This document shows, piece after piece, positions 1-64,000 of a DNA stretch of 64,000 nt. Within the stretch, counting starts at the first letter, position 1. Every line of letters starts with the position of its first letter. Made by a program: the position numbers and the translations under genes. The stretch lies in the IMG/VR virus record IMGVR_UViG_3300017722_005389. One strand, written 5' to 3'. The notes under the pieces are model-generated. The model made no database searches, was not told the DNA's origin, and saw nothing but the letters and a program-made list of their open reading frames with translations. This DNA comes from a virus (taxonomy: Duplodnaviria; Caudoviricetes).

Positions 1-342
1 TGCATCAATAGCAAATGTATTAAAACTTGTAGCCATTACTATTATTGGTTCAATAGCTGCTTGAATATATGTAGAACCTGAAACAATAATGCTGTTTTTA
101 TTTTGGTCATAGTCGGGTCTATTGTAACATGTTCTAAAATTATTTATAATGTAATGTGAGCCTGCTATTAAAGCTTGACTTGGAATTAAATCATCTTTTA
201 ATTTAGCATAAGTAACTTCAATTGCATTTGCATATTTTTTAGTTTCTTCTAAAGTAAACTTTTGAGATACGTTGGCTGTTTGCGTATAAAGTTCTTCAGA
301 ACCATCTAAACTTGGTCTTGTTGGGAAATTATTTGGTTTCAT
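1..342 (-). CDS. Partial ORF running off the left edge; putative tail fibre or virion protein
   Basis: Translated by hand from the ATG at 342: MKPNNFPTRPSLDGSEELYTQ...IEVTYAKLKDDLIPSQALIAGSHYIINNFRTCYNRPDY..., open to position 1. A TATTTATA motif lies upstream on the minus strand (353-360). Not in the ORF track; the product call is a weak resemblance only. Confidence 0.6.
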   Translation of the reverse strand, partial: MKPNNFPTRPSLDGSEELYTQTANVSQKFTLEETKKYANAIEVTYAKLKDDLIPSQALIAGSHYIINNFRTCYNRPDYDQNKNSIIVSGSTYIQAAIEPIIVMATSFNTFAIDA

Positions 343-417
343 TTGTTTTTTATATAAATATCATTGAACAAATGAAATATGAAAAACTTTCATAAGTAAA
401 TTATTCTTTCTCATGAG

Positions 418-425
418 TATTTATA
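418..425 (+). promoter_or_regulatory. TATTTATA putative late-promoter motif
   Basis: Recurs shortly upstream of many structural gene starts. Confidence 0.55.
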
Positions 426-432
426 ATAAAAA

Positions 433-1872
433 ATGTATTGGAGAACCTATTTCGATAAGGATACTACAATTATAAAAGATTCCTCAATAAATCTTGGAAA
501 AAATCCGATAGTTTCACTTTTTTATGGTGGAACATACGAAAGATCTACATATTCAAGATATATATTCCATTTTCCAGTTGATAAATTGAAAGAAATGTAC
601 AATGACTGTATGCTTGGTGATTTGAGCCAGGTAAAACATAAAATTGTATTAAAACCTACAAGATATTTTGGAAATGGGCTTGATTTGACCACAGCTTGTC
701 TTGCGACTTCATATGAACTTTGCCTTTTCAGAGTTAGACAAGATTGGGTTGAAGGATGTGGATATGATTTCGATTGTGCAGAACGATGTGATGGATTTGT
801 CAGTCCTAATTGCAGCGGTGTTTCAGGGGAAGCCAATTGGTTTTATGCAGAACCTAATTCTCTTTGGGAAACTGAGGGGATTTATGATGCTTATTCTGCA
901 GAAACAATGGTTATCACTGGGGATACATATTTCTCTGGGGAGCCAATTTATTTGGATTGTATTGATCAGGCGTGTGATGATTGTTTGTTTGAAGTTGATA
1001 TGACTTCTTTAGTAAATGCTCTTATCACTGGAGATACTCCTAATTATGGGTTTGGTTTAGCATTTCATAATAGCTATGAGATAAATCCCGAAGGAATCAC
1101 AAAATATATGGGATTTTACAGTTCACAAACGACAAATTTTTTCAAACCTTATTTAGAAACTGAATATTTGAACCCTGTTATAGATGATAGGGAAAATTTT
1201 TATACAGATAAAGAAAATTCTTTGTATCTTTATGTCAACATTAAGGGAGAAGCTGCTAATTTGGACGAAAATCCAATTGTAACGATATATAATGAGTTTG
1301 ATGATGTATTTGTTACCTTAACAGGAGAATGTGTCTCAAAAGGAATTTATATGGTTTCTTTTGAAGTTGATTCATTGCAAACTGATGTTAGCAATTGTGT
1401 TGTTTGGAGAGATGTTTGGTCAAATATAAAAATTAATGGTAGAACGCTTAGAGATGCTGAACAAGAGTTTCAAGTGAAGCCAAATGATGATTATTATCAG
1501 GTTGGTCTTGGAACAGGATCTCCAAAGAAATATGGGTTTAAATACAGAGGAATACAAAGAAATGAAGGAATTAGAAGAGGTGATGTCAGAAAAGTTGTAG
1601 TTGATGTTTATGAAGCATATCAACCTAACAAGAAGGTTGCTGTTGACAATATTTATTACAGGCTTTATGTGAAAGAAGGAATGGAAGAATTGGATATCAT
1701 TACCTGGACTCCTATGAATCTTGGAGCTTGTGAGAATTTTATTTATATTAATACTGAATGGATGCTTCCTCAAATATATTATTTGGATTTTAAATCTATA
1801 TCAAATATGGAGGAAAGAACATATCCTGAAGAAATCAAATTTTATATCTTAGATGATAATGTAAAATGTTAG
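433..1872 (+). CDS. Cys-rich putative virion structural protein
   Basis: 479 aa ORF with TATTTATA at 418-425, beta-rich composition and about 14 Cys by hand count; function inferred from context. Confidence 0.55.
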   Translation: MYWRTYFDKDTTIIKDSSINLGKNPIVSLFYGGTYERSTYSRYIFHFPVDKLKEMYNDCMLGDLSQVKHKIVLKPTRYFGNGLDLTTACLATSYELCLFRVRQDWVEGCGYDFDCAERCDGFVSPNCSGVSGEANWFYAEPNSLWETEGIYDAYSAETMVITGDTYFSGEPIYLDCIDQACDDCLFEVDMTSLVNALITGDTPNYGFGLAFHNSYEINPEGITKYMGFYSSQTTNFFKPYLETEYLNPVIDDRENFYTDKENSLYLYVNIKGEAANLDENPIVTIYNEFDDVFVTLTGECVSKGIYMVSFEVDSLQTDVSNCVVWRDVWSNIKINGRTLRDAEQEFQVKPNDDYYQVGLGTGSPKKYGFKYRGIQRNEGIRRGDVRKVVVDVYEAYQPNKKVAVDNIYYRLYVKEGMEELDIITWTPMNLGACENFIYINTEWMLPQIYYLDFKSISNMEERTYPEEIKFYILDDNVKC

Positions 1873-2735
1873 AATTAGAGATTATAAAAAATCCTAACGC
1901 TGCACCTAATTCGGGTAAAACTTATGGTCAAGATGTTGAACCAAAAGGAACATATGTTATAAAGAATGAAGGATTTGTTCCTGAAGGGTGGCTTGAAGGT
2001 ACTGCAATGCTGAAGAATCCAAAATTTATAGATGTTGATAATAATAATCTTGTCAAATGGAAATATGAACTTGCTGAAGAAATGAAAGCCAGGGGTAAAA
2101 AGTTGACTGAAAAGCTAATGAAAAAAGGCTATGATGCAATTATAACCAAATATTCAGGAAACGATTATGGAGAAATAATATTGTTCCCAAACGCAAATTT
2201 TATTTTAAATAAAAAAGAAATGAAAGAAAGTAAAATAAACTCTTTATTTGAAACTTATAAAAAAGTTATTAAAGAGATTTATAATGTTCCAACTGAAATT
2301 AAATTATCTGATGAAGAAAGACAATTCATAAAAAATATTAAATGGAGTGATTTGATTATTGAACAAGAAAATACTGAATCGCCTATCAATTTTTATATTT
2401 CAATAAACGGTATGGAAGATTTAGGTGTGGATGAAGGAATAAAAGTTTCTTTTCAGATAATAGGTGATTTATTATATCAAATACACATTTTTCTTGCAAA
2501 AAGTTTACAAGGCTTAGGATTGGGATATAAAATTTATAAAGCTATGGTTTATGAATTTGGGCATGTTTATTCGGGTAAAGGTAGACAGCAGAATACAGAA
2601 GAAGTCCCTAGAATTTGGCAAAAACTTTCATCAGAAAAGGATTTTATATGTAAAAGTGGTAAAATTGGAACAGTCTGCATATTAAACTCAAACCCAGATA
2701 AAGATGAATTATTAAAACTTTTTAAAAAGAAATGA
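1866..2735 (+). CDS. Two-domain protein: ADP-ribosyltransferase-like N-terminus plus GNAT-like C-terminus
   Basis: The N-half has NPKFID...GYDAIIT...EIILF, resembling polyvalent-protein ART domains. The C-half has HIFLAKSLQGLGLGYKIY (GNAT motif A, Q/RxxGxG). Confidence 0.45.
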   Translation: MLELEIIKNPNAAPNSGKTYGQDVEPKGTYVIKNEGFVPEGWLEGTAMLKNPKFIDVDNNNLVKWKYELAEEMKARGKKLTEKLMKKGYDAIITKYSGNDYGEIILFPNANFILNKKEMKESKINSLFETYKKVIKEIYNVPTEIKLSDEERQFIKNIKWSDLIIEQENTESPINFYISINGMEDLGVDEGIKVSFQIIGDLLYQIHIFLAKSLQGLGLGYKIYKAMVYEFGHVYSGKGRQQNTEEVPRIWQKLSSEKDFICKSGKIGTVCILNSNPDKDELLKLFKKK

Positions 2736-2738
2736 ATT

Positions 2739-4034
2739 TTAACTCAATCTAATATTTTTATTCAAAATACTATCCAAATCAAAATCTCTTAAATCTTGAA
2801 CCAATTTATCTGGATCTGTTGGCAGACCTGGATATGGGTGAACATGGCTAATAATTACAAATCTCATCAAATCTAATAATTTATAAACAACATCCCCATT
2901 AACCAGAGGGCTTGCTTTAGTGTTTATTTCAATTTGAGAATCTTTTGTTATATTTTCACTTCTATCTGTTAAAGCAAAATTTTTATTGTTCTTATGAGAA
3001 ATCAAATTTATTTTATCTGCGACAATATTAACTACACTTCCACCAAATTGGTCTAAATTGTTTTGCTCACGAATTTCAACTTCTTTATTTATATAAGTTT
3101 TATAGCCTGGATAAAATATTTCAGATGTAGTATTGTCTGCGTTATTAACAACTATTATTTGATATTTTGGATATTTATCTTTTAAATCAGTTAAATAATC
3201 ATTCAACGCATTTAACGCAAATTGTAGTGTTGAATAGGCTTCTTTAATATTTTCTATTTCAAGATTATCTCTAAATTGATTAACAGTGATTTCTAAAGAA
3301 AATTTATTACTAATTACGGCATTAATAACATGGTCTTGAGGGTTAATAATTTCTTCAGTAATTACTTTCTTTTTAATTTCATTCCCTGCATTATTAACAC
3401 CATGTCTTAATTGAACATATGCTGGATCCTTTTCATTGAATTGGGTTGTATCATTCTTAAGATGTCTTCCAGCTCTCATAAGAACTTCACCATTTTTCAT
3501 AAGAATATCCGTATTTCTTCTTCCTATAACACCGATTTCATTCTTTTGCGCAAATGCCCCTTTAGCTTTCGTTATTCTTTTTATTGGATTTTCTAATAAA
3601 GACTTTCCATCGGATTCTGCAGCATCTGCAGTATCATCATATCCATCAAAATCTATTTTTTGAGGTTGAGAAATTGAAACTGAAAGATAATATCTTTTTT
3701 CTTGTTGACCTTCTTTTATTGTATCATGGTATCTATCCATAAACACCATTACTCTTTCACCGATTTGTGGTACATAGTGAAAGAATGGTGGTAAGATTGG
3801 ATAACAAGTTGGCAAATTTTTAACTAAGGTGTCTGTGATATTGCCTTCTTTTTTTCGAATGTTTTTATCTCCCAAAGAAAATTTTTCTTGGTCTCCTAAC
3901 CAAGAATCAATCTCTGGAACAAACACTTTTATTCTTCGGGATTCAAAATCATCGTCAATGCTGACAACTTTCCCCCAGAAGAAAAATTTGTTTGTATGTT
4001 TGTGACCCTGTAAATTATCAAATTGATGTATCAT
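2739..4034 (-). CDS. Baseplate central spike protein (gp5/gpV/VgrG-like OB fold)
   Basis: N-terminal WGKVVSIDD...RIKVFVP...VPQIGERVMVF OB-fold pattern and a C-terminal HVHP metal-binding motif typical of spike tips. Confidence 0.75.
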   Translation of the reverse strand: MIHQFDNLQGHKHTNKFFFWGKVVSIDDDFESRRIKVFVPEIDSWLGDQEKFSLGDKNIRKKEGNITDTLVKNLPTCYPILPPFFHYVPQIGERVMVFMDRYHDTIKEGQQEKRYYLSVSISQPQKIDFDGYDDTADAAESDGKSLLENPIKRITKAKGAFAQKNEIGVIGRRNTDILMKNGEVLMRAGRHLKNDTTQFNEKDPAYVQLRHGVNNAGNEIKKKVITEEIINPQDHVINAVISNKFSLEITVNQFRDNLEIENIKEAYSTLQFALNALNDYLTDLKDKYPKYQIIVVNNADNTTSEIFYPGYKTYINKEVEIREQNNLDQFGGSVVNIVADKINLISHKNNKNFALTDRSENITKDSQIEINTKASPLVNGDVVYKLLDLMRFVIISHVHPYPGLPTDPDKLVQDLRDFDLDSILNKNIRLS

Positions 4035-4429
4035 GATATTATTGCTGTTCCTATACTAATTCCTACTGTTGATCCAGCCACTGCAACAGGTCCTGCAGGA
4101 CTTGCCCCAGTTGCAGCTATAGCTGTACCAGGTGGAATAACAATAGAAAATTTTGCATTTTCCAATAAATGTTTCATAATAACTTCCATCCTGATTCTTT
4201 CCATTTTTTCAGCAATATTTTCCTGACCCGAAGGTAAATTCCCAATAGGTACACCTGCTTCTTGCTGTCTTAAGATGACTTCTTTAGCCATGTCTTTTGC
4301 AGATAACCCTGGCTTTAAAAATCCACCTTTAAGTATTAATGCTGGATCCACAGGGATTGCAGGTATTTTTGCAGAATTAATAACTGCTAAAACTATGTTT
4401 ACTATTGTTTCTAAAGTATATTCTTCCAT
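4031..4429 (-). CDS. Hypothetical protein, probably baseplate or spike associated
   Basis: 132 aa, ATGA-coupled to the spike gene, with a Gly/Ala-rich beta C-terminus. Confidence 0.55.
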   Translation of the reverse strand: MEEYTLETIVNIVLAVINSAKIPAIPVDPALILKGGFLKPGLSAKDMAKEVILRQQEAGVPIGNLPSGQENIAEKMERIRMEVIMKHLLENAKFSIVIPPGTAIAATGASPAGPVAVAGSTVGISIGTAIIS

Positions 4430-4431
4430 AT

Positions 4432-5841
4432 TTATACTAATCCTGTTAATAAAGTTGTTAAGTCTGTTGTGCTTATATTATTTAATCCTAATAAGGATTG
4501 GATTTGAATTTTTTGGTTTTTTATTTTTTCTAAAATTTTTTCTTGAGCTTCCTTAGCCACCAATTTTGACAAATGTTTTATAAGAATTTTCATAAGAAAT
4601 TTTATAACAATTGGAATAACAACTTTTTTAACTAAGTCTATTATAAATTGCCTGTTTTCATTCAAAAATTCTTTGAAATTGGTAAATCCTATAGTATTGC
4701 TAACAACTTTAAAATATGTGACAATCATCATCATCATTTTAGGGGCAAACAGAAGATTTACTAATGCTTTCAAAAGCCCAATAAGAAACTTATTAAAGAA
4801 AGTTTTTTTACCAATAGGCTTATTGCTTTCATCAAGACCATCTGTGGCTTCTTCTGAAAGAATTGTAAGTTTATTTTCTAATATTTCCTTTATTTCAACA
4901 AAATTTGTAGTTGTACTCAATTGATTTGCTAAATCTAATAATTGATCTACGCTGATGGTGCTTGAAACAAAATTACATTCCTTCAATATAATACTTCCAC
5001 TTATTTTTTCTTCTAACCTTTCATTAAAATAATCTATTTCATCTTTGCTAAATTCAAAATAACTGTTATTAATTTCGGTATCTGGTAAATCAATTATTTT
5101 TTGTACAAAGATTTCTAATTCTACATCTGCTGAAACACTATCTCTATTACGTTTTAAAAGTTTTGATGCGGTTCCGTAAATAATTTCAAATATTCTTGTA
5201 ATAAAAACTGGAAGCGTGAAAATGATAACTGAATCTAAGAATTTGTTAATAAAATCATTTACAGTTCTATTATTCCAAGTTGAATCTATTTTAACATTGA
5301 ATACATGTGTTTTCATTTTCCCATCCACCAATCCTTGAGGTAAATACGTTACTTTTATAAGATTTTTCCAATTTCCAGAATTACCTTGTAAAACGCTGTA
5401 TAAATAGGCGTTTAAATCTTGAGGAATACTCCCATAAATAAGAGTACCTGCAGCTGTTTCAGGATTTACTTTAAGGATTTTTGAGAAATCTACTTGACTA
5501 ACTGCAACATTAAATCCTATACCTGTTCCTTCAAGTAAAAAGTCTGGGATTTTTGCATCAATGGAACAAGAAAATTTACTTTTTAATAATACTTTTAAGC
5601 CATCTTTTAAATTAGTTTCAATTACTGGTGAAAGATAGGTTAAATAGCTTACTAATTCATCCTTAAATTCTTCAACTCCAACAATAATATCTATTAAGTC
5701 TTTGATAAATTGAATGACATCAGCCTTATTTTTAAAAGAAGGCAGTGATTTTCCTTTTTTTAATTTAGGAAAATCAGTATTAATGCTTTTTAATGCAGCT
5801 ATTTTATTTAAAACGTCATTTTTTTTATCTAAGTAATTCAT
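4432..5841 (-). CDS. Hypothetical protein
   Basis: 469 aa ORF, translationally coupled within a minus-strand operon. Confidence 0.7.
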   Translation of the reverse strand: MNYLDKKNDVLNKIAALKSINTDFPKLKKGKSLPSFKNKADVIQFIKDLIDIIVGVEEFKDELVSYLTYLSPVIETNLKDGLKVLLKSKFSCSIDAKIPDFLLEGTGIGFNVAVSQVDFSKILKVNPETAAGTLIYGSIPQDLNAYLYSVLQGNSGNWKNLIKVTYLPQGLVDGKMKTHVFNVKIDSTWNNRTVNDFINKFLDSVIIFTLPVFITRIFEIIYGTASKLLKRNRDSVSADVELEIFVQKIIDLPDTEINNSYFEFSKDEIDYFNERLEEKISGSIILKECNFVSSTISVDQLLDLANQLSTTTNFVEIKEILENKLTILSEEATDGLDESNKPIGKKTFFNKFLIGLLKALVNLLFAPKMMMMIVTYFKVVSNTIGFTNFKEFLNENRQFIIDLVKKVVIPIVIKFLMKILIKHLSKLVAKEAQEKILEKIKNQKIQIQSLLGLNNISTTDLTTLLTGLV

Positions 5842-6260
5842 TCATTAAGGTCGTAAGTGCTATCATGTTCCATTTGTTTTATCAAATCATCCTTTATCTT
5901 TTTAATATCTGCTGAAGAAAGTGTTGGGAGTTCAGCAGTATCTTTATCATCATCCCTTTCTTTTACAGGTTTATTAAGAGACGTGACAACTTTCGAATGA
6001 ATGCTTATCAGCTTCACTTTTTTCTCAATAACATCGTTTAAAACCTTTCTACTTTCATTAATATACTTTGCAAGTTCCATCTCATCTTGGAAATCTTCTG
6101 GAGTATTTAAAGGCTTATTTTTTGCTTTTACTTTTGCATTCTGAGTTCTGTTATTCAAATCTTCAAGAATTGCTTTTTTCTGTTCATCGCAATCACGATA
6201 AACTTCTTTCATTGCATCGAATAGAGAATCAATGTCTAGTTTTAAATTTCTTTTTGCCAT
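5838..6260 (-). CDS. Hypothetical helical or coiled-coil protein
   Basis: 140 aa; TATTTATA on the minus strand at 6274-6281. Confidence 0.65.
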   Translation of the reverse strand: MAKRNLKLDIDSLFDAMKEVYRDCDEQKKAILEDLNNRTQNAKVKAKNKPLNTPEDFQDEMELAKYINESRKVLNDVIEKKVKLISIHSKVVTSLNKPVKERDDDKDTAELPTLSSADIKKIKDDLIKQMEHDSTYDLNE

Positions 6261-6290
6261 TGCTATATTTTTCTATAAATATTTATAAAA

Positions 6291-7070
6291 TTATTTTTTT
6301 TTATAGAAATTTGGTAATGTGTTTTTTATAGCTGAATCATCGCAATTAAAATTCTTCTTCATTCGTTCTTGTTTTTTGATAAAATATAGTTTTTTAAATT
6401 TTTTGAGATTGGTACGTATGTTATCTGTATCTAATCCAGTTAGATTTCTCAAGCATTCTATTATTCTATTTTTTTCAAATTTTCTTCCGCCACCTGAATC
6501 AAAAAATAAAGCACTGTTTTTCATTATTTCAATAATACCATAACCAATCTTCAATTCATCCTCTTTAAAAATCCCAGAATTTTCATTTGAAACAATTATT
6601 TCTTCCAAAATATTTGAAAATTCTACAAAAAAATCTGATGTAAATGAATCGTATTCATCAATTTGATATGAAAATTTCTCGTCTTCTTCAATAGTAGTTG
6701 AAACTGTATCATAAGATTCTTTCCTGCTAATATTACGTCTTTCCTTTTTCTGTATAGCACTATTTCTATTTCTTATAATGGTTCCAAAGTAACTATACGC
6801 CCTTCCTTTGCCAGGTTCGTATTTTTCTATTTTGGTATGAAGAAAGCTTATCGTATCATTTAGCTGTTCATCAAAAGACATTTCTTTACATTGGAGATTG
6901 TATCTATTGATAATTGCTTCAGCCATTTTGATAAAAGGTTCTTTTAGATAAAATTCATAAAGAACCCTTCGCTCTTCTTCATCTGTAGATTTAAGATATT
7001 GCAATGTTGCAATTTCTTGGTCTTCGTCAAAATATTTTTCATTTTTTCTCTTCCTCCCTCGTTTTGCCAT
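6291..7070 (-). CDS. Phage sigma-factor-like transcription protein (possible late sigma)
   Basis: FIKMAEAIINRY...LNDTISFLHTKIEKYEPGKGRAYSYFGTIIRN matches a sigma70 region 2 pattern. Start placed at MAKRG (7070). Confidence 0.65.
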   Translation of the reverse strand: MAKRGRKRKNEKYFDEDQEIATLQYLKSTDEEERRVLYEFYLKEPFIKMAEAIINRYNLQCKEMSFDEQLNDTISFLHTKIEKYEPGKGRAYSYFGTIIRNRNSAIQKKERRNISRKESYDTVSTTIEEDEKFSYQIDEYDSFTSDFFVEFSNILEEIIVSNENSGIFKEDELKIGYGIIEIMKNSALFFDSGGGRKFEKNRIIECLRNLTGLDTDNIRTNLKKFKKLYFIKKQERMKKNFNCDDSAIKNTLPNFYKKK

Positions 7071-7074
7071 AAAA

Positions 7075-7851
7075 TTATACATAATTTATTTCACGGTCAT
7101 AATCAAAAAAGTATTCTTTTTTAGACATGTTGTACCAGAATTTTTTCTCAACCTCATCCATATCGCTTTGAAGATCGTGAATAGAGCCTGGTATACCGTT
7201 ATAATGTTTATATGTCATTTTAGGGATAACGTAAACCTTTTTTCCAAAATTTAGCAATCTCAAAAGAAATTCGAAATCTCCGAATTTCTTCATTGATGTT
7301 TTAAATTTGCCAACTGCTTTGAATGCCTCTAGTTTGATAGTGAGAGCATTAACATTGAAGTTATAAAGAGGTTTTTCTTTTGTTTTTTGCAAATCGAAAT
7401 ATCCAAATTTCTCCATATTTCCTGTTGCCCAAACACTTTCGTTTGAAAATCCAATCGGATTATCATTAGGATCCACTTCATAAATTAATGGAGTGAATGC
7501 ATCAACTTCTGGATAAGCCTGGATATACTTGTTGATATTCTCAATGTGATTTGGAAACATAATGTCATCCATTTGCAAAATTGAAAAATATGGGGTTAGA
7601 ATTACATCACAAGCAAAATTGATTTGTGAAGCATAATCATGCTTTCCACTATCATTAATCAATGTTACCATTCTAATGGCACGTGGAATTTCTTCAGAAA
7701 GTTTTTCGATTTCTTCGGAAATTTTAGGAGTAACAATTTGTACATAAAAATTAGGATCCTTTTGATTTTTTATAGATTCAATACATTGTACAAAGAATTC
7801 TCTATTGTTATCATTTATTTCATGAATTGGAATAATTACTGTTGTATTCAT
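7075..7851 (-). CDS. Glycosyltransferase, GT2/GT-A fold
   Basis: TVIIPIH start, ILQMDD (DxD-like) and GDFEFLLRL. Confidence 0.85.
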   Translation of the reverse strand: MNTTVIIPIHEINDNNREFFVQCIESIKNQKDPNFYVQIVTPKISEEIEKLSEEIPRAIRMVTLINDSGKHDYASQINFACDVILTPYFSILQMDDIMFPNHIENINKYIQAYPEVDAFTPLIYEVDPNDNPIGFSNESVWATGNMEKFGYFDLQKTKEKPLYNFNVNALTIKLEAFKAVGKFKTSMKKFGDFEFLLRLLNFGKKVYVIPKMTYKHYNGIPGSIHDLQSDMDEVEKKFWYNMSKKEYFFDYDREINYV

Positions 7852-7853
7852 AT

Positions 7854-8930
7854 TTATTGTTCTTGTTTACTTTTAATTTCTTCTAATGTTTTCAATCTTT
7901 TTGCTACAAGGTTCTGAAATGTTTCAAGCGTTTGAGCTTCAAATTTTTCTTTTGAATAGTTATTAGCCGTATCAGCCATAACCTTATAAGTTTCTTGATT
8001 CAAGGTATCTGTGAACCATTCATCTAGGAATTTTGAAATATAATCTGGAATTGCAGAATAATTCAAAAGCCAAATACCGTTTTCTTTTATAGTGTATTTA
8101 CCATCGTCTTCTTTACCCATCCATTCTGGAACCATTTCAGGAATTTTTCCTATAACTGGAACACCGCATTTCATAGATTCAAGAGGGAATGTTCCGAAAG
8201 CTGAAATTTCATCCACCCAAACAGAAAGACAGCATTCGCTAAGATTGCTTGCAAATTGTTGTCTATCCATATTTGATGTCACCACAAATGGAACCCAAGC
8301 ATATTGAGGGTATTGAAGGTGAAATTGTTTTTCAAGTCTTTCGCCTCTGGATTTATCTCTTGTATAAAGGAAAATCTTTGGTGTTTGTGGTTTTTCAGAT
8401 GGTTTGAACTCATCATGAATATAAGGATTCACAACTGAAATATCCATGTTTCTCATGAAGTTTTCAATATGTTCCTTTTGAGCTTGTGTTGTGGTGATAA
8501 CATTTTTGATGCCGAAATTACTCCATCTTGCACCTGCACTCAAATTGAAGAAGATAAGGTCGTATACTTGAGAAATCACAACAGTTTCCCAAGGAAGTTT
8601 GATGTTATTCTGGCGCATATCTGTGAAAAAGGATTCAACCCAAACTTCTGGCAAGAAAAGAAAGTCAGAAGGTTTGACTGTAACTTTTTCAAAAGGAATA
8701 TGTGGAAGTTTGCTGTAGTTGCCACCCATCCATCCTGGAGTCATATATTCTTTGTCGTGAAGAATAAATGATTTGAATCCGAACTTTCTCAAAGATTCAA
8801 CCATATCGTAAATATATGATACAGCTCCACTCGTATTTCCTTTAGTATTTGGAACATAGAAGTAAAAAGAACCTTGATTTTCTTTTAATTCGTTGATAAA
8901 ATCTTCTAAAGTAAGTTGTTTATTTTCCAT
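7854..8930 (-). CDS. Glycosyltransferase, GT-B fold
   Basis: C-terminal SAFGTFPLESMKCGVPVIG resembles the GT4 E-x-F-G-x-x-x-x-E-A-M signature. Confidence 0.8.
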   Translation of the reverse strand: MENKQLTLEDFINELKENQGSFYFYVPNTKGNTSGAVSYIYDMVESLRKFGFKSFILHDKEYMTPGWMGGNYSKLPHIPFEKVTVKPSDFLFLPEVWVESFFTDMRQNNIKLPWETVVISQVYDLIFFNLSAGARWSNFGIKNVITTTQAQKEHIENFMRNMDISVVNPYIHDEFKPSEKPQTPKIFLYTRDKSRGERLEKQFHLQYPQYAWVPFVVTSNMDRQQFASNLSECCLSVWVDEISAFGTFPLESMKCGVPVIGKIPEMVPEWMGKEDDGKYTIKENGIWLLNYSAIPDYISKFLDEWFTDTLNQETYKVMADTANNYSKEKFEAQTLETFQNLVAKRLKTLEEIKSKQEQ

Positions 8931-8939
8931 TGTATTATT

Positions 8940-9734
8940 TTAGTTAATCTGTTTTTTGAAGTAGTTGTTTATATCGTTAATAGAGTTAAATTCAAAAATT
9001 CTGTCACCTTTTATTTCTTTATTTTGTTCAGTGACAATTTTCAAGCAAATCTTTTTTTCAGGCTTTGTTTTGATAATGTAAGGGTCAGCTGTAATGATGA
9101 TGTCATACAGTTCCCAAATCTTTGAATAATCATAAAGGAATTTGATGTTGTTTCCTTTGAAATTATTTTGTGCGAGAAATAATAAAGTTGCAGGTTTGCT
9201 GTTTTCTCTTTCCTGGCTGACGATTGTGATTGTATAACCTTTTTTGGTTAAAGATGAATATAGCTCATCCAAATCAAACATTGCTTTTGAGTAAGTCAAT
9301 GGTGTTCTTGAGAAAATTTCAAATGCCTGGTCTTGATAAAGAAATTCAACAAATTCTTGATGGTCTTTGAATTTGAACATCTTTGTCAATCCAATCGGAT
9401 CCTCTGAATCTGAAATCTCAATAGAAGTTCTTTCAACTTCCAAAGAAACCTCTTCAGTTTCCCAAAGATCTACTGGTTTGTCTAATGAATTGTTTGTTAA
9501 ATCAAAAACCTTTAATGGCTCTATTTGCTTCACATTTGCCTCGTCAAGGATTTTCTTTTGCTCTTCTGTAAGAAGGTCTGAAGCAATAGGATTTTTTTCT
9601 TCTATTGAGTGATTTTCGAGGTCAGTATATTCTGTGAATTTTTCATTGATATCTCTTGTGTACATCTCATACGCAAAATCCACCGTTTCATAATGACCTC
9701 GAATAACCTCATTCAATGTAATACCTAATCTCAT
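8940..9734 (-). CDS. HAD-fold 5'(3')-nucleotidase-like protein with degenerate catalytic motifs
   Basis: MRLGITLNEVIR (motif I position), ITIVSQE (motif II) and DIIITADP (motif IV position). Confidence 0.55.
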   Translation of the reverse strand: MRLGITLNEVIRGHYETVDFAYEMYTRDINEKFTEYTDLENHSIEEKNPIASDLLTEEQKKILDEANVKQIEPLKVFDLTNNSLDKPVDLWETEEVSLEVERTSIEISDSEDPIGLTKMFKFKDHQEFVEFLYQDQAFEIFSRTPLTYSKAMFDLDELYSSLTKKGYTITIVSQERENSKPATLLFLAQNNFKGNNIKFLYDYSKIWELYDIIITADPYIIKTKPEKKICLKIVTEQNKEIKGDRIFEFNSINDINNYFKKQIN

Positions 9735-9791
9735 TATCTTTTTTATTGATAATATATAGGTTTCTTTGGTAAAGTAAAATTTATTTATTTA

Positions 9792-10433
9792 TTACAATAA
9801 ATTAGTGTTTTTTAATAGAACATCATCTTTATCTAAAAATAATATTTGCCAATTTTCTCCAAGTGATTTTTGTATATCATTTAAATTTGGTTGATTCTCA
9901 TATACTTCTTCATTAGAATATTCAGTATAAATATATTTGGTTCGATTTAAAGTTTCTTTTGCTCCTTCAAATACTAAATCTTCAGCTCCTTGAACATCCA
10001 TCCATATAAAATCTATAATTTTATTTTTTAAAAAATCAAAATCATCTAATCTAATGGTTTTTATTTTTATTTTTTCTGTAAATTTAACCCACTTATGTAT
10101 AGATAAATGTTTTTTAGGCTTTTTTAAAGAGTTACTTGCAGACCAAGGGTTATTCTTTAATAATTCAATTGGACTTTTACCTTTAAATTCCCCACTAGAT
10201 AGAAAAAAATCCGCTTCTCCATTTTTATTAGAAACAGCAAATTCAAATATTTCTGCAATATTTGTTACACCTGTGTCTTTCAATATCTTTATATTTCTCG
10301 GATCTGGTTCAAATCCGATAATTGTTGATTTTGGAGATATTTCTTTAAAAATTTTTGTATCTGTCCCAAAATGACAGCCGATTTCAACTATTAAATTGAA
10401 ATTATTCGATTTTATAAATTCATATATATTCAT
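9792..10433 (-). CDS. FkbM-family SAM-dependent methyltransferase
   Basis: IVEIGCHFGTDT, GFEPDP and IDFIWMDVQGAE. Start moved to 10433 because of the ATGA overlap with the upstream stop. Confidence 0.9.
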   Translation of the reverse strand: MNIYEFIKSNNFNLIVEIGCHFGTDTKIFKEISPKSTIIGFEPDPRNIKILKDTGVTNIAEIFEFAVSNKNGEADFFLSSGEFKGKSPIELLKNNPWSASNSLKKPKKHLSIHKWVKFTEKIKIKTIRLDDFDFLKNKIIDFIWMDVQGAEDLVFEGAKETLNRTKYIYTEYSNEEVYENQPNLNDIQKSLGENWQILFLDKDDVLLKNTNLL

Positions 10434-11164
10434 AATCTTTTCCAATTTTTTACTCCTAAATCCCATGATAAGTCACCTAAAAACCATGTTTTTGGATGTA
10501 TTATATTTTTTGATTTTGATAGCCATGCACCCCACCAGGCGAAACTACTATTTGATATAACAAAATTTTTACTATGTTGTAATAGTGCAAGTGTGTCCTT
10601 TTCGTTTAAATCTAGAAACACATATTCTTTTTTATTACTACTGAAATTTGAAATACACCAATTTAAATCATCAGAAATGAATATAACTTTATTTATATTT
10701 CCGAATTCATTTATAGCTTTATTATACCAATCCAAATCACAAACTAAAAAATTTTTGTTCTTTACGTAATCTGTTCTTCTAACTTGAACTACTAAATAAT
10801 CTTCCTGAATTTCAATAGTATTTTTTAAAAAGAATGTATTTCTTATTTCTTCAGAAATTTCTAAAAAATAATTTTCATTTTGAAAATATCCGCTAAAACT
10901 ATAATTAGTATTTTTATCTAAAAAATTATAAGGAAAATTTGAGTCATTTTCATATGACCCATAATATATTTTGTCTATACATTTTATATTTTTATCAAGC
11001 TTTTTTTCAGCAATATCAAAAATATCTAACATATATTTTCTAACTTTAGATGGTTTATATTCAAAAAATAATTCACAATTATATTTTTTTTCTAACATTT
11101 TACCAAATGCAAATTGAAACATTTGATTGCCCAAACCATCTGAAAGCATAATATTTATTTTCAT
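10430..11164 (-). CDS. Alpha-1,2-fucosyltransferase-like glycosyltransferase (GT11)
   Basis: GLGNQMFQ, VQVRRTDY (HVRRGDY-like), FISDD and NSSFAWWGAWL. Confidence 0.9.
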   Translation of the reverse strand: MKINIMLSDGLGNQMFQFAFGKMLEKKYNCELFFEYKPSKVRKYMLDIFDIAEKKLDKNIKCIDKIYYGSYENDSNFPYNFLDKNTNYSFSGYFQNENYFLEISEEIRNTFFLKNTIEIQEDYLVVQVRRTDYVKNKNFLVCDLDWYNKAINEFGNINKVIFISDDLNWCISNFSSNKKEYVFLDLNEKDTLALLQHSKNFVISNSSFAWWGAWLSKSKNIIHPKTWFLGDLSWDLGVKNWKRL

Positions 11165-11736
11165 TAAACTTTTTTAAAAATCATAATTGTATCTCTAAAC
11201 CATGTTGCATTAGTTGCACTATTTCTTAATTTAGTTGAAGCCTCAATTTCATAAGAATAACCTCTTTTTTGTAATTCTGAAACAACATAGTCATTATTTT
11301 GACAATTTACATGTCCACTTCCAGGTTGACCGATAATAGCCCAACTTAAAATAATTAAATTATTTGAATGATTGCAAATATTATTTATGAAAATTTGTTC
11401 ATATTCCTTTGGGATATGCTCACCTACTTCTAAACTCAATACACAATCAACCTTTTTACTTAAATTGAACTCTTTTGATAAATCAAGAACTTTTCCTATA
11501 CCATTTGTAAGCATTTCAGTATTTGGATTACCATCATATGCTTCACAAAAAATATTTTCTTTTATTATTGATTTTGCATAATCTCCCATACCACATCCAA
11601 AATCAATCAATGTTTTTACATTTTTTTCTTTCAAATAAGTAATTAAAGAATTGCATAAAGCAATATCATGTACATGTCCTATGCCTGAGTTTGTTTCCCA
11701 GAATCCGTTTTTATTTATTATAAAACTCTTTTTCAT
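11164..11736 (-). CDS. Class I SAM-dependent methyltransferase
   Basis: LIDFGCGMG, SLEVGEHIP and PGSGHVNCQ. Confidence 0.85.
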   Translation of the reverse strand: MKKSFIINKNGFWETNSGIGHVHDIALCNSLITYLKEKNVKTLIDFGCGMGDYAKSIIKENIFCEAYDGNPNTEMLTNGIGKVLDLSKEFNLSKKVDCVLSLEVGEHIPKEYEQIFINNICNHSNNLIILSWAIIGQPGSGHVNCQNNDYVVSELQKRGYSYEIEASTKLRNSATNATWFRDTIMIFKKV

Positions 11737-11749
11737 TTATTTGTTATTT

Positions 11750-12460
11750 TTATTTATATATGATTTCACATTTATTTTTTAAATCGTTAAAAAGCTTTTT
11801 TATTTCATTCTCCTGTTTATTATAATGTACTCCCCATTTAAATTTTTTGTTCTCTTCAGATAGTCTACTATTAAATAGTTTATATCTATCTATTAGATAT
11901 TTTTCAGATAGGTATTTAAAATGAAATAATTTATAGCGTTCTTTAGAATACACTATTTTCCCTGAAGGAGCGCATTTGTGACATCCTGGCGAATAATTAA
12001 TTTCATTTATCTTTTTTTTATTAAATAGAACATTTTTATCATAATATTCAGTTCGAACTCCACTTTTGATGCTGTATAAATCTATAATATCATTATTATT
12101 TAAGTTTATCATATCATACCCTTCAAAATTTATTATAGTAGAATTTGAACGAATTTCATTTTTTAACATATTTTCATCTATGCTTACTAATTCATCGCAA
12201 TCACACACAAGCACCCAATCAGTATTCGAATTTTTCCAACAATTATTTTTTATTTCAAGATATTTTCCTTCAGAAATTTGGTTATTTGAATCGAAATATT
12301 CAATTTTGCAATTATTTTTTTTAGCGATTTCAACTGTTTTATCTGTGGAATAGTTATCGAATACTACGATTTCGCAGCCTGGAAATTTTTTTCTATAATG
12401 ATTAATAAAAAATTCAATCATTAATTCTTCATTATATGTAATAGTATAAATTGTTACCAT
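11750..12460 (-). CDS. Glycosyltransferase, GT2-like
   Basis: TITYNEE, VFDNYSTD and LVCDCDE. Confidence 0.85.
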   Translation of the reverse strand: MVTIYTITYNEELMIEFFINHYRKKFPGCEIVVFDNYSTDKTVEIAKKNNCKIEYFDSNNQISEGKYLEIKNNCWKNSNTDWVLVCDCDELVSIDENMLKNEIRSNSTIINFEGYDMINLNNNDIIDLYSIKSGVRTEYYDKNVLFNKKKINEINYSPGCHKCAPSGKIVYSKERYKLFHFKYLSEKYLIDRYKLFNSRLSEENKKFKWGVHYNKQENEIKKLFNDLKNKCEIIYK

Positions 12461-12473
12461 ATTTTTTGCTTTA

Positions 12474-13154
12474 TTAAATTCTTTCAGTAAGATGACTACA
12501 AGTAATTTTATTGATAACTATTCCTTTATTATTAGTGTTCTTCATAAAATCTGAAATTCTATTCCATAAATCTGCATCTGCAGGATAAATTTTACCTGTT
12601 TCTTCAAATACATCTCGATACCTCAAATTAGTTTTGGAGAAATTGATACAAGTCGCAGATCTAACTATATCTCCGCTTTTTGGATAAAATGGATTATTGA
12701 TATCTTTAGGAAGAACTTGATTATTTATATGATTAGACTTTGTTGTTATAAAAAAATAATCATTAACAAATTTAGAAATTTCTTCTAAGTGATTTGATTC
12801 CCACCAATCATCGTGATCTAAATGGCAAATATGGTAAATATTTTTCTTTAAACACAAATCAATACCATAATTTGTTGCATTAACTCCGCCTGAACACCAT
12901 AATTTTTTATCCCCCAAAGAATACTTATCTCTTTCTTTTGCATAAGGCAAATTAATCGAAAATATTTTTTCTTTAGGAATTATAGATTTAGAAATATTTA
13001 CAAATTCTTCGTTGTTATCATATTTATCTCCGATTAAAAATACTTTGTAATTAGTATAAGTTTGATTTTTTATACTATTTAATGATTTTTGTAAATATTT
13101 TATTGAATTCCCATCTTTTCTTTGATAAGTGGGTATTATTATACCTATAGTCAT
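12474..13154 (-). CDS. Glycosyltransferase, GT2
   Basis: IIIPTYQR, CHLDHDD and PADADLW. Confidence 0.85.
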   Translation of the reverse strand: MTIGIIIPTYQRKDGNSIKYLQKSLNSIKNQTYTNYKVFLIGDKYDNNEEFVNISKSIIPKEKIFSINLPYAKERDKYSLGDKKLWCSGGVNATNYGIDLCLKKNIYHICHLDHDDWWESNHLEEISKFVNDYFFITTKSNHINNQVLPKDINNPFYPKSGDIVRSATCINFSKTNLRYRDVFEETGKIYPADADLWNRISDFMKNTNNKGIVINKITCSHLTERI

Positions 13155-13162
13155 TTTTAAAA

Positions 13163-13750
13163 TTATTTTATTTTTTTTGTTGGAGTTCCAATGTAAGTTC
13201 CAGATTCAGTTATATCTTTAATAACTCCTGAATTTAATCCAATAATAACATAATCACATATTTTAATTTTTTCTTTAGCTGTTGAATTTGTTCCTATATA
13301 TACATAATCACCAATGTTGCAATTTCCTGATACTACAACATTTGGCATTGCAGAAAAAAATTCACCTATTATTGTATCATGCCCAATATGATTTCCTCTA
13401 TTTAAAATGCAGTGTGCACCTATAGAAATATTAGTAGTTAATATACAATTTGCCCCTATAAAAGATCCCTTGCCAATTGTAATATTTTTATCAAATATTT
13501 GTGCTGATGGATGGATAAATGTAAAATATTGAGTCTCTTTTGGTAATTTGTCCACTATTTTTTTTCTAATTTCTGAATCACCTATTGCTACTAAAACTTC
13601 AAATTCATTTATATTGAATTGGCTTAGTGGTAATATTTTAGGATTATTATCTTTTATAAAAATATCATCTACAAAACATGTTAATTCTTCGCCTATTTGT
13701 GAGATTACTTCTTTTGCATGACCCCCATATCCGATTAATGCCTTTTTCAT
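13163..13750 (-). CDS. Sugar acetyltransferase, PglD/NeuD family (left-handed beta-helix)
   Basis: IGYGGHAKE, VAIGD..IRKK, FIHPSA and hexapeptide repeats including HIGHD. Confidence 0.9.
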   Translation of the reverse strand: MKKALIGYGGHAKEVISQIGEELTCFVDDIFIKDNNPKILPLSQFNINEFEVLVAIGDSEIRKKIVDKLPKETQYFTFIHPSAQIFDKNITIGKGSFIGANCILTTNISIGAHCILNRGNHIGHDTIIGEFFSAMPNVVVSGNCNIGDYVYIGTNSTAKEKIKICDYVIIGLNSGVIKDITESGTYIGTPTKKIK

Positions 13751-13754
13751 TTAA

Positions 13755-14477
13755 TTAAACTATTTTTATATATTTACATTCTTTTGTTATTTTCCATACT
13801 TTATTTATAATTGATTTTTTCCAAGTATAATATTTTTCACCCTCTCGATATAAATCCCAGGTTAAATGATAAGCAACATTTTTATTAGTATGAGCCCATT
13901 GTTTATTCAATTCTTTTACTTTTTTATATATGTTTATATCAAGATAATAAACACTCTTTATGTGGTCTAAATCAATACTTCTAAAAGTTAATAAGTTGTT
14001 GCCAGTATTTTTATATATTGGTTCGTATGGAAGATTTCTTAATTTACATTTTTCATTATAATTTTCAATTCCAATAATAGGATTAGGTAAAATATATAAA
14101 TTGTCTAGAAATAAATCTCCCGATGAAACCATTACATTTGGAAAATTTAAATTATGTAATATTTCTTCAAAAAAAGAATGTGAATTATATAAATATAAAT
14201 CCCCATCCGTAATTGTTATATATTCATATTCTTTTAATAAGGGAGTGAAATCTCTTAGAAAAATATTTATAGCATTTGCTGCAATATTTTCTTCAAATTG
14301 TATATAACCTTTTAATTTATTATTATTAGAAATGAAATATTGTTTTATTTCATTTGAACTTGAACTACTATTTTCTATAATAAAAAAATCTATACCATCA
14401 ATATATATTGATTCAAAAGATAATTTAATATGCTCAAAATTTTGAAAAGCGAAAAAAACACAGATATGTTTTTTCAT
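13755..14477 (-). CDS. Putative GT-A-fold glycosyltransferase
   Basis: FFIIENSS, YITITDGDLY (DxD) and AYHLTWDLY; sits inside the glycan island. Confidence 0.5.
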   Translation of the reverse strand: MKKHICVFFAFQNFEHIKLSFESIYIDGIDFFIIENSSSSSNEIKQYFISNNNKLKGYIQFEENIAANAINIFLRDFTPLLKEYEYITITDGDLYLYNSHSFFEEILHNLNFPNVMVSSGDLFLDNLYILPNPIIGIENYNEKCKLRNLPYEPIYKNTGNNLLTFRSIDLDHIKSVYYLDINIYKKVKELNKQWAHTNKNVAYHLTWDLYREGEKYYTWKKSIINKVWKITKECKYIKIV

Positions 14478-14483
14478 TATAAA

Positions 14484-15113
14484 TTATTTAGTATAAATTT
14501 CAAATTTAGATAAATCAGGATAAGGTAATTCTAAATCAGCATTTTCTTTTTTAGAACCATCTGTATTATAGAATTGATTCATAAGGAGCATTCCTCTAGT
14601 TGCTAATTCAGGCATCATATAAAAATTCCAACCTAGCATATCAAGATTGTCTTCATGGTAAGAACATTCATTCATTCCAGAGTATCTAGCTCTTTTAAAC
14701 CATTTATATGCATCTTCATTATCGGTTAAAATTGCTCCACCTTTACTCAATTTAAAATGTTTGTATGGACCTGTAAACGAAATACACATGTGCGTATTTG
14801 GTATATACATATCTGCAGTAAATCTTAATGCTGAATCCCATACATTTGTTGGTTGTAAGCAATATGCTCCTTTTAATGTTGTGCCTTCTACAGGAGCAAA
14901 ATTAACTTTTGCACCTGCATGTATTATTTCACAAGGAACACTTGGATAAGTTCTTGCAGGGATTGTTATTTCTAACCCTGAGACTTTCTCATACATTAAT
15001 GCTAAAAATAGTGCATTACTCTGATTGTCTACAGTTACGACATAAGGTGCATTAGTATATTTTGAAAGAGCATTTTCAAAATCTTCAGTTATTTTATATA
15101 TTCCGTTTGCCAT
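14484..15113 (-). CDS. DegT/DnrJ/EryC1/StrS-family PLP-dependent sugar aminotransferase (compact form)
   Basis: FENALSKY, ALFLAL, WDSA, SF...K...GGAILT and GWNFYM. Confidence 0.85.
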   Translation of the reverse strand: MANGIYKITEDFENALSKYTNAPYVVTVDNQSNALFLALMYEKVSGLEITIPARTYPSVPCEIIHAGAKVNFAPVEGTTLKGAYCLQPTNVWDSALRFTADMYIPNTHMCISFTGPYKHFKLSKGGAILTDNEDAYKWFKRARYSGMNECSYHEDNLDMLGWNFYMMPELATRGMLLMNQFYNTDGSKKENADLELPYPDLSKFEIYTK

Positions 15114-15748
15114 TATTTATATTTACTTTTGAATTTTTGTATTTGTTCTGTAGTTAATTCATGCTTGTTAGACATAGTATTTAAAGTTTGGCTACCTAAA
15201 TGTAATACATTTGAAGTTGGAATGATGCAAGGTATGATTCCAATAGTTTCTAATTGTTTTATAGTAATATTGTCTGCGCACCAAAAAATGTATTCTTCAT
15301 TTAACCCTCCTATTTTATCATAAATAGAGCGTTTCATCATAAAACACCATCCTGAAAAATACTTACCTATTATATTCCCAAATTCAATCTTATTGATATT
15401 TGCTTGTCTCGCATCTTTAGGACATTTGGGACTCATTACGTCATATTGATATTTCATTAATTCTGTAAACCAATTTTTATGAAAAATTAAATCATTATTA
15501 CAAAATACAATCCATTCAGAATTACTTGTTCTTGCAGCTATATTCATAAATTTATTGTAATTAAATTGTTCAGAAATCTTAAGATTCCTTACTCCTTCAA
15601 AATCAGTTTTATTATCAACAACGCAAATATCAAAATCTAAATTCTCACTTTCTTTTAATGATTTTAGACAATTTTCAGTTACTTTTTTTAATTCAGGAGT
15701 TTTACTATCTGAAAGAATTATTATTTGAGCAATTTTTTTAGTTTCCAT
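15113..15748 (-). CDS. Glycosyltransferase, GT2
   Basis: VVDN, FNYNKFMN, FCNNDL, GGLNE and WCADN. Confidence 0.85.
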   Translation of the reverse strand: METKKIAQIIILSDSKTPELKKVTENCLKSLKESENLDFDICVVDNKTDFEGVRNLKISEQFNYNKFMNIAARTSNSEWIVFCNNDLIFHKNWFTELMKYQYDVMSPKCPKDARQANINKIEFGNIIGKYFSGWCFMMKRSIYDKIGGLNEEYIFWCADNITIKQLETIGIIPCIIPTSNVLHLGSQTLNTMSNKHELTTEQIQKFKSKYK

Positions 15749-15762
15749 TTATTAAAATTATA

Positions 15763-17166
15763 TTATTTTCCCATCCAGGCACATACTTTTTTTCTATTTT
15801 TATGATGCTTTTTTAAATAATTTCTTGTTTCTCCTAAAGAAAGCTTTAAATCCAATGAAGAACCAATATCTATTAAAAATAAATCCTGTCTTTCTTTATG
15901 CATTTTATAAATACATATTTTTGTAAATGTCCCTGCCATAAATAAAAATACAGTATTTGGATTTAAAGTTTTACTATAATTAATAATATCGGCTATCATA
16001 TCATAATCATGATACCAAGCATTTACCCCAACTCTGAATTCTTTTAAAATATTATAATTATTATTTTTAAAATATGATGTATCTGCATTTTTATGGCATA
16101 CTAATACTATCTCTTTGTTTTTTATTGATTCTGGAAATTTAGATTCAAATATATCATAGTTTGAATTTACAAATAATGTTGCCCATGTAACATTTAAATC
16201 TGACTGTTCACTATAATTATACATTTTTTTAGATTTATCATTTCCTACACATGTTGGACATGGTAATCCTACATAATAATTATTAGATTTATATTTTATT
16301 GCCTCAGACATTTCATTTCTCAATTTTTGATATTTTGAATCATTGGGATCATACCTATGTTCTCCATTGAATTTTTTACTTAAATCTATAGGAGTATTTT
16401 CAATAATCATCATTTCTCCATCACCAAATCTTGTAAATGAAAATGGGATATTATTATTTATTTTATTTATAATTTTTGTTAAATCTTCCTTGAAATTTTT
16501 TTTACCATTATATTTTGTTTCTAAAAATGTATAGAATTTTTCCTTTAAATTTTTTAATTTTACATACTGGTCATTTCCATCATTTATGATTGTTAAATCA
16601 ATATTACATCCTATCAACTTATAAGAATGTTCATATTTTGCAAAATACGATAACCATAAATCTTCTATAAACGCATATTCTTTAGGTATATTATATAATC
16701 TTTCATCTAAAAATATCGAAGAATCTATTAACATTCCGCCTGTTCCACAATAATCGCATTCTGTAAGATTATTTATTCTAGTTCGATTATAATATGAACC
16801 ATTCATTTTCCAACCAAACCAAGAAATTATAGATTTAGGTTGATACATACTATTAAAGTCTTCTACAAATTTGTTATTGAAAATTTGATCATCATCAATA
16901 AAAATAATTTTAGAAAATTCATTAGCTATTTTTTTAGCATAAAGGAATCTGCCTATACCTCCAACATTAGTTTCAGAATTAATAACTTCAATTTTTAATT
17001 GAGGATAGTTTTTAATTATATTTTCAATAGTCTCCTTTTCTCCAAAATTGTTATTCCATATATGAAGCTTAACATTTTTATATGTTTGAGAGGATAAAAG
17101 ATTTAAGGTTTCTTTCAATCTTGAAACTCTTTTCCATGTACACATTACTATTGCTATAAAAGGCAT
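15763..17166 (-). CDS. Two-domain glycosyltransferase: GT2 plus GT-D fold (DUF1792-like)
   Basis: The N-half has FIDDDQ and EDLWLS; the C-half has PFSFTRFGDGE and LIDIGSSLD, the GT-D signatures. Confidence 0.8.
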   Translation of the reverse strand: MPFIAIVMCTWKRVSRLKETLNLLSSQTYKNVKLHIWNNNFGEKETIENIIKNYPQLKIEVINSETNVGGIGRFLYAKKIANEFSKIIFIDDDQIFNNKFVEDFNSMYQPKSIISWFGWKMNGSYYNRTRINNLTECDYCGTGGMLIDSSIFLDERLYNIPKEYAFIEDLWLSYFAKYEHSYKLIGCNIDLTIINDGNDQYVKLKNLKEKFYTFLETKYNGKKNFKEDLTKIINKINNNIPFSFTRFGDGEMMIIENTPIDLSKKFNGEHRYDPNDSKYQKLRNEMSEAIKYKSNNYYVGLPCPTCVGNDKSKKMYNYSEQSDLNVTWATLFVNSNYDIFESKFPESIKNKEIVLVCHKNADTSYFKNNNYNILKEFRVGVNAWYHDYDMIADIINYSKTLNPNTVFLFMAGTFTKICIYKMHKERQDLFLIDIGSSLDLKLSLGETRNYLKKHHKNRKKVCAWMGK

Positions 17167-17195
17167 TTCTAATATTTTGGTATCTCTATATTTTT

Positions 17196-18863
17196 TTATT
17201 TCACCCGACTTAAATGCATTATCAATTTTTTTATATATTTTTGCGCTACTTTATGTTTTTCCGATTTATAAACTTTTTGAGTGCCTTCAGGTCTAACATC
17301 ATTATATATGTAATGCATTTTATTTATTTTATGAACTTGGTCGCTATAACACTGAGCTAAAATACCCATAGTTAAACATACGTCAGTGCAGAATTTATAC
17401 CATTCGCCTTTTTCATCTTTTAATATGTGTTCTGGGACTTTTTGGGCTACTCCAACTTTAAATGTTCTTAAAGGTGGACATGAAAATCCTTTTCCAGAAT
17501 AATCTACATTATTTATTGTTTCGTTTCCATATGTTCCAGCATTTAATATTTTTCCTGTGGAAACAAATTTAAAATTACCGAAGGTAATTAAACATTCTTT
17601 ATTTTTTAAATAATGATTTGATATATCTAAAAATGTATCATTTGTGACAGTATCATCTAAATCTATCATCAATGCGATTGCATCAGGATCTTTTAATTGT
17701 GAAATGATTAAATTTCTACTGTATGCAGCACCATAATTTTTATTATTTTGATAGATTTTTACTTTAGGATCATTGTTTGCAATTTGCTTTAAAATTTTAT
17801 ATGTTTTATCGTTAGAACCATCATCAAGCATGTGTATAGTGTAATCATAATTTCCAGGTATCTGATTATTTAAAGAATTATACGTATGCATCGCAAATTT
17901 TTCACAATTCCATCCAACTGAAACTATTTCAAGTTTTATTTTTTTGCCTTCAACAATATTAGGTACATAACTATTAATATTACTTCTGCTATTACTTTTA
18001 CTATTACTTTTACTATTACTTTTCAAATGATTCAAAACCGATACCCCATTAATTTCAGAAGAATTATTATGCACTTTATTAAGCATGTCAGTGTTAGCAC
18101 TAACATTAACATCATTCCTTTGACCGAGCCCAATTCCTCCTAAGCAAATTAATGCTTCCTTAATAATTCTTTTATCTACAGTTTTTGCCCATACTTTCTG
18201 AATAAACCTAAAATCTCCACATTTCCATCCATCCCATTTGATAGTTTTAGCAACACCTGAATGAACTGCAAAACATTGGGAACTGATTCTTGCCAATCTT
18301 GGAGGTTTTCCAAGTTCCTGTAAAGAAGGCAAAAGTCCTCCATTTGGATATTTCATCTGCCAAAGAAGCATATCCGTATTACTTCTGGCAATATTTGCCA
18401 CCTTTTGTAATACATTGTTGTCTGCAAGATAATCATCGTCATCTAATATTATGATCCATCCATCGTTTACTTTTTCGATAAGTTTGTTAAGATAGAGATT
18501 ATATATGAAACGTGGACCAGTCTTTGGATCTGGAATATCAGCTTCCTTAGAAATCACATTCTTATCCATAAAGAAATAATCCACACCACATTCCTTTACA
18601 TATTCTTCATCTTGTAAATTATCAATAGAAACAATATGTCTTACATTCTTATATGTTTGATTTTTTACAGATTCATGACATCTTTTGAAAGCTAAAGGTC
18701 TTCCAGATGTTCTTGTAAGAATATTTATCAGAGGTATAGGTATTTCAACTTTATTTATCACGATTTTTGCTTTTGATTGTACAGGTTTTATTGCACTTGG
18801 GGGTGTTTTTATGATGGTACCTTTATTACCATTTCTGGTTGTAAGTTTTTGAATATGTTTCAT
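17196..18863 (-). CDS. Tandem double GT2 glycosyltransferase
   Basis: Two GT-A domains (ILDDDD; LDDGSND...IDLDD) joined by an SNSK-repeat linker. Confidence 0.85.
   Translation of the reverse strand: MKHIQKLTTRNGNKGTIIKTPPSAIKPVQSKAKIVINKVEIPIPLINILTRTSGRPLAFKRCHESVKNQTYKNVRHIVSIDNLQDEEYVKECGVDYFFMDKNVISKEADIPDPKTGPRFIYNLYLNKLIEKVNDGWIIILDDDDYLADNNVLQKVANIARSNTDMLLWQMKYPNGGLLPSLQELGKPPRLARISSQCFAVHSGVAKTIKWDGWKCGDFRFIQKVWAKTVDKRIIKEALICLGGIGLGQRNDVNVSANTDMLNKVHNNSSEINGVSVLNHLKSNSKSNSKSNSRSNINSYVPNIVEGKKIKLEIVSVGWNCEKFAMHTYNSLNNQIPGNYDYTIHMLDDGSNDKTYKILKQIANNDPKVKIYQNNKNYGAAYSRNLIISQLKDPDAIALMIDLDDTVTNDTFLDISNHYLKNKECLITFGNFKFVSTGKILNAGTYGNETINNVDYSGKGFSCPPLRTFKVGVAQKVPEHILKDEKGEWYKFCTDVCLTMGILAQCYSDQVHKINKMHYIYNDVRPEGTQKVYKSEKHKVAQKYIKKLIMHLSRVK
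17989..18023 (+). repeat. 12-bp tandem repeat (CTATTACTTTTA x ~3) encoding the KSNS linker
   Basis: Direct reading; translates on the minus strand as KSNSKSNSKSNSRSN. Confidence 0.85.
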
Positions 18864-20353
18864 CCTAACTGTACTATGAAGTTTTTAAGTTTCTTTTGGT
18901 ATTTTGAGAATTTAGGGGCAATAAGATTTATGGCTACTTTCTGTTCATTTCTTAATTTTTCAACGTCTTTTTTATCTGAAATTTCATTAGTAAAACAAGC
19001 AGCTTCTCCCACATAAATATTCTTATAATTCCTTAAAATACATTCTATACTCAAAAGAATGTCTTCATAACTTTCTTCAGGGCTTGTATCAAATCCTCCA
19101 ATCCCTATAAACAAAGCCTTTCTAATCATAAAAAAGTTTTTAGTATTGCCAAAAATATTTTCTTCTTTTTTGAAAGAGGCTCCAAAAACGGTTCTTATTC
19201 CTTGATTAGTGAATCCCATTCGGTTTTCTTTATTCATATAACAGACAATGCCTCCATGTTGGATTTTATTGTCTTTGAAATGTAATCTACACCCTACTGT
19301 TCCAATTTCTTTTTTATTCTTAAGACATTCGCTAACCATGATTGAAATTGCATCATTAATCATTTCAATACCACTATCGCAAAATAAAACTAATTCAGTT
19401 CCCTTGTCAATATAATTGAATACTATATCATTGTTAACACTTGCATAATGACTGTAATCATAATATAAAAGGTTAAGTTTTTTATCATAATACACATATT
19501 CTTCAATAGAAGCAATATTTTCTTCATTTGAACCTGTATCCGCAATATAAATCTGGTAATTTGAATAATTTGTCTTTTTAAGACTTTCAATACATTCCTT
19601 TAAACGTTCAAAATTGTCTTTAGAATGAATTATTATAGCTAAAGATGGTTCATTCTTAATATTAACATCTTTATTGCTTACAAAGGGAAATTGATTGATT
19701 TCTAAAGGAAGATTATCTTTATATTTTAGAGTGAATAATTCTCTACTTTTATTCCAATCTTCTGAAACCATTCCAATTGATTCATGTTTTATTTTAAAAT
19801 CGAAAATTACACCTATTTTAACTCCTTCAATTGAATTTCTAAGGCAAAAGGGTATGTCATAAAAATGGAATCCTTTAAATTCTTCATCAAAGTTTGATTT
19901 TATTCTTTCTTTATGAATCGCCATAAATAATCCATCGATACAAGCAACTTGATGTATTTTGCCAGAAGCTTTGTAACTGTAACTCATTTCAGTCCATTTT
20001 CCTTGCTTATCTCGGTGCGCAACTTCGCCTACCATCAAATGTCTTTTTCTCCACCACATTCCTGTTTCATCTATTTCAGTAGTTCCAGCCATTCCTAAAA
20101 TACCGAAATCTGATGAATTAAAATGGTCATAAATGATTTTATCCCAACCTTTTTCTAAATGGATGTCATCGTGAACACAGACTAATATTGGATATTTTGA
20201 TTGTTCAAGAGCAGTATTATATGCTTCCGAAAGAGAGTGTGTATTTTTGTTTACAAATTGTATAATTTCAACATCTGGTAATGTGCAAGTCTTCTGAAGA
20301 ACTTCTTTATATTCATTTGACTCCTCACGAGTTGAAAAGAAAATAGATATCAT
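18860..20353 (-). CDS. Two-domain glycosyltransferase (two GT-A domains)
   Basis: Domain 1 has VCVHDDI and GFHFYD; domain 2 has IADTGS and EDILLS. Confidence 0.85.
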   Translation of the reverse strand: MISIFFSTREESNEYKEVLQKTCTLPDVEIIQFVNKNTHSLSEAYNTALEQSKYPILVCVHDDIHLEKGWDKIIYDHFNSSDFGILGMAGTTEIDETGMWWRKRHLMVGEVAHRDKQGKWTEMSYSYKASGKIHQVACIDGLFMAIHKERIKSNFDEEFKGFHFYDIPFCLRNSIEGVKIGVIFDFKIKHESIGMVSEDWNKSRELFTLKYKDNLPLEINQFPFVSNKDVNIKNEPSLAIIIHSKDNFERLKECIESLKKTNYSNYQIYIADTGSNEENIASIEEYVYYDKKLNLLYYDYSHYASVNNDIVFNYIDKGTELVLFCDSGIEMINDAISIMVSECLKNKKEIGTVGCRLHFKDNKIQHGGIVCYMNKENRMGFTNQGIRTVFGASFKKEENIFGNTKNFFMIRKALFIGIGGFDTSPEESYEDILLSIECILRNYKNIYVGEAACFTNEISDKKDVEKLRNEQKVAINLIAPKFSKYQKKLKNFIVQLG

Positions 20354-20411
20354 TTTTAATTAATATAATTAATTTTCTTATGAAAATAAAAAAGGTCTCT
20401 GATGAGACCTT
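20352..20411. repeat. 60-bp direct repeat, copy 1 (terminator plus promoter-like module)
   Basis: ATTTTTAATTAATATAATTAATTTTCTTATGAAAATAAAAAAGGTCTCTGATGAGACCTT, identical to 21277-21336. Confidence 0.95.
20389..20411 (-). terminator. Rho-independent terminator after ugd
   Basis: Minus strand reads AAGGTCTC-ATCA-GAGACC followed by a T-tract. Confidence 0.75.
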
Positions 20412-20435
20412 AAAATTTATAAATAATAAAAATTC

Positions 20436-21254
20436 TTAATTAATAATGTTTACGTTATCATTCCTCATTTCATTTCTTTCTAATATTGTAGATTCTAAAA
20501 CTTTATGAGGTGTAGAGTATTTTTGCATATATTTTAATAAGGCATTAGTATCTTTTGGAAAACATGCTCCTCCATAGCTTAATTTACCATCAGGACCAGG
20601 AATTTGAGTATGCATGGGATTTATCCAATTGTTTTTAAGCATTAAATTTTTGACTGTATCATAATCAACATTCATTGCGTTACATAATAGATATAGCTCA
20701 TTAAAAAATTGAACTTTTACTGCATAAAAACTATTAGCAAAAATTTTCATACTTTCAGATTCATTTGAAGTAACGATAGATAATTCAGCAGAAGGATAAT
20801 ATTTTAAATAAAAATTCGCTATTATGTCTATATCCGTATGACTACAATTTTTTCCATATCCTATCACAATATGAGATTGATTATGAAAATCATCGAAGGC
20901 TGTTCTTTGTGTTAAGAATTCTGGATTATGAAATATTTTTAAAGTTTTGAAATTATCTGAATAATATTCAGTTGACGTTGGTTCTACTGTACTTTTAATT
21001 ATAATTAATCCTGTATACTTATATTCTTCTAATTTTTCTAAAGTTTCAAAAATAGCTGATTTATCATATTCAGATATTTTTTCATTATATGGAGTTGGTA
21101 GAGCTAAAAATATAATATCAGAACTTAAACATTCATCAAAAGATCCGATATTTTTATATTTGTCATGAACTGTAATGTTGGGAATTTTATATTTAGTAAA
21201 ACTTTCTAACATTGCAGTTCCAACAAATCCTAAGCCTATTATAGAAATTTTCAT
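20436..21254 (-). CDS. ugd: UDP-glucose/GDP-mannose dehydrogenase family protein lacking the C-terminal domain
   Basis: IGLGFVG Rossmann motif, IKSTVEP, HNPEFL, SESMKIFANSF and GGACFPKD with the catalytic Cys; only 272 aa. Confidence 0.85.
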   Translation of the reverse strand: MKISIIGLGFVGTAMLESFTKYKIPNITVHDKYKNIGSFDECLSSDIIFLALPTPYNEKISEYDKSAIFETLEKLEEYKYTGLIIIKSTVEPTSTEYYSDNFKTLKIFHNPEFLTQRTAFDDFHNQSHIVIGYGKNCSHTDIDIIANFYLKYYPSAELSIVTSNESESMKIFANSFYAVKVQFFNELYLLCNAMNVDYDTVKNLMLKNNWINPMHTQIPGPDGKLSYGGACFPKDTNALLKYMQKYSTPHKVLESTILERNEMRNDNVNIIN

Positions 21255-21276
21255 AAGTTATCTTATTATAAATGAT

Positions 21277-21336
21277 ATTTTTAATTAATATAATTAATTT
21301 TCTTATGAAAATAAAAAAGGTCTCTGATGAGACCTT
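21277..21336. repeat. 60-bp direct repeat, copy 2
   Basis: Identical to 20352-20411. Confidence 0.95.
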
Positions 21337-21339
21337 TTT
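21313..21339 (-). terminator. Rho-independent terminator, potentially bidirectional
   Basis: AAAAAAGGTCTC-TGAT-GAGACCTTTTT. Confidence 0.8.
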
Positions 21340-21348
21340 GTTATAATC

Positions 21349-22326
21349 TTACATATTTAAAGCTTTATCACCTAATTCTATAATTTTATCCATAATTTCT
21401 TCAGCAAACAAGTTTGAAACTATTACCATACTTTTTTTGGATTCAAAATCAAACATATAATAGACAATTGTTCCTGTATCCCCTGCTCCCAATCCTCCGA
21501 CAGGATTTGTTTTGTTATCAAAAAAATGATACAATGTACTTCTTTTGATTATCTTATTAGTCAATAAAGCTCTTGAGAATTTATGTAAATCATTTATAGA
21601 GGTATATATTAGTCCTTTTGCAAAATAATTTGACCATTCATCAGCTCTAACAACTTCTTTTGTATTGTCTTTATAAAGATACCCAATCATATTCCACATG
21701 CTATAATCTTGAAAATCTACAGCTGCGCTGTTTGAACATCCTGCAGGTTCTAAAACTTCCTCTTTCAAAAGAACATCCCATTTTGTCTTTGTTATTAATT
21801 CTGCTATTGATAGCAAAATATAAAAATTGCTGTTACTGTAAGATTCATCAGAACCTGGATTAAAATGAAGTGGATATTTTCCCAAAGCTCTTAATATATC
21901 CACCCAATTGAAGTTTTGCGGTGCGTTATCATTATAATACGCAAAATCTGGTATTTCATTAAGAAAATCAGGTATACCACTTTTATGCTTCAAACAATCT
22001 TCTATTGTAATTTCAGCCCATTTATTCCAATCATAAAAATTGATAATATTTTTGCCATTTCTAACAGGATCAATCCATTTAAAAATTTTATCTTTCAAAT
22101 TCATAGCACCTGATTCTATCAATTTCAATATCAAAATTTTTACATGTAATTTGCTTACACTTTGGGCAAAAAATGGGGTATCATTTGAAATGTCTCCTTC
22201 TTTAAAGGAGAACAAATATTTTCCTTTTGAAAGGTCATCGTTATACTGAACTAAACTTAAACTTAAACTTGGAATAGAATACTCTCTTTTGAAATTTGAT
22301 AATTCAGTTTTGAAATTTTGTGGCAT
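21349..22326 (-). CDS. Serine hydrolase, beta-lactamase/penicillin-binding-protein fold (class C-like)
   Basis: SxxK (QSVSK), CLKHKSGIPD, LHFNPG and YxN (YSN). No signal peptide seen. Confidence 0.85.
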   Translation of the reverse strand: MPQNFKTELSNFKREYSIPSLSLSLVQYNDDLSKGKYLFSFKEGDISNDTPFFAQSVSKLHVKILILKLIESGAMNLKDKIFKWIDPVRNGKNIINFYDWNKWAEITIEDCLKHKSGIPDFLNEIPDFAYYNDNAPQNFNWVDILRALGKYPLHFNPGSDESYSNSNFYILLSIAELITKTKWDVLLKEEVLEPAGCSNSAAVDFQDYSMWNMIGYLYKDNTKEVVRADEWSNYFAKGLIYTSINDLHKFSRALLTNKIIKRSTLYHFFDNKTNPVGGLGAGDTGTIVYYMFDFESKKSMVIVSNLFAEEIMDKIIELGDKALNM

Positions 22327-22359
22327 TCTTTTTATATAAATATTCTTTTGTAAAACAAA

Positions 22360-22390
22360 AAAAAAATCTACTTATGAAGTAGATTTTTTT
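22360..22390. terminator. Bidirectional hairpin terminator
   Basis: AAAAAAATCTACTT-ATG-AAGTAGATTTTTTT perfect stem. Confidence 0.8.
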
Positions 22391-22881
22391 GCTTTAACAA
22401 AAGAAATATAATTTTTCAAGATAGTATTAGCAATTTCATCTGGATTTTTAATTTTATATTCTTTGAGAAAGAAATTTCTAACAGAGCTTTTTTCGTTTCT
22501 CAGAAGCCATATATCGATTATTTTTTTGCCAACTGTTGGATGTAGTTCTATAGCAAAAGAAAATTCGTCAAATTTTTCAAAGTCATCTATTTTATTTTCT
22601 GGAGTGATACTAACAAGATACTCTATAGCTTCATCAATGTTCTTTGGGATTTTTTCAATATATGAATCAATATTTTTTTTCAAGATGGCACATTTTTCAT
22701 ATTGTTCTAATTTCTCGTAATATTCGATTGTATCAATCATGATAAAATAATATTCTTCAAAGGACTCTGAAATGAAATAATAATACTTATCTTTTAAAAC
22801 TATATCATAAACATATTCAAAAAATTGTTTTTCTTTTTCATCAATGAAAATAGTTTGAGCCGTTATTCCTGTTAAACTCAT
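22372..22881 (-). CDS. Hypothetical protein
   Basis: 169 aa; contains YYEKLEQYEKCAILK, a UVR-like helical motif. Confidence 0.6.
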   Translation of the reverse strand: MSLTGITAQTIFIDEKEKQFFEYVYDIVLKDKYYYFISESFEEYYFIMIDTIEYYEKLEQYEKCAILKKNIDSYIEKIPKNIDEAIEYLVSITPENKIDDFEKFDEFSFAIELHPTVGKKIIDIWLLRNEKSSVRNFFLKEYKIKNPDEIANTILKNYISFVKAKKSTS

Positions 22882-23915
22882 TTGTTTACTCGATTATTTG
22901 TATCTGTTGTTTTTTGAACAAGTTCAGTTTCACCTGCAACAAAAGTTTCCAGATACTTATCTCCAGTATAACTCATAGCTGTTGCAAGTCTGTGATTCAA
23001 ATTAGAAATTAATTCTTCTAAAGTGAATAGAACTTCGTTTCTTTTGTGTATACCTTCACTAGGACGTAGTATTTTTTTTCTCCAGGATTTTTGTACTTCT
23101 GTGGTACTCATTCCCCTATATTTTCTATAGACTTTAAAACCAAGTCTTTTGAAAAATGCTATACTTATATTTGGAATTGGAATTCGGTTTGAAAGATATG
23201 CTTGTCCGCAAGCTTCATTTGTTTTGTTGAAAATACTTCCCATCATAACGAAGTCTGCACCGCATGCTAAAGCGATATTTACATCTGCTGTTGAAGAAAT
23301 ACCTCCATCTGCAATTATATTAGTAGAATAACCTGCTTTTTCTTTGATCATTCTTGCTTCCATAAGTAAAGATGCCATTGGATAATGAACACCTGTATGA
23401 GTTGTGGTGGTGCATACTGCTCCCATTCCTATACCAAATTTGCAATAATCCACACCAATTTCAGCAAAACTTGCATATGTTTCTGGATTTGCAATATTGC
23501 CAATCATAAGAATTAAATCACTTCCATATATATCTTTTGCATCAGCACAAGCATTGAAAAGTTTTGACATATGACCATTTGCTATATCGATATGAATATA
23601 CCAATGTTTAGGCTGCTCTTGATTCTTTATAAATTTTTGAATAAACTCATCTAAAGAGTAACTTTCAAATACATTTGGAGTATTCTCTTCGAGATAAATT
23701 CCTCTTGGAAGACAAATGTTCAAACCTGCCTCCATAAAAAGTTTATAATTTTCCTTGTTAAGGACTGTATCCATTGGAGCCACAAAAAATGGTGATTGAC
23801 CATTTTCGTAAGTTGTCATAACATCGTTTCTGCTATCAATATCTGATAAAATAGCAGGCACAATTGCTAAATCTCCAAGATTTAAGGTTTCTTTAATATT
23901 CTTCAAATTTGCCAT
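22878..23915 (-). CDS. IMP dehydrogenase/GMP reductase family protein without CBS domains
   Basis: APMDTV, DIANGH, GIGMGAVCTT (catalytic Cys), IIADGGI and YRGMST. Confidence 0.9.
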   Translation of the reverse strand: MANLKNIKETLNLGDLAIVPAILSDIDSRNDVMTTYENGQSPFFVAPMDTVLNKENYKLFMEAGLNICLPRGIYLEENTPNVFESYSLDEFIQKFIKNQEQPKHWYIHIDIANGHMSKLFNACADAKDIYGSDLILMIGNIANPETYASFAEIGVDYCKFGIGMGAVCTTTTHTGVHYPMASLLMEARMIKEKAGYSTNIIADGGISSTADVNIALACGADFVMMGSIFNKTNEACGQAYLSNRIPIPNISIAFFKRLGFKVYRKYRGMSTTEVQKSWRKKILRPSEGIHKRNEVLFTLEELISNLNHRLATAMSYTGDKYLETFVAGETELVQKTTDTNNRVNK

Positions 23916-24486
23916 CTAAAATTCGATCAAAGTTTACAATTTCTGAATAAGAGTTACTAAGTTTTTTTTTCAATTTTTTATTATGCTCAGATGTTAAAAT
24001 AATTTTTGGTGCATCTGGATAGTTGTAGAATATACTTTGGGGTACATCGTAAGTATTGAATATTAATTTTGATGTTATCCCCATCATATGGTCTATACTT
24101 TTATATAAGCGTTCAGAATAGTCATCTGAATCAATAATGATGCAATCATAAAAATCATAAATTTCGTTTATATTTATTTCGTCATAACAAAACACTCCAG
24201 TGACAGATAACTTTTTCTTCAGAGAATATAAGATATTGCCATCTCTTTCAACACCATTCTCATGATAATATTTATAGTTCTCAAGAATTTTGAAAATTAT
24301 ATCGATTTGAGTTTTTCTGTCTTTGGTGAGAATCAATATTGAATAATCTTCTTTTAAAAACATATTTTCAGCAGCCCATTCAGTTATGAATGTTGTGAAT
24401 CCTACACCCTTTGGGCTTCCTGTTATCAAGAAATCCGCTTCATCGAATATTTGCCAAAGATCGTTTATATAAAATCTGTCAGTCAT
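23893..24486 (-). CDS. Degenerate P-loop protein resembling the terminase large-subunit ATPase N-half
   Basis: LITGSPKGVGFTT (compare K.RQ.G.TT), ILILTKDRKT and IIIDSDD (Walker B-like). Confidence 0.45.
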   Translation of the reverse strand: MTDRFYINDLWQIFDEADFLITGSPKGVGFTTFITEWAAENMFLKEDYSILILTKDRKTQIDIIFKILENYKYYHENGVERDGNILYSLKKKLSVTGVFCYDEININEIYDFYDCIIIDSDDYSERLYKSIDHMMGITSKLIFNTYDVPQSIFYNYPDAPKIILTSEHNKKLKKKLSNSYSEIVNFDRILDGKFEEY

Positions 24487-24492
24487 AATTTA

Positions 24493-25050
24493 TTATTTTA
24501 TACCAGTTGAACCAAAACCACCTGTACGGTCTTTAGAATTAAAATCTTCAGGAGAATCTACGATTTCTCATTGAAGTTTATCTACTTTTGAAAAAATCAT
24601 TTGAGCAATCCTTTCTTTAGGTTCAATAACCTGCTCTTTACCTGAAAGATTGATAACTGCTACTTTAATTTCATCTACATAATCATCATCGATGGTTCCG
24701 ATACAATTGATGAGTGTGATACCTTTCTTGTAGGCAGTGCCACTTCTTGCTCTCAATTGAATTTCATAGTCATCTGGAATATCTACATAAATCCCTGTAG
24801 GAATCAATGTAATTTCCATTGGTTGGATCACTTTAGGTTCTTGTAGATAAGCGCACACATCTAATCCAGAGGAGCCTTGCGTTTTGTATTCAGGGATAAA
24901 CCCTTCACCACCTCTAGAATAAATTTTAACTTTCTTTTGAAGGTTATATGTATATTCACCTTTTGCAAGAGACTCTTGAATCGACATTGATTCTTGTATA
25001 ATCTTTCTGGTTTTTTCTACAGATTTTTCGATTTCTTCTAAATTGTGCAT
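24493..25050 (-). pseudogene. dut: Trimeric dUTPase interrupted by an in-frame TGA at 24568-24570 (pseudogene or readthrough)
   Basis: Motifs I-IV (SSGLDV, RSG, GTIDDDY, ERIAQM) lie before the TGA. The same frame continues EIVDSPEDFNSKDRTGGFGSTGIK (motif V) to a TAA at 24493-24495. Confidence 0.9.
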
Positions 25051-25116
25051 TGTGTATATTTTTAAAATGTTGTTCAGAGTAATTAACCTATACTTTCCAA
25101 AGAAAGTTCATATTTT

Positions 25117-26274
25117 CTAAAGATTTTTATAAAGTGATGCTCTTTTGCGTGTCACATTATTTAGATCATACTTATCTTTAACTGTTTCATACAATGCTTC
25201 ACCCATTTCTTTTCTCATATTTTCATTTCTAATCAATGCTTTTGAATATTCATACCATTCCTTATGATTTCTTTTTTCTGGAACGAGAAATCCGTTTTTA
25301 CCATGAACTATATCAAGTTGATATGGATAAATTTCACTTGCAATCAGAGGTTTCTTATGGAATCCTGCTTCAAGAACTTTTAACTGAGATTTCATAGTAT
25401 TAAAAGTATTAATTTTCAAAGGTGCCAAAGCTATATCAATCTCATTATAACATTTTGCGTAAGAATGAATGGGTTTACTCCAAACTCTTCTATAAGATTG
25501 TTCTTGAATATTTTCATACTCTTCTTCTCTTGGATGTAAAAGATAGTGTATATAATTATCATCTTTCATTTTGTAGTTGTTGGTAAACAACATTTCACAC
25601 TGCATCCAAAGTTCGGGTCTTTTGGTGGTAGTTATTTCACCTGTTTGTATGTTTCGGATCTTGTTATCAAATCCTGCCATGACTAATTGTGCTTCATTAT
25701 AATGCTTATTATGGATATGATTGGATAAACCTCCAAGGCACTTTAAATCCTCTAAATGGCTTGAACCACCAGCCCATCCAATTCTAACTTTATTTGATTC
25801 AATAGGATTACTAATGAATTGCTCTTCTTCGGGATTTATAGCATTCTCAAGAACTTTAACATTTTTATTAAATCTCAAAAGTTCTCTTGCAAGATTAACT
25901 GTAGTTGTAGTAATCAAATCTGCAATTTTTAATCTTTCAACCAATGTTTTATAAGTCTCTTCCATTTTTTTATACATTGCGTGACTTGGACTCAATCTCC
26001 AATAATCATCAATATCTAAAACAATTTTAAGACCTTGCTTTTTAAGATTCTCAAGAATTTTAAACAGGTTGTCATTCATCACAACAGTTCCTTGTAATAC
26101 AATAATGTCATAAAATGAAATGAAATCTTTATCTTCAATAGGAGGATTATCCATAATATCGACAATAAAATCATCCTTATGGTTTTTTTGCAATGTTATA
26201 TGCGGATCGCTAAATCTAAATTTGCCCACTCCAGCATTTTTAACTTCAACTACTAAGACTTTAACTTTTGACAT
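25117..26274 (-). CDS. Glycosyltransferase, GT-B fold
   Basis: DIDDYW, IGWAGGSSH and DIALAPL...FNTMKSQLKVLEAG. Confidence 0.85.
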   Translation of the reverse strand: MSKVKVLVVEVKNAGVGKFRFSDPHITLQKNHKDDFIVDIMDNPPIEDKDFISFYDIIVLQGTVVMNDNLFKILENLKKQGLKIVLDIDDYWRLSPSHAMYKKMEETYKTLVERLKIADLITTTTVNLARELLRFNKNVKVLENAINPEEEQFISNPIESNKVRIGWAGGSSHLEDLKCLGGLSNHIHNKHYNEAQLVMAGFDNKIRNIQTGEITTTKRPELWMQCEMLFTNNYKMKDDNYIHYLLHPREEEYENIQEQSYRRVWSKPIHSYAKCYNEIDIALAPLKINTFNTMKSQLKVLEAGFHKKPLIASEIYPYQLDIVHGKNGFLVPEKRNHKEWYEYSKALIRNENMRKEMGEALYETVKDKYDLNNVTRKRASLYKNL

Positions 26275-26316
26275 ATTTTTTATTTATAATATCCATAGAA
26301 TAGATTAAAAATAAAA

Positions 26317-26889
26317 ATGAACGAAAGTTGTATTCTTAAAGCAGGATTCATTCTTCAAAAGAACGCTTCAAAATATTATAATAGAATTAAAGAACTTTCT
26401 AAACAACCTATATTTTATTTAGATGATTATTATTTTGAAAAAGAGTGTGAAGAATTTTCTTATGAACTTCAAGGCACCATCATAAATAAAATTTTGCTTT
26501 TCAAAATAAGAACTTCTAAAAATCGTAAAGTATTTATAGCACTTGTGAATTTTCAAGAAGTTTCTATAATAGAAAATGCCGAAGACCTTTTAAGATTTTC
26601 GGCAAATTTAAACTTTGATTTTGGTTTTGTTTATATTATAAAATCAGAACTCGGTTATAAAATTGGAATGACTAAATCAATTCACGATAGAACAAGAATT
26701 TTCAATGTTAAACTTCCAATCGAATGGAATTTTGAAAAAATTTACTGTTTGAAAGATTATAAACTTCTTGAGAAATTTTTACATTCTAAATTCAATAAAA
26801 AAAAGATAAATGGCGAATGGTTTAATCTTTCTGAAGAGGATTTAACTCTAATTGAAAACTTTTATGATTTTATTAAACTCCCCAGCTAA
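26317..26889 (+). CDS. T5orf172/GIY-YIG-like domain protein
   Basis: FVYIIKSELGYKIGMT...LEKFLHSKF...INGEWFNL; oriented opposite to its neighbours. Confidence 0.8.
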   Translation: MNESCILKAGFILQKNASKYYNRIKELSKQPIFYLDDYYFEKECEEFSYELQGTIINKILLFKIRTSKNRKVFIALVNFQEVSIIENAEDLLRFSANLNFDFGFVYIIKSELGYKIGMTKSIHDRTRIFNVKLPIEWNFEKIYCLKDYKLLEKFLHSKFNKKKINGEWFNLSEEDLTLIENFYDFIKLPS

Positions 26890-27139
26890 AACCTTCACCT
26901 GCCCAACAATCGTTGACAATAGTTATCCATGAATCAATACAAGCTATATTACAACAGATGCCAGCAAATTTGTTTTCAGAGGCAAAATCTATTTTCAAGG
27001 CAACACTTTTAGGATCAACCTTCTCACCTGTAGCTAAATTTATAAAAACGGAAGTTTTTTTGGTTTTTCCGCTTTCAGGTGAAACCTTGAAGAAATATTC
27101 TAAAATTGTTCCGTTGTTATATGTTCTGCTTTGTATCAT
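26873..27139 (-). CDS. Hypothetical protein
   Basis: 88 aa, ATGA-coupled to the upstream gene. Confidence 0.5.
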   Translation of the reverse strand: MIQSRTYNNGTILEYFFKVSPESGKTKKTSVFINLATGEKVDPKSVALKIDFASENKFAGICCNIACIDSWITIVNDCWAGEGFSWGV

Positions 27140-27426
27140 TTTTTAACTGGTGACATTTTTCCTTTAAAATGGTGCCCCATAATAACCAAATGTACTTCAT
27201 CTGATTTACTTTCTTCAATAACTGTGGCTCCTTGAAGACCTTCAATCATCTCTGTTAATCTTTGAACTTGTTGTTTAAGCTCGTAAATCTGATGTTCTAA
27301 TGAAGAACTATTTGTATTATGAAGCTTGCTTTCATATAAATACTCTTCATCTACCATATGTTCGTGATTAACTTCCTTTGAAATTTTTTGTAGAAGTTTA
27401 TCAACTCTTGCATCTAATTTATCCAT
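27136..27426 (-). CDS. Hypothetical protein
   Basis: 96 aa with a coiled-coil segment, in the operon. Confidence 0.6.
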   Translation of the reverse strand: MDKLDARVDKLLQKISKEVNHEHMVDEEYLYESKLHNTNSSSLEHQIYELKQQVQRLTEMIEGLQGATVIEESKSDEVHLVIMGHHFKGKMSPVKK

Positions 27427-27802
27427 TTGAATCTGTTTTTTCTCTATGAACTGATTGCATCATCATTGCTACAGTTCTTTCTAATTGTGATGATATTTGT
27501 GAAGAAAGATTGTCTGATAAATCATCAAATACCTTTCTGATTTCAGAGTTAATCAAATATCTTAAATAACCTTCATTTATTAATCCGTTAGATTGATTTG
27601 TATTTGGATTGACATTTTTTGAATTAGCAATTTTTTCTGCCTTTTCAAAAACTTTTGCAGCCCTTTCAAAATCGAAACTTTCAAAAAGCTTATTAGTATC
27701 AACAAATGCGTCATCTTGATTAGAATTCTCCATTTCGGATAACACGTCTAAAAGCTCACTATCAAGCTCAGGATTAATTTCTTTTATTACTTTATTTTCC
27801 AT
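27419..27802 (-). CDS. Hypothetical protein
   Basis: 127 aa acidic protein, in the operon. Confidence 0.6.
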   Translation of the reverse strand: MENKVIKEINPELDSELLDVLSEMENSNQDDAFVDTNKLFESFDFERAAKVFEKAEKIANSKNVNPNTNQSNGLINEGYLRYLINSEIRKVFDDLSDNLSSQISSQLERTVAMMMQSVHREKTDSNG

Positions 27803-27835
27803 TTTTATTTATAATGTATATAAAATAAAATTAAA

Positions 27836-28207
27836 TTAAAATTTTACAATATTATAAATATTTGTCATATTTTTATCACCATCTGGATTAAATCTATCTC
27901 TCGGTTTATCAAATTTTTTATCAAAAAAGAAAAATGTCTTTAAAACTTTTAAGTCTTTTATTTTATCTCTTCTGAAAGTTTTCCATTGATTAATACCTCT
28001 TTTTGAATTACCTGCCGTTTGATAAATTCTTAATAATTCATTTCCTAAATGATTTTTACCAAAAACATATATCTCACCCTGTCTCCAACCAGTTTCATCT
28101 CCATATTTAAATTTCACTTGGAGTTTTTTTTCAATTGGATTGGTGATTTGAGAATTAGAAATAGCTTCAGCTAAAACATCTACATATGTTTCAAATAGTC
28201 CTTTCAT
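27836..28207 (-). CDS. WYL-like domain protein
   Basis: VKFKY...WRQGEIYVFG...LLRIYQ...WKTFRRDKIKDL follows the WYL Sm-like pattern. Confidence 0.6.
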   Translation of the reverse strand: MKGLFETYVDVLAEAISNSQITNPIEKKLQVKFKYGDETGWRQGEIYVFGKNHLGNELLRIYQTAGNSKRGINQWKTFRRDKIKDLKVLKTFFFFDKKFDKPRDRFNPDGDKNMTNIYNIVKF

Positions 28208-28566
28208 TACATGTTAAAAGAAAACGGAATGTTTGGAAAACAGTCGTACTGGTTATCTTTATTGTAAATATTCTTCAAAAGAAGGCTATTTCTTCCAGAG
28301 CCATCAACATCTGGTCTTCCAAAAATGTCATATGCACCACCACCATTGGAAGTGTCAAGATATCCAAACGTACCCTTTCCTTTGATATTTTGGGGATCAT
28401 CTGCTCCACCTTGTGCTTGCAAAGCATTTGGATGTTGAGTGCTATAAAATTTACCAGGTTCATTCTGATAAACATTTCTTAAAAGAAGTTGTTGTCTTGC
28501 TTCAGCAGCAATTTCTTCAAGCCTTGAACAGCTTGTACCGAGAGTGTTGTTGTTATCGCTTGTCAT
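28207..28566 (-). CDS. Hypothetical protein
   Basis: 119 aa Gly-rich, coupled by a TAATG overlap. Confidence 0.65.
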   Translation of the reverse strand: MTSDNNNTLGTSCSRLEEIAAEARQQLLLRNVYQNEPGKFYSTQHPNALQAQGGADDPQNIKGKGTFGYLDTSNGGGAYDIFGRPDVDGSGRNSLLLKNIYNKDNQYDCFPNIPFSFNM

Positions 28567-28572
28567 ATCTTT

Positions 28573-29076
28573 TTATCTTAAATATTCCTTTTTTATTTTT
28601 TTTATATATTTTGAAACTTGTTCTTCCGTAAGAATCAAAGTTTTTCTTTTGAAATTTTCAGAAATTCCTAAAGGATTTGTTTCAACTCCTGTGGCTACTT
28701 GAGGGTTTTTAGTGTTGTCTTTATTGTGTGTTTTTATATGAGAATTTGCAATACCTGTTTTGGCTTTCAAATCTTTATTCATAGTTACTTGCCCACGTCC
28801 TAATTTTAAAGCATTTTCAATATCTTTTCTTAATTCTGATACGCCTTTCAAACTTAATATTTCATTAGGAAATCCATTATTATCAAAATCATTTTTTATA
28901 TTTTTCAGATTTTCATAAGTCAAATTACCAGAAGAAATTAAATTTTTCAGAAGAGTATAACCTTTCAATCCTTTGTTGCCGTTATTTTGTTCGAAGGAAG
29001 CTAATGAACCCTTAAGAAGACCTATAGTGTTTGTTGGAATACTAAATGTTTGTCCTATTAATTTTTGATTAGCCAT
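28573..29076 (-). CDS. Hypothetical protein with a C-terminal LILTEEQ motif
   Basis: 167 aa ORF. Confidence 0.65.
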   Translation of the reverse strand: MANQKLIGQTFSIPTNTIGLLKGSLASFEQNNGNKGLKGYTLLKNLISSGNLTYENLKNIKNDFDNNGFPNEILSLKGVSELRKDIENALKLGRGQVTMNKDLKAKTGIANSHIKTHNKDNTKNPQVATGVETNPLGISENFKRKTLILTEEQVSKYIKKIKKEYLR

Positions 29077-29650
29077 TGAAATACGATTTTAGTTCTTCAA
29101 AATGTTCTGGCTCAAGATTTTTTAAATCAAAAGAATCTAAAATTTTATTAATTACTATTGCAATAATATCATTATGATTTTCTGATTTTTTTGTATTCTT
29201 TATAGATTTAATTAAATTCATAACTTGTGACTGTATTGGTGTTACATTATAAGCATTATTACTTAATTCTTCTAAAGAGGGGATTGAAGGTTCTGATTTA
29301 ATAAACAAATCCCTTTGATTTCTTTTTTGAATGAGTCCTGTGTCATTTTTTTTATCAACTATATCTTCTTCATTCAAATCATCTTCAATCAAGTATGTTT
29401 CAGATACGCTGCCTGCACCATATGAAAATCCACGATAATTGAAATATGCATATCCTTGTTGAGATGCTGATTTTCTTTGGTCATCGGTAGTCCAGCTTAA
29501 TCCATCATTCTTATGCATATTAGTAGAAGTTCTTATCATAGAATTACCAGGAAATTGTTTTTTACCTCCTTTTATGAAATCTCCACCCATGTTTATGATC
29601 TCATTCATAGTATCTTCTGATACTTTAAGTATTTTGCGTTTTTTATTCAT
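29069..29650 (-). CDS. Hypothetical protein
   Basis: 193 aa; TATTTATA on the minus strand at 29668-29675. Confidence 0.65.
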   Translation of the reverse strand: MNKKRKILKVSEDTMNEIINMGGDFIKGGKKQFPGNSMIRTSTNMHKNDGLSWTTDDQRKSASQQGYAYFNYRGFSYGAGSVSETYLIEDDLNEEDIVDKKNDTGLIQKRNQRDLFIKSEPSIPSLEELSNNAYNVTPIQSQVMNLIKSIKNTKKSENHNDIIAIVINKILDSFDLKNLEPEHFEELKSYFNG

Positions 29651-29682
29651 CGAATCAATATATTTATTATAAATATCTTTAG

Positions 29683-31440
29683 GTGTCTAACATAAAACTA
29701 AATAGTAACAAAATCTTTGATATTAAGATAAATAAGTGTAATTACTGGGATTTTTATCTTTCAATGGATAATTCTGTTGATTGTATAAGCTGTTTGAAGT
29801 TGGTAACAGGTGATGTTGTTGCAACTTTCGATTTTAATAATATCAGTGGCTTGTGTAGTACTGTAACATGGGATAAAGCTAAATCATTTAATCAAGACCT
29901 TTGTGATATAGGATTGACAGGTTATGATAACAGATTTGTGCCTTGGTGGACAGGTGAAACTTATAATCCTTCAGGTGATACCACATTCTGTGTAAAAGCT
30001 GTTTCGGGAGATACTTATTGCTATGACATGAACTACATCCCTGCTTATGGAGTTGAACCTGAACATATTCAATTTTGTGGAGGATTTTTTCAAGGTTTTT
30101 ACAGGCTTCATGGCTATGATTATGATGTTCTTCCAAATATGTATTACAAAGGTTGGACAAAGGAATTTTGGATTAAGAGGTCTCAATGTGATCCAGGTGA
30201 ATGGGTTACAATTTCAGGTGAAACAGAAATAGATGGCTTTATTGAATATTGGACAATGGAAATTTTATCTGGTGCCACTTGTGAAGGTAAATACATTCTA
30301 AATGAAATCTACCCTGATAATAAAGGTATTTTTTACTATTGGGGTACAAGGGCTGAAAATAAGTTTTGTTCGATGTCACCGATTTCTGAATTAACTACTT
30401 GTGAGGGAATTCCTTTAGCAAATTATATTGAAGAAAAGGAATTTGAGCCTGAAAATTCATTTTTATATTATACCAGAAGACAAGTTTTATGCAGTGGAGA
30501 ACCAAATTCTTCTGCAGAATTCAATGATTGTTGTGAAGGTTTGATAAATAATGCTTTAGCTTTTAGGATAACTGATGAAGGAGAAGTTGGTTTAAGGATA
30601 TTAACTACTACAGGTGAATGTGCTCTTGTTGATGGCGTGATTATGTTTTCAGGGGCACCTATGGTTGAAGAATTTTATTCAAAACCAAATATAATAAAGG
30701 AAGATAAGTGGTATCATGTGACATATAGATTTGATCCTTATGAAAAACATGAATGTATTGGATATAGGATAGGTTTAGGAGTTTTATCTGTTTTTGTGGA
30801 TGGATTTTTGAAACTAAAGGTAAATGCATTCCCTGAATTTATTCCTTATGAATTAAATGAAATTCCAGAGAAACAATTAGCTGTTCCATTTAATATTAGT
30901 CTTGGTGGGGGCACACAGGGTTTACTTGAAAGTCATTTGTTTTCTGGAGATAGTATTGGGTTATCGGGTGTAACATTGTGTAACTATGCAGCAAAACTTT
31001 CTCGCTGTAGAACTTTTAATGGCATAGTTGTAAATGGAGTAGAAATTGTAAGTCCTCCACTTACTTCAGCTGAACCTGAATTAATAAAAGCTTGGATTGA
31101 AATGAATCTTCCAAGAAGAAGTGGTGAAATTATTGTTGAACCTTATTATATGGGTACTACGGACATTTTAAGAATTGAATTCAAAGCCGTTTATGATAGT
31201 ATTGACTATATATTAGTAGATGGTGGAAGATGTAGAATATGTAAAATAAATTGTATAGATGTTCCGCCTCATAGCGGTTCCTGTGGTTATTTAGAAGAAA
31301 ATTTCGCTGGAACATTCATTGGTGGCATTGGAGAATTTAGATTACATGAAAGACCGCTTTGTTTACAAGAGATCCGATGTAATTTTGAGTTAGAAAAAGA
31401 AAAATATAATAGGCATAGAGATAGATTTGAATGCGAATGA
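29683..31440 (+). CDS. Cys-rich virion protein with a LamG/concanavalin A-like domain
   Basis: GWTKEFW, WYHVTYRF, VFVDG and FIGGIGEFRL are LamG-like motifs; about 26 Cys by hand count; GTG start. Confidence 0.65.
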   Translation: MSNIKLNSNKIFDIKINKCNYWDFYLSMDNSVDCISCLKLVTGDVVATFDFNNISGLCSTVTWDKAKSFNQDLCDIGLTGYDNRFVPWWTGETYNPSGDTTFCVKAVSGDTYCYDMNYIPAYGVEPEHIQFCGGFFQGFYRLHGYDYDVLPNMYYKGWTKEFWIKRSQCDPGEWVTISGETEIDGFIEYWTMEILSGATCEGKYILNEIYPDNKGIFYYWGTRAENKFCSMSPISELTTCEGIPLANYIEEKEFEPENSFLYYTRRQVLCSGEPNSSAEFNDCCEGLINNALAFRITDEGEVGLRILTTTGECALVDGVIMFSGAPMVEEFYSKPNIIKEDKWYHVTYRFDPYEKHECIGYRIGLGVLSVFVDGFLKLKVNAFPEFIPYELNEIPEKQLAVPFNISLGGGTQGLLESHLFSGDSIGLSGVTLCNYAAKLSRCRTFNGIVVNGVEIVSPPLTSAEPELIKAWIEMNLPRRSGEIIVEPYYMGTTDILRIEFKAVYDSIDYILVDGGRCRICKINCIDVPPHSGSCGYLEENFAGTFIGGIGEFRLHERPLCLQEIRCNFELEKEKYNRHRDRFECE

Positions 31441-31967
31441 AATTAATAATTACTGAAGAACAATATAGGCTTCTAAAGGAGGATAATAGTTATGATAATG
31501 TTGTAGACTTATTAATGAATCCTGACAAAGTTAATAGAGAGATATCTTTATTATTAATAAAAAATCAAGGTCTTGGTATTTTAGAAATAGCTTCAAAAAT
31601 ACTTGAGAAAAAAAATATAAGTTCTTTTGAAGATTTAAATTCATTATTAAAAAGTAGAAATGGTAATGTATTTTTACCTATAAAAATTTTGAATGATTAT
31701 GTGGGATTACATACAACTATAAAGAAAAGTGGAAGTTCTGGATATAAATATCAAGATTTAAATGTTGAAATATATAGCAAATCTGATTCTAAAAGACAAC
31801 GAAGTTATAAAAAAAGCATTTTAATATATTCAAATGAACCTGAAGCAGATATTCCTGGGGAGGAAGAATACTTTGAATTTTTAGAAGATGCCTTAAAATA
31901 TTTGCTTGAAATTATTAAAAATGTAATTATAGATGAAATAAATAATTTACCCAAAGAAACTGAATAA
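31437..31967 (+). CDS. Hypothetical protein (MKLIITEEQY N-terminus; possible internal head protein)
   Basis: ATGA overlap places the start at 31437. Confidence 0.6.
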   Translation: MKLIITEEQYRLLKEDNSYDNVVDLLMNPDKVNREISLLLIKNQGLGILEIASKILEKKNISSFEDLNSLLKSRNGNVFLPIKILNDYVGLHTTIKKSGSSGYKYQDLNVEIYSKSDSKRQRSYKKSILIYSNEPEADIPGEEEYFEFLEDALKYLLEIIKNVIIDEINNLPKETE

Positions 31968-31969
31968 CT

Positions 31970-32332
31970 ATGGAATTTTTTATAAAACAAAACGCAACAC
32001 TTCCTTATCTTGAACTTGAATTGATTGAAGATGGTTATGGAGATAGAAGTAATTTTTATGATAAACTTCAAAATGCACTTGTAACATTTTCAATGGAAAG
32101 TGTTGAAGGTTGCGTAAGAAAAATAATTTGCAGACCTATGCAAGTTATTGAGGATGATTGTGGAAAGAATTGTGCTAATTGTCAAAAGAAATATAAGATC
32201 GTTTATCCTTGGAGAGCCAGAGATACAAGTGGAAAGGGTAGGTTTCTTGGTATAGTTGAAATTGACTTCCTTGATGGGTGTGGTAAATTAATTGTACCAA
32301 TACGAGAAAAATTATATGTAAATATTATATAA
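31970..32332 (+). CDS. BppU-N/Ig-like baseplate or fibre adaptor protein
   Basis: FFIKQNATLPYL...VTFSM...IVYPW...DT..G.F.G.VEIDF pattern. Confidence 0.55.
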   Translation: MEFFIKQNATLPYLELELIEDGYGDRSNFYDKLQNALVTFSMESVEGCVRKIICRPMQVIEDDCGKNCANCQKKYKIVYPWRARDTSGKGRFLGIVEIDFLDGCGKLIVPIREKLYVNII

Positions 32333-32334
32333 AA

Positions 32335-33930
32335 ATGAAATCCTTAATAGAAATTTATAACTTAGTTTTAGAATCAAAAAAAACTGAACAACAAGCACAA
32401 GATATACTTCTAAAATCTAAATTTTCTGAAGAAGAAATTTTTAAAATAATAAATGAATTAAAAAAAATTGATACTTCAGAAAATCAAAAATACCTTCCAA
32501 TGATGGCAACAGTTTTTTCTTGGGGGGAAAAAGGGTATAAAACAATTAAAGATATTTTTGATGATTATGATGAATTATTTTTAAATAATAATATTGGTAA
32601 AATGTTTTCATCTAATATGAGAATTAAAATCTTAGAAAAAGATGGTAAAGAAAAGGAATTTAACGATTTTCTAAAATTTACTGAATATATTCACGGAATT
32701 AGAGATAATGCTTATAAAAAGAAATATGGTTATTCTTATGAAGAATATAAATCTGAAGACACGCCTTTGTTTAGTTCAAATAATATAGATGTTTATGATG
32801 CAACTGAAGTTGGAAAATGTATAAAATACACTCAAGGTAGATTAACAGGTAAAAAGTATAGTTTCTGTATTGGTCAACCAATGAATACAATGTATCAATC
32901 TTATAGAGATAAAAAAGTATCTACATTTTATTTTATTGTTGATAGAAATAGATTCAAAACAAATTCAAATGGGTCTGTAAATCTTGATGACCCATTACAT
33001 ATTGTTGTATTGGATGTTACATCATACGGTATTGAATTAACAGATGCAAATAATACAACAGGAAAAGTGGCTGAATATGGTACAAATGTTGATGGATATG
33101 TTTCATATTTAAAATCAAAAGGAATCCCTGTAGATAGCCTTGTAAATAAACCAAAAACTCCTGAAGAAAAAGAAGAAGAAGAACTTCTTGGTAATACAAA
33201 TGATTCTTTAGAGTGGTTTATGCAATTACCTTATGAAATGAAATCAAAATATATAGGAAGGGGGCATAAGCTTACTGATGAACAATTTGATATTATTTTA
33301 TCTGATAAATATTTATTAAATCAATATTTAAATATAGGTAATACTTTATCTGATAGTCAATTTAAAATAATAGAAAATATTCCTTCTGCATTGAATAGTT
33401 ATATAAAAAGTAGAAAAATTGCTATTTCAAATGGAGAAAAAGTTTCTTTAGTTGAATTGGATTATTTGCCTTTAGAAACTATAGATGATATTAAATTAAT
33501 TGATTCTAATCATCCTTTTAGTGATTTTGGAAATAAAAAATTAAAAGAAATACCTGATTCTATTAGAAATTTAAGGAATTTAATAACTTTAAAATTTATA
33601 TCTAATGGTATTGAAGAAATACCTGATTGGATAGATGAGTTAAAATATTTATCATATATATATTTATCTAATAATAAAATACAGAACTTACCTGAATCAA
33701 TTACTAATTTAAAATATTTAACAGAATTAGATTTGTCAAATAATAATATTAGAGAATTACCTAATTCGTTCAAAAAATTAACCTCTTTAAAAAAATTAAT
33801 CCTTTTTGGAAATGAAATCCCTGAAGAAAAAATTATAATTTTAAAAGAATTATTACCAACGTGCGAAATAGTATATGAACAAAAAGATTTTAATCAATGG
33901 AAAAGAAAACAAAGAAGGAGGACAATTTAA
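32335..33930 (+). CDS. Leucine-rich-repeat protein
   Basis: C-terminal LxxLxLxxNxI/L repeats (LSYIYLSNNKIQNLPESITNLKYLTELDLSNNNIRELP). Confidence 0.85.
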   Translation: MKSLIEIYNLVLESKKTEQQAQDILLKSKFSEEEIFKIINELKKIDTSENQKYLPMMATVFSWGEKGYKTIKDIFDDYDELFLNNNIGKMFSSNMRIKILEKDGKEKEFNDFLKFTEYIHGIRDNAYKKKYGYSYEEYKSEDTPLFSSNNIDVYDATEVGKCIKYTQGRLTGKKYSFCIGQPMNTMYQSYRDKKVSTFYFIVDRNRFKTNSNGSVNLDDPLHIVVLDVTSYGIELTDANNTTGKVAEYGTNVDGYVSYLKSKGIPVDSLVNKPKTPEEKEEEELLGNTNDSLEWFMQLPYEMKSKYIGRGHKLTDEQFDIILSDKYLLNQYLNIGNTLSDSQFKIIENIPSALNSYIKSRKIAISNGEKVSLVELDYLPLETIDDIKLIDSNHPFSDFGNKKLKEIPDSIRNLRNLITLKFISNGIEEIPDWIDELKYLSYIYLSNNKIQNLPESITNLKYLTELDLSNNNIRELPNSFKKLTSLKKLILFGNEIPEEKIIILKELLPTCEIVYEQKDFNQWKRKQRRRTI

Positions 33931-33948
33931 CGAGTTACCTTTTTCATT

Positions 33949-36900
33949 TTAAACAAATCTATATGGAGGGTTTTCGTTGTCTATTATGACTTGTTCTCCG
34001 ATGAACCTCATTAATTCTACCCCTGTAAACATTTTTTCATTAGGATTTAAATTTGATTCGTTTGCAAATTCTCTTATTTCTAAAGAATTATTATCGAATG
34101 CATACATTTTATCCGTGAAAACTTCTTGGTAATCGAAAGGTGAATTTGGAGAAAGGTTTGTCATTTCCCAGAATTCATATTCATCTTCAGTGATAAGCAT
34201 CAGTTCATTTATATCTTGTTGTTTATCCTCTTTGTTTTCTATAGGATATCCATGAACAAGTTGTAGTTCTTCATCAGTAAACCATGCACGTTCATTTGCA
34301 GGTCTTTTTAGATGTTTGTTTGGAGCAGGAATTTTATGTCTAATATCTGGATGGAATACAATCCAAACAAGTTCAAGTACTTTGTTAAATTTATTGATAT
34401 ACTTGTTAGCATTATATTTAACTTTTGCATCAAGCTTATCATTTGGAATATAATTACAGTAGAGTACATCTTTTTCAAGAATAATATCTATAACGGCTGT
34501 ATCTCCATCTCTTTTAGACTTTTTAATTCTACCTTTAAACTTGATAGCATCTGCTTCAAATAAAGAATCCAAATCTTTTTCTTTAGAAACTTTTGTTTTC
34601 TTAACAGTTCCATGTATATCTGAAAACTTTTCAAAAGTTGTATTGAAAACAAATGTCCCATCTTGAATACATTTCTCAATAACCTCTTTAATTTTCACTC
34701 TATCTTCATTAAGAAATTTTTCAAGTCTTTTGACTGCAACAGATGTTTTTGCAATATCACCTATTATAAAATATCCTAATGAATTTTTCAAAGTTTTTCT
34801 ATCTTGCGATTCATCTTCTTCATTATCATTTATGTAGTAAATCCAATCACCAATTTCCACTTGAAGATTATTTTTGATTGCAAGCTCCATATGTGCCTGT
34901 TTAGCGTATCTTCCTTCGGCAACACCTTTTTTGTAATCGTCAACTGTCTTTTTAACCTTACTCTTGCTTGCAATCTTTCTTGCAATCAAATCTCCATTAT
35001 ATATTTTTTTGATGTAGCCGTAATAAGAATCCAAGAATTTCACAGGTTTATTCAAAAACAAATCCAAAAGATTGTTTTCGTAAAAATCTACAATAAAACC
35101 GCTTTGTTTTTTATTGATAAGACCTCCACCGACATGAGAAATTTTGTATTTTCCTTTGGATTCTTTGAGATATGAAAAATTACCTTTTGCAAAGTTTATA
35201 CAAGATACAGCAAATTCATCGATAGCCACTCCAGTATAGCCAATCATAAATTTGTCATTGTATTCGGCTACAAATGCTTCAATACCCTTATATTCTTTAT
35301 CTTTATCTGTGAGCCAGGATTTACCTGTACCTACATAAGAATAATTCTCAATTCCTTTTGGAATTACAAAGTTTGCTCCATCTGTATGGAAGTAAACAAT
35401 TTTGAAATCTGCTTTTCCAAAATATTTGATCATATGTCTCATATTTTGTCGGCTTGCACAAGTGATATGCCATGCAGATTCAATATGACAGAATGGTGAA
35501 ACATTAGGGGCTCCAAGCATTCCATAAAAACTATTGATAAGAATTTTCAAAGGAAGCTGCTTTTTATCATAAAACTGCTTCATTTCACTATCAGTAGCCT
35601 TATTCTTCATATCTTTATAATGAAGTCTACTTCTTAGAGCGTATTCAAGAACTGCTTTATAAACATTGGTTATATCTATATCTGGAACTCGACAATGAGC
35701 TAAGAATGTCGCAGGATATTGAGATGAAAAGTCAATTTTAACAATATCTTCGTGATACCCTGAATCAACCATTCCTAATAATCCACCAGTGTACTTTTTA
35801 CTTTCTTCATAATCAGGGATTGCAATACAATTAAGATATGATAGATTAGATAAAATAAGTTTCCATACGGTAGCATTACCTATTACAGATATTTTTTCAT
35901 AAGATGTTGGCAACCATTTAGAAAGAGAAAATGTTGCTTGAGAATATAATTTATCTAACAAATATGGTTCATCCAAGTCATCTTCAAGATATCTTTTAAT
36001 GATATAGCTACCTGTTACAACTTTATATTTGTCAAAATCAATATTCTTATACTTAGTATAGATTTCTTTTATATCCTTTAGAAGTTCTACAGTTTTAAAT
36101 TTTAATTCTATAAAGTTTTTCCAAAGAACATTATCATTTCTTAAGAAATCTCCAAAACCTTCTGTAGAAACTATTCCATCATAATCTACAAGTGCGCTAT
36201 ACATTTTTTCAAATGAAAGCTTTAAAGATTTTTCATTTGCATCAAATGAAAAAATATTGGAGCATTTATCTAAATGAGGAATATCTAAATTTTCATTTGA
36301 GAATCTTAAATATAGATTTTTTATATTTCCGTAAAAATATCCTTTTTCACCCTCATGGATTCTATCGAAAGAAAACTTTGTTTCCTTTGACATACTTTTT
36401 ACTGATGAAAAGTATGTTCCATCTTCATTATTGAAGTAATAAGGATTTTTATCTGAACCAATTTTACCAATCTGGTCTCCATCGACATAAACACGATTTG
36501 CCTTTGCTAAATTGGCATGCTTAATATTATCTTTTAATTTTGCGTTTGGAAGAGATTTATCCTGTTCTGCAGCTCTTTTAACTGCAAACATTACATCACA
36601 AAAATTTCTTCCAAACATTTTAGTCTGGGTATATCTTTCAGTGCTATTTCCAACTTTTACAACAGAATTTTCAATTTTTTTATACATATGGTAATTGAAA
36701 ACCTTGCCATATCTCTCATAAGATGGAGCCATTAGCTCTCTTATGTATTGTAATGATGAATCTTTTATTTTTTCACCCTTCATATTAACTTCCTCAGAAA
36801 CACATCCAAGCAATTGCAATCTTTTTTCCATAAATGGAAAATCAAATCCTTCTCCATTGAAAGTTAAAACGAGGTCTGGATCATAATCCCCAATGATTCT

Positions 36901-38262
36901 ATAAGTTTCTGAAATAATATCGGCTTCTTCTTGTGGTGTTTCTGCCTCAAGAAGTTTTACAAATCCATCATTAGATTTTATACCAATCTGAAATACTTTG
37001 CCCAATTCAGGTTTCAATGCTGCAATTTCTATTTCTTCATTGCCTTTTTGAGCCTTAGTCTCGATATCAATCATCAAAACATTCAAATCTTCATATGTCT
37101 CAATCCCTTTAAACAATCTCCTCCCAGTTTGAATCATGTATTGTTCAAGAGGATTCAAAGTATAAATTTGTGATGGAATTGAATATGTAAAATCATAACC
37201 TAAAGAAACAATATAATCCTCTAAAGGTCGTTTATCCATATTGTCATCAAAAGTATAACAATCGACAACATATAAATTCAATCTATTTTCATCCAAAGAA
37301 ATTTTAAAAATTTCTTTTAAATCTAAACTACTATCGATAAGAGTATCATAAACTGCTTTGAAATCTTTTTCTATGAGTTCGTTTATAAATGTCTTATTAA
37401 TCTTATAGCTTATGCCAGGATACAGCTTTTTATAGAACTTGATTATTTCATCGAAGTTTACTGAATCTTTTGTAAATGGATTAAAATATTCTCTAAATCT
37501 ATAGAGTGAAATGTAAAAATATATTGCAGAGCTTAAATCTTGACTAATATAGTTGAAAAAATTTGTGAATTTTGTTTCATCTAAATAAACTGTCCCTCTT
37601 GCAGAAAGCCCTGCTTCTTTAAAGAAATCTACAAGATTATTGTAGCAACCTGTAATTTTCTTTTGGAAGAATGGGTTATCACTAAATTTTGTTTCGGTCT
37701 TTTTTGATTTAATTGAAATTTTATATTTGAACCCCTTTTCAATTCTATCTATTTTTTTATCATCAAAAGAAGTTATCAGTTCTTCAATTTCAATTCCGTA
37801 TTCTCTTTGTTTGAGATTTACTATTCTTTTCCAATCTTCAATATCTTCAACTTTATATCTTACAACTATAGAATCATCACTGTTTCTTTTGATAATTTTT
37901 GTGGTATCATCAAAAGCCTTTGGAATTCCATTTGGAAGTATAACATGTGAATCACTATACTTGTTATTTGGAACTCTTATAACATTATATCGGAAAAAAT
38001 TTGATGTTTTGAATTGCTTACTCCAAAGAAATGGCTTCAATCCATCTTTGTGTGTAATTCTTGGATTGTCTTTTTGGAATGCTTTACAAAAAATTATATC
38101 TACATCATTATTACCCCTTGAGACTTCAATTGTTCTTATTCCTTGAAGCTCTGAACCAAAAACATCTTTTTCATAAGAACCATTTAGAAAGTCTACAATA
38201 ACCTTTTCAGTTGTTTCTGGTTTTGTTCTGGATTTTTTCGGTTTGAAGATGTTAAACTGCAT
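33949..38262 (-). CDS. DNA polymerase, family B, with 3'-5' exonuclease
   Basis: ExoI DIETK, ExoII FNGEGFDFPF, motif A DFSSQYP, motif B KILINSFYG and a motif C variant YFHTDG; 1437 aa. Confidence 0.95.
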   Translation of the reverse strand: MQFNIFKPKKSRTKPETTEKVIVDFLNGSYEKDVFGSELQGIRTIEVSRGNNDVDIIFCKAFQKDNPRITHKDGLKPFLWSKQFKTSNFFRYNVIRVPNNKYSDSHVILPNGIPKAFDDTTKIIKRNSDDSIVVRYKVEDIEDWKRIVNLKQREYGIEIEELITSFDDKKIDRIEKGFKYKISIKSKKTETKFSDNPFFQKKITGCYNNLVDFFKEAGLSARGTVYLDETKFTNFFNYISQDLSSAIYFYISLYRFREYFNPFTKDSVNFDEIIKFYKKLYPGISYKINKTFINELIEKDFKAVYDTLIDSSLDLKEIFKISLDENRLNLYVVDCYTFDDNMDKRPLEDYIVSLGYDFTYSIPSQIYTLNPLEQYMIQTGRRLFKGIETYEDLNVLMIDIETKAQKGNEEIEIAALKPELGKVFQIGIKSNDGFVKLLEAETPQEEADIISETYRIIGDYDPDLVLTFNGEGFDFPFMEKRLQLLGCVSEEVNMKGEKIKDSSLQYIRELMAPSYERYGKVFNYHMYKKIENSVVKVGNSTERYTQTKMFGRNFCDVMFAVKRAAEQDKSLPNAKLKDNIKHANLAKANRVYVDGDQIGKIGSDKNPYYFNNEDGTYFSSVKSMSKETKFSFDRIHEGEKGYFYGNIKNLYLRFSNENLDIPHLDKCSNIFSFDANEKSLKLSFEKMYSALVDYDGIVSTEGFGDFLRNDNVLWKNFIELKFKTVELLKDIKEIYTKYKNIDFDKYKVVTGSYIIKRYLEDDLDEPYLLDKLYSQATFSLSKWLPTSYEKISVIGNATVWKLILSNLSYLNCIAIPDYEESKKYTGGLLGMVDSGYHEDIVKIDFSSQYPATFLAHCRVPDIDITNVYKAVLEYALRSRLHYKDMKNKATDSEMKQFYDKKQLPLKILINSFYGMLGAPNVSPFCHIESAWHITCASRQNMRHMIKYFGKADFKIVYFHTDGANFVIPKGIENYSYVGTGKSWLTDKDKEYKGIEAFVAEYNDKFMIGYTGVAIDEFAVSCINFAKGNFSYLKESKGKYKISHVGGGLINKKQSGFIVDFYENNLLDLFLNKPVKFLDSYYGYIKKIYNGDLIARKIASKSKVKKTVDDYKKGVAEGRYAKQAHMELAIKNNLQVEIGDWIYYINDNEEDESQDRKTLKNSLGYFIIGDIAKTSVAVKRLEKFLNEDRVKIKEVIEKCIQDGTFVFNTTFEKFSDIHGTVKKTKVSKEKDLDSLFEADAIKFKGRIKKSKRDGDTAVIDIILEKDVLYCNYIPNDKLDAKVKYNANKYINKFNKVLELVWIVFHPDIRHKIPAPNKHLKRPANERAWFTDEELQLVHGYPIENKEDKQQDINELMLITEDEYEFWEMTNLSPNSPFDYQEVFTDKMYAFDNNSLEIREFANESNLNPNEKMFTGVELMRFIGEQVIIDNENPPYRFV

Positions 38263-38302
38263 AAGTTGAAAGATGGTGATTAAGTTGATAAATGAATATA
38301 AA

Positions 38303-38349
38303 GAAAAAACCTCAAAAGGAGTTTAAAAGTTCACTTTTGAGGTTTTTTT
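38303..38349. terminator. Bidirectional hairpin terminator between the neck and polymerase genes
   Basis: AAAAAACCTCAAAAG-n15-CTTTTGAGGTTTTTT. Confidence 0.8.
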
Positions 38350-39545
38350 TATATTACAAAAAATCCGTTGGGGTTTTTGCTTAATAGCTTTTGAAGATTT
38401 TCAGCTTCAGCAGCTCGTTTTTCCATTATTTTTTCTCTTGTCATTTCATCAAGATATGCTTTCAAACTTTCATTTAACTTATCCTTTTCTTCTTTAGCCT
38501 CAGAAAGTAATGAATCATAATCCATTTCTCCATCAGCTTCAGGAAAGGGTAATTTTCCTTTAAATTTACCTCTACCTCTACCTAAAGCTTCTTTTGCATA
38601 AGCTGTTAGAAATTTTCTAACCCAAATTTTGCTTGGCGTGTTCAAATCACAATAGTCTGTCATTGTCATAGGAACATCTGATGGATACTTTATAATATCA
38701 GCACATTCTTCAAGACATTTATTTTTTTCTTCGGCATTCATTTCTGTTGTATCGTAGTAATGATACCAAACTTTCATGCCATAAAGATCCTTTCTAATAC
38801 CAATCAAGTCTTTTTTCTCTGGAACCGAATATAAATGGATTAATTTTGTTCCATTTGCGCCAGCTGTAATTTTATATGTCAAATCTGATTTAAGGATCCT
38901 GTTCTTAAGACCAAAATCTGCTGCTCTAGCAACTATGTCGTATGCAGGTGAAATATAATATGCTCCGTTAAGCATATTGTAACCTGAACCACCCCAACCA
39001 ACTGCACCTGTGATACCGACACCATTCAAAGTTGTGCCATATCCTAAAGATGCAAAAGTTGCATGGGTAATATCTGAAGGTGTAAGCCACATTACTTGAT
39101 TTACCTCTCTGCCTGCTTCTATTTCATAAACCATTTTACCTTCTTCAAGATAAAAAAAGTCTTTTTTCAATTCATATTTTCCTCTACTTTGAAGCCCAAC
39201 TTGTTTTGAATATGCGTGAGTAAATTGAAGTTCATAATCAAAACTTCTTTGGGTTAATGCAAAGCAAATATCATTCTCAGTTAATGATTTTCCATTCAAA
39301 GAACTCCATTGATTTTGAATGAGCCACATTTGAATTTGAGATACATATTCTTCTACTGAAAATTTTAACAAAGAACACCATGCAGCAGATGTAATTTCGA
39401 TCTTTACTATACCTGCACTCAAAAGATTTTTTATATCTTCGATTAAACATGCCTTTTGCTCATTTGAGAGGCAATCTTGCATGTTATAGTTTTGATGAAA
39501 TTCTGATGGAGTTTTTTTGTGATTTGCATTAATAAATGAATCCAT
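38349..39545 (-). CDS. Neck / head-tail connector protein (T4 gp13-like)
   Basis: C-terminal WVRKFLTAYAKEALGRGRGKFKGKLP...DYDSLLSEAKEEKDKL matches the gp13-like pattern. Confidence 0.7.
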   Translation of the reverse strand: MDSFINANHKKTPSEFHQNYNMQDCLSNEQKACLIEDIKNLLSAGIVKIEITSAAWCSLLKFSVEEYVSQIQMWLIQNQWSSLNGKSLTENDICFALTQRSFDYELQFTHAYSKQVGLQSRGKYELKKDFFYLEEGKMVYEIEAGREVNQVMWLTPSDITHATFASLGYGTTLNGVGITGAVGWGGSGYNMLNGAYYISPAYDIVARAADFGLKNRILKSDLTYKITAGANGTKLIHLYSVPEKKDLIGIRKDLYGMKVWYHYYDTTEMNAEEKNKCLEECADIIKYPSDVPMTMTDYCDLNTPSKIWVRKFLTAYAKEALGRGRGKFKGKLPFPEADGEMDYDSLLSEAKEEKDKLNESLKAYLDEMTREKIMEKRAAEAENLQKLLSKNPNGFFVI

Positions 39546-39582
39546 AGCACCTTTTTATCATAAATAGTTATAACAAAAATTT

Positions 39583-39975
39583 TTATTCATTTGGAGCAAT
39601 TTCACCATCAAAATCTTCAGAATCATCAGAACCTCCTAAATCTATATCATCTGGTTCCAATATTTTCCAAAAAGGGAATGGAAATATAAAAACTGACTCT
39701 GAGTCATCTTGTTTTACAGCAATCCATTGGATCTTTTTGTGACCTTCCTGGATGAGATGTTTTATTTTATCGATATATACATTAGGATTTGGTAAAATAT
39801 CTTTAGGAATATCGTAAAAATTTTTGAACATTAGTATTATATCCCCTGTGATTCCACTGTGAATCTCGATAACCCTTTTTCCTATTGAATAATTATGGTA
39901 ATATTCCAATTCTTCAATATACTCTACCAATTCTGGCGATAAATCGTAAAGTTTTCCTTTAATTTCTTTTTTCAT
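39583..39975 (-). CDS. Hypothetical protein
   Basis: 130 aa with an acidic C-terminus. Confidence 0.55.
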   Translation of the reverse strand: MKKEIKGKLYDLSPELVEYIEELEYYHNYSIGKRVIEIHSGITGDIILMFKNFYDIPKDILPNPNVYIDKIKHLIQEGHKKIQWIAVKQDDSESVFIFPFPFWKILEPDDIDLGGSDDSEDFDGEIAPNE

Positions 39976-41777
39976 TATTCATTTATTTTTAAATTATGTT
40001 CTCCGTAAAAAATATTTCTGTTCAGTTGTTTGGTATTTGATACTGCATACACATCTTCTTCAAGAGTACTATCAAATAAACAATAAAAAACTTCAACATC
40101 ACCTACTCTTCCAATTCTCCAGGTTCTTCCTTCGGCTTGTTCATGTTCATCAGAACTCCAAGATGGCGAATTGAAGTAAATTATATCTGCTTTTGTAATA
40201 TTTAAACCTGTTCCGATAGATTTTATGTTCCCTATAAGTGCAAATTTATTTGGATTATTCATAAATTCATCGATTGTTGCCTGTCTTCTTTTTCCATCCA
40301 TACCTGAATCAACGCACACTGCATATTTACTTAATTTTTTCTTAAGTCTTTCATATTCTTCAACAAAATTAGTGAAAATTATGCAAGTTTTACCATCTTC
40401 TATAGAAGAAAGAACTGATTTTATTGTATGTTCAACCTTCTGAATTGCATAAAATTGTCTTAAAAGTATTGTTTCGGTTAAGTCTTTAACCTCCATTGCG
40501 CTCCTATTACCCTTTTTAGCAATATATTTATCATACAATTCAGAGGCTTCTTTTTTCTGACTCAGAGTTAATTCAAAATAAAGCTCGTTTATAAATTTAT
40601 CAGGGAATCCCTCAACCATTTTTTCAGTTCTTCTTCTTCTTTGAATGTGTCTGATTCTTTGGGACAGTTCATAAGTATTTGTATTTCCAGTTCTTCTTAA
40701 GAAAGGTTTAGTTCCTGCTTTGCCATTTTGTAAAAATGCTCCACAATATCTTTTTACATATTCTTCAAATTTTGCAGAAACCATTGAAAAATGATAATCC
40801 TTTTTACAATATATAATATCGCTAATGCTAATATTTAAATTTCTACAGATGTCATAAAATTCTTCATTTTTTTCTATAGCTGTAGCAGACATAGCCCATA
40901 CATATTTTACATTTGAATGTAAAGTTAAATCTTGAAGTACAATACTTTTTTTAGCTTTAGGATTTCTAAATTTTTGAACTTCGTCTACTATTATACAATC
41001 ATATCCTTCAGCATATAAAGGTCTATAAAGTGTTTCTTTTTTAACTCCTTTTTTAGATTCTTCATGATAAGCTGTTAACACATCACATCCAATGATTGTA
41101 TATCTTGCATCATCATCAATCCAATTGGATTCACCCCAAATTATTTTGCAATCTTGTCCCCAATGTTTTAATTCTTTTTTCCAGTCAAGTTGTTTACCTG
41201 CAATACAGACTATAAGAACTTTATTACACTTTCCTTCGATTGTTGCAGCTATTGAAGAATAAGTTTTGCCTGCTCCAACTGTATCCATCAGAAAGCATTT
41301 TTCGTTATGCAAAAGAAATTTTACAGCATTCTCTTGATGTTCGTATAAATTTCCTTTGGAAAATTTTGAATTAAGTTCTTCAAAATTTACAGAATGTCTT
41401 GAATAATTTTTTTCATATAAATCTCCGACCTCTTCTCTATGTAACCAAAAATATACAGGGTTTGATCCAATCTTTTTAAAAGAAACATGGTACCATTCAT
41501 CAGTTTCTCCTATAACTGCATTGATAGTTACATTTTTTATAGGTCTATTTAAATTAAAATCTTGTTGAATTCTTTTTTCAGTTTTTTCACCGACTTCTAA
41601 AGTAAGTTCTTTAAATCCGAAAGGTGAAAATTTAAAGTTCTTTAGAAGGTATTCATTTTCAAATTCAGATAATTCATAATTGAAATCATTACGATATTTT
41701 TTCTCAAGTTGAATTATAAAGGGGTTATTGCCTGAATATTGAAGTAATTCTTTTAATTGAAAGTTAGGATATTCCAT
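39975..41777 (-). CDS. SF2 (SNF2-like) DNA helicase
   Basis: DTVGAGKT, IVDEVQ, SAT, IGTGLNIT and QAEGRTWRIG. Start placed at MEYPNF (41777) because the longer ORF overlaps the divergent gene. Confidence 0.9.
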   Translation of the reverse strand: MEYPNFQLKELLQYSGNNPFIIQLEKKYRNDFNYELSEFENEYLLKNFKFSPFGFKELTLEVGEKTEKRIQQDFNLNRPIKNVTINAVIGETDEWYHVSFKKIGSNPVYFWLHREEVGDLYEKNYSRHSVNFEELNSKFSKGNLYEHQENAVKFLLHNEKCFLMDTVGAGKTYSSIAATIEGKCNKVLIVCIAGKQLDWKKELKHWGQDCKIIWGESNWIDDDARYTIIGCDVLTAYHEESKKGVKKETLYRPLYAEGYDCIIVDEVQKFRNPKAKKSIVLQDLTLHSNVKYVWAMSATAIEKNEEFYDICRNLNISISDIIYCKKDYHFSMVSAKFEEYVKRYCGAFLQNGKAGTKPFLRRTGNTNTYELSQRIRHIQRRRRTEKMVEGFPDKFINELYFELTLSQKKEASELYDKYIAKKGNRSAMEVKDLTETILLRQFYAIQKVEHTIKSVLSSIEDGKTCIIFTNFVEEYERLKKKLSKYAVCVDSGMDGKRRQATIDEFMNNPNKFALIGNIKSIGTGLNITKADIIYFNSPSWSSDEHEQAEGRTWRIGRVGDVEVFYCLFDSTLEEDVYAVSNTKQLNRNIFYGEHNLKINE

Positions 41778-41824
41778 TATATAGTATTTATAAGAAAACA
41801 GTATTAATAAATAATAAGTTCCAT

Positions 41825-42340
41825 ATGAATATATCTCCATTAAACCATAATAACAAATTTTTTTCAGAAGAAGAATATAGGTACTATGTTGATTCTTCAA
41901 GAGAACATATGGCTTCTTTAAATACAAAGATAATATTTTATAAAGTAAATAAAGAAAAATCACAAATAGACGATTTGTATGGAGAAGCTTATAAGGAAGA
42001 AATTCAATTGAATTCACCTATTGAAATACCTGCAATAGTTAAACTAGAAGTTTCTGAAAATAAAGCCTATGCTTCGGATAAGTCAATGCTTCGATATGAA
42101 GAATATGGTAATTTGACAGCAAGTCTATTAATTTCAGATTTAGAATTGTATAACGCAAATATAACATACGGTGATTATATTGGATATAGGGTTAGTGAAA
42201 CTTTAGTCTTGTTTTTTGAAGTTTCAAATGATCAACAAAAATTTTATCAAAATAAAAATACTTTTTTAGGATATAAAAGTTTTTGGAAAACTATAACATG
42301 TACACCAATAAATAAAGGAGAGGGCTTTTTTGAATTATGA
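41825..42340 (+). CDS. Head completion / neck protein (gp14-like)
   Basis: IIFYKV...DDLYGE...GDYIGY...FFEV; first gene of the tail operon. Confidence 0.6.
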   Translation: MNISPLNHNNKFFSEEEYRYYVDSSREHMASLNTKIIFYKVNKEKSQIDDLYGEAYKEEIQLNSPIEIPAIVKLEVSENKAYASDKSMLRYEEYGNLTASLLISDLELYNANITYGDYIGYRVSETLVLFFEVSNDQQKFYQNKNTFLGYKSFWKTITCTPINKGEGFFEL

Positions 42341-43353
42341 GACAAACAATAGATAATAGTCAACAATTGAGTGGGAAACAGTTACAAATGAAGTACTATG
42401 AAAATGGTCTTGAAAATGATACGTTTTTTCCTAAAGGTGTTCATATTGATGACATAGACAGAGCTGTTAGAGATATTTTTAAGACAGAATTTGAAGTTAC
42501 TTCAGAAGGTGAAAAGGTTCCTTTTTTAGATATCTTTTCTATACAAAGATTTTCTGAATATATGAAAACTTGGCAAAGCACCGATGAAACTAATACGGTG
42601 AAGCTACCTTTTACTTTATTAGTTAAAGAGCCTGCTGAAAAGGGTACAAATTTTAGTAATTCTTCAAATATCCCAGGATTTCCAACATTTCCTCTTTGGA
42701 AGCGAAATACTGTTAGAAATGGTAAGGCTACAATAGATTACTATAAAATACCTCAACCTGTTAATATTGATTTAACTTATAAATTCCACATATTTACAAT
42801 GCATCAAAGACTTATAAATAAAATGGATGAATTAATGTTACATCAGTTCAAATCTTTACAATATTATGTAGTTGTAAATGGTCATTATATGCCTATGTTT
42901 TTAGATACTATTGATGATGCTTCAGAAATTGGAGATATAGATAAAAGAAGATATTATCATAGAGTTTATGTTTTAAAAGTTAAAGGCTATTTATTAAGGG
43001 AAGAAGATTTTGAATTGGTTTCTTCTTTGAATAAAATTAATATAAAGATTGGAGAATCAATAGTTAAGGATAGTCGAGTTTGTATTGTAAATCAGTTAGA
43101 TTTTGATTGTGATTTATGCTTGAATTTTAAATTTAATAGAAAGTCACCAAATTCAAACACTTACAGGGTTCCTCAGAAATTAGAATTTTATTATGATAAC
43201 CAAAGCATATCAAACGACTATGATTACTTTCTTAACGGTCAATTAGTTACAATACCTTTTATTGCAGATGTTGGAGATGAATTAACAGTTGCACATAATA
43301 TGGGAAATTCAAATGTAATTAATATACAGGTTTGTGGAAAAAAAATAACTTAA
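42337..43353 (+). CDS. Tail completion / terminator protein (gp15-like)
   Basis: KLPF, PQPVNIDLTYKFHIFT and position directly before the sheath gene. Confidence 0.6.
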   Translation: MRQTIDNSQQLSGKQLQMKYYENGLENDTFFPKGVHIDDIDRAVRDIFKTEFEVTSEGEKVPFLDIFSIQRFSEYMKTWQSTDETNTVKLPFTLLVKEPAEKGTNFSNSSNIPGFPTFPLWKRNTVRNGKATIDYYKIPQPVNIDLTYKFHIFTMHQRLINKMDELMLHQFKSLQYYVVVNGHYMPMFLDTIDDASEIGDIDKRRYYHRVYVLKVKGYLLREEDFELVSSLNKINIKIGESIVKDSRVCIVNQLDFDCDLCLNFKFNRKSPNSNTYRVPQKLEFYYDNQSISNDYDYFLNGQLVTIPFIADVGDELTVAHNMGNSNVINIQVCGKKIT

Positions 43354-43380
43354 AAATATATGATTTAGAATTCTAAAAGA

Positions 43381-43388
43381 TATTTATA
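43381..43388 (+). promoter_or_regulatory. TATTTATA putative late-promoter motif (sheath)
   Basis: 16 nt upstream of the sheath ATG. Confidence 0.55.
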
Positions 43389-43404
43389 ATTAAAATATAA
43401 CAAA

Positions 43405-46400
43405 ATGGCGATAAGTAAACCTAATCTTGCTCCTTCAATAAAATTTACAGAAACAGATTTAACCTTTTCAACTGGAAGAAATTTCGGTGTAACTAGTTTG
43501 GGTATCTCTGGTGAATTTTTGAAAGGTAGAGCTTTCACACCAATTTCAATCGATAATGTCGAATTATTTACTCAAGTTTTTGGTGAATCAAATGCATGTA
43601 AGTTCGAAGGAACTTCACAACCTATTTATGAGGGTGTTTATATAGCAAAACAATTCTTAAAAGAAAGTGACCAACTCTTTGTTTCGAGAGTACTTGGTTT
43701 GACAGGTTACGATGCAGGTGATGCTTGGGGAATTTCCTTTGGTGCAGCATTAGATCCTTCTACGGTTGCTATAACTGGTACTTCATCATTTACAGCTACA
43801 ATTAATTATGTAAATGGTAATGTAGGAAGTGTAAGTTTCAGTAATTCTACACTTCAAGACCTTTATGATGCAGGTCAAATTGCTAATTCTTCTTTAGGGA
43901 GCAGCACACTTTTAACAGGGGACACAGTTTTAGTAGGAAATGCATTCTTAGGAAATTGTGAAACTTTTGTAGGTGCTCGTTTCAATATGACTGTCACAAA
44001 TAAAATTGAAACTTATATTTGTATTACAGGTGAAACAAGTGTTTCGGAAACAGTTCAAGTTCCTTCTGAAATTCAAAATTGTCTTGTGATTTATTCGGGC
44101 GGTACTGTGACTTATGATAGTACATTCATTATTACTGTTGATAATTCTGTAGTAGTACAAAATGTTACAACTAATGAATTAACAATTGTTTCTTCTGGAT
44201 TTTTAACATTAGTTGGTGGTACTATCACTCACGATGTTGATGGTTCAATTACAATTGAAGATGGTTCAATTTTCTTTCCTAATGGGGATGTCTTCACAGG
44301 TGGTGAATATAAAATATGCGATTTGAATGATAATACGGCAGTTTATAATTGTGAAACTATAGATGGTATCAATTATACTCTTACTACAGGAACTACTATC
44401 ATTTTTAATACTGTAACATCAGGAACAACACAACAAATTATTTCACAGATTCCTTCAGGCTTGATTCAACTTGATTTTTCAGGTACTGTTACAGAACTTT
44501 CAGGTATGCCATATGCACAATATGATAACATGGTTGTAGCATTGATGCGTTCTTATGCAAGTTATGATGGAGATGAAATTTTAAACTTCCAAGTAGAAGG
44601 TAATGTAATTTCTATTGAATCTATCGATGGAGGTACGATTTATCCTACTGATGACTTTTTAATCAAAGGTACAAAAGTAAATGGTAGTACGTTTGAATAC
44701 AATGTATCTTTAGATAAGAGTAAATCAAATTATATCGCAAGAGTTTTTGGTAACTTTATCCCATGTTGTAGAACAAATAATCCTTTGTATGTTGAAGATT
44801 TATTTGAAAATAGCTTCAATTATTTATTGGATAACAATTTGGTATATTGTATCAAACCTTCTATTTGTTATATCAATACTTTAGATAACTATAAAGAACC
44901 GTATCAAGGTGCAATGACTCCTTGGGTTGTTTCTGAATTGAGAGGTAATAGAGTGTTTAGATTGTTCCGAGTTCATACATTTACTGATGGTAATGCTGCA
45001 AATACAGACATTAAAGTTTCTATCACAAATATTCGTCCTGATGCAAAAACATTTGACCTTCAAGTTAGAGGTTATGGTGATACAGATAAAAAACCTGTTA
45101 TTCTTGAATCGTATTCAAGACTTACTTTCAGAGAACAAGATAATAACTTCATCGGAAGACGTATTGGTACTGTAGATGGTAACTATGTTCTTAATAGTAA
45201 GTATATTATGATTGAATTGGCTGCAGATTGTTTAGATGAATCATTCCCTGCAGGTTTTGAAGGTTATCCAGTTCGTGATTATGATTGTATGGCAAATCCT
45301 TTACTTGTCTACAAAACACAATATAACCCTACAGATAGAGTTAGACAAGTTTATCTTGGATTGAATGATGTTTTGGGATTTGATGCGGATTTCTTTGATT
45401 ATAAAGGTAGACCTGCTGATCCAGATGTTCCTTTCTGGACTGGAACTACTAAAGGATTCCATATGGATTCAAATGCTACTTCTGCTACAGTTGAAGGTTA
45501 TGGTGTTGTACAATTTGAAACAGGTATTCATTCTTTCAAAAATGAAGCTGATTTGGCTGGAACTTCTTATGAACAACTTATTGCAAGAAAATTCACTTTG
45601 GTTCCTTTTGGAGGTTTTGATGGATGGGATATTCATAGAAAAAGAAGAACAAATACAGATTTGTATACAGTTACAAGTTCTTTAGGACAAAAAGGTTTAA
45701 CTTCAGGTGCATTCGATATTTATAGCTCTGAAAATATTAATGATGGACAAACTGTTATTAATTCAGATTACTATGCGTATCTTGAAGGTATCAGAAGTTT
45801 GAGAAATAGAAATGAATTCCGTATCAATCTTCTTGCGACACCTGGTATTAATACAAACGAACATTCAAATCTTGTAGAAGAGTCTATTGAAATGTGCGAA
45901 AGTGAAAGATGTGATACATTCTATATTCCTACAACATTAGATACAGATGATGCTGGTCAGGTTTTAAGAGTAAATGATGTTGTAAGTTCTATTCAAGATT
46001 TGTTTGATACTTCTTATGCTGCTACATACTTCCCTTGGGGTCAATTCCTTGATGAAGTTAACAATGTTTTTATTTGGATTCCTCCAACTGCTGAAGTAAT
46101 GCGTGTATATGCTCTTAATGATAAATTGAGAAGACCTTGGTTTGCTCCTGCAGGTGTTGAAATGAGAACTCAATTCAAACAAGCAAGAAAGAAATTGAGA
46201 GAAGATGAAATGGATATTCTATATACTAATAGAATGAACTACCTTGCAACTTTCAAACAAGCTGATGGTTCATCTCCTGTATATGTTTGGGGTAATAATA
46301 CTTTACAACTTGCTGATACTGCATTGACAGATATCAACGTAAGACGCTTACTTCTTTATACACAAAGATTGATTGAAGATGTTGGATTACCACTTCTTTT

Positions 46401-46635
46401 TGATCAAAATGATGAAGCTGTTAGAAGAAAGTTTGAAAATAAAGTTAATCCTATTCTCGCAAATATTAGAAACGAAAGAGGTCTTATTGATTTTAAAGTA
46501 GTTCTTGATCGTTCTAATGAATCGTTTAGTTCTAATGAAATGAAAGGTAAAATTCAAATTGCGCCTACAAGAGCATTAGAATATATTAACATAGAATTTG
46601 TATTAACTCCTGCAGGTGTTTCAGTTACAAGTTAA
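43405..46635 (+). CDS. Contractile tail sheath protein with a large insertion
   Basis: LLATPG, ATYFPW, PWFAPAG, VWGNNTLQ, INVRRLL and PTRALEYINIEF. Confidence 0.95.
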   Translation: MAISKPNLAPSIKFTETDLTFSTGRNFGVTSLGISGEFLKGRAFTPISIDNVELFTQVFGESNACKFEGTSQPIYEGVYIAKQFLKESDQLFVSRVLGLTGYDAGDAWGISFGAALDPSTVAITGTSSFTATINYVNGNVGSVSFSNSTLQDLYDAGQIANSSLGSSTLLTGDTVLVGNAFLGNCETFVGARFNMTVTNKIETYICITGETSVSETVQVPSEIQNCLVIYSGGTVTYDSTFIITVDNSVVVQNVTTNELTIVSSGFLTLVGGTITHDVDGSITIEDGSIFFPNGDVFTGGEYKICDLNDNTAVYNCETIDGINYTLTTGTTIIFNTVTSGTTQQIISQIPSGLIQLDFSGTVTELSGMPYAQYDNMVVALMRSYASYDGDEILNFQVEGNVISIESIDGGTIYPTDDFLIKGTKVNGSTFEYNVSLDKSKSNYIARVFGNFIPCCRTNNPLYVEDLFENSFNYLLDNNLVYCIKPSICYINTLDNYKEPYQGAMTPWVVSELRGNRVFRLFRVHTFTDGNAANTDIKVSITNIRPDAKTFDLQVRGYGDTDKKPVILESYSRLTFREQDNNFIGRRIGTVDGNYVLNSKYIMIELAADCLDESFPAGFEGYPVRDYDCMANPLLVYKTQYNPTDRVRQVYLGLNDVLGFDADFFDYKGRPADPDVPFWTGTTKGFHMDSNATSATVEGYGVVQFETGIHSFKNEADLAGTSYEQLIARKFTLVPFGGFDGWDIHRKRRTNTDLYTVTSSLGQKGLTSGAFDIYSSENINDGQTVINSDYYAYLEGIRSLRNRNEFRINLLATPGINTNEHSNLVEESIEMCESERCDTFYIPTTLDTDDAGQVLRVNDVVSSIQDLFDTSYAATYFPWGQFLDEVNNVFIWIPPTAEVMRVYALNDKLRRPWFAPAGVEMRTQFKQARKKLREDEMDILYTNRMNYLATFKQADGSSPVYVWGNNTLQLADTALTDINVRRLLLYTQRLIEDVGLPLLFDQNDEAVRRKFENKVNPILANIRNERGLIDFKVVLDRSNESFSSNEMKGKIQIAPTRALEYINIEFVLTPAGVSVTS

Positions 46636-46653
46636 AAAATAAAATATAATCTT

Positions 46654-47748
46654 ATGGAATTAAAAAAATATATATTGTTAGAATTAAGAAAAGCTAGTTT
46701 AGATGAAGCAGTGTTTGCTTTAAGTGGTTTCACCGATGCCATCCAATCAGATTTTTCTAGCTTCAGACAAGGCAAAACTAAACAAGAATTAATAGATTCT
46801 GAAGAAACTGCTATTCAATCAATAGTTCAATTATTTGATGGTGGATTTAGAGACTATTTAGAAAAAGATTTAAGAAAAAAGGTTAGACGTGAAAAAATTT
46901 CAATTTTGGCTATAGTTTCTAAATATTTAGGTACGCCATCTAATACTGCTTATACAAATAATATTTTAGCTTTAATTGGAACTCCAATGCTTAATTATTT
47001 CTTACAAAAAGCATTTGGTAAAGATTCTATATGGAGTAGAATAAGGCAAATAACTCCATTTATGAAAAAAGTTTCTACAGGTAACTATGCTTTAGATACT
47101 TCAATTTATACTGGATTAGCTAAAGCATTGGAAAGTGGGGCTGTTATGAATGAATTTATTAGTATAGCAGGATCTGATATTACTAATAAAGTTGATACTA
47201 TAGCTAGTGATGGTGATTTTAAGAATCTTTTCTTATCTGAAGTTTTAGGTATAAATAGAGGTTTGAGAAGTGTTGGAAGAAGTATTGGTGCAAGTTTTCA
47301 AAATACAGGTGATGCGTTTAAAGATTTATTCGTAAAGAGAAAAGTTCGAGATAAATATAAATTGGTAAAAGAAATAATGAAATATTTACCGAGTTTAAAA
47401 AAGAGTTTAAGAGGTAAAATAAATGACGCATTTTTCGAAATGGAACATAATAAAATTGCTGCATTTTTCGGTGAAAGAGGTGTTAATATACGAAGTAACA
47501 TTCAAGATATTTCAATTCCAATTACAAAAGCTGTTTTAAAACATCTAATGGAAAATGCTAAAGATTTATATTTTGAAGATTTACCATCTGATGTATCAGA
47601 TATAGTTTATACGTTATTTACAAGTGATGTAGTAGCACAAAATGTCAATGGGGCTGTAATTTATATTATGAATAAAGTGTATAAAGATTTAAAATATGAA
47701 GAAGATAAAAGAAAACAATACCAAACTAAAAGCAGATACAACCGATGA
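46654..47748 (+). CDS. Hypothetical protein (possible internal virion protein)
   Basis: 364 aa helical ORF between the sheath and tube genes. Confidence 0.65.
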   Translation: MELKKYILLELRKASLDEAVFALSGFTDAIQSDFSSFRQGKTKQELIDSEETAIQSIVQLFDGGFRDYLEKDLRKKVRREKISILAIVSKYLGTPSNTAYTNNILALIGTPMLNYFLQKAFGKDSIWSRIRQITPFMKKVSTGNYALDTSIYTGLAKALESGAVMNEFISIAGSDITNKVDTIASDGDFKNLFLSEVLGINRGLRSVGRSIGASFQNTGDAFKDLFVKRKVRDKYKLVKEIMKYLPSLKKSLRGKINDAFFEMEHNKIAAFFGERGVNIRSNIQDISIPITKAVLKHLMENAKDLYFEDLPSDVSDIVYTLFTSDVVAQNVNGAVIYIMNKVYKDLKYEEDKRKQYQTKSRYNR

Positions 47749-47930
47749 TAGATTGCACTAAAGTAAGAAAAATTACAATAAACCAAATACTTCCAAATGG
47801 AGAAGTGTTGACATCAATTATTTATTTTGATATTGATTCTGGTGATCAATTGACAGCTAATCAAGTTTCAAAATGTAATAATGTGCAATCATTAAACTTC
47901 TCTTGCGCAGTAGTTTGTAATCCTTCTTAA
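47745..47930 (+). CDS. Small Cys-rich protein, paralogue 1
   Basis: 61 aa, clearly homologous to the next ORF. Confidence 0.7.
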   Translation: MIDCTKVRKITINQILPNGEVLTSIIYFDIDSGDQLTANQVSKCNNVQSLNFSCAVVCNPS

Positions 47931-47931
47931 G

Positions 47932-48201
47932 ATGGTTAATTGTGACAACATTAGAAAAATTACGATAAATCAACTTTTACCTAATGGTGAAGTTTTTATA
48001 TCTACAATTTATTTTGATGTAGTTGCAGGAGAACAAGTTACAGCAAATAGCGTGAAGAAATGTAATAACATTCAACCTATAGATTTTTCTTGTGCAATAA
48101 CCTGTAATCCTTTTGAAGAATCAGTTATTCCAAATTGCTGGTTAACTTTTTCTGAAGAATGTTGGATTGACGAAAGTGGAAATTATTGGGAAATTGGATA
48201 A
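47932..48201 (+). CDS. Small Cys-rich protein, paralogue 2
   Basis: 89 aa; shares RKITINQ.LPNGEV..YFD..G.Q.TAN..KCNN.Q...FSCA..CNP. Confidence 0.75.
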   Translation: MVNCDNIRKITINQLLPNGEVFISTIYFDVVAGEQVTANSVKKCNNIQPIDFSCAITCNPFEESVIPNCWLTFSEECWIDESGNYWEIG

Positions 48202-48254
48202 AAAAATATATATAAATGATATTTATTTAAAAATAAAATAAAATAAGAAATACT

Positions 48255-48749
48255 ATGGCTAATCTATTATTAAATGCTCCTTTAAAATACGAACCGAAAA
48301 CACAAAATAGGTGGGTATTATTGTTTCCTGATGATATCGGAATCCAAACTTGGGCTGTAAAAACTGTTGGTACACCAAAAATAAATTTAGTAAAAAAGGA
48401 TATGTCTTTCTTGAATACAAAGACTTATTATATTTCACAATACTCTTGGGAAAGCATGGAGTGTACGATTAGAGATTTTATAGCACCTTCACAATCCGAA
48501 GCTTTGATGGAATGGGTTCGTTTGCATGCCGAATCTGTTACAGGTCGTATGGGTTATAATGTAGGTATGGCAAAAGATATCATCCTTCAATCACTTGATC
48601 CTACAGGGGTTGCTACTGAAGAATGGTTGTTAAAAAATACAATTGTTGTTGATTCTGTGTCATTTGGTTCTTTTGATTATGATAACGGTGACGTTAGAGA
48701 ATTATCTTTTACAATGCAACCTCAATATTGCGTTCACTTATTTGGTTAA
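48255..48749 (+). CDS. Tail tube protein (gp19-like)
   Basis: YEPKTQNRW, WESMECTIRD, LMEWVR, LDPTGVATEEW and FDYDNG. Confidence 0.9.
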   Translation: MANLLLNAPLKYEPKTQNRWVLLFPDDIGIQTWAVKTVGTPKINLVKKDMSFLNTKTYYISQYSWESMECTIRDFIAPSQSEALMEWVRLHAESVTGRMGYNVGMAKDIILQSLDPTGVATEEWLLKNTIVVDSVSFGSFDYDNGDVRELSFTMQPQYCVHLFG

Positions 48750-48773
48750 TTTTATAATAAAAAATTATTTTTG

Positions 48774-48806
48774 GGATGGAATTTTAAAATTCCATCCTTT
48801 TTTTTT
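48774..48806 (+). terminator. Rho-independent terminator after the tube gene
   Basis: Perfect palindrome GGATGGAATTTTAAAATTCCATCC followed by a T-run. Confidence 0.9.
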
Positions 48807-48844
48807 ATTTTTTATTTGACTTGCTATATATTATAAATAAAATT

Positions 48845-49645
48845 ATGGAAATTGAAAAAAATGTTATGACGCAACAAATGCAACAGGTTAACTACAATAC
48901 CTACGAACCTCAATCGGAAATTTTTCATTTACCCTCAAAAGGACTTTTTTATCCTCCAATAAATGAAAATGGTGATCGTTTGACATCTGTGAAAGTGTAC
49001 GATTTGGTTACAGAAGATGAAAATATTCTTTTGAATCCTGCTTTATTTGAATCTGGGGAGATGATAGATGTTCTTTTGAAGAGAAAGGTGCAGACTCCTT
49101 ATCCTATTGAAAAATTTACAACAGGTGATAGATTGTCTATTTTTTTATATCTTAGATCTACTATGGAAAGAATGTATAGGATTAGTGTGATAGATCCTAA
49201 GACAAATATACCATTTGATCACGAAGTTGATTTACTTGCTTTAGAATTAAAGGAATCTGTAGCACTACCAGGTCAAGATGGTTTATTTGAATATAAATTA
49301 CCTAAAGCTGAAAGGATTGTCAAATTTCGACTTTCAACAGGTGAAGATGAAGCTGCAATAAGAAATAAAACTAAAAAGGAACAAGAGTTAAGAAAAAATG
49401 CAGAACCTTTTAACAGACTTTTAAAATTAGAACAACAAATTGTTTCTATTGAAGGTATAACTGATGTTTTTGAAAAAAGAAATTTCATCAAAAATATGCA
49501 AATTGGTGATAGTAGAAAACTTGTTAAATTTATGGATGAATGTATGCCTATTTTGAATTTTAATATTGAGGTATCCGCTCCAAGCGGTGGAACATTTCGT
49601 ACAGATATGCCTATCACCGCTGAATTCTTTTTCCCCGATTTATAA
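48845..49645 (+). CDS. Tail or baseplate assembly chaperone (gp26-like / G-like)
   Basis: LPSKGLFY, TEDENIL, GDRLSI.LYLR and VKFRLSTGEDE. ATG at 48845 preferred over the TTG at 48821. Confidence 0.75.
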   Translation: MEIEKNVMTQQMQQVNYNTYEPQSEIFHLPSKGLFYPPINENGDRLTSVKVYDLVTEDENILLNPALFESGEMIDVLLKRKVQTPYPIEKFTTGDRLSIFLYLRSTMERMYRISVIDPKTNIPFDHEVDLLALELKESVALPGQDGLFEYKLPKAERIVKFRLSTGEDEAAIRNKTKKEQELRKNAEPFNRLLKLEQQIVSIEGITDVFEKRNFIKNMQIGDSRKLVKFMDECMPILNFNIEVSAPSGGTFRTDMPITAEFFFPDL

Positions 49646-49670
49646 CCCCAATGTAACAAAACATTATCTT

Positions 49671-49817
49671 ATGCAAAGATTGTACCTCGTACATAAAGGT
49701 AGGTTTTCCTGGGGCGATGTTATGAAAATGCCATTGTGGGAAAAAAAGTTTTATTATGAGGAATTAATTTCAATTCAAGAGGAAATTCAAAAAGAATTGG
49801 AAAAAAATAAAAAATAA
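49671..49817 (+). CDS. Small chaperone (gp51-like / T-like), possibly frameshift-fused to the upstream gene
   Basis: MQRLYLVHKGRFSWGDVMKMPLWEKKFYYEEL; the frame is open upstream across the previous stop. Confidence 0.65.
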   Translation: MQRLYLVHKGRFSWGDVMKMPLWEKKFYYEELISIQEEIQKELEKNKK

Positions 49818-49824
49818 TAATATT

Positions 49825-49852
49825 TGGGGGGCTTTTAAAAAAAAGCCTCCCA
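49825..49852 (+). other. GC-rich hairpin before the tape measure gene (possible terminator or RNA structure)
   Basis: TGGGGGGCTTTT-AAAA-AAAAGCCTCCCA with one G-U pair and no strong U-tract. Confidence 0.6.
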
Positions 49853-49855
49853 TTA

Positions 49856-49863
49856 TATTTATA
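49856..49863 (+). promoter_or_regulatory. TATTTATA putative late-promoter motif (tape measure)
   Basis: 17 nt upstream of the ATG, just after a hairpin. Confidence 0.55.
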
Positions 49864-49880
49864 ATAAATAATAATTTGAT

Positions 49881-51989
49881 ATGCCAACTATAGATATTGT
49901 TGCTTTACTGAAAGGTATAGGATCCTTTTTATATGGATTAGCTAAAGCAGAAGCTCCAACAGCTGCAGTATTTGGAGCTCAAGGTGTAATGATGGATGCT
50001 GTTTCAGCTGCTCTTGCACCAGTGGAAACATTCCTAGGTAAACTAGATAAAGATATTAAAGTAGGTCGAGAAGATTTTACACCAATGGGTGCGATCAAAT
50101 ATTGGAATGATGTTTATACTGAAATGAGTAAAGTTAATGTGCAGTTAGGTGTCGCTGGAAATATAAGCGAAGCTATGAAGGGTCAATTTAAAGAAGCTTT
50201 TGTTGAATTAGGTAATATGGGTGTTGAGGCAAAAGAGATTGCTGAAAATATCAAGCAATTTATGGATGATTATGGACGTGTCATGTTGCTTTCTAAACAA
50301 GAGATAGTTGAAATGTCTCAAATGGCAGAAGTTTTCGGTAAAGAATCTCTTGCGATTGTGACTTCTTATAAAGATTTAGGTCTTTCAATAGAAACCACAA
50401 CTGCTCGAATGAAAAAGTTGACACTTGAATCAAATAAATATGGTGTTTTACCTTCGAGAGCTGTAAAGCTTATTAAGGAGAATTTAAGTGCTGTTGATAA
50501 ATATTATTTCAAAGGGGGGACTAAGGCATTTGAGCATATGGCATTAAAAGCTGCAAGCTTGAATAATGATATGAAAGGTGCCTTTGCTACGATTGATAAG
50601 ATATTAGATGGTGGTATTGAAGGTACTGTTGAAATGGCGCAAAAACTTCAGATAATGGGTGGACCAATCGCACAAATGGGAGATGTTTTTAGTCTTATGG
50701 ACAAAGCATTAAGTGGTGATATTGAAGGATTGACAACTGATGTGGCAAAAGCTGCTGCTCAGATGGCAACAATAAATTCTGAGGGAGAAGTTATGTTTGA
50801 TAAAGCAGCTATGTTACAGTTTAGAGAACTGGCTAAGGAATTACCTTTTGATATTCAAGAGATAACCAAGCTTGGTAAAACAATGGCTAAAGAAATGGAT
50901 ATCAGTAAGCAGTTGGATTTAAGTTTAAAATCAACTCCAGCGGAATTTGAGAAAATGACTAAAAAGGTTGCTGGTGCTGTTAAAGGTAAAAATGCTTTTG
51001 GTGATTGGGTTGTAACAATTGATGGTATAGAGAAAAAAGTTCAAGATTTAACTGAAGAAGATATTAATGCTAAGTTATCTATATCTCCTGAAGGTGATGA
51101 AAAAGACACCTTTAAGGAAATTGTTAGGTCTAATATGGACTTAGGTGCTGTTATACAAACTTTAATTCATGAATTAAAAAGGTCTGCATTATCAGGAGCT
51201 GGAGATTATTATAAAGAACTGATGCCTAAGTTAAGGGAAATTGCTGATACTGCAAGTGGTTATTTAAAATATTATACAGAAGCTTTTTCAGATATGTCTA
51301 AAAAGGCTTATGAAAATGCTGATAAAGTTTTAGATCCACTAGCTCAAAGTGATTTATTAGGTGCTTTAGGAGGAATTAAAGATAATCTATTAGGCACACT
51401 AACAACATTTTGGGATATGTTTAAAGGTGCTATTTATGAAGTAGGCAAAGTTCTTGGAAATGCATTATGGAATGCTGGTCAATATATTATGGCAGGGTTT
51501 TTCTATGGTGTAGATTATATGATATTTTCACTTAAAAAGGGATTGTTTGAGGCTGCTAATGAAATTGTAAAAACAATAATCGGACCTATATTGGCACCTT
51601 TTAATATAAATCCAAACTTAATTGATACTTCAACAATGCAAATGGATTCATTTTCAGATTGGATGAAAAAGAATAACTATAAAATTGTTGATGTATTTAA
51701 AGATTTTAATTGGAATAATATTATAGATCCTATTATGAAAGGCACTGAAGAAAAATATAAACCAATACCAGGTCTCAGTGAATTTGGAAGTGATTATATA
51801 AGAAATATGATACCTAATGAAGGTGAAAAACCAAAAACTGTTGATAATAAACAATATTTAGAAGTTAAAGGTGAAATAATGTTGATAAATGCTGATGGGT
51901 CAAAAGTACCATTAACTGAAGAACAGATTGTAGAATTAGTTAAGAAGCTTTCGCTGGGTACTTTTAGATCACCTGGTGGTGGGGGATAA
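49881..51989 (+). CDS. Tape measure protein
   Basis: 702 aa helical Ala/Gly/Met-rich protein directly after the chaperones; TATTTATA at 49856-49863. Confidence 0.75.
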   Translation: MPTIDIVALLKGIGSFLYGLAKAEAPTAAVFGAQGVMMDAVSAALAPVETFLGKLDKDIKVGREDFTPMGAIKYWNDVYTEMSKVNVQLGVAGNISEAMKGQFKEAFVELGNMGVEAKEIAENIKQFMDDYGRVMLLSKQEIVEMSQMAEVFGKESLAIVTSYKDLGLSIETTTARMKKLTLESNKYGVLPSRAVKLIKENLSAVDKYYFKGGTKAFEHMALKAASLNNDMKGAFATIDKILDGGIEGTVEMAQKLQIMGGPIAQMGDVFSLMDKALSGDIEGLTTDVAKAAAQMATINSEGEVMFDKAAMLQFRELAKELPFDIQEITKLGKTMAKEMDISKQLDLSLKSTPAEFEKMTKKVAGAVKGKNAFGDWVVTIDGIEKKVQDLTEEDINAKLSISPEGDEKDTFKEIVRSNMDLGAVIQTLIHELKRSALSGAGDYYKELMPKLREIADTASGYLKYYTEAFSDMSKKAYENADKVLDPLAQSDLLGALGGIKDNLLGTLTTFWDMFKGAIYEVGKVLGNALWNAGQYIMAGFFYGVDYMIFSLKKGLFEAANEIVKTIIGPILAPFNINPNLIDTSTMQMDSFSDWMKKNNYKIVDVFKDFNWNNIIDPIMKGTEEKYKPIPGLSEFGSDYIRNMIPNEGEKPKTVDNKQYLEVKGEIMLINADGSKVPLTEEQIVELVKKLSLGTFRSPGGGG

Positions 51990-52026
51990 TAAAATATAAA
52001 TGTTAATAATTATAATAAAATAAAAT

Positions 52027-55000
52027 ATGGCAACATTATTATCTTTAATAGGTGAAAATGAAAGATTTCGATTAAAACCAAAGAATCTTAATGGGACTGA
52101 TGATGTCACAGAAAATGGATTTTCATCTTATTTAGATGATTATGGTACAACTGCTATACAAGACTATAGTGATGATGTTAATACTGAATCTCCATCTGTT
52201 TCAGAAGTTGGTGATATAGCTTTAAGAGATTCAAAAGATTATAATATATTTCCTCAAGATACTTACAGCGAAGCAGAAGTTGAACGAATTGATGTTTCAG
52301 TTATTGATATGCCTGGAATTGATGAGATAAGTGAAGACATCTATCTTTCAAGAACTGTATATAACAAATATTCAAATTTAGAATATATCCCACTGGAAGT
52401 TCTTGATGCAGTTGGAGTGCAAAGTTACGATGGAACGTATGGTGATTATATTGGAACAATTCTTTCAAATCTTGAACAACGTGGAAATACACTTGCCGAT
52501 ATTTTTATTGGTCGATGGAATCTTGAAGATTCTCCAATAGGTGTTATAGGTGGTGAGGCATTATATCAAGCATTGACAACTCAATTTAAAGATGGTGTTT
52601 CAAGAAAAGTTGTTGGGATTCTAAATAAAAATGTTCTTTCTTTATTGGAAGGCGATGCTTTAATAAGAGAGGATTATGAGATTACAAATCCAAAAAATAG
52701 ACTTGCAAGAGCTGCAGAATTTGCTGCAAAGTTAAGCAGTCTTGAGAACCCATTGTCATATCTTCCAGAAGATGTTTTTAATTACAATAGAGTTAGAACT
52801 GTTACCGATGGAAATGTTCGTTATATTGGCTCAGAATTGACTTATAAAGACCAAGTGGCACTTATACTGCAATATACAGGAAAAGGTCAAGAGAAGCAAT
52901 TATTGAGCCTTGTGGACTTAAATATTTACAAAAATGAAATTGAAGGTAGAACTAGAACTATAAGAGCTAATACGTACACAAATTTTATTAAAGGAGCTAT
53001 AAATAATTTAGATAATTCTGATTTTATTGTTAAAGGAGATTTAATTATACCTGCACCTGATGGTTATTATGAGCCATATGGTGTTATAAGTAGACATAAA
53101 AATAATGATAAAAGTTTTGGTACTCCAGAAAAACAATTATTTTCTGATGGGTTTTGGTTTGTATGGACAACTGATGCATTTAATCTAACACCTTCAGTTG
53201 TTGATGAATCATATTCTGTAGGATGGGTTGCTAGAGAGAATCCATTTAAATCTAAATCATTATTATACAAAACTCAAGAATTAGTAAATTCTCAGCAAGC
53301 ATTTTTAGATTTAAGTAAAAAAGAGTTTATAGAAATTGTTGATGGGGATCCGAAAATAATTTCAAGAGGTGATGCAACTACTGCCTCTGGAGATTATACT
53401 GATGATGATGGTACTCTAATTAAACAGGGTGAATATTTTAGAGTTTGGACTAAACAAAGAGGTTATAATAGGCTTGATAGAACTTTGAGGCATCGTGGTT
53501 TGGATAATGGTGAAAAACGAACTGTTCTTAATGATAATGGTATTCCTAATTATGCTCCGACTATAAGGGAGGCTAATAGAAGTAACGGTCTTGTTTCAGA
53601 TGAGGTTATTAAGAGGTATATGCTTTCTCTTGAGAATCTTGCTTGGAATGATTATATGGATGATTTACCTGAATGTGAGCAAGGTCCTGGCGATCCACTA
53701 ACAGGTACAAGAGGTCGTATTATGTGGTTTCCTCCATATAATTTAAGTTTTGATGAAACTTCTACAGCTTCTTGGCAAGACCATTCTTTCATAGGTAGAG
53801 GTGAAAAAATATATACATACACTAATACTGATAGAAGTGGAAATCTTTCATTTCAAATTCTTGTAGACCATCCAGATGTAATACATACTTTAGTTGGAGA
53901 AAAAACTCAATTCTGGGAAAGATATTTCAAAGGAGATAAGCTTGTTCAAGAGGAAGCTATCAAAAGATATAAAGAGCTTACAAAATTATCGCAGAAAGAA
54001 TTAGATGAAATAAAAAAGATTCAAAATAATAATTTACCAAGATTTAAGAAGGTTCCTGTTAAGGTTAAACCTAAAAAAGAGGTTGAACAAAAAAAGGCTG
54101 AAGAGACAAAAAAGAAAGTTGATGAAAATAAAAAAAAGTTAGAAGAAAATAGTGATAAAAAGAAGGAAAATCAACAAACTGAAGATAAAACTGGCACTAA
54201 AGACTTACCATTAGGCGCACTTCTTTTGAGTGTATATTTTCCTAATGATGAAAAAACTATACCACTTGCTCCAGTAACATATAATTATTCTTCAGAGGAT
54301 GATAGCTATACTGTTGATAATAATTTGTCTTTAAAAACGTTACAATTAAAAAATTACGGTTATGAAGGTGGACCAAAAATAAATGAATTAGGATTTCTTT
54401 CTAGTGATAAATATACTATAGAAAATATTTCAGGTTTAAAATATAAATTGCAAGGGTCAAATACTGCTGTAAATATAAATTATACTTATAAGGAAGGAAA
54501 ACTTGTTTCTAATCAATATGTTTGTAAAAATCTTGCAATTTCAGCTATAGGTTATAAAGATAGAAATAATCTTGGATTAAATAATAAATTTTATTTTGAA
54601 TGGAAATCTTCATTTTTGAAGTTATTAAAAGGAGTTAAAAAAGCTAAAGTAACTATAATGGGTAATGCTTCAGGTGCAATACCTGTTGGAAGTACTAATA
54701 CAGCTTTAGCATCTGGTAGAGCAAATAATGTAAAAACTTGGTTTGAACAAAATGTAATTAAACTCCTTAAAACTCTTAATCAAGACACTACTGGTATAGA
54801 AATAGTGGTTGAAAGTCAAGGTGACTTAGAAGACGTTGCCTTAAAACAACAAAATGCTGAATTGCAAAAAAATGGTTTGGCAGGTATTCCTTTTTGTCAA
54901 GATTGTGATGAATCCGATAAAGAAGCGTGTAAAAAAACAAGAAGAGTTGATATTTTTGTTAAGGTTTTGGATGAAGTTGTTGTGCCTCCTATAGTAGATC

Positions 55001-56391
55001 CAAATACAAATGAACCAAATATACCACCGTTTAATCCTACTGGAAGTACAATTACACCTGAAGAGGAACCAATTGTTGAGCCAACTATAGAAGACACAAT
55101 AGAAGACCTTGAAACTTCTGAAGAGTTAATTCCTGATGACACTCAAGACAATATGGATCCAAATGGAGACCCTAACGAACCTGTTATAGACCCTGCGATC
55201 CTTAGAAAATTAGTTTATACTGAATGTGATTTTTTCAAATATCTTGAAACAGATCAACCTTTTACATATCAAACAATAAGTGAAAAAATAAAATATTTCA
55301 CCCCTGCATTTCATTCTATTACACCTCAAGGATTAAATTCCAGACTTACGTTTTTACATCAATGTACAAGACAAGGTGATAGTATTGGAATGGATGGTGT
55401 AGATAATATTAAAAATCTTGCATTTGGTAGACCTCCTGTTTGTATCCTAAGAATTGGTGATTTTTTTCATGTGAAAATTATAATTGAAACTTTAAGTATA
55501 AAATATGCAAATGATACTATTACATGGGATACAAATCCTGAAGGTATAGGAGTTCAACCAATGGTTGCAGATGTTTCTTTAGCAATAAAAATACTTGGTG
55601 GAATGTCATTGACAGCTCCAATAAACCGATTGCAAAATGCATTATCATTTAATTTTTATGCTAATACTGAAGTTTATGATAAAAGGGCTGATAGTGTAGT
55701 TTTTGAACAAAAATTTGATAAGGATGGTAAATTAGATATCGATTCAACTTATGGTACTCTCAAGGCAGCAAAAATTGTCGATGGTATAAAACTTTCATCT
55801 CTAATAAAATTAAGTGAAGCTCAAAAGCAGAAAAGATTGGCTAAAATTCGATTAGAAAGTAGATTGGTTAATCCAACTTCAACGGAACCTATTGTATCAA
55901 CAGAAAAAATCACTACAGCTGGTGATATTAATTCGTTATTAGAATATAAAGCTAATGCAGGTGTACCTTTAACTCCCTTTGAAAAAATATTGACATCTAT
56001 TGGAATTGAAACAAAGAATAAATTTTTATTTGAAAGTTTAGATCCTAAAGATTCAAAAAGTATAAAAGATACTATGATTGGAAACTTACAAGAAGAAACT
56101 TCTTTATTAAATGAGCAAGCTAAAGATTTATATACAAGAAGATTTAATTCAAAAAATCCAGATGATGTAGAGTATTTAAATAAATTATTAAAAACAGGTG
56201 AGCCTTTTAATCCTAAAATTCCTGCATCAGCTAGACAATATACTGATTTCGCAGAATCAATGAAGCAATATGTTGAAGTAAGTGTCAGTGATCCTAATAA
56301 ATTAACTGAAGTGGATATAACTAAAACAATTGACGAATATTTGACTGCTTATAGGCAAATTTGGGTTGAATCAACTATATTAAGAAGATAA
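52027..56391 (+). CDS. Large baseplate / tube-initiator protein with an OmpA-like domain
   Basis: Tube-initiator-like RIMWFPPY...FIGRGEKIYTY...LSFQILVDHP; OmpA-like VYFPND...GNAS...NTALASGRANNV...RRVDI. Confidence 0.65.
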   Translation: MATLLSLIGENERFRLKPKNLNGTDDVTENGFSSYLDDYGTTAIQDYSDDVNTESPSVSEVGDIALRDSKDYNIFPQDTYSEAEVERIDVSVIDMPGIDEISEDIYLSRTVYNKYSNLEYIPLEVLDAVGVQSYDGTYGDYIGTILSNLEQRGNTLADIFIGRWNLEDSPIGVIGGEALYQALTTQFKDGVSRKVVGILNKNVLSLLEGDALIREDYEITNPKNRLARAAEFAAKLSSLENPLSYLPEDVFNYNRVRTVTDGNVRYIGSELTYKDQVALILQYTGKGQEKQLLSLVDLNIYKNEIEGRTRTIRANTYTNFIKGAINNLDNSDFIVKGDLIIPAPDGYYEPYGVISRHKNNDKSFGTPEKQLFSDGFWFVWTTDAFNLTPSVVDESYSVGWVARENPFKSKSLLYKTQELVNSQQAFLDLSKKEFIEIVDGDPKIISRGDATTASGDYTDDDGTLIKQGEYFRVWTKQRGYNRLDRTLRHRGLDNGEKRTVLNDNGIPNYAPTIREANRSNGLVSDEVIKRYMLSLENLAWNDYMDDLPECEQGPGDPLTGTRGRIMWFPPYNLSFDETSTASWQDHSFIGRGEKIYTYTNTDRSGNLSFQILVDHPDVIHTLVGEKTQFWERYFKGDKLVQEEAIKRYKELTKLSQKELDEIKKIQNNNLPRFKKVPVKVKPKKEVEQKKAEETKKKVDENKKKLEENSDKKKENQQTEDKTGTKDLPLGALLLSVYFPNDEKTIPLAPVTYNYSSEDDSYTVDNNLSLKTLQLKNYGYEGGPKINELGFLSSDKYTIENISGLKYKLQGSNTAVNINYTYKEGKLVSNQYVCKNLAISAIGYKDRNNLGLNNKFYFEWKSSFLKLLKGVKKAKVTIMGNASGAIPVGSTNTALASGRANNVKTWFEQNVIKLLKTLNQDTTGIEIVVESQGDLEDVALKQQNAELQKNGLAGIPFCQDCDESDKEACKKTRRVDIFVKVLDEVVVPPIVDPNTNEPNIPPFNPTGSTITPEEEPIVEPTIEDTIEDLETSEELIPDDTQDNMDPNGDPNEPVIDPAILRKLVYTECDFFKYLETDQPFTYQTISEKIKYFTPAFHSITPQGLNSRLTFLHQCTRQGDSIGMDGVDNIKNLAFGRPPVCILRIGDFFHVKIIIETLSIKYANDTITWDTNPEGIGVQPMVADVSLAIKILGGMSLTAPINRLQNALSFNFYANTEVYDKRADSVVFEQKFDKDGKLDIDSTYGTLKAAKIVDGIKLSSLIKLSEAQKQKRLAKIRLESRLVNPTSTEPIVSTEKITTAGDINSLLEYKANAGVPLTPFEKILTSIGIETKNKFLFESLDPKDSKSIKDTMIGNLQEETSLLNEQAKDLYTRRFNSKNPDDVEYLNKLLKTGEPFNPKIPASARQYTDFAESMKQYVEVSVSDPNKLTEVDITKTIDEYLTAYRQIWVESTILRR

Positions 56392-56398
56392 ATAAATT

Positions 56399-56716
56399 AT
56401 GGATAGTATAAATAGATATCAAAAATTCACATCTAATAGTGAGATGAAAATAATGCCTTTTATAAAAATTAGGGTAAAGGGTAGTGACAAAAGTATTATT
56501 TGGAATAAAAGTACTCATAGGTTAGATGTATTGAGCCAAAGATATTATGGTGTTCCTGATGCAGGGTGGCTTATAATGATGGCAAATGCACAATATGGTA
56601 CTGATGAATTCGATATTCCAGATGGAGAATTAGTAATAATTCCTTATCCTTACAAAACATCTATACAATCTTATTTAGATGAGATTGTAAGATTTGATGC
56701 TAAATTTGGGATTTAG
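56399..56716 (+). CDS. LysM-like baseplate protein (gp53/gpX-like)
   Basis: RLDVLSQRYYG...GWLIMMAN...IPDG...IIPYP. Confidence 0.8.
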   Translation: MDSINRYQKFTSNSEMKIMPFIKIRVKGSDKSIIWNKSTHRLDVLSQRYYGVPDAGWLIMMANAQYGTDEFDIPDGELVIIPYPYKTSIQSYLDEIVRFDAKFGI

Positions 56717-56744
56717 ATAATTATAAGCTAAATTAAATAAAAAA

Positions 56745-59700
56745 ATGGGTGATATAGAAACAATTTCAAATGATAACTTTTTTACAGTGGTTGTTGACCC
56801 AAATGGACTCAATAAACAGAATGTACGTAATGAAGACTTATTTATATACGTAGATTTTAGGTCTTTACCTAAAACTAGGTCTGTTGTTCAAACGGATGGT
56901 TCTGTTACTAATGAAGTATTTGAAACTAAAGGTGTAAGCTTTATTGCCTCTAAAAAACAAAATGGTTCTAATTATCTTACAACTGATTATACTAATATAG
57001 GTGGTAGTAATCCTAAAGAAGAAGAAGGATTTGGTATTAAGAGTATAAGTATTGAATATGGAAAAGAATTTAATCCTATTATTAAAATAGAGTTTGTGGA
57101 TGTAAGAGGTGCAGGGCTTTTTAATGGATATGAAACGGTTGATGATGAGGGTATACTTTCTAATAATTCTACTTTTTCTTCATTTTTTTCTCTACCTTAT
57201 CCATTATTCAAATTAACCGTAAAAGGGTTTTATGGAAAGGCTGTTTCTTATTGTTTACATTTAATGAAATGGTCACTAGAATTAGATGGTGAAAATGGGG
57301 ATTTTAAAATTATTGCAGAATTTCAAGGTTACACTTTTGCATTTTTTAATGATATATTGTTGAAACATGTTATAACTATTATTAATATGAATGTTGGGCA
57401 AGAAGCTCTAAAGGGACATGGTGTAATTTCAATATCAGAATTAGTAACTCGTTTAGGAAAATTAACAAGTATTTCTGAAGAATATAAAAAGAATAGTAAA
57501 ACTTTTGAAGAGTTAAAATTTATAAATTCATTATTACTTGATAGAATTGAAATTTTATCAAATAGTATAGGTGAAGTTATGACTGTTGCAAATATTTCCT
57601 CTTTTGGTACACCTCTTCCGATACCGCAATTAAAAAATGGTACTGATCAACTTTTTGTTAGAGATGTGGCATTAATTTCTGAAGAAAAACTTGAAACATT
57701 AAAATTTATAATTGAAGACCTTGGAAAATATGTAAAAGAATATAATGATTTTATCAAAACGAATTCATCTAAATATCCTTATGGAAATGAATATAAAATT
57801 GATGATTTTAATATTTCTGTGCCTACAATTGCATATGTTATAGATGATAGTACAACTAATATTATAATTGATAAAGTAAAAAAGGATGGATTATCTGATA
57901 ATAATGCATTAACTACTACTACTGCTATTAGAAGTAGGTTAAATTTACCAAATAATTCAACTAAGAAATTTTATATAATTGATTTTCATAAATTCAGAAA
58001 AGAGATTTCTCAAATTAAAAGTGATTTATCAAAAAAGAAAAGTAATGTTGAAAAGAAAGTTAATGATGAATTAAACAGCGATATAGAAACTCAATTAAAT
58101 TTAAAATTAAATATTTCAAATGTATATGAAATCATTCTTGGAAATGTTGAAGCGTATTTGAAGGTTGTTCATGATTATGCAGTTGCTGCAGATAGTCCTT
58201 CTATTCAATCTCAAAGGCTAAGTGCTATTAGAGGTGCTGTTACAGATATTCCTATCACCTATGAAAATAGAGTTTTCCCATTTCCATCTGTTTTTGATTC
58301 AAATACAGGCGAAGAGGTTTGGATTGGGGATATTGTTGGAGACGATAACCCTTATTTCCCAGAAATTGAACTTGTTAGGTTAAGTTTGAACTCTGCTGTG
58401 ACTTCTGAAGGAAAAAATGTTAAAGATAGAGAAAAAAATGATTCAAGTACAAGTGTAACTCCTACTGAAGGAGGTTGGATGCCATTATCTTTAGAACATA
58501 GTTTGCCTAGAGGTAGAGCTTATTTTTTACCTAATGGTGATCCAATTACAGATACACCAACTGAAGAGTTTAGTAATCCTTACATTTATAAATATCCATC
58601 AATTACGCTTAATTCATCTGAAAAGATTATTGGAGCTTATAATACTGATTTATCGAATGGTCTTTTTGCAGCTTATTATGAAATGGGTTTTGATAATGAT
58701 ACAATATTATTTTTAGCCAAACTTGATGCATGTTTTGCGTATAATAATACAAATGATAAATATGTTAGAGATCTTTTAAATAATATAACTTTAGAAGATT
58801 TTTATCTTTTTAATTCAATCGATGCTATTTTTTTTATGAAAGAACCTATTTTAATAGGGAGTTCAATTGATACAAAAGGAACAGTATTGGAAAATCTTTC
58901 TTTAAACCCTAGTTTTGCTTCAGATAGTAAAATAATAAAAAACATACAAAATCAACCTAAACGTAATCTCATTAAAGATGTAAATGATGAAATAGAAGCA
59001 CAAAAAAAACCTTTAGAAGATATATTAATTCCTAATAAACATAAAACTATTCATAGGCAGATTGATAAAAATACTTATCTGATTAAAGGTGATATTACAG
59101 ATTTATTATGGACTAATGAAGTAAAAGCTAACATAAGAAAATTCTATAAATCTGAAACGAGTAATGATTTACTACAGAAGGATCCTGTTAGTTTTACCAT
59201 TTCATCTAAGATAAATGATTTTTCAATTTTTGATGGTCAAATTAATCCAGCAGTTGATTTTGTTAAATCTATAGATCCAAATAGTAAATTTACAAATATA
59301 AAAAGAAGTAAAATTGGTTTAAATTTATTTCCATCTTTTTCTACGGTTTTAAGTAGACCAACAAACACTGATTCAATATTAGATACCATTTATTATAAAA
59401 GTGCTTCAACTACAGAAAGAGCATACTTGTTCTTATTAACAACTCCTATTGATGAAACTTATGATTTTTATGAGATGTTATCATATGGAGGTATGTATAA
59501 AATCACTAAAATGCAATTGGCTTGGGTTTCAGCTCAATTTTGGAGGGCAAAATATATAAAAGATTTTGGTGTAGATGTTTTTGTTGGTATTTTTGATAAA
59601 GTTGTAGATAATGTTACAAATAATATATTAACAATTCCTGATACTACATCAGAGCGTCAATTATTAAATGAATTATCAAATCAATTAACTCAATTAGGAA

Positions 59701-62174
59701 AGGATACTGAAAGATATTTACCTGATTTATCAGCATTTTCACAAGAGTTTATTGATAAACTCATAAGTTTTTATGTAAATTGGGTTGTAAATTCTTATAC
59801 TCCAGACCCAAATTTATTAATATCTGATTATACTAATCAAGATAAAAGTTTAGAGAATACGTTATTTAATTTTATGGATCTTTATAGTGTTGGTGCAAAT
59901 AATCCTATTAATGGTTCTCAAAATTTTGCTGCATTTCAATATTATTATGAATTACTTTTAAAAGAATTTACTGAACCTGTTGATTTTTTTGTTAATTCTA
60001 ATTATAATATAGAAATTGAAACAAATAGAGATGGAATTCCAAATGAATTTTCTTTATCTTACTATAAAGAATGGTTATCAACATTTAAAAAACTTTATCT
60101 CAAGAGTAATAATACAACTACAAATACCACTACAACTACTACTGGATCTGATCCGTATTATATAACAGATAAAGACACTAAATTAGCTGCATATAAATAT
60201 TTTAAAAATTTATATGATAAGTGGCTTGCTGGTACTAAAGATGGAAAAGTTTTTAATTCTTGCTCAGGGGGTTTAAGTAATGTTCCAGGTTCTAAGTTAA
60301 TAGATAGATTTCATTTTGTAGATTCGACATTTAATCCAATAGGACATATTGCTGTTGTTGACCCTGAAATGTTAAGAACTTTAACAAATACAGGGGATTT
60401 GCCTTTGTTAAATTTTTTATCTAAACTTTCAGATGCATCAGGGTTTAATAATTTTATTTTACCTTCTTTTGTAAACTATAAAACGCCTAGAGCAGGTTTA
60501 GAAATGTGGAAACCTCAAACTACAGTAGAAAATGTAAATTCTGGTGCAGCATTCTTTTGTGTATATAATAAAAATCAAAGCTCTAAAGTTTTAGACATTG
60601 GTAAAAAATCTTTTTATGTTAATGATGGATTTGATTTTAGAGATACTGACATAGGTAATATACCAACAGGATTTAAAAAGAGGGTTCCTTTGAATATTGA
60701 TCAAATTCCTAAAGATAAAGATAAGTATAATTTAGTTGTATTTAGGGTTGGATATGCGGATCAAAATCAAAACATCTTTAAGACCATAAAGATGAATCAA
60801 ACTGAACATAAAGCTTCTATCGAATTTATTACTAGTCTTGTTGATTATTTTGATTCAAAAGGTGGTACAAAGCCAATGTACAAAAAAGCTAATTTATATA
60901 ACCTATTTTCTTTGAGGTCTTATCAAGTAGATGTTACTTGTCTTGGTAATTTAAATTTGCATCCTTTGAATTACTTTCAACTTGATAATGTTCCATTTTA
61001 TCATGGGGCATATCAAATTATAAAGGTAAATCATAATATAACACCACATAATGCTGAAACAAGTTTTTCTGGTATTAGAATGCCAAGACATTTGCATCCA
61101 ATTGTAAAAACTGTTACAGCTTATGTTAAAATACCATTATCAGATTCTTTATTTAATCAAAATGAAAGACGTAAACCTGTATTCAGACCTTTAGGTGCTA
61201 ATTATTCGGAAGCTGAGATTGCTAAAAATAACTCTGGTTCATCTCCAGGAGTAAAATCTTATAAATTAGGTGAAAATGTTGGTACAGCTACTTCTGTGAC
61301 TACACCTGCATTTACAGGTTCTCTTATGAATATTTCAGGATTATCTGCAAATGAAGTTAAACCATTGAATTTAATTGAAAATGCAACATCTTTAGATAGA
61401 TCTGGTTTATGGGCGAAAAATACACTTTCTCCAAAAATTAATATATCTACTTCTGAATATACTTCATTAATGAACAAAGCGAGACAATCAAATTCTCCTT
61501 CTGCTCAAATAATTTTAACAAATCAAACGGTTTCTAAAGATAAACTTGGCACTTTAGATGCATATCTAAAAGGATTGAATAAAAAACCTTATATTGTAGG
61601 CAAATCGAGGGTTGCAAGACCGCTCACAAATAAAGCTGATCTTGATGCAGCATATGGGTATATTGAATTATCTACTTTACCTGAAGATGATTCTCTTTCA
61701 ACTCCAGGTAGAAAAGAATTTGTTTCGAAATATATAAGAAATTATACTTTACCTTTTAAATTAAGAGGAGTAACAAATAATGGTAATATTATAGATTTAG
61801 GAACATCCTTTCCTTTTCATAAAGAGGTTGGTGATTCTTTTGTTTATGCTATGAAAGAAGTTTTAGATTTCTACGGTCTTGAAAATATTGAAAATCTAGG
61901 TATAAATATATCTGCTGGGACATTTAATTATAGAAGGATGAGGGGTAAGGCTATGCCATCGTTACATGCTTATGGTGCAGCTATAGATTTAGGAGCTGGA
62001 CAGTATTTTAATGCTCATAAATGGACTAAAAAGGATGCATTATTTGCATTACCTGTTTATAGACCTTTTTTAGATATAATGGAAAAATGGGGTTGGTACA
62101 ATCAAGGGAGATATTATAATAACGATTATATGCATTTTCAAGCTGCAACATATGGAAATATAGTAAATTATTAA
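56745..62174 (+). CDS. Baseplate hub-like protein with a C-terminal M15 zinc peptidase
   Basis: N-terminal FGIKSISI...FVDVRG and GNLNLHPLNYFQL...GAYQIIKVNH (hub-like); C-terminal FNYR...SLHAYGAAIDL...DYMHFQ (Peptidase M15). Confidence 0.8.
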   Translation: MGDIETISNDNFFTVVVDPNGLNKQNVRNEDLFIYVDFRSLPKTRSVVQTDGSVTNEVFETKGVSFIASKKQNGSNYLTTDYTNIGGSNPKEEEGFGIKSISIEYGKEFNPIIKIEFVDVRGAGLFNGYETVDDEGILSNNSTFSSFFSLPYPLFKLTVKGFYGKAVSYCLHLMKWSLELDGENGDFKIIAEFQGYTFAFFNDILLKHVITIINMNVGQEALKGHGVISISELVTRLGKLTSISEEYKKNSKTFEELKFINSLLLDRIEILSNSIGEVMTVANISSFGTPLPIPQLKNGTDQLFVRDVALISEEKLETLKFIIEDLGKYVKEYNDFIKTNSSKYPYGNEYKIDDFNISVPTIAYVIDDSTTNIIIDKVKKDGLSDNNALTTTTAIRSRLNLPNNSTKKFYIIDFHKFRKEISQIKSDLSKKKSNVEKKVNDELNSDIETQLNLKLNISNVYEIILGNVEAYLKVVHDYAVAADSPSIQSQRLSAIRGAVTDIPITYENRVFPFPSVFDSNTGEEVWIGDIVGDDNPYFPEIELVRLSLNSAVTSEGKNVKDREKNDSSTSVTPTEGGWMPLSLEHSLPRGRAYFLPNGDPITDTPTEEFSNPYIYKYPSITLNSSEKIIGAYNTDLSNGLFAAYYEMGFDNDTILFLAKLDACFAYNNTNDKYVRDLLNNITLEDFYLFNSIDAIFFMKEPILIGSSIDTKGTVLENLSLNPSFASDSKIIKNIQNQPKRNLIKDVNDEIEAQKKPLEDILIPNKHKTIHRQIDKNTYLIKGDITDLLWTNEVKANIRKFYKSETSNDLLQKDPVSFTISSKINDFSIFDGQINPAVDFVKSIDPNSKFTNIKRSKIGLNLFPSFSTVLSRPTNTDSILDTIYYKSASTTERAYLFLLTTPIDETYDFYEMLSYGGMYKITKMQLAWVSAQFWRAKYIKDFGVDVFVGIFDKVVDNVTNNILTIPDTTSERQLLNELSNQLTQLGKDTERYLPDLSAFSQEFIDKLISFYVNWVVNSYTPDPNLLISDYTNQDKSLENTLFNFMDLYSVGANNPINGSQNFAAFQYYYELLLKEFTEPVDFFVNSNYNIEIETNRDGIPNEFSLSYYKEWLSTFKKLYLKSNNTTTNTTTTTTGSDPYYITDKDTKLAAYKYFKNLYDKWLAGTKDGKVFNSCSGGLSNVPGSKLIDRFHFVDSTFNPIGHIAVVDPEMLRTLTNTGDLPLLNFLSKLSDASGFNNFILPSFVNYKTPRAGLEMWKPQTTVENVNSGAAFFCVYNKNQSSKVLDIGKKSFYVNDGFDFRDTDIGNIPTGFKKRVPLNIDQIPKDKDKYNLVVFRVGYADQNQNIFKTIKMNQTEHKASIEFITSLVDYFDSKGGTKPMYKKANLYNLFSLRSYQVDVTCLGNLNLHPLNYFQLDNVPFYHGAYQIIKVNHNITPHNAETSFSGIRMPRHLHPIVKTVTAYVKIPLSDSLFNQNERRKPVFRPLGANYSEAEIAKNNSGSSPGVKSYKLGENVGTATSVTTPAFTGSLMNISGLSANEVKPLNLIENATSLDRSGLWAKNTLSPKINISTSEYTSLMNKARQSNSPSAQIILTNQTVSKDKLGTLDAYLKGLNKKPYIVGKSRVARPLTNKADLDAAYGYIELSTLPEDDSLSTPGRKEFVSKYIRNYTLPFKLRGVTNNGNIIDLGTSFPFHKEVGDSFVYAMKEVLDFYGLENIENLGINISAGTFNYRRMRGKAMPSLHAYGAAIDLGAGQYFNAHKWTKKDALFALPVYRPFLDIMEKWGWYNQGRYYNNDYMHFQAATYGNIVNY

Positions 62175-62177
62175 AAT

Positions 62178-63035
62178 ATGAAACCATTTATTTACGGAGA
62201 TATCAAAGTATCAGAATTTAATCAAAAAATTACACAATTATTAGACCCTAATAAACCACAATTATTAGGGGTAAGTCCATTTCAAAGTTATAAATGGGTT
62301 TTAGCAGTTTTGGCAGAACTCGGAATCACTTTACCTGAAGATATAGATTCAGCTTGGGTATTATTTACTAAAATTAATGATGTAAGTATGAGATATATCA
62401 ATAAAGATGTATTTTCATTAGGAATTCAAAGTTCTTTTGACAATGCTTTACTTTCAAAAGAAATAAAAAGTGGTTCTATTGTATTTGGTTATTTTCCTGG
62501 ACATCCTTATGTTTTTAGGTCAATAGATAAAATGATCACAAATGTGATTTCACCTGTAAAAATTTTTCAATTAAATAGATTCTTAAAAAGAGATGATAAG
62601 GTAAATTTAAATACATCTGAAAGTGACTTTGGTTTTTTTGATACAACTCCTATGAATAAAATGGTTTTTTCTGAAAAGGGGTATAAAGAAAAATGGGAAG
62701 ATGTTGATAATAAAATTTTGATAAATAAAAAATTACCATTTGCACCTATAAATCACGTTGGGATATATTATAACGGTCATTTTTTTAATTTAACATCTAC
62801 TTTAACTGTTGAAGCTCCTGAAGCATTTAGAGCTGTAGCATTCTATAATTTTAAGAATGGATTTTTAAAGGTTAGAGAACTTTTAGGTGATATTAGAGAT
62901 GCTGTAAATACTGCAAATGACATAGCCAATGAAATAAAAAATGATGTTAGAGTTGTAAATAATGAATTTAATAGAATTGGGAACCTTACTGGCATTGAAG
63001 ATGTTAATAAGGTAATCAAAGATATTAACTTCTAA
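62178..63035 (+). CDS. Hypothetical protein with a degenerate NlpC/P60-like fold
   Basis: QSYKWV..VLAELGITLP, EIKSGSIVFG and NHVGIYY; no Cys anywhere in the protein. Confidence 0.45.
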   Translation: MKPFIYGDIKVSEFNQKITQLLDPNKPQLLGVSPFQSYKWVLAVLAELGITLPEDIDSAWVLFTKINDVSMRYINKDVFSLGIQSSFDNALLSKEIKSGSIVFGYFPGHPYVFRSIDKMITNVISPVKIFQLNRFLKRDDKVNLNTSESDFGFFDTTPMNKMVFSEKGYKEKWEDVDNKILINKKLPFAPINHVGIYYNGHFFNLTSTLTVEAPEAFRAVAFYNFKNGFLKVRELLGDIRDAVNTANDIANEIKNDVRVVNNEFNRIGNLTGIEDVNKVIKDINF

Positions 63036-63547
63036 TGAAAATCGGTAATATTCTAACGAATTCTTTATACGTTCCAGATTATTTGAATAATGTTTCTTTT
63101 GTGGAAGAATGTGTTCCTACGATTATTGTCGGATGGAAAGCTGCAAAAGAACTTTATCCAGATATGTCATTAAGAGATTGGAAAATTTCCGATAATATTT
63201 ATTGGACTATGGATAGTCAAGATGATAAAATGAAAATGGAAAGTGATCTTTTGAGGTTTAAATCTATATGTTTGGACACCATAATAAAAAAATATCAGTT
63301 CACTTATATTGATTTATTGCTGAATCCTTCACCAGCACTTGATTTCAGCCATTCCGACAAAATACTTTTGACAAACAGTATAATCTATATTAAGAATCTC
63401 AAAAGTATTGTCTCTATATCTTTAGAATTAAGTAGTAGTGTAGGTTATGATATATTTAAACTTATTCCTAATAATATTTTAGTGTTGGATGAAACAGCCG
63501 AAAACAAATTTGGCGTGGAAAATAAATTTTTATTATGTTTTTTATAG
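63035..63547 (+). CDS. Hypothetical protein
   Basis: 170 aa, TAATG-coupled to the upstream gene. Confidence 0.6.
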   Translation: MKIGNILTNSLYVPDYLNNVSFVEECVPTIIVGWKAAKELYPDMSLRDWKISDNIYWTMDSQDDKMKMESDLLRFKSICLDTIIKKYQFTYIDLLLNPSPALDFSHSDKILLTNSIIYIKNLKSIVSISLELSSSVGYDIFKLIPNNILVLDETAENKFGVENKFLLCFL

Positions 63548-63593
63548 TTAATGATATTTATAATAAAACAAATTAACTTAAAACCTTAAAACT

Positions 63594-63731
63594 ATGGCAT
63601 GCGGAAAACCTGTTGGAAGAGTATTCACAAATGGACTTTGTTTGAATCCTAAAACAAACTACAGATATAATCAAGACACTGCTTCAGATAATATTGTAGC
63701 GATCTTCAAAGCAAAATATAATTTACTATGA
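63594..63731 (+). CDS. Small hypothetical protein (45 aa)
   Basis: Hand translation MACGKPVGRVFTNGLCLNP...KYNLL; TATTTATA at 63555-63562; ATGA-coupled to the next ORF. Confidence 0.55.
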   Translation: MACGKPVGRVFTNGLCLNPKTNYRYNQDTASDNIVAIFKAKYNLL

Positions 63732-63901
63732 TTAATGATAAAAAGAATGAAGCACTTGATGCCTTTTTAGGTGAAGAAAGTGTGAAAGAAACAAAAAAAG
63801 AAACTGTAAAAACAGTTAAAAAAACATCTAAATCAGGCGAAATCGTAGAACATGTTGAGAAGAAACTTGTTCTTGAAGATGGAAGACAACTTTTAATATG
63901 A
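63728..63901 (+). CDS. Small hypothetical protein (57 aa)
   Basis: Hand translation MINDKKNEALDAFLGEE...LVLEDGRQLLI; ATGA overlaps at both ends. Confidence 0.6.
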   Translation: MINDKKNEALDAFLGEESVKETKKETVKTVKKTSKSGEIVEHVEKKLVLEDGRQLLI

Positions 63902-64000
63902 GAAAATTGGATATTGACAAAATCAGTAGAAGACTAATACAGATAACAGAGGCTATTAGCCCTGAAAGTTATTATTCTTTAGATGAAGACGATGTATTGA
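63898..64000 (+). CDS. Partial ORF running off the right edge
   Basis: MRKLDIDKISRRLIQITEAISPESYYSLDEDDVL..., open to the window end. Confidence 0.55.
   Translation, partial: MRKLDIDKISRRLIQITEAISPESYYSLDEDDVL

Follow-up and report, generated by a model that had tools for sequence, protein, structure and literature searches.

Glycan islands in phage genomes have been published for cyanomyophages, pelagimyophages and "moraphages" (PMC7029224, PMC12801897, PMC12619734), and similar islands have been interpreted as modifying the O-chain of the host (PMC7029224). Viruses also glycosylate their own products. The jumbo phage XacN1 encodes its own glycosyltransferases (GTs) and has at least two virion glycoproteins (PMC5852040); the XacN1 paper cites PBCV-1 as a precedent for cytoplasmic virion glycosylation (PMC5852040), and mycobacteriophages are cited as a precedent for virus-encoded virion glycosylation in PMC12619734. 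GT families of LPS and teichoic-acid synthesis are known sources of phage DNA GTs, which can add mono- to trisaccharides (bioRxiv 10.1101/2023.12.21.572611; PMC13326640).

Here we describe a 14-kb minus-strand run (positions 7075-21254) within a 64,000-nucleotide stretch of viral DNA, referred to as the window. Our best explanation, tentative where it takes in the virion acceptor, is a locus of the phage's own for glycan assembly in the cytoplasm by fully soluble enzymes, organised in two tiers, a conserved core and a variable set of sugar cassettes.

Layout, gene content and phage origin

The run comprises 16 co-oriented and tightly packed genes with intergenic spacings of -37 to +94 nt (ORF map), and the block contains no intrinsic terminators except one weak terminator-like site at 10961-10940. 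Pfam, NCBIfam and the ESM Atlas together identify 10 GT genes with 13 GT domains, in keeping with the preliminary description, which had proposed 10 GT-like genes, several of them two-domain, of GT2, GT-B, GT11 and GT-D type. The other genes encode an FkbM and a probable class I methyltransferase, a NeuD/PglD acetyltransferase, short DegT-like and UGD-like proteins and a HAD-like protein. No 4,6-dehydratase able to supply the aminotransferase was found in the window.

The frame of the island is repeated in G001, G002/L006 and L008, three assemblies made independently from different samples, and the core block also recurs in the short contig L007. Phage genes (sheath, PolB, helicase, a gp55-like and a gp19-like gene) lie on both sides of the frame. 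Since the layout recurs in three independent assemblies, the island is phage-encoded, as had been assumed. The variable centre, with a GC content of 24-26% vs 28-32% in the flanks, might hint at an assembly artefact in which phage DNA was joined to a host O-antigen locus, but this explanation is effectively refuted by the frame and its phage genes on both sides in G001, G002, L008 and L007, by a continuous, co-oriented gene string with overlapping stops and starts, and by core-linked islands elsewhere. In 12/12 diverse loci examined, the core has an analogous island on its upstream side, where the adjoining 10 kb are dominated by NDP-sugar epimerases/dehydratases, GMD, GT2, FkbM, DegT, GT11, GT25 and NeuB.

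Two further genes beside the run complete the picture:

21349-22326, minus strand: beta-lactamase/transpeptidase-fold protein on the upstream side of the island (Pfam Beta-lactamase, E 1e-25)
25117-26274, minus strand: separate GT-B (Pfam Glyco_trans_1_4 and GT1)

The first belongs to the frame in G001 (99.4% identity) and L006 (54%), and is missing from L008. The second, rightly singled out before as an eleventh GT, is a lineage gene too, with a homolog in L010 at 41.5% identity and others in phi92/rV5-like, Klebsiella and Campylobacter phages and in 735-kb huge phages. The other island flank is devoted to nucleotide metabolism, with a GMP-reductase-like gene and a dUTPase.

None of the 23 ORFs between 6291 and 26274 has a TM-like segment (KD19 maximum 1.39), so the enzyme set is entirely soluble, and no convincing membrane protein was found across the whole window. 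Neither a priming phosphoglycosyltransferase (Bac_transf) nor a Wzx flippase (Polysacc_synt) was detected in the window or in 234 kb of relatives (G001, G002); Wzy and ABC exporters are probably missing as well, to judge by the lack of membrane proteins in the window. These results support the earlier proposal of a soluble cytoplasmic pathway.

A conserved core beside a late sigma factor gene

The first tier consists of the following genes, with the sigma gene given as context:

6291-7082, minus strand: gp55-like late sigma factor gene (profile A2 against PDB)
7075-7851, minus strand: core GT2, GT-A fold (Pfam GT2 27.8 bits; AF2 pLDDT 91.5)
7854-8930, minus strand: core GT4, GT-B fold, Agt/AmGGT-like (AF2 pLDDT 89.9; Pfam match below cut-off)
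8940-9734, minus strand: NT5C/HAD-like protein (ESM Atlas neighbours carry NT5C)

The core GT4 is the most conserved protein of the island, with more than 1155 metagenomic homologs and at least 583 IMG/VR loci, and none in GenBank phages, where a search with the core GT2 likewise gave no match. The order GT4-GT2-sigma-like is kept in 31/31 representative loci, and the core GT2 overlaps by 8 nt the sigma-like gene just downstream. The latter, termed sigma-like in the preliminary description, matches T4 gp55 (7d7c_F, E 0.0023, over 46-152 / 45-150), its Sigma70_r2 match being weak; the spike gene named there (2739-4034) is a putative one. The Agt-like GT4 and GT2 block beside a gp55-like late sigma gene is a conserved lineage core, which is new here.

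The HAD-like gene is part of the conserved frame, with homologs at the matching position in L006, L008, L010, L013 and L014. Its motif I is without the nucleophile Asp (ITLNEV, VSINGV, ISLNGI or ISIDGV in seven homologs), and by its sequence the protein is probably a catalytically dead pseudo-enzyme. It is not a GT.

The AF2 model of the core GT4 is clearly a GT4, and its best solved match is AmGGT (8xsg; Foldseek E 3e-15, TM 0.74/0.77; VIA Z 31.2, rmsd 2.7 over 316 residues, with the runner-up at Z 23); the fold of the core GT2 is generic (Z about 21, many ties), and its residues D95 and D96 are near-invariant among 36 homologs. AmGGT is homologous to ApAgt, an enzyme of cytoplasmic N-glycosylation that extends the glucose already attached to proteins; AmGGT itself prefers free oligosaccharides over glycopeptides and elongates them processively (PMC12159676), and the fold match therefore leaves a protein acceptor unspecified. 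The conservation of the GT4 and GT2 pair throughout the clade implies a conserved acceptor, and one shared by all these phages would be phage-made; the resemblance to a GT of cytoplasmic protein glycosylation is further indirect support for this.

Phage DNA could be one such acceptor. Some or all of the GTs, notably the core pair and the GT-B at 25117-26274, could glycosylate a modified base and so shield the DNA against CRISPR or restriction, for which T-even phages, RB69/DLP3 and the MT/5mYOX/GT clusters are precedents. A conserved acceptor suits DNA equally with protein; the core pair adjoins the gp55-like gene, much as the T4 DNA alpha-glucosyltransferase gene (a-gt) presumably adjoins gene 55; and an NT5C-like protein, a dUTPase and a GMP-reductase-like gene are neighbours, with PhoH in relatives. 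We nevertheless regard this as improbable. No thymidylate-synthase-family hydroxylase/hydroxymethylase was found in G001 or G002, nor any such base-modification gene among the scanned window ORFs; a Tet/JBP search gave no match, its control being likewise silent. The sole C5-methyltransferase of G002 is about 100 kb distant, the nucleophile is missing from the NT5C-like protein, and neither T4 alpha- nor beta-GT ranks among the 50 best structural matches to the core GT4. Moreover, 13 GT domains with O-methyl, N-acetyl and amino-sugar tailoring go far beyond known DNA glycans, which have at most three sugars.

Variable cassettes and their turnover

The second tier spans about 9792-21254, upstream of the core; a pair of direct repeats at its far end is listed with it:

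9792-10466, minus strand: FkbM-family SAM methyltransferase, variable cassette (Pfam Methyltransf_21, E 1e-17)
10430-11164, minus strand: GT11 (alpha-1,2-fucosyltransferase family), variable cassette (Pfam Glyco_transf_11, E 3.5e-20)
11164-11736, minus strand: probable class I SAM methyltransferase (Methyltransf_23 25.2 bits, just under the cut-off of 27)
11750-12460, minus strand: GT2 (Pfam Glyco_tranf_2_4, E 5e-11; GT2, E 1.6e-10)
12474-13154, minus strand: GT2, match confined to the N-terminal part (Pfam GT2, E 6e-9, 36.5 bits)
13163-13750, minus strand: NeuD/PglD/PglB/VioB/PerB-type sugar N-acetyltransferase (TIGR03570 161.2 bits, cut-off 160.8)
13755-14477, minus strand: GT2-like GT-A protein (ESM Atlas only; Pfam without match)
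14484-15113, minus strand: short-form DegT-like PLP aminotransferase, large domain only, 209 aa (Pfam DegT, E 3.7e-15)
15113-15748, minus strand: GT2, variable cassette (Pfam GT2 32.3 bits)
15763-17166, minus strand: two-domain GT, GT2 + GT-D-like (Pfam GT2 30.2 bits; GT-D-like 29.4 bits, cut-off 27)
17196-18863, minus strand: two-domain GT, GT2 + GT2, frame gene (C-terminal GT2, E 2.8e-24; N-terminal half GT2 28.4 bits)
18860-20353, minus strand: two-domain GT, Glyco_tranf_2_5 + GT2, frame gene, first of the island (Pfam E 2.7e-29, 2.7e-14)
20343-20411, minus strand: direct-repeat copy 1, terminator hairpin and AT-rich leader (69-nt repeat family D1)
20436-21254, minus strand: short nucleotide-sugar dehydrogenase-like cassette, UDPG/MGDP-dehydrogenase-like, 272 aa (TIGR03026 positions 75-299 of 413)
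21268-21336, minus strand: direct-repeat copy 2, terminator hairpin, after the beta-lactamase-fold gene

The enzyme assignments largely agree with those made from the sequence alone. The acetyltransferase, with PglD_N and hexapeptide repeats, is of the PglD/NeuD type as stated; of the two methyltransferases, the FkbM protein is firm and the class I enzyme only probable, several weaker methyltransferase families matching it as well; and the DegT aminotransferase and UDP-sugar dehydrogenase belong to the named families but are not the standard enzymes. The DegT-like protein has SFTGPYK lysine and DSA motifs that align to NtdA and perosamine synthases, is 94% identical in G001 and has a 213-aa counterpart in the distant locus L013. 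The UGD-like protein keeps the GxGxxG, NPEFL and GGACFPKD motifs, is without the UDP-binding C-terminal domain, and belongs to a family with thousands of homologs of 265-331 aa. Both are conserved short families and not degraded remnants. The GT2-like protein at 13755-14477 was assigned by ESM Atlas features, which score 0.98 against GT2 clusters, and by its Atlas model (TM 0.69-0.71 to GT2 families over residues 1-230).

Conservation within this tier is uneven. The first GT is 99.6% identical in G001 and 50-52% in L006 and L008, and the GT2 + GT2 gene is partly conserved (65% in G001, 48-56% in L006 and L008); the latter two have the GT-D part joined to the neighbouring GT in single proteins of 772/794 aa. 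The 5' part of the acetyltransferase gene is common to G001 (83% nt identity), where the gene next to it (13755-14477 here) is replaced by an unrelated 243-aa gene and the GT2 at 15113-15748 is swapped for another gene. The FkbM gene has no counterpart at that position in G002, and G001 ends short of this part. The flanks of G001 are 97-99% identical, yet it carries different cassettes (GT25, GT2, GMD, GT10-like).

The 69-nt direct repeats flank the UGD cassette on both sides, copy 1 adjoining the ATG of the first GT with its terminator at 20411-20392; in a three-way alignment, G001 is missing the cassette and has the repeat in a single copy. The region upstream of the core is a hot spot of low GC content in which sugar cassettes are exchanged, which is also new here.

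Acceptor of the glycan

In one reading the soluble GTs and tailoring enzymes modify undecaprenyl-linked O-antigen, capsule or glycoprotein precursors of the host at the inner membrane face, and the priming enzyme, flippase and ligase of the host export the altered glycan, changing the cell surface and blocking superinfection or re-adsorption. Bacterial O-antigen GTs are typically soluble, and the absent TM segments are therefore compatible with host lipid-linked intermediates. The gene families (GT2, GT4, GT11, GT25, GT10, FkbM, GMD, NeuD/PglD, DegT) and the low-GC hypervariable centre resemble bacterial O-antigen loci, cassette differences among near-identical phages could follow host strains, and this is the published reading of pelagimyophage and cyanomyophage islands (PMC7029224, PMC12801897). 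We consider it a serious competitor, albeit an unlikely one: the GT4 and GT2 core is conserved in at least 583 contigs of very different phages, whereas host surface glycans are highly variable; priming-enzyme and flippase families are missing from the window and the 234 kb of relatives, as are membrane proteins from the window; replacing the surface layer already present would presumably be slow on the scale of one lytic cycle; and no experimental case is known for such islands.

It is very improbable that the product is a methylated polysaccharide or glycoside, free or bound to a carrier, that is made in the infected cell as a polymer for storage or osmoprotection, as a decoy or as a small-molecule glycoside. 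GTs and methyltransferases without export genes would fit it, as in the mycobacterial polymethylated polysaccharides made by soluble GT4 enzymes and methyltransferases, as would the processive extension of free oligosaccharides by AmGGT and a methylmannose-polysaccharide mannosyltransferase among the better structural matches of the core GT4. However, no benefit to the phage and no viral precedent are known, and the hypervariability between near-identical phages speaks more for an exposed product that is under selection than for an internal metabolite.

We therefore lean, still tentatively, towards a phage-made acceptor, most likely a virion protein. We infer that the enzymes draw on host-derived or phage-made nucleotide sugars (GDP-fucose-type, amino/acetamido deoxy-sugars) and build, stepwise in the cytoplasm, a strain-specific methylated and acetylated oligosaccharide; the enzyme chemistry is consistent with the methylated, N-acetylated amino-sugar, fucosylated glycan suggested at the outset. 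Tier 2 cassettes would be exchanged by recombination, and the core pair would work on one acceptor common to all these phages, likeliest at least one virion protein before or during assembly, giving a variable, "serotype-like" glycan coat. The short UGD-like family is shared with apparent giant-virus glycan clusters. The structural proteins in the window have no Ser/Thr-rich tags except one short poly-Thr run and no enrichment of NxS/T sequons, no initiating protein GT (HMW1C/GT41-like, GtfA-like) was recognised, and none of the only 10 homologs of the GT-D-like domain stands in a known protein-glycosylation setting.

Such islands are known in aquatic T4-like phages, and the two tiers and the cassette turnover are what is new here. 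If our reading is true, a large uncultured jumbo phage from water would probably place a strain-specific sugar coat on a product of its own making.

Gene content and phage origin of the glycan island

On the minus strand of the window, the GC content of which is ~28%, 16 ORFs form an unbroken string from 21254 down to 7075 with a spacing of -37 to +94 nt (ORF map). Their assignments, obtained from domain searches and the ESM Atlas, are listed in the order of transcription.

Genes of the glycan island in transcription order, with the basis of each assignment
20436-21254, minus strand: short nucleotide-sugar-dehydrogenase-like (UGD-like) protein; domain search
18860-20353, minus strand: GT2_5 + GT2; domain search
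17196-18863, minus strand: GT2 + GT2; domain search
15763-17166, minus strand: GT2 + GT-D-like; domain search
15113-15748, minus strand: GT2; domain search
14484-15113, minus strand: short DegT-like aminotransferase; domain search
13755-14477, minus strand: GT2-like; ESM Atlas only
13163-13750, minus strand: NeuD/PglD-family N-acetyltransferase; domain search
12474-13154, minus strand: GT2; domain search
11750-12460, minus strand: GT2; domain search
11164-11736, minus strand: probable class I methyltransferase; domain search
10430-11164, minus strand: GT11; domain search
9792-10466, minus strand: FkbM methyltransferase; domain search
8940-9734, minus strand: NT5C/HAD-like; ESM Atlas
7854-8930, minus strand: GT4 of the core pair; AF2 model
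7075-7851, minus strand: GT2 of the core pair; domain search

Together these ORFs provide 10 glycosyltransferase (GT) genes with 13 GT domains, the same number of GT genes as tallied in the preliminary description, and domain searches identify the eleventh GT noted there, at 25117-26274, as a GT-B enzyme. It is distinct from the core pair and widely shared among phages: homologs matching over the full length at 27-35% identity occur in phi92/rV5-like coliphages, in phages of Klebsiella and Campylobacter and in uncultured huge phages of 735 kb. The island is co-oriented with, and lies upstream of, a gene for a T4 gp55-like sigma factor (6291-7082) and putative baseplate-like genes. It is placed between the GT4-GT2-sigma block on one side and, on the other flank, a beta-lactamase-fold/DUF6794 block and genes of nucleotide metabolism; the ORF map and domain searches place no fibre genes inside it. 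From 20392 to 3906 there is a single, weak terminator-like site (10961-10940). Within the flanking nucleotide metabolism, the dUTPase ORF (24493-25050, minus strand) ends at an in-frame TGA (~24568-24570) where the IMG/VR relative G001, 97-99% identical, has TGG (Trp) and runs on for 25 codons (185 versus 160 aa); this could be a recent nonsense mutation, a sequencing error or a site of read-through.

All enzymes of the island appear to be soluble. A Kyte-Doolittle scan detected no TM-like segments in ORFs between 6291 and 26274 and no credible membrane protein across the whole window, in agreement with the earlier claim that a flippase or other membrane protein is missing; nor does the window contain a multi-TM ORF as expected of a flippase, a polymerase or an ABC exporter. 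In 4432-5841, charged residues break up the hydrophobic stretches, which were ruled out as TM segments; neither this ORF nor the 'spike' ORF (2739-4034) had a match in profile searches against the PDB. The families of the priming phosphoglycosyltransferase (Bac_transf, PF02397) and the flippase (Polysacc_synt, PF01943) were not found in the two nearest IMG/VR relatives, G001 and G002, which together make up 234 kb.

The surrounding sequence is that of a large contractile-tailed phage. The window encodes a PolB (1437 aa), a helicase, a tail sheath (1076 aa), a tube-like protein with weak similarity to gp19 (48255-48749), a T5orf172-domain protein and an 1809-aa protein (56745-62174) the C-terminal M15 peptidase of which suggests a tape-measure or tail-lysin type. 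Kinship with T4 is evident from the C-terminal domain of the sheath, from tblastn matches to T4-like sheaths and, in the related locus L013, from a capsid gene of the Gp23 family at a distance of 9 kb from the core pair. The sheath (43405-46635) can be aligned to known sheaths only over its C-terminal ~60% (residues 430-1073); the N-terminal ~430 aa are an unexplained extension with the highest Ser+Thr (16.5%) and lowest Lys (3.3%) content among the large proteins of the window. The closest sheaths, from a 484-kb uncultured phage and Microcystis phage Mel-JY01, are at most 29% identical, there is no close cultured phage, and megablast of the island against GenBank phages returned no match. CheckV estimates for G001 (49 kb, 18% complete) and G002 (184.5 kb, 68% complete) indicate a genome of ~270 kb, and synteny with G002 extends over nearly the whole length of the window. 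A leucine-rich-repeat protein of 531 aa (32335-33930) has shorter paralogs near the island in G002 (68-643, 4225-4857 and 4896-5777 of its locus, L006).

The preliminary description had raised the possibility of a chimera with host O-antigen DNA. This is contradicted by the recurrence of the same island frame in G001, G002/L006 and the related locus L008, which are independent assemblies; the core block is also present on a short contig (L007), and analogous islands occur in 12 diverse loci. A chimeric assembly was therefore rejected, and the probability of an artefact is negligible.

Conserved core pair and variable centre

The downstream frame of the island has a fixed order: NT5C-like protein, GT4, GT2 and a 263-aa sigma-like protein, whose profile matches T4 gp55 (E 0.0023) and, weakly, Sigma70_r2. 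Identity across this block is ~50% in L006 and L008 and ~38% in the more distant L010, L013 and L014. The core GT4 has more than 1155 metagenomic homologs, and its profile identifies at least 583 IMG/VR loci on contigs of up to 362 kb; in 31/31 representative loci the GT4 is followed by a GT2 (~265 aa), a sigma-like protein (~247 aa), a protein of ~122 aa and one of 470-710 aa. Neither the core GT4 nor the core GT2 matches any GenBank phage. A Cys-rich 479-aa protein (433-1872) recurs at 31-72% identity in L006/G002, L008 and L010, where a few genes separate it from the GT4-GT2-sigma block upstream, and ORFs of similar size take the equivalent position in many other representative loci.

The NT5C/HAD-like protein next to the GT4 has apparently been kept throughout the clade as a pseudo-enzyme, judging from its motifs: the nucleophile Asp is missing in 7/7 homologs. 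In the DxD of motif I both Asp are replaced, by T/S and N/D, and homologs occur in L006, L007, L008, L010, L013 and L014, the last of which retains the second motif I Asp. The window copy carries an insertion of ~60 aa rich in acidic residues.

The AF2 model of the core GT4 (pLDDT 89.9) most closely resembles AmGGT (PDB 8XSG), with a Foldseek E of 3e-15, TM scores of 0.74/0.77 and a VIA Z of 31.2 against 23 for the runner-up, at a sequence identity of 16%; the T4 alpha- and beta-GTs are absent from its top 50 structural matches. AmGGT is >50% identical to ApAgt/alpha6GlcT, the soluble GT4 by which Actinobacillus extends the glucose on its adhesins in cytoplasmic N-glycosylation; AmGGT itself prefers free oligosaccharides (PMC12159676). 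Like Agt/alpha6GlcT, the core GT4 is compact, soluble and ~350 aa long. The Actinobacillus pathway differs in that it pairs its GT4 with an NGT (HMW1C-like, GT41), whereas the partner in the window is a GT2, with no recognised NGT/GT41 and no sequon enrichment. The core GT2 model (pLDDT 91.5) has a generic GT-A fold, and its fold search is not discriminating because many GT2 matches are tied, including WrtF, RmlT, TarS/P and heparosan synthase.

The sigma-like protein could possibly read a candidate phage promoter, (A)TATTTATAAT, which in the sense orientation precedes the sheath gene and several others by 8-25 nt and is missing before the first island gene. TATAAATA and its complement are enriched in the window (43 versus 18±4); examples of the motif lie at 43381-43390, 49856-49865, 418-427 and 29666-29675.

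Upstream of the core block, the content of the island changes from one relative to the next. The window, G001, G002 and L008 carry differing cassettes between conserved flanks, and 12 further loci differ too. Pfam families in the 10 kb upstream were counted in 12 diverse loci, and the prevalence of sugar families there indicates that the island of the window occupies a clade-wide sugar-cassette hot spot.

Pfam families among the 138 ORFs that lie within 10 kb upstream of the core block in 12 diverse loci
NAD-epimerase/dehydratase: 14 members
GMD: 11 members
GT2: 10 members
RmlD: 8 members
FkbM: 6 members
UDP-GlcNAc 2-epimerase: 4 members
DegT: 4 members
GT11: 2 members
GT25: 2 members
NeuB: 1 member
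PhoH: 10 members

Turnover is apparent in the comparison with G001, whose flanking genes are all 97-99% identical to those of the window at the amino-acid level, the first GT reaching 99.6%. Between this GT and the DegT-like gene, G001 encodes a 510-aa GT (65% identical to that of the window), a 229-aa GT2, a GT25, another GT2, a full-length GDP-mannose 4,6-dehydratase (GMD; E 8e-119) and a GT10-like protein; downstream of the DegT-like gene, an unrelated 243-aa gene takes the position of 13755-14477. The GC content of the variable centre is 24-26%, compared with 28-32% in its surroundings. The UGD-like gene forms a cassette of its own between two direct repeats of 69 nt (20343-20411 and 21268-21336), both of which carry a terminator hairpin, and G001 has the exact empty site with one copy of the repeat.

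Two of the exchangeable enzymes are unusually short, and an interpretation as decayed pseudogenes was ruled out by the existence of conserved short families with intact motifs. The UGD-like protein (272 aa) retains GxGxxG, NPEFL and GGACFPKD, and its two-domain form (N-terminal and central domains only) is shared by thousands of homologs, 265-331 aa in length and 58-70% identical. The short UDPG/MGDP-dehydrogenase-like family (~270-290 aa), without the UDP-binding C-terminal domain, yielded more than 7000 matches, of which the best 120 are all short. Two members lie on contigs of 156 and 503 kb (L104 and L105), near genes for GFAT, GT25, epimerases and an eEF1A-like protein, in a setting that resembles the glycan clusters of giant viruses; this short, virus-specific form of the enzyme may be common to phages and giant viruses. 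The DegT-like protein (209 aa) retains the PLP-lysine motif, and its short form (209-213 aa) recurs in G001 (94% identical) and the distant L013. G001 combines GMD, the DegT-like enzyme and a PglD/PerB-like acetyltransferase, from which we infer that a GDP-N-acetylperosamine-type route would fit; the window has no 4,6-dehydratase.

The acceptor of the glycan

Glycosylation of the virion or of another phage protein is the role that we tentatively assign to the island, at a little short of an even chance. A conserved GT pair implies a conserved acceptor, whereas host surface glycans vary; this speaks for an acceptor made by the phage. A phage-made acceptor is also favoured by the lack, in the window, of a priming transferase or flippase family and of any membrane protein fit to act as polymerase or exporter. 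The initial interpretation is supported in part: the evidence favours a soluble, phage-encoded glycan pathway, with virion proteins as a candidate acceptor. A search of the window and G002 for Ser/Thr-rich acceptor tracts, with the capsid gene lying outside the window, found none convincing, the sole tract being a 14-residue poly-Thr, NNTTTNTTTTTTGS, near residue 1120 of the 1809-aa protein. NxS/T sequons are not enriched in structural proteins (observed/expected 0-1.4, top z 1.8); the largest excess in the window, 32 versus 23 expected, falls in that same 1809-aa protein. No initiating protein GT was recognised, an HMW1C-like GT41 enzyme being absent from the Pfam and NCBIfam matches of the scanned window ORFs. 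The GT-D-like domain was dropped as a pointer to a glycoprotein acceptor, as it has 10 homologs only, all phage-like fusions or stand-alone proteins. The nucleotide-metabolism genes flanking the island were counted as against, or neutral for, a protein acceptor.

Remodelling of the host envelope is possible, if rather unlikely. The GTs of O-antigen synthesis are likewise soluble, and similar islands have been interpreted as modifying the host O-chain (PMC7029224; PMC12801897). Clusters for O-antigen or capsule (Wzx/Wzy- or ABC-dependent) resemble the island in having conserved flanks around a low-GC, hypervariable centre, where soluble GTs lie together with methyltransferases and NDP-sugar enzymes, and in the replacement of cassettes between near-identical genomes. 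In contrast to such clusters, the island lacks a priming phosphoglycosyltransferase, a flippase and any further membrane protein, be it polymerase, ABC transporter or ligase, and sits in a lytic-type jumbo phage genome; moreover, the constancy of the GT pair is at odds with the variability of host surface glycans.

Glycosylation of DNA is improbable. Phage DNA glycosylation is known from the alpha- and beta-GT of T4, from the arabinosyl-5hoC of RB69/DLP3 (PMC13326640) and from MT/5mYOX/GT clusters (bioRxiv 10.1101/2023.12.21.572611). Like these systems, the island has soluble phage GTs of the kind recruited from LPS/teichoic-acid families, near nucleotide-metabolism genes. Unlike those systems, it has no detected base-hydroxylating enzyme: PF00303 (ThyA-family) was not found in G001 (18% complete) or G002 (68% complete), nor was PF12851 (Tet/JBP), in a search whose control was equally silent. 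The 13 GT domains and the enzymes for methyl, acetyl and amino modification also go far beyond what known DNA glycans, mono- to trisaccharides, need (PMC13326640; bioRxiv 10.1101/2023.12.21.572611). The single C5-MTase of G002 is far from the island. There is only a slim chance that the soluble enzymes serve another cytoplasmic product.

Known systems and biological meaning

Puzzling "LPS-like" sugar genes have reportedly been recognised in large aquatic myophages since 2005, clusters of them being reported from P-SSM2, and to our knowledge nobody has shown their target. Virus-encoded glycosylation of virions is established for chlorovirus PBCV-1 and the fibril glycans of mimivirus. Glycosylated virions have also been described in mycobacteriophages Che8, Corndog and Myrna (Freeman et al. 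2023, as cited in PMC12619734) and in Xanthomonas jumbo phage XacN1, where virion glycoproteins occur along with phage GTs (PMC5852040). These systems share with the window soluble, often multi-domain virus GTs paired with methyltransferases, virus NDP-sugar enzymes (GMD, UGD-like, aminotransferase plus N-acetyltransferase) and clade-specific cluster content; the virion glycan is demonstrated in those systems, whereas the system of the window is known from its genes, with no acceptor tag found.

Close parallels are the islands of large, T4-related aquatic myophages. Cyanophages P-SSM2, S-SCSM1 and S-SCSM2R have LPS/O-chain-like 'cell-wall synthesis and modification' clusters, with 22 LPS-like genes in S-SCSM2R, 13 of them GTs (PMC12801897), and pelagimyophages carry hypervariable O-chain-like GT islands in a host-recognition cluster (PMC7029224). 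As in the window, many GTs (GT2, GT10, GT11, GT25, GT1/4) are combined with NDP-sugar epimerases/dehydratases and UDP-glucose-dehydrogenase-like genes, the content varies among relatives, export machinery is missing and the role is a predicted one; the GTs, methyltransferase, second probable methyltransferase, acetyltransferase, aminotransferase and dehydrogenase-like protein of the window are a GT and sugar-enzyme complement of this type. The window differs in its anchor, a gp55-like sigma gene with GT4 and GT2, whereas the pelagimyophage island lies between VrlC and gp14 among tail fibres; in core GTs that are without a GenBank phage match; and in its predicted host phylum, probably Bacteroidota. 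The papers on these islands favour host-surface or DNA targets (PMC12801897; PMC7029224).

The phage of the window probably belongs to the lineage of the 'moraphages', freshwater jumbo phages of 200-307 kb with 25 described genomes, four core GT orthogroups, predicted Bacteroidota hosts and distant kinship to Rhodothermus phage RM378 (PMC12619734). The genome estimate of ~270 kb, a PolB and several GTs in the lineage core agree with this placement; RM378 is matched, weakly, by the sigma-like gene of the window only. That paper lists the GTs as core genes, and its passages matched by keyword do not mention a cassette hot spot, a core/variable architecture or an Agt-like fold. LPS-like phage islands are thus already known, and what is added here is the anchor pair with its clade-wide synteny, the Agt-like fold, a demonstrated cassette insertion site and conserved short-form enzymes.

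A fixed hot spot beside a GT4 and GT2 conserved over hundreds of contigs speaks for an acceptor that is likewise conserved and of phage origin. A more specific proposal, which we regard as doubtful though worth stating, is that these aquatic jumbo myophages, a very large clade known entirely from uncultured members and represented by at least 583 IMG/VR contigs, would practise two-tier virion glycosylation, in which the GT4 and GT2, encoded with the late sigma factor, would act as a universal 'primer' pair and the recombination hot spot of cassettes would supply a strain-specific glycan 'serotype'; the diversity of bacterial O-antigens would then have its viral counterpart, with parts of the toolkit, such as the short UGD-like enzyme, in common with giant viruses. 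The conserved pair offers a concrete, expressible target for biochemistry that requires no phage culture. Should the virion be the acceptor, the particles of phages in lakes and oceans would wear strain-specific glycan coats, with a bearing on adsorption, particle stickiness, grazing, decay, recognition by host defences and the limits of viral 'species'.
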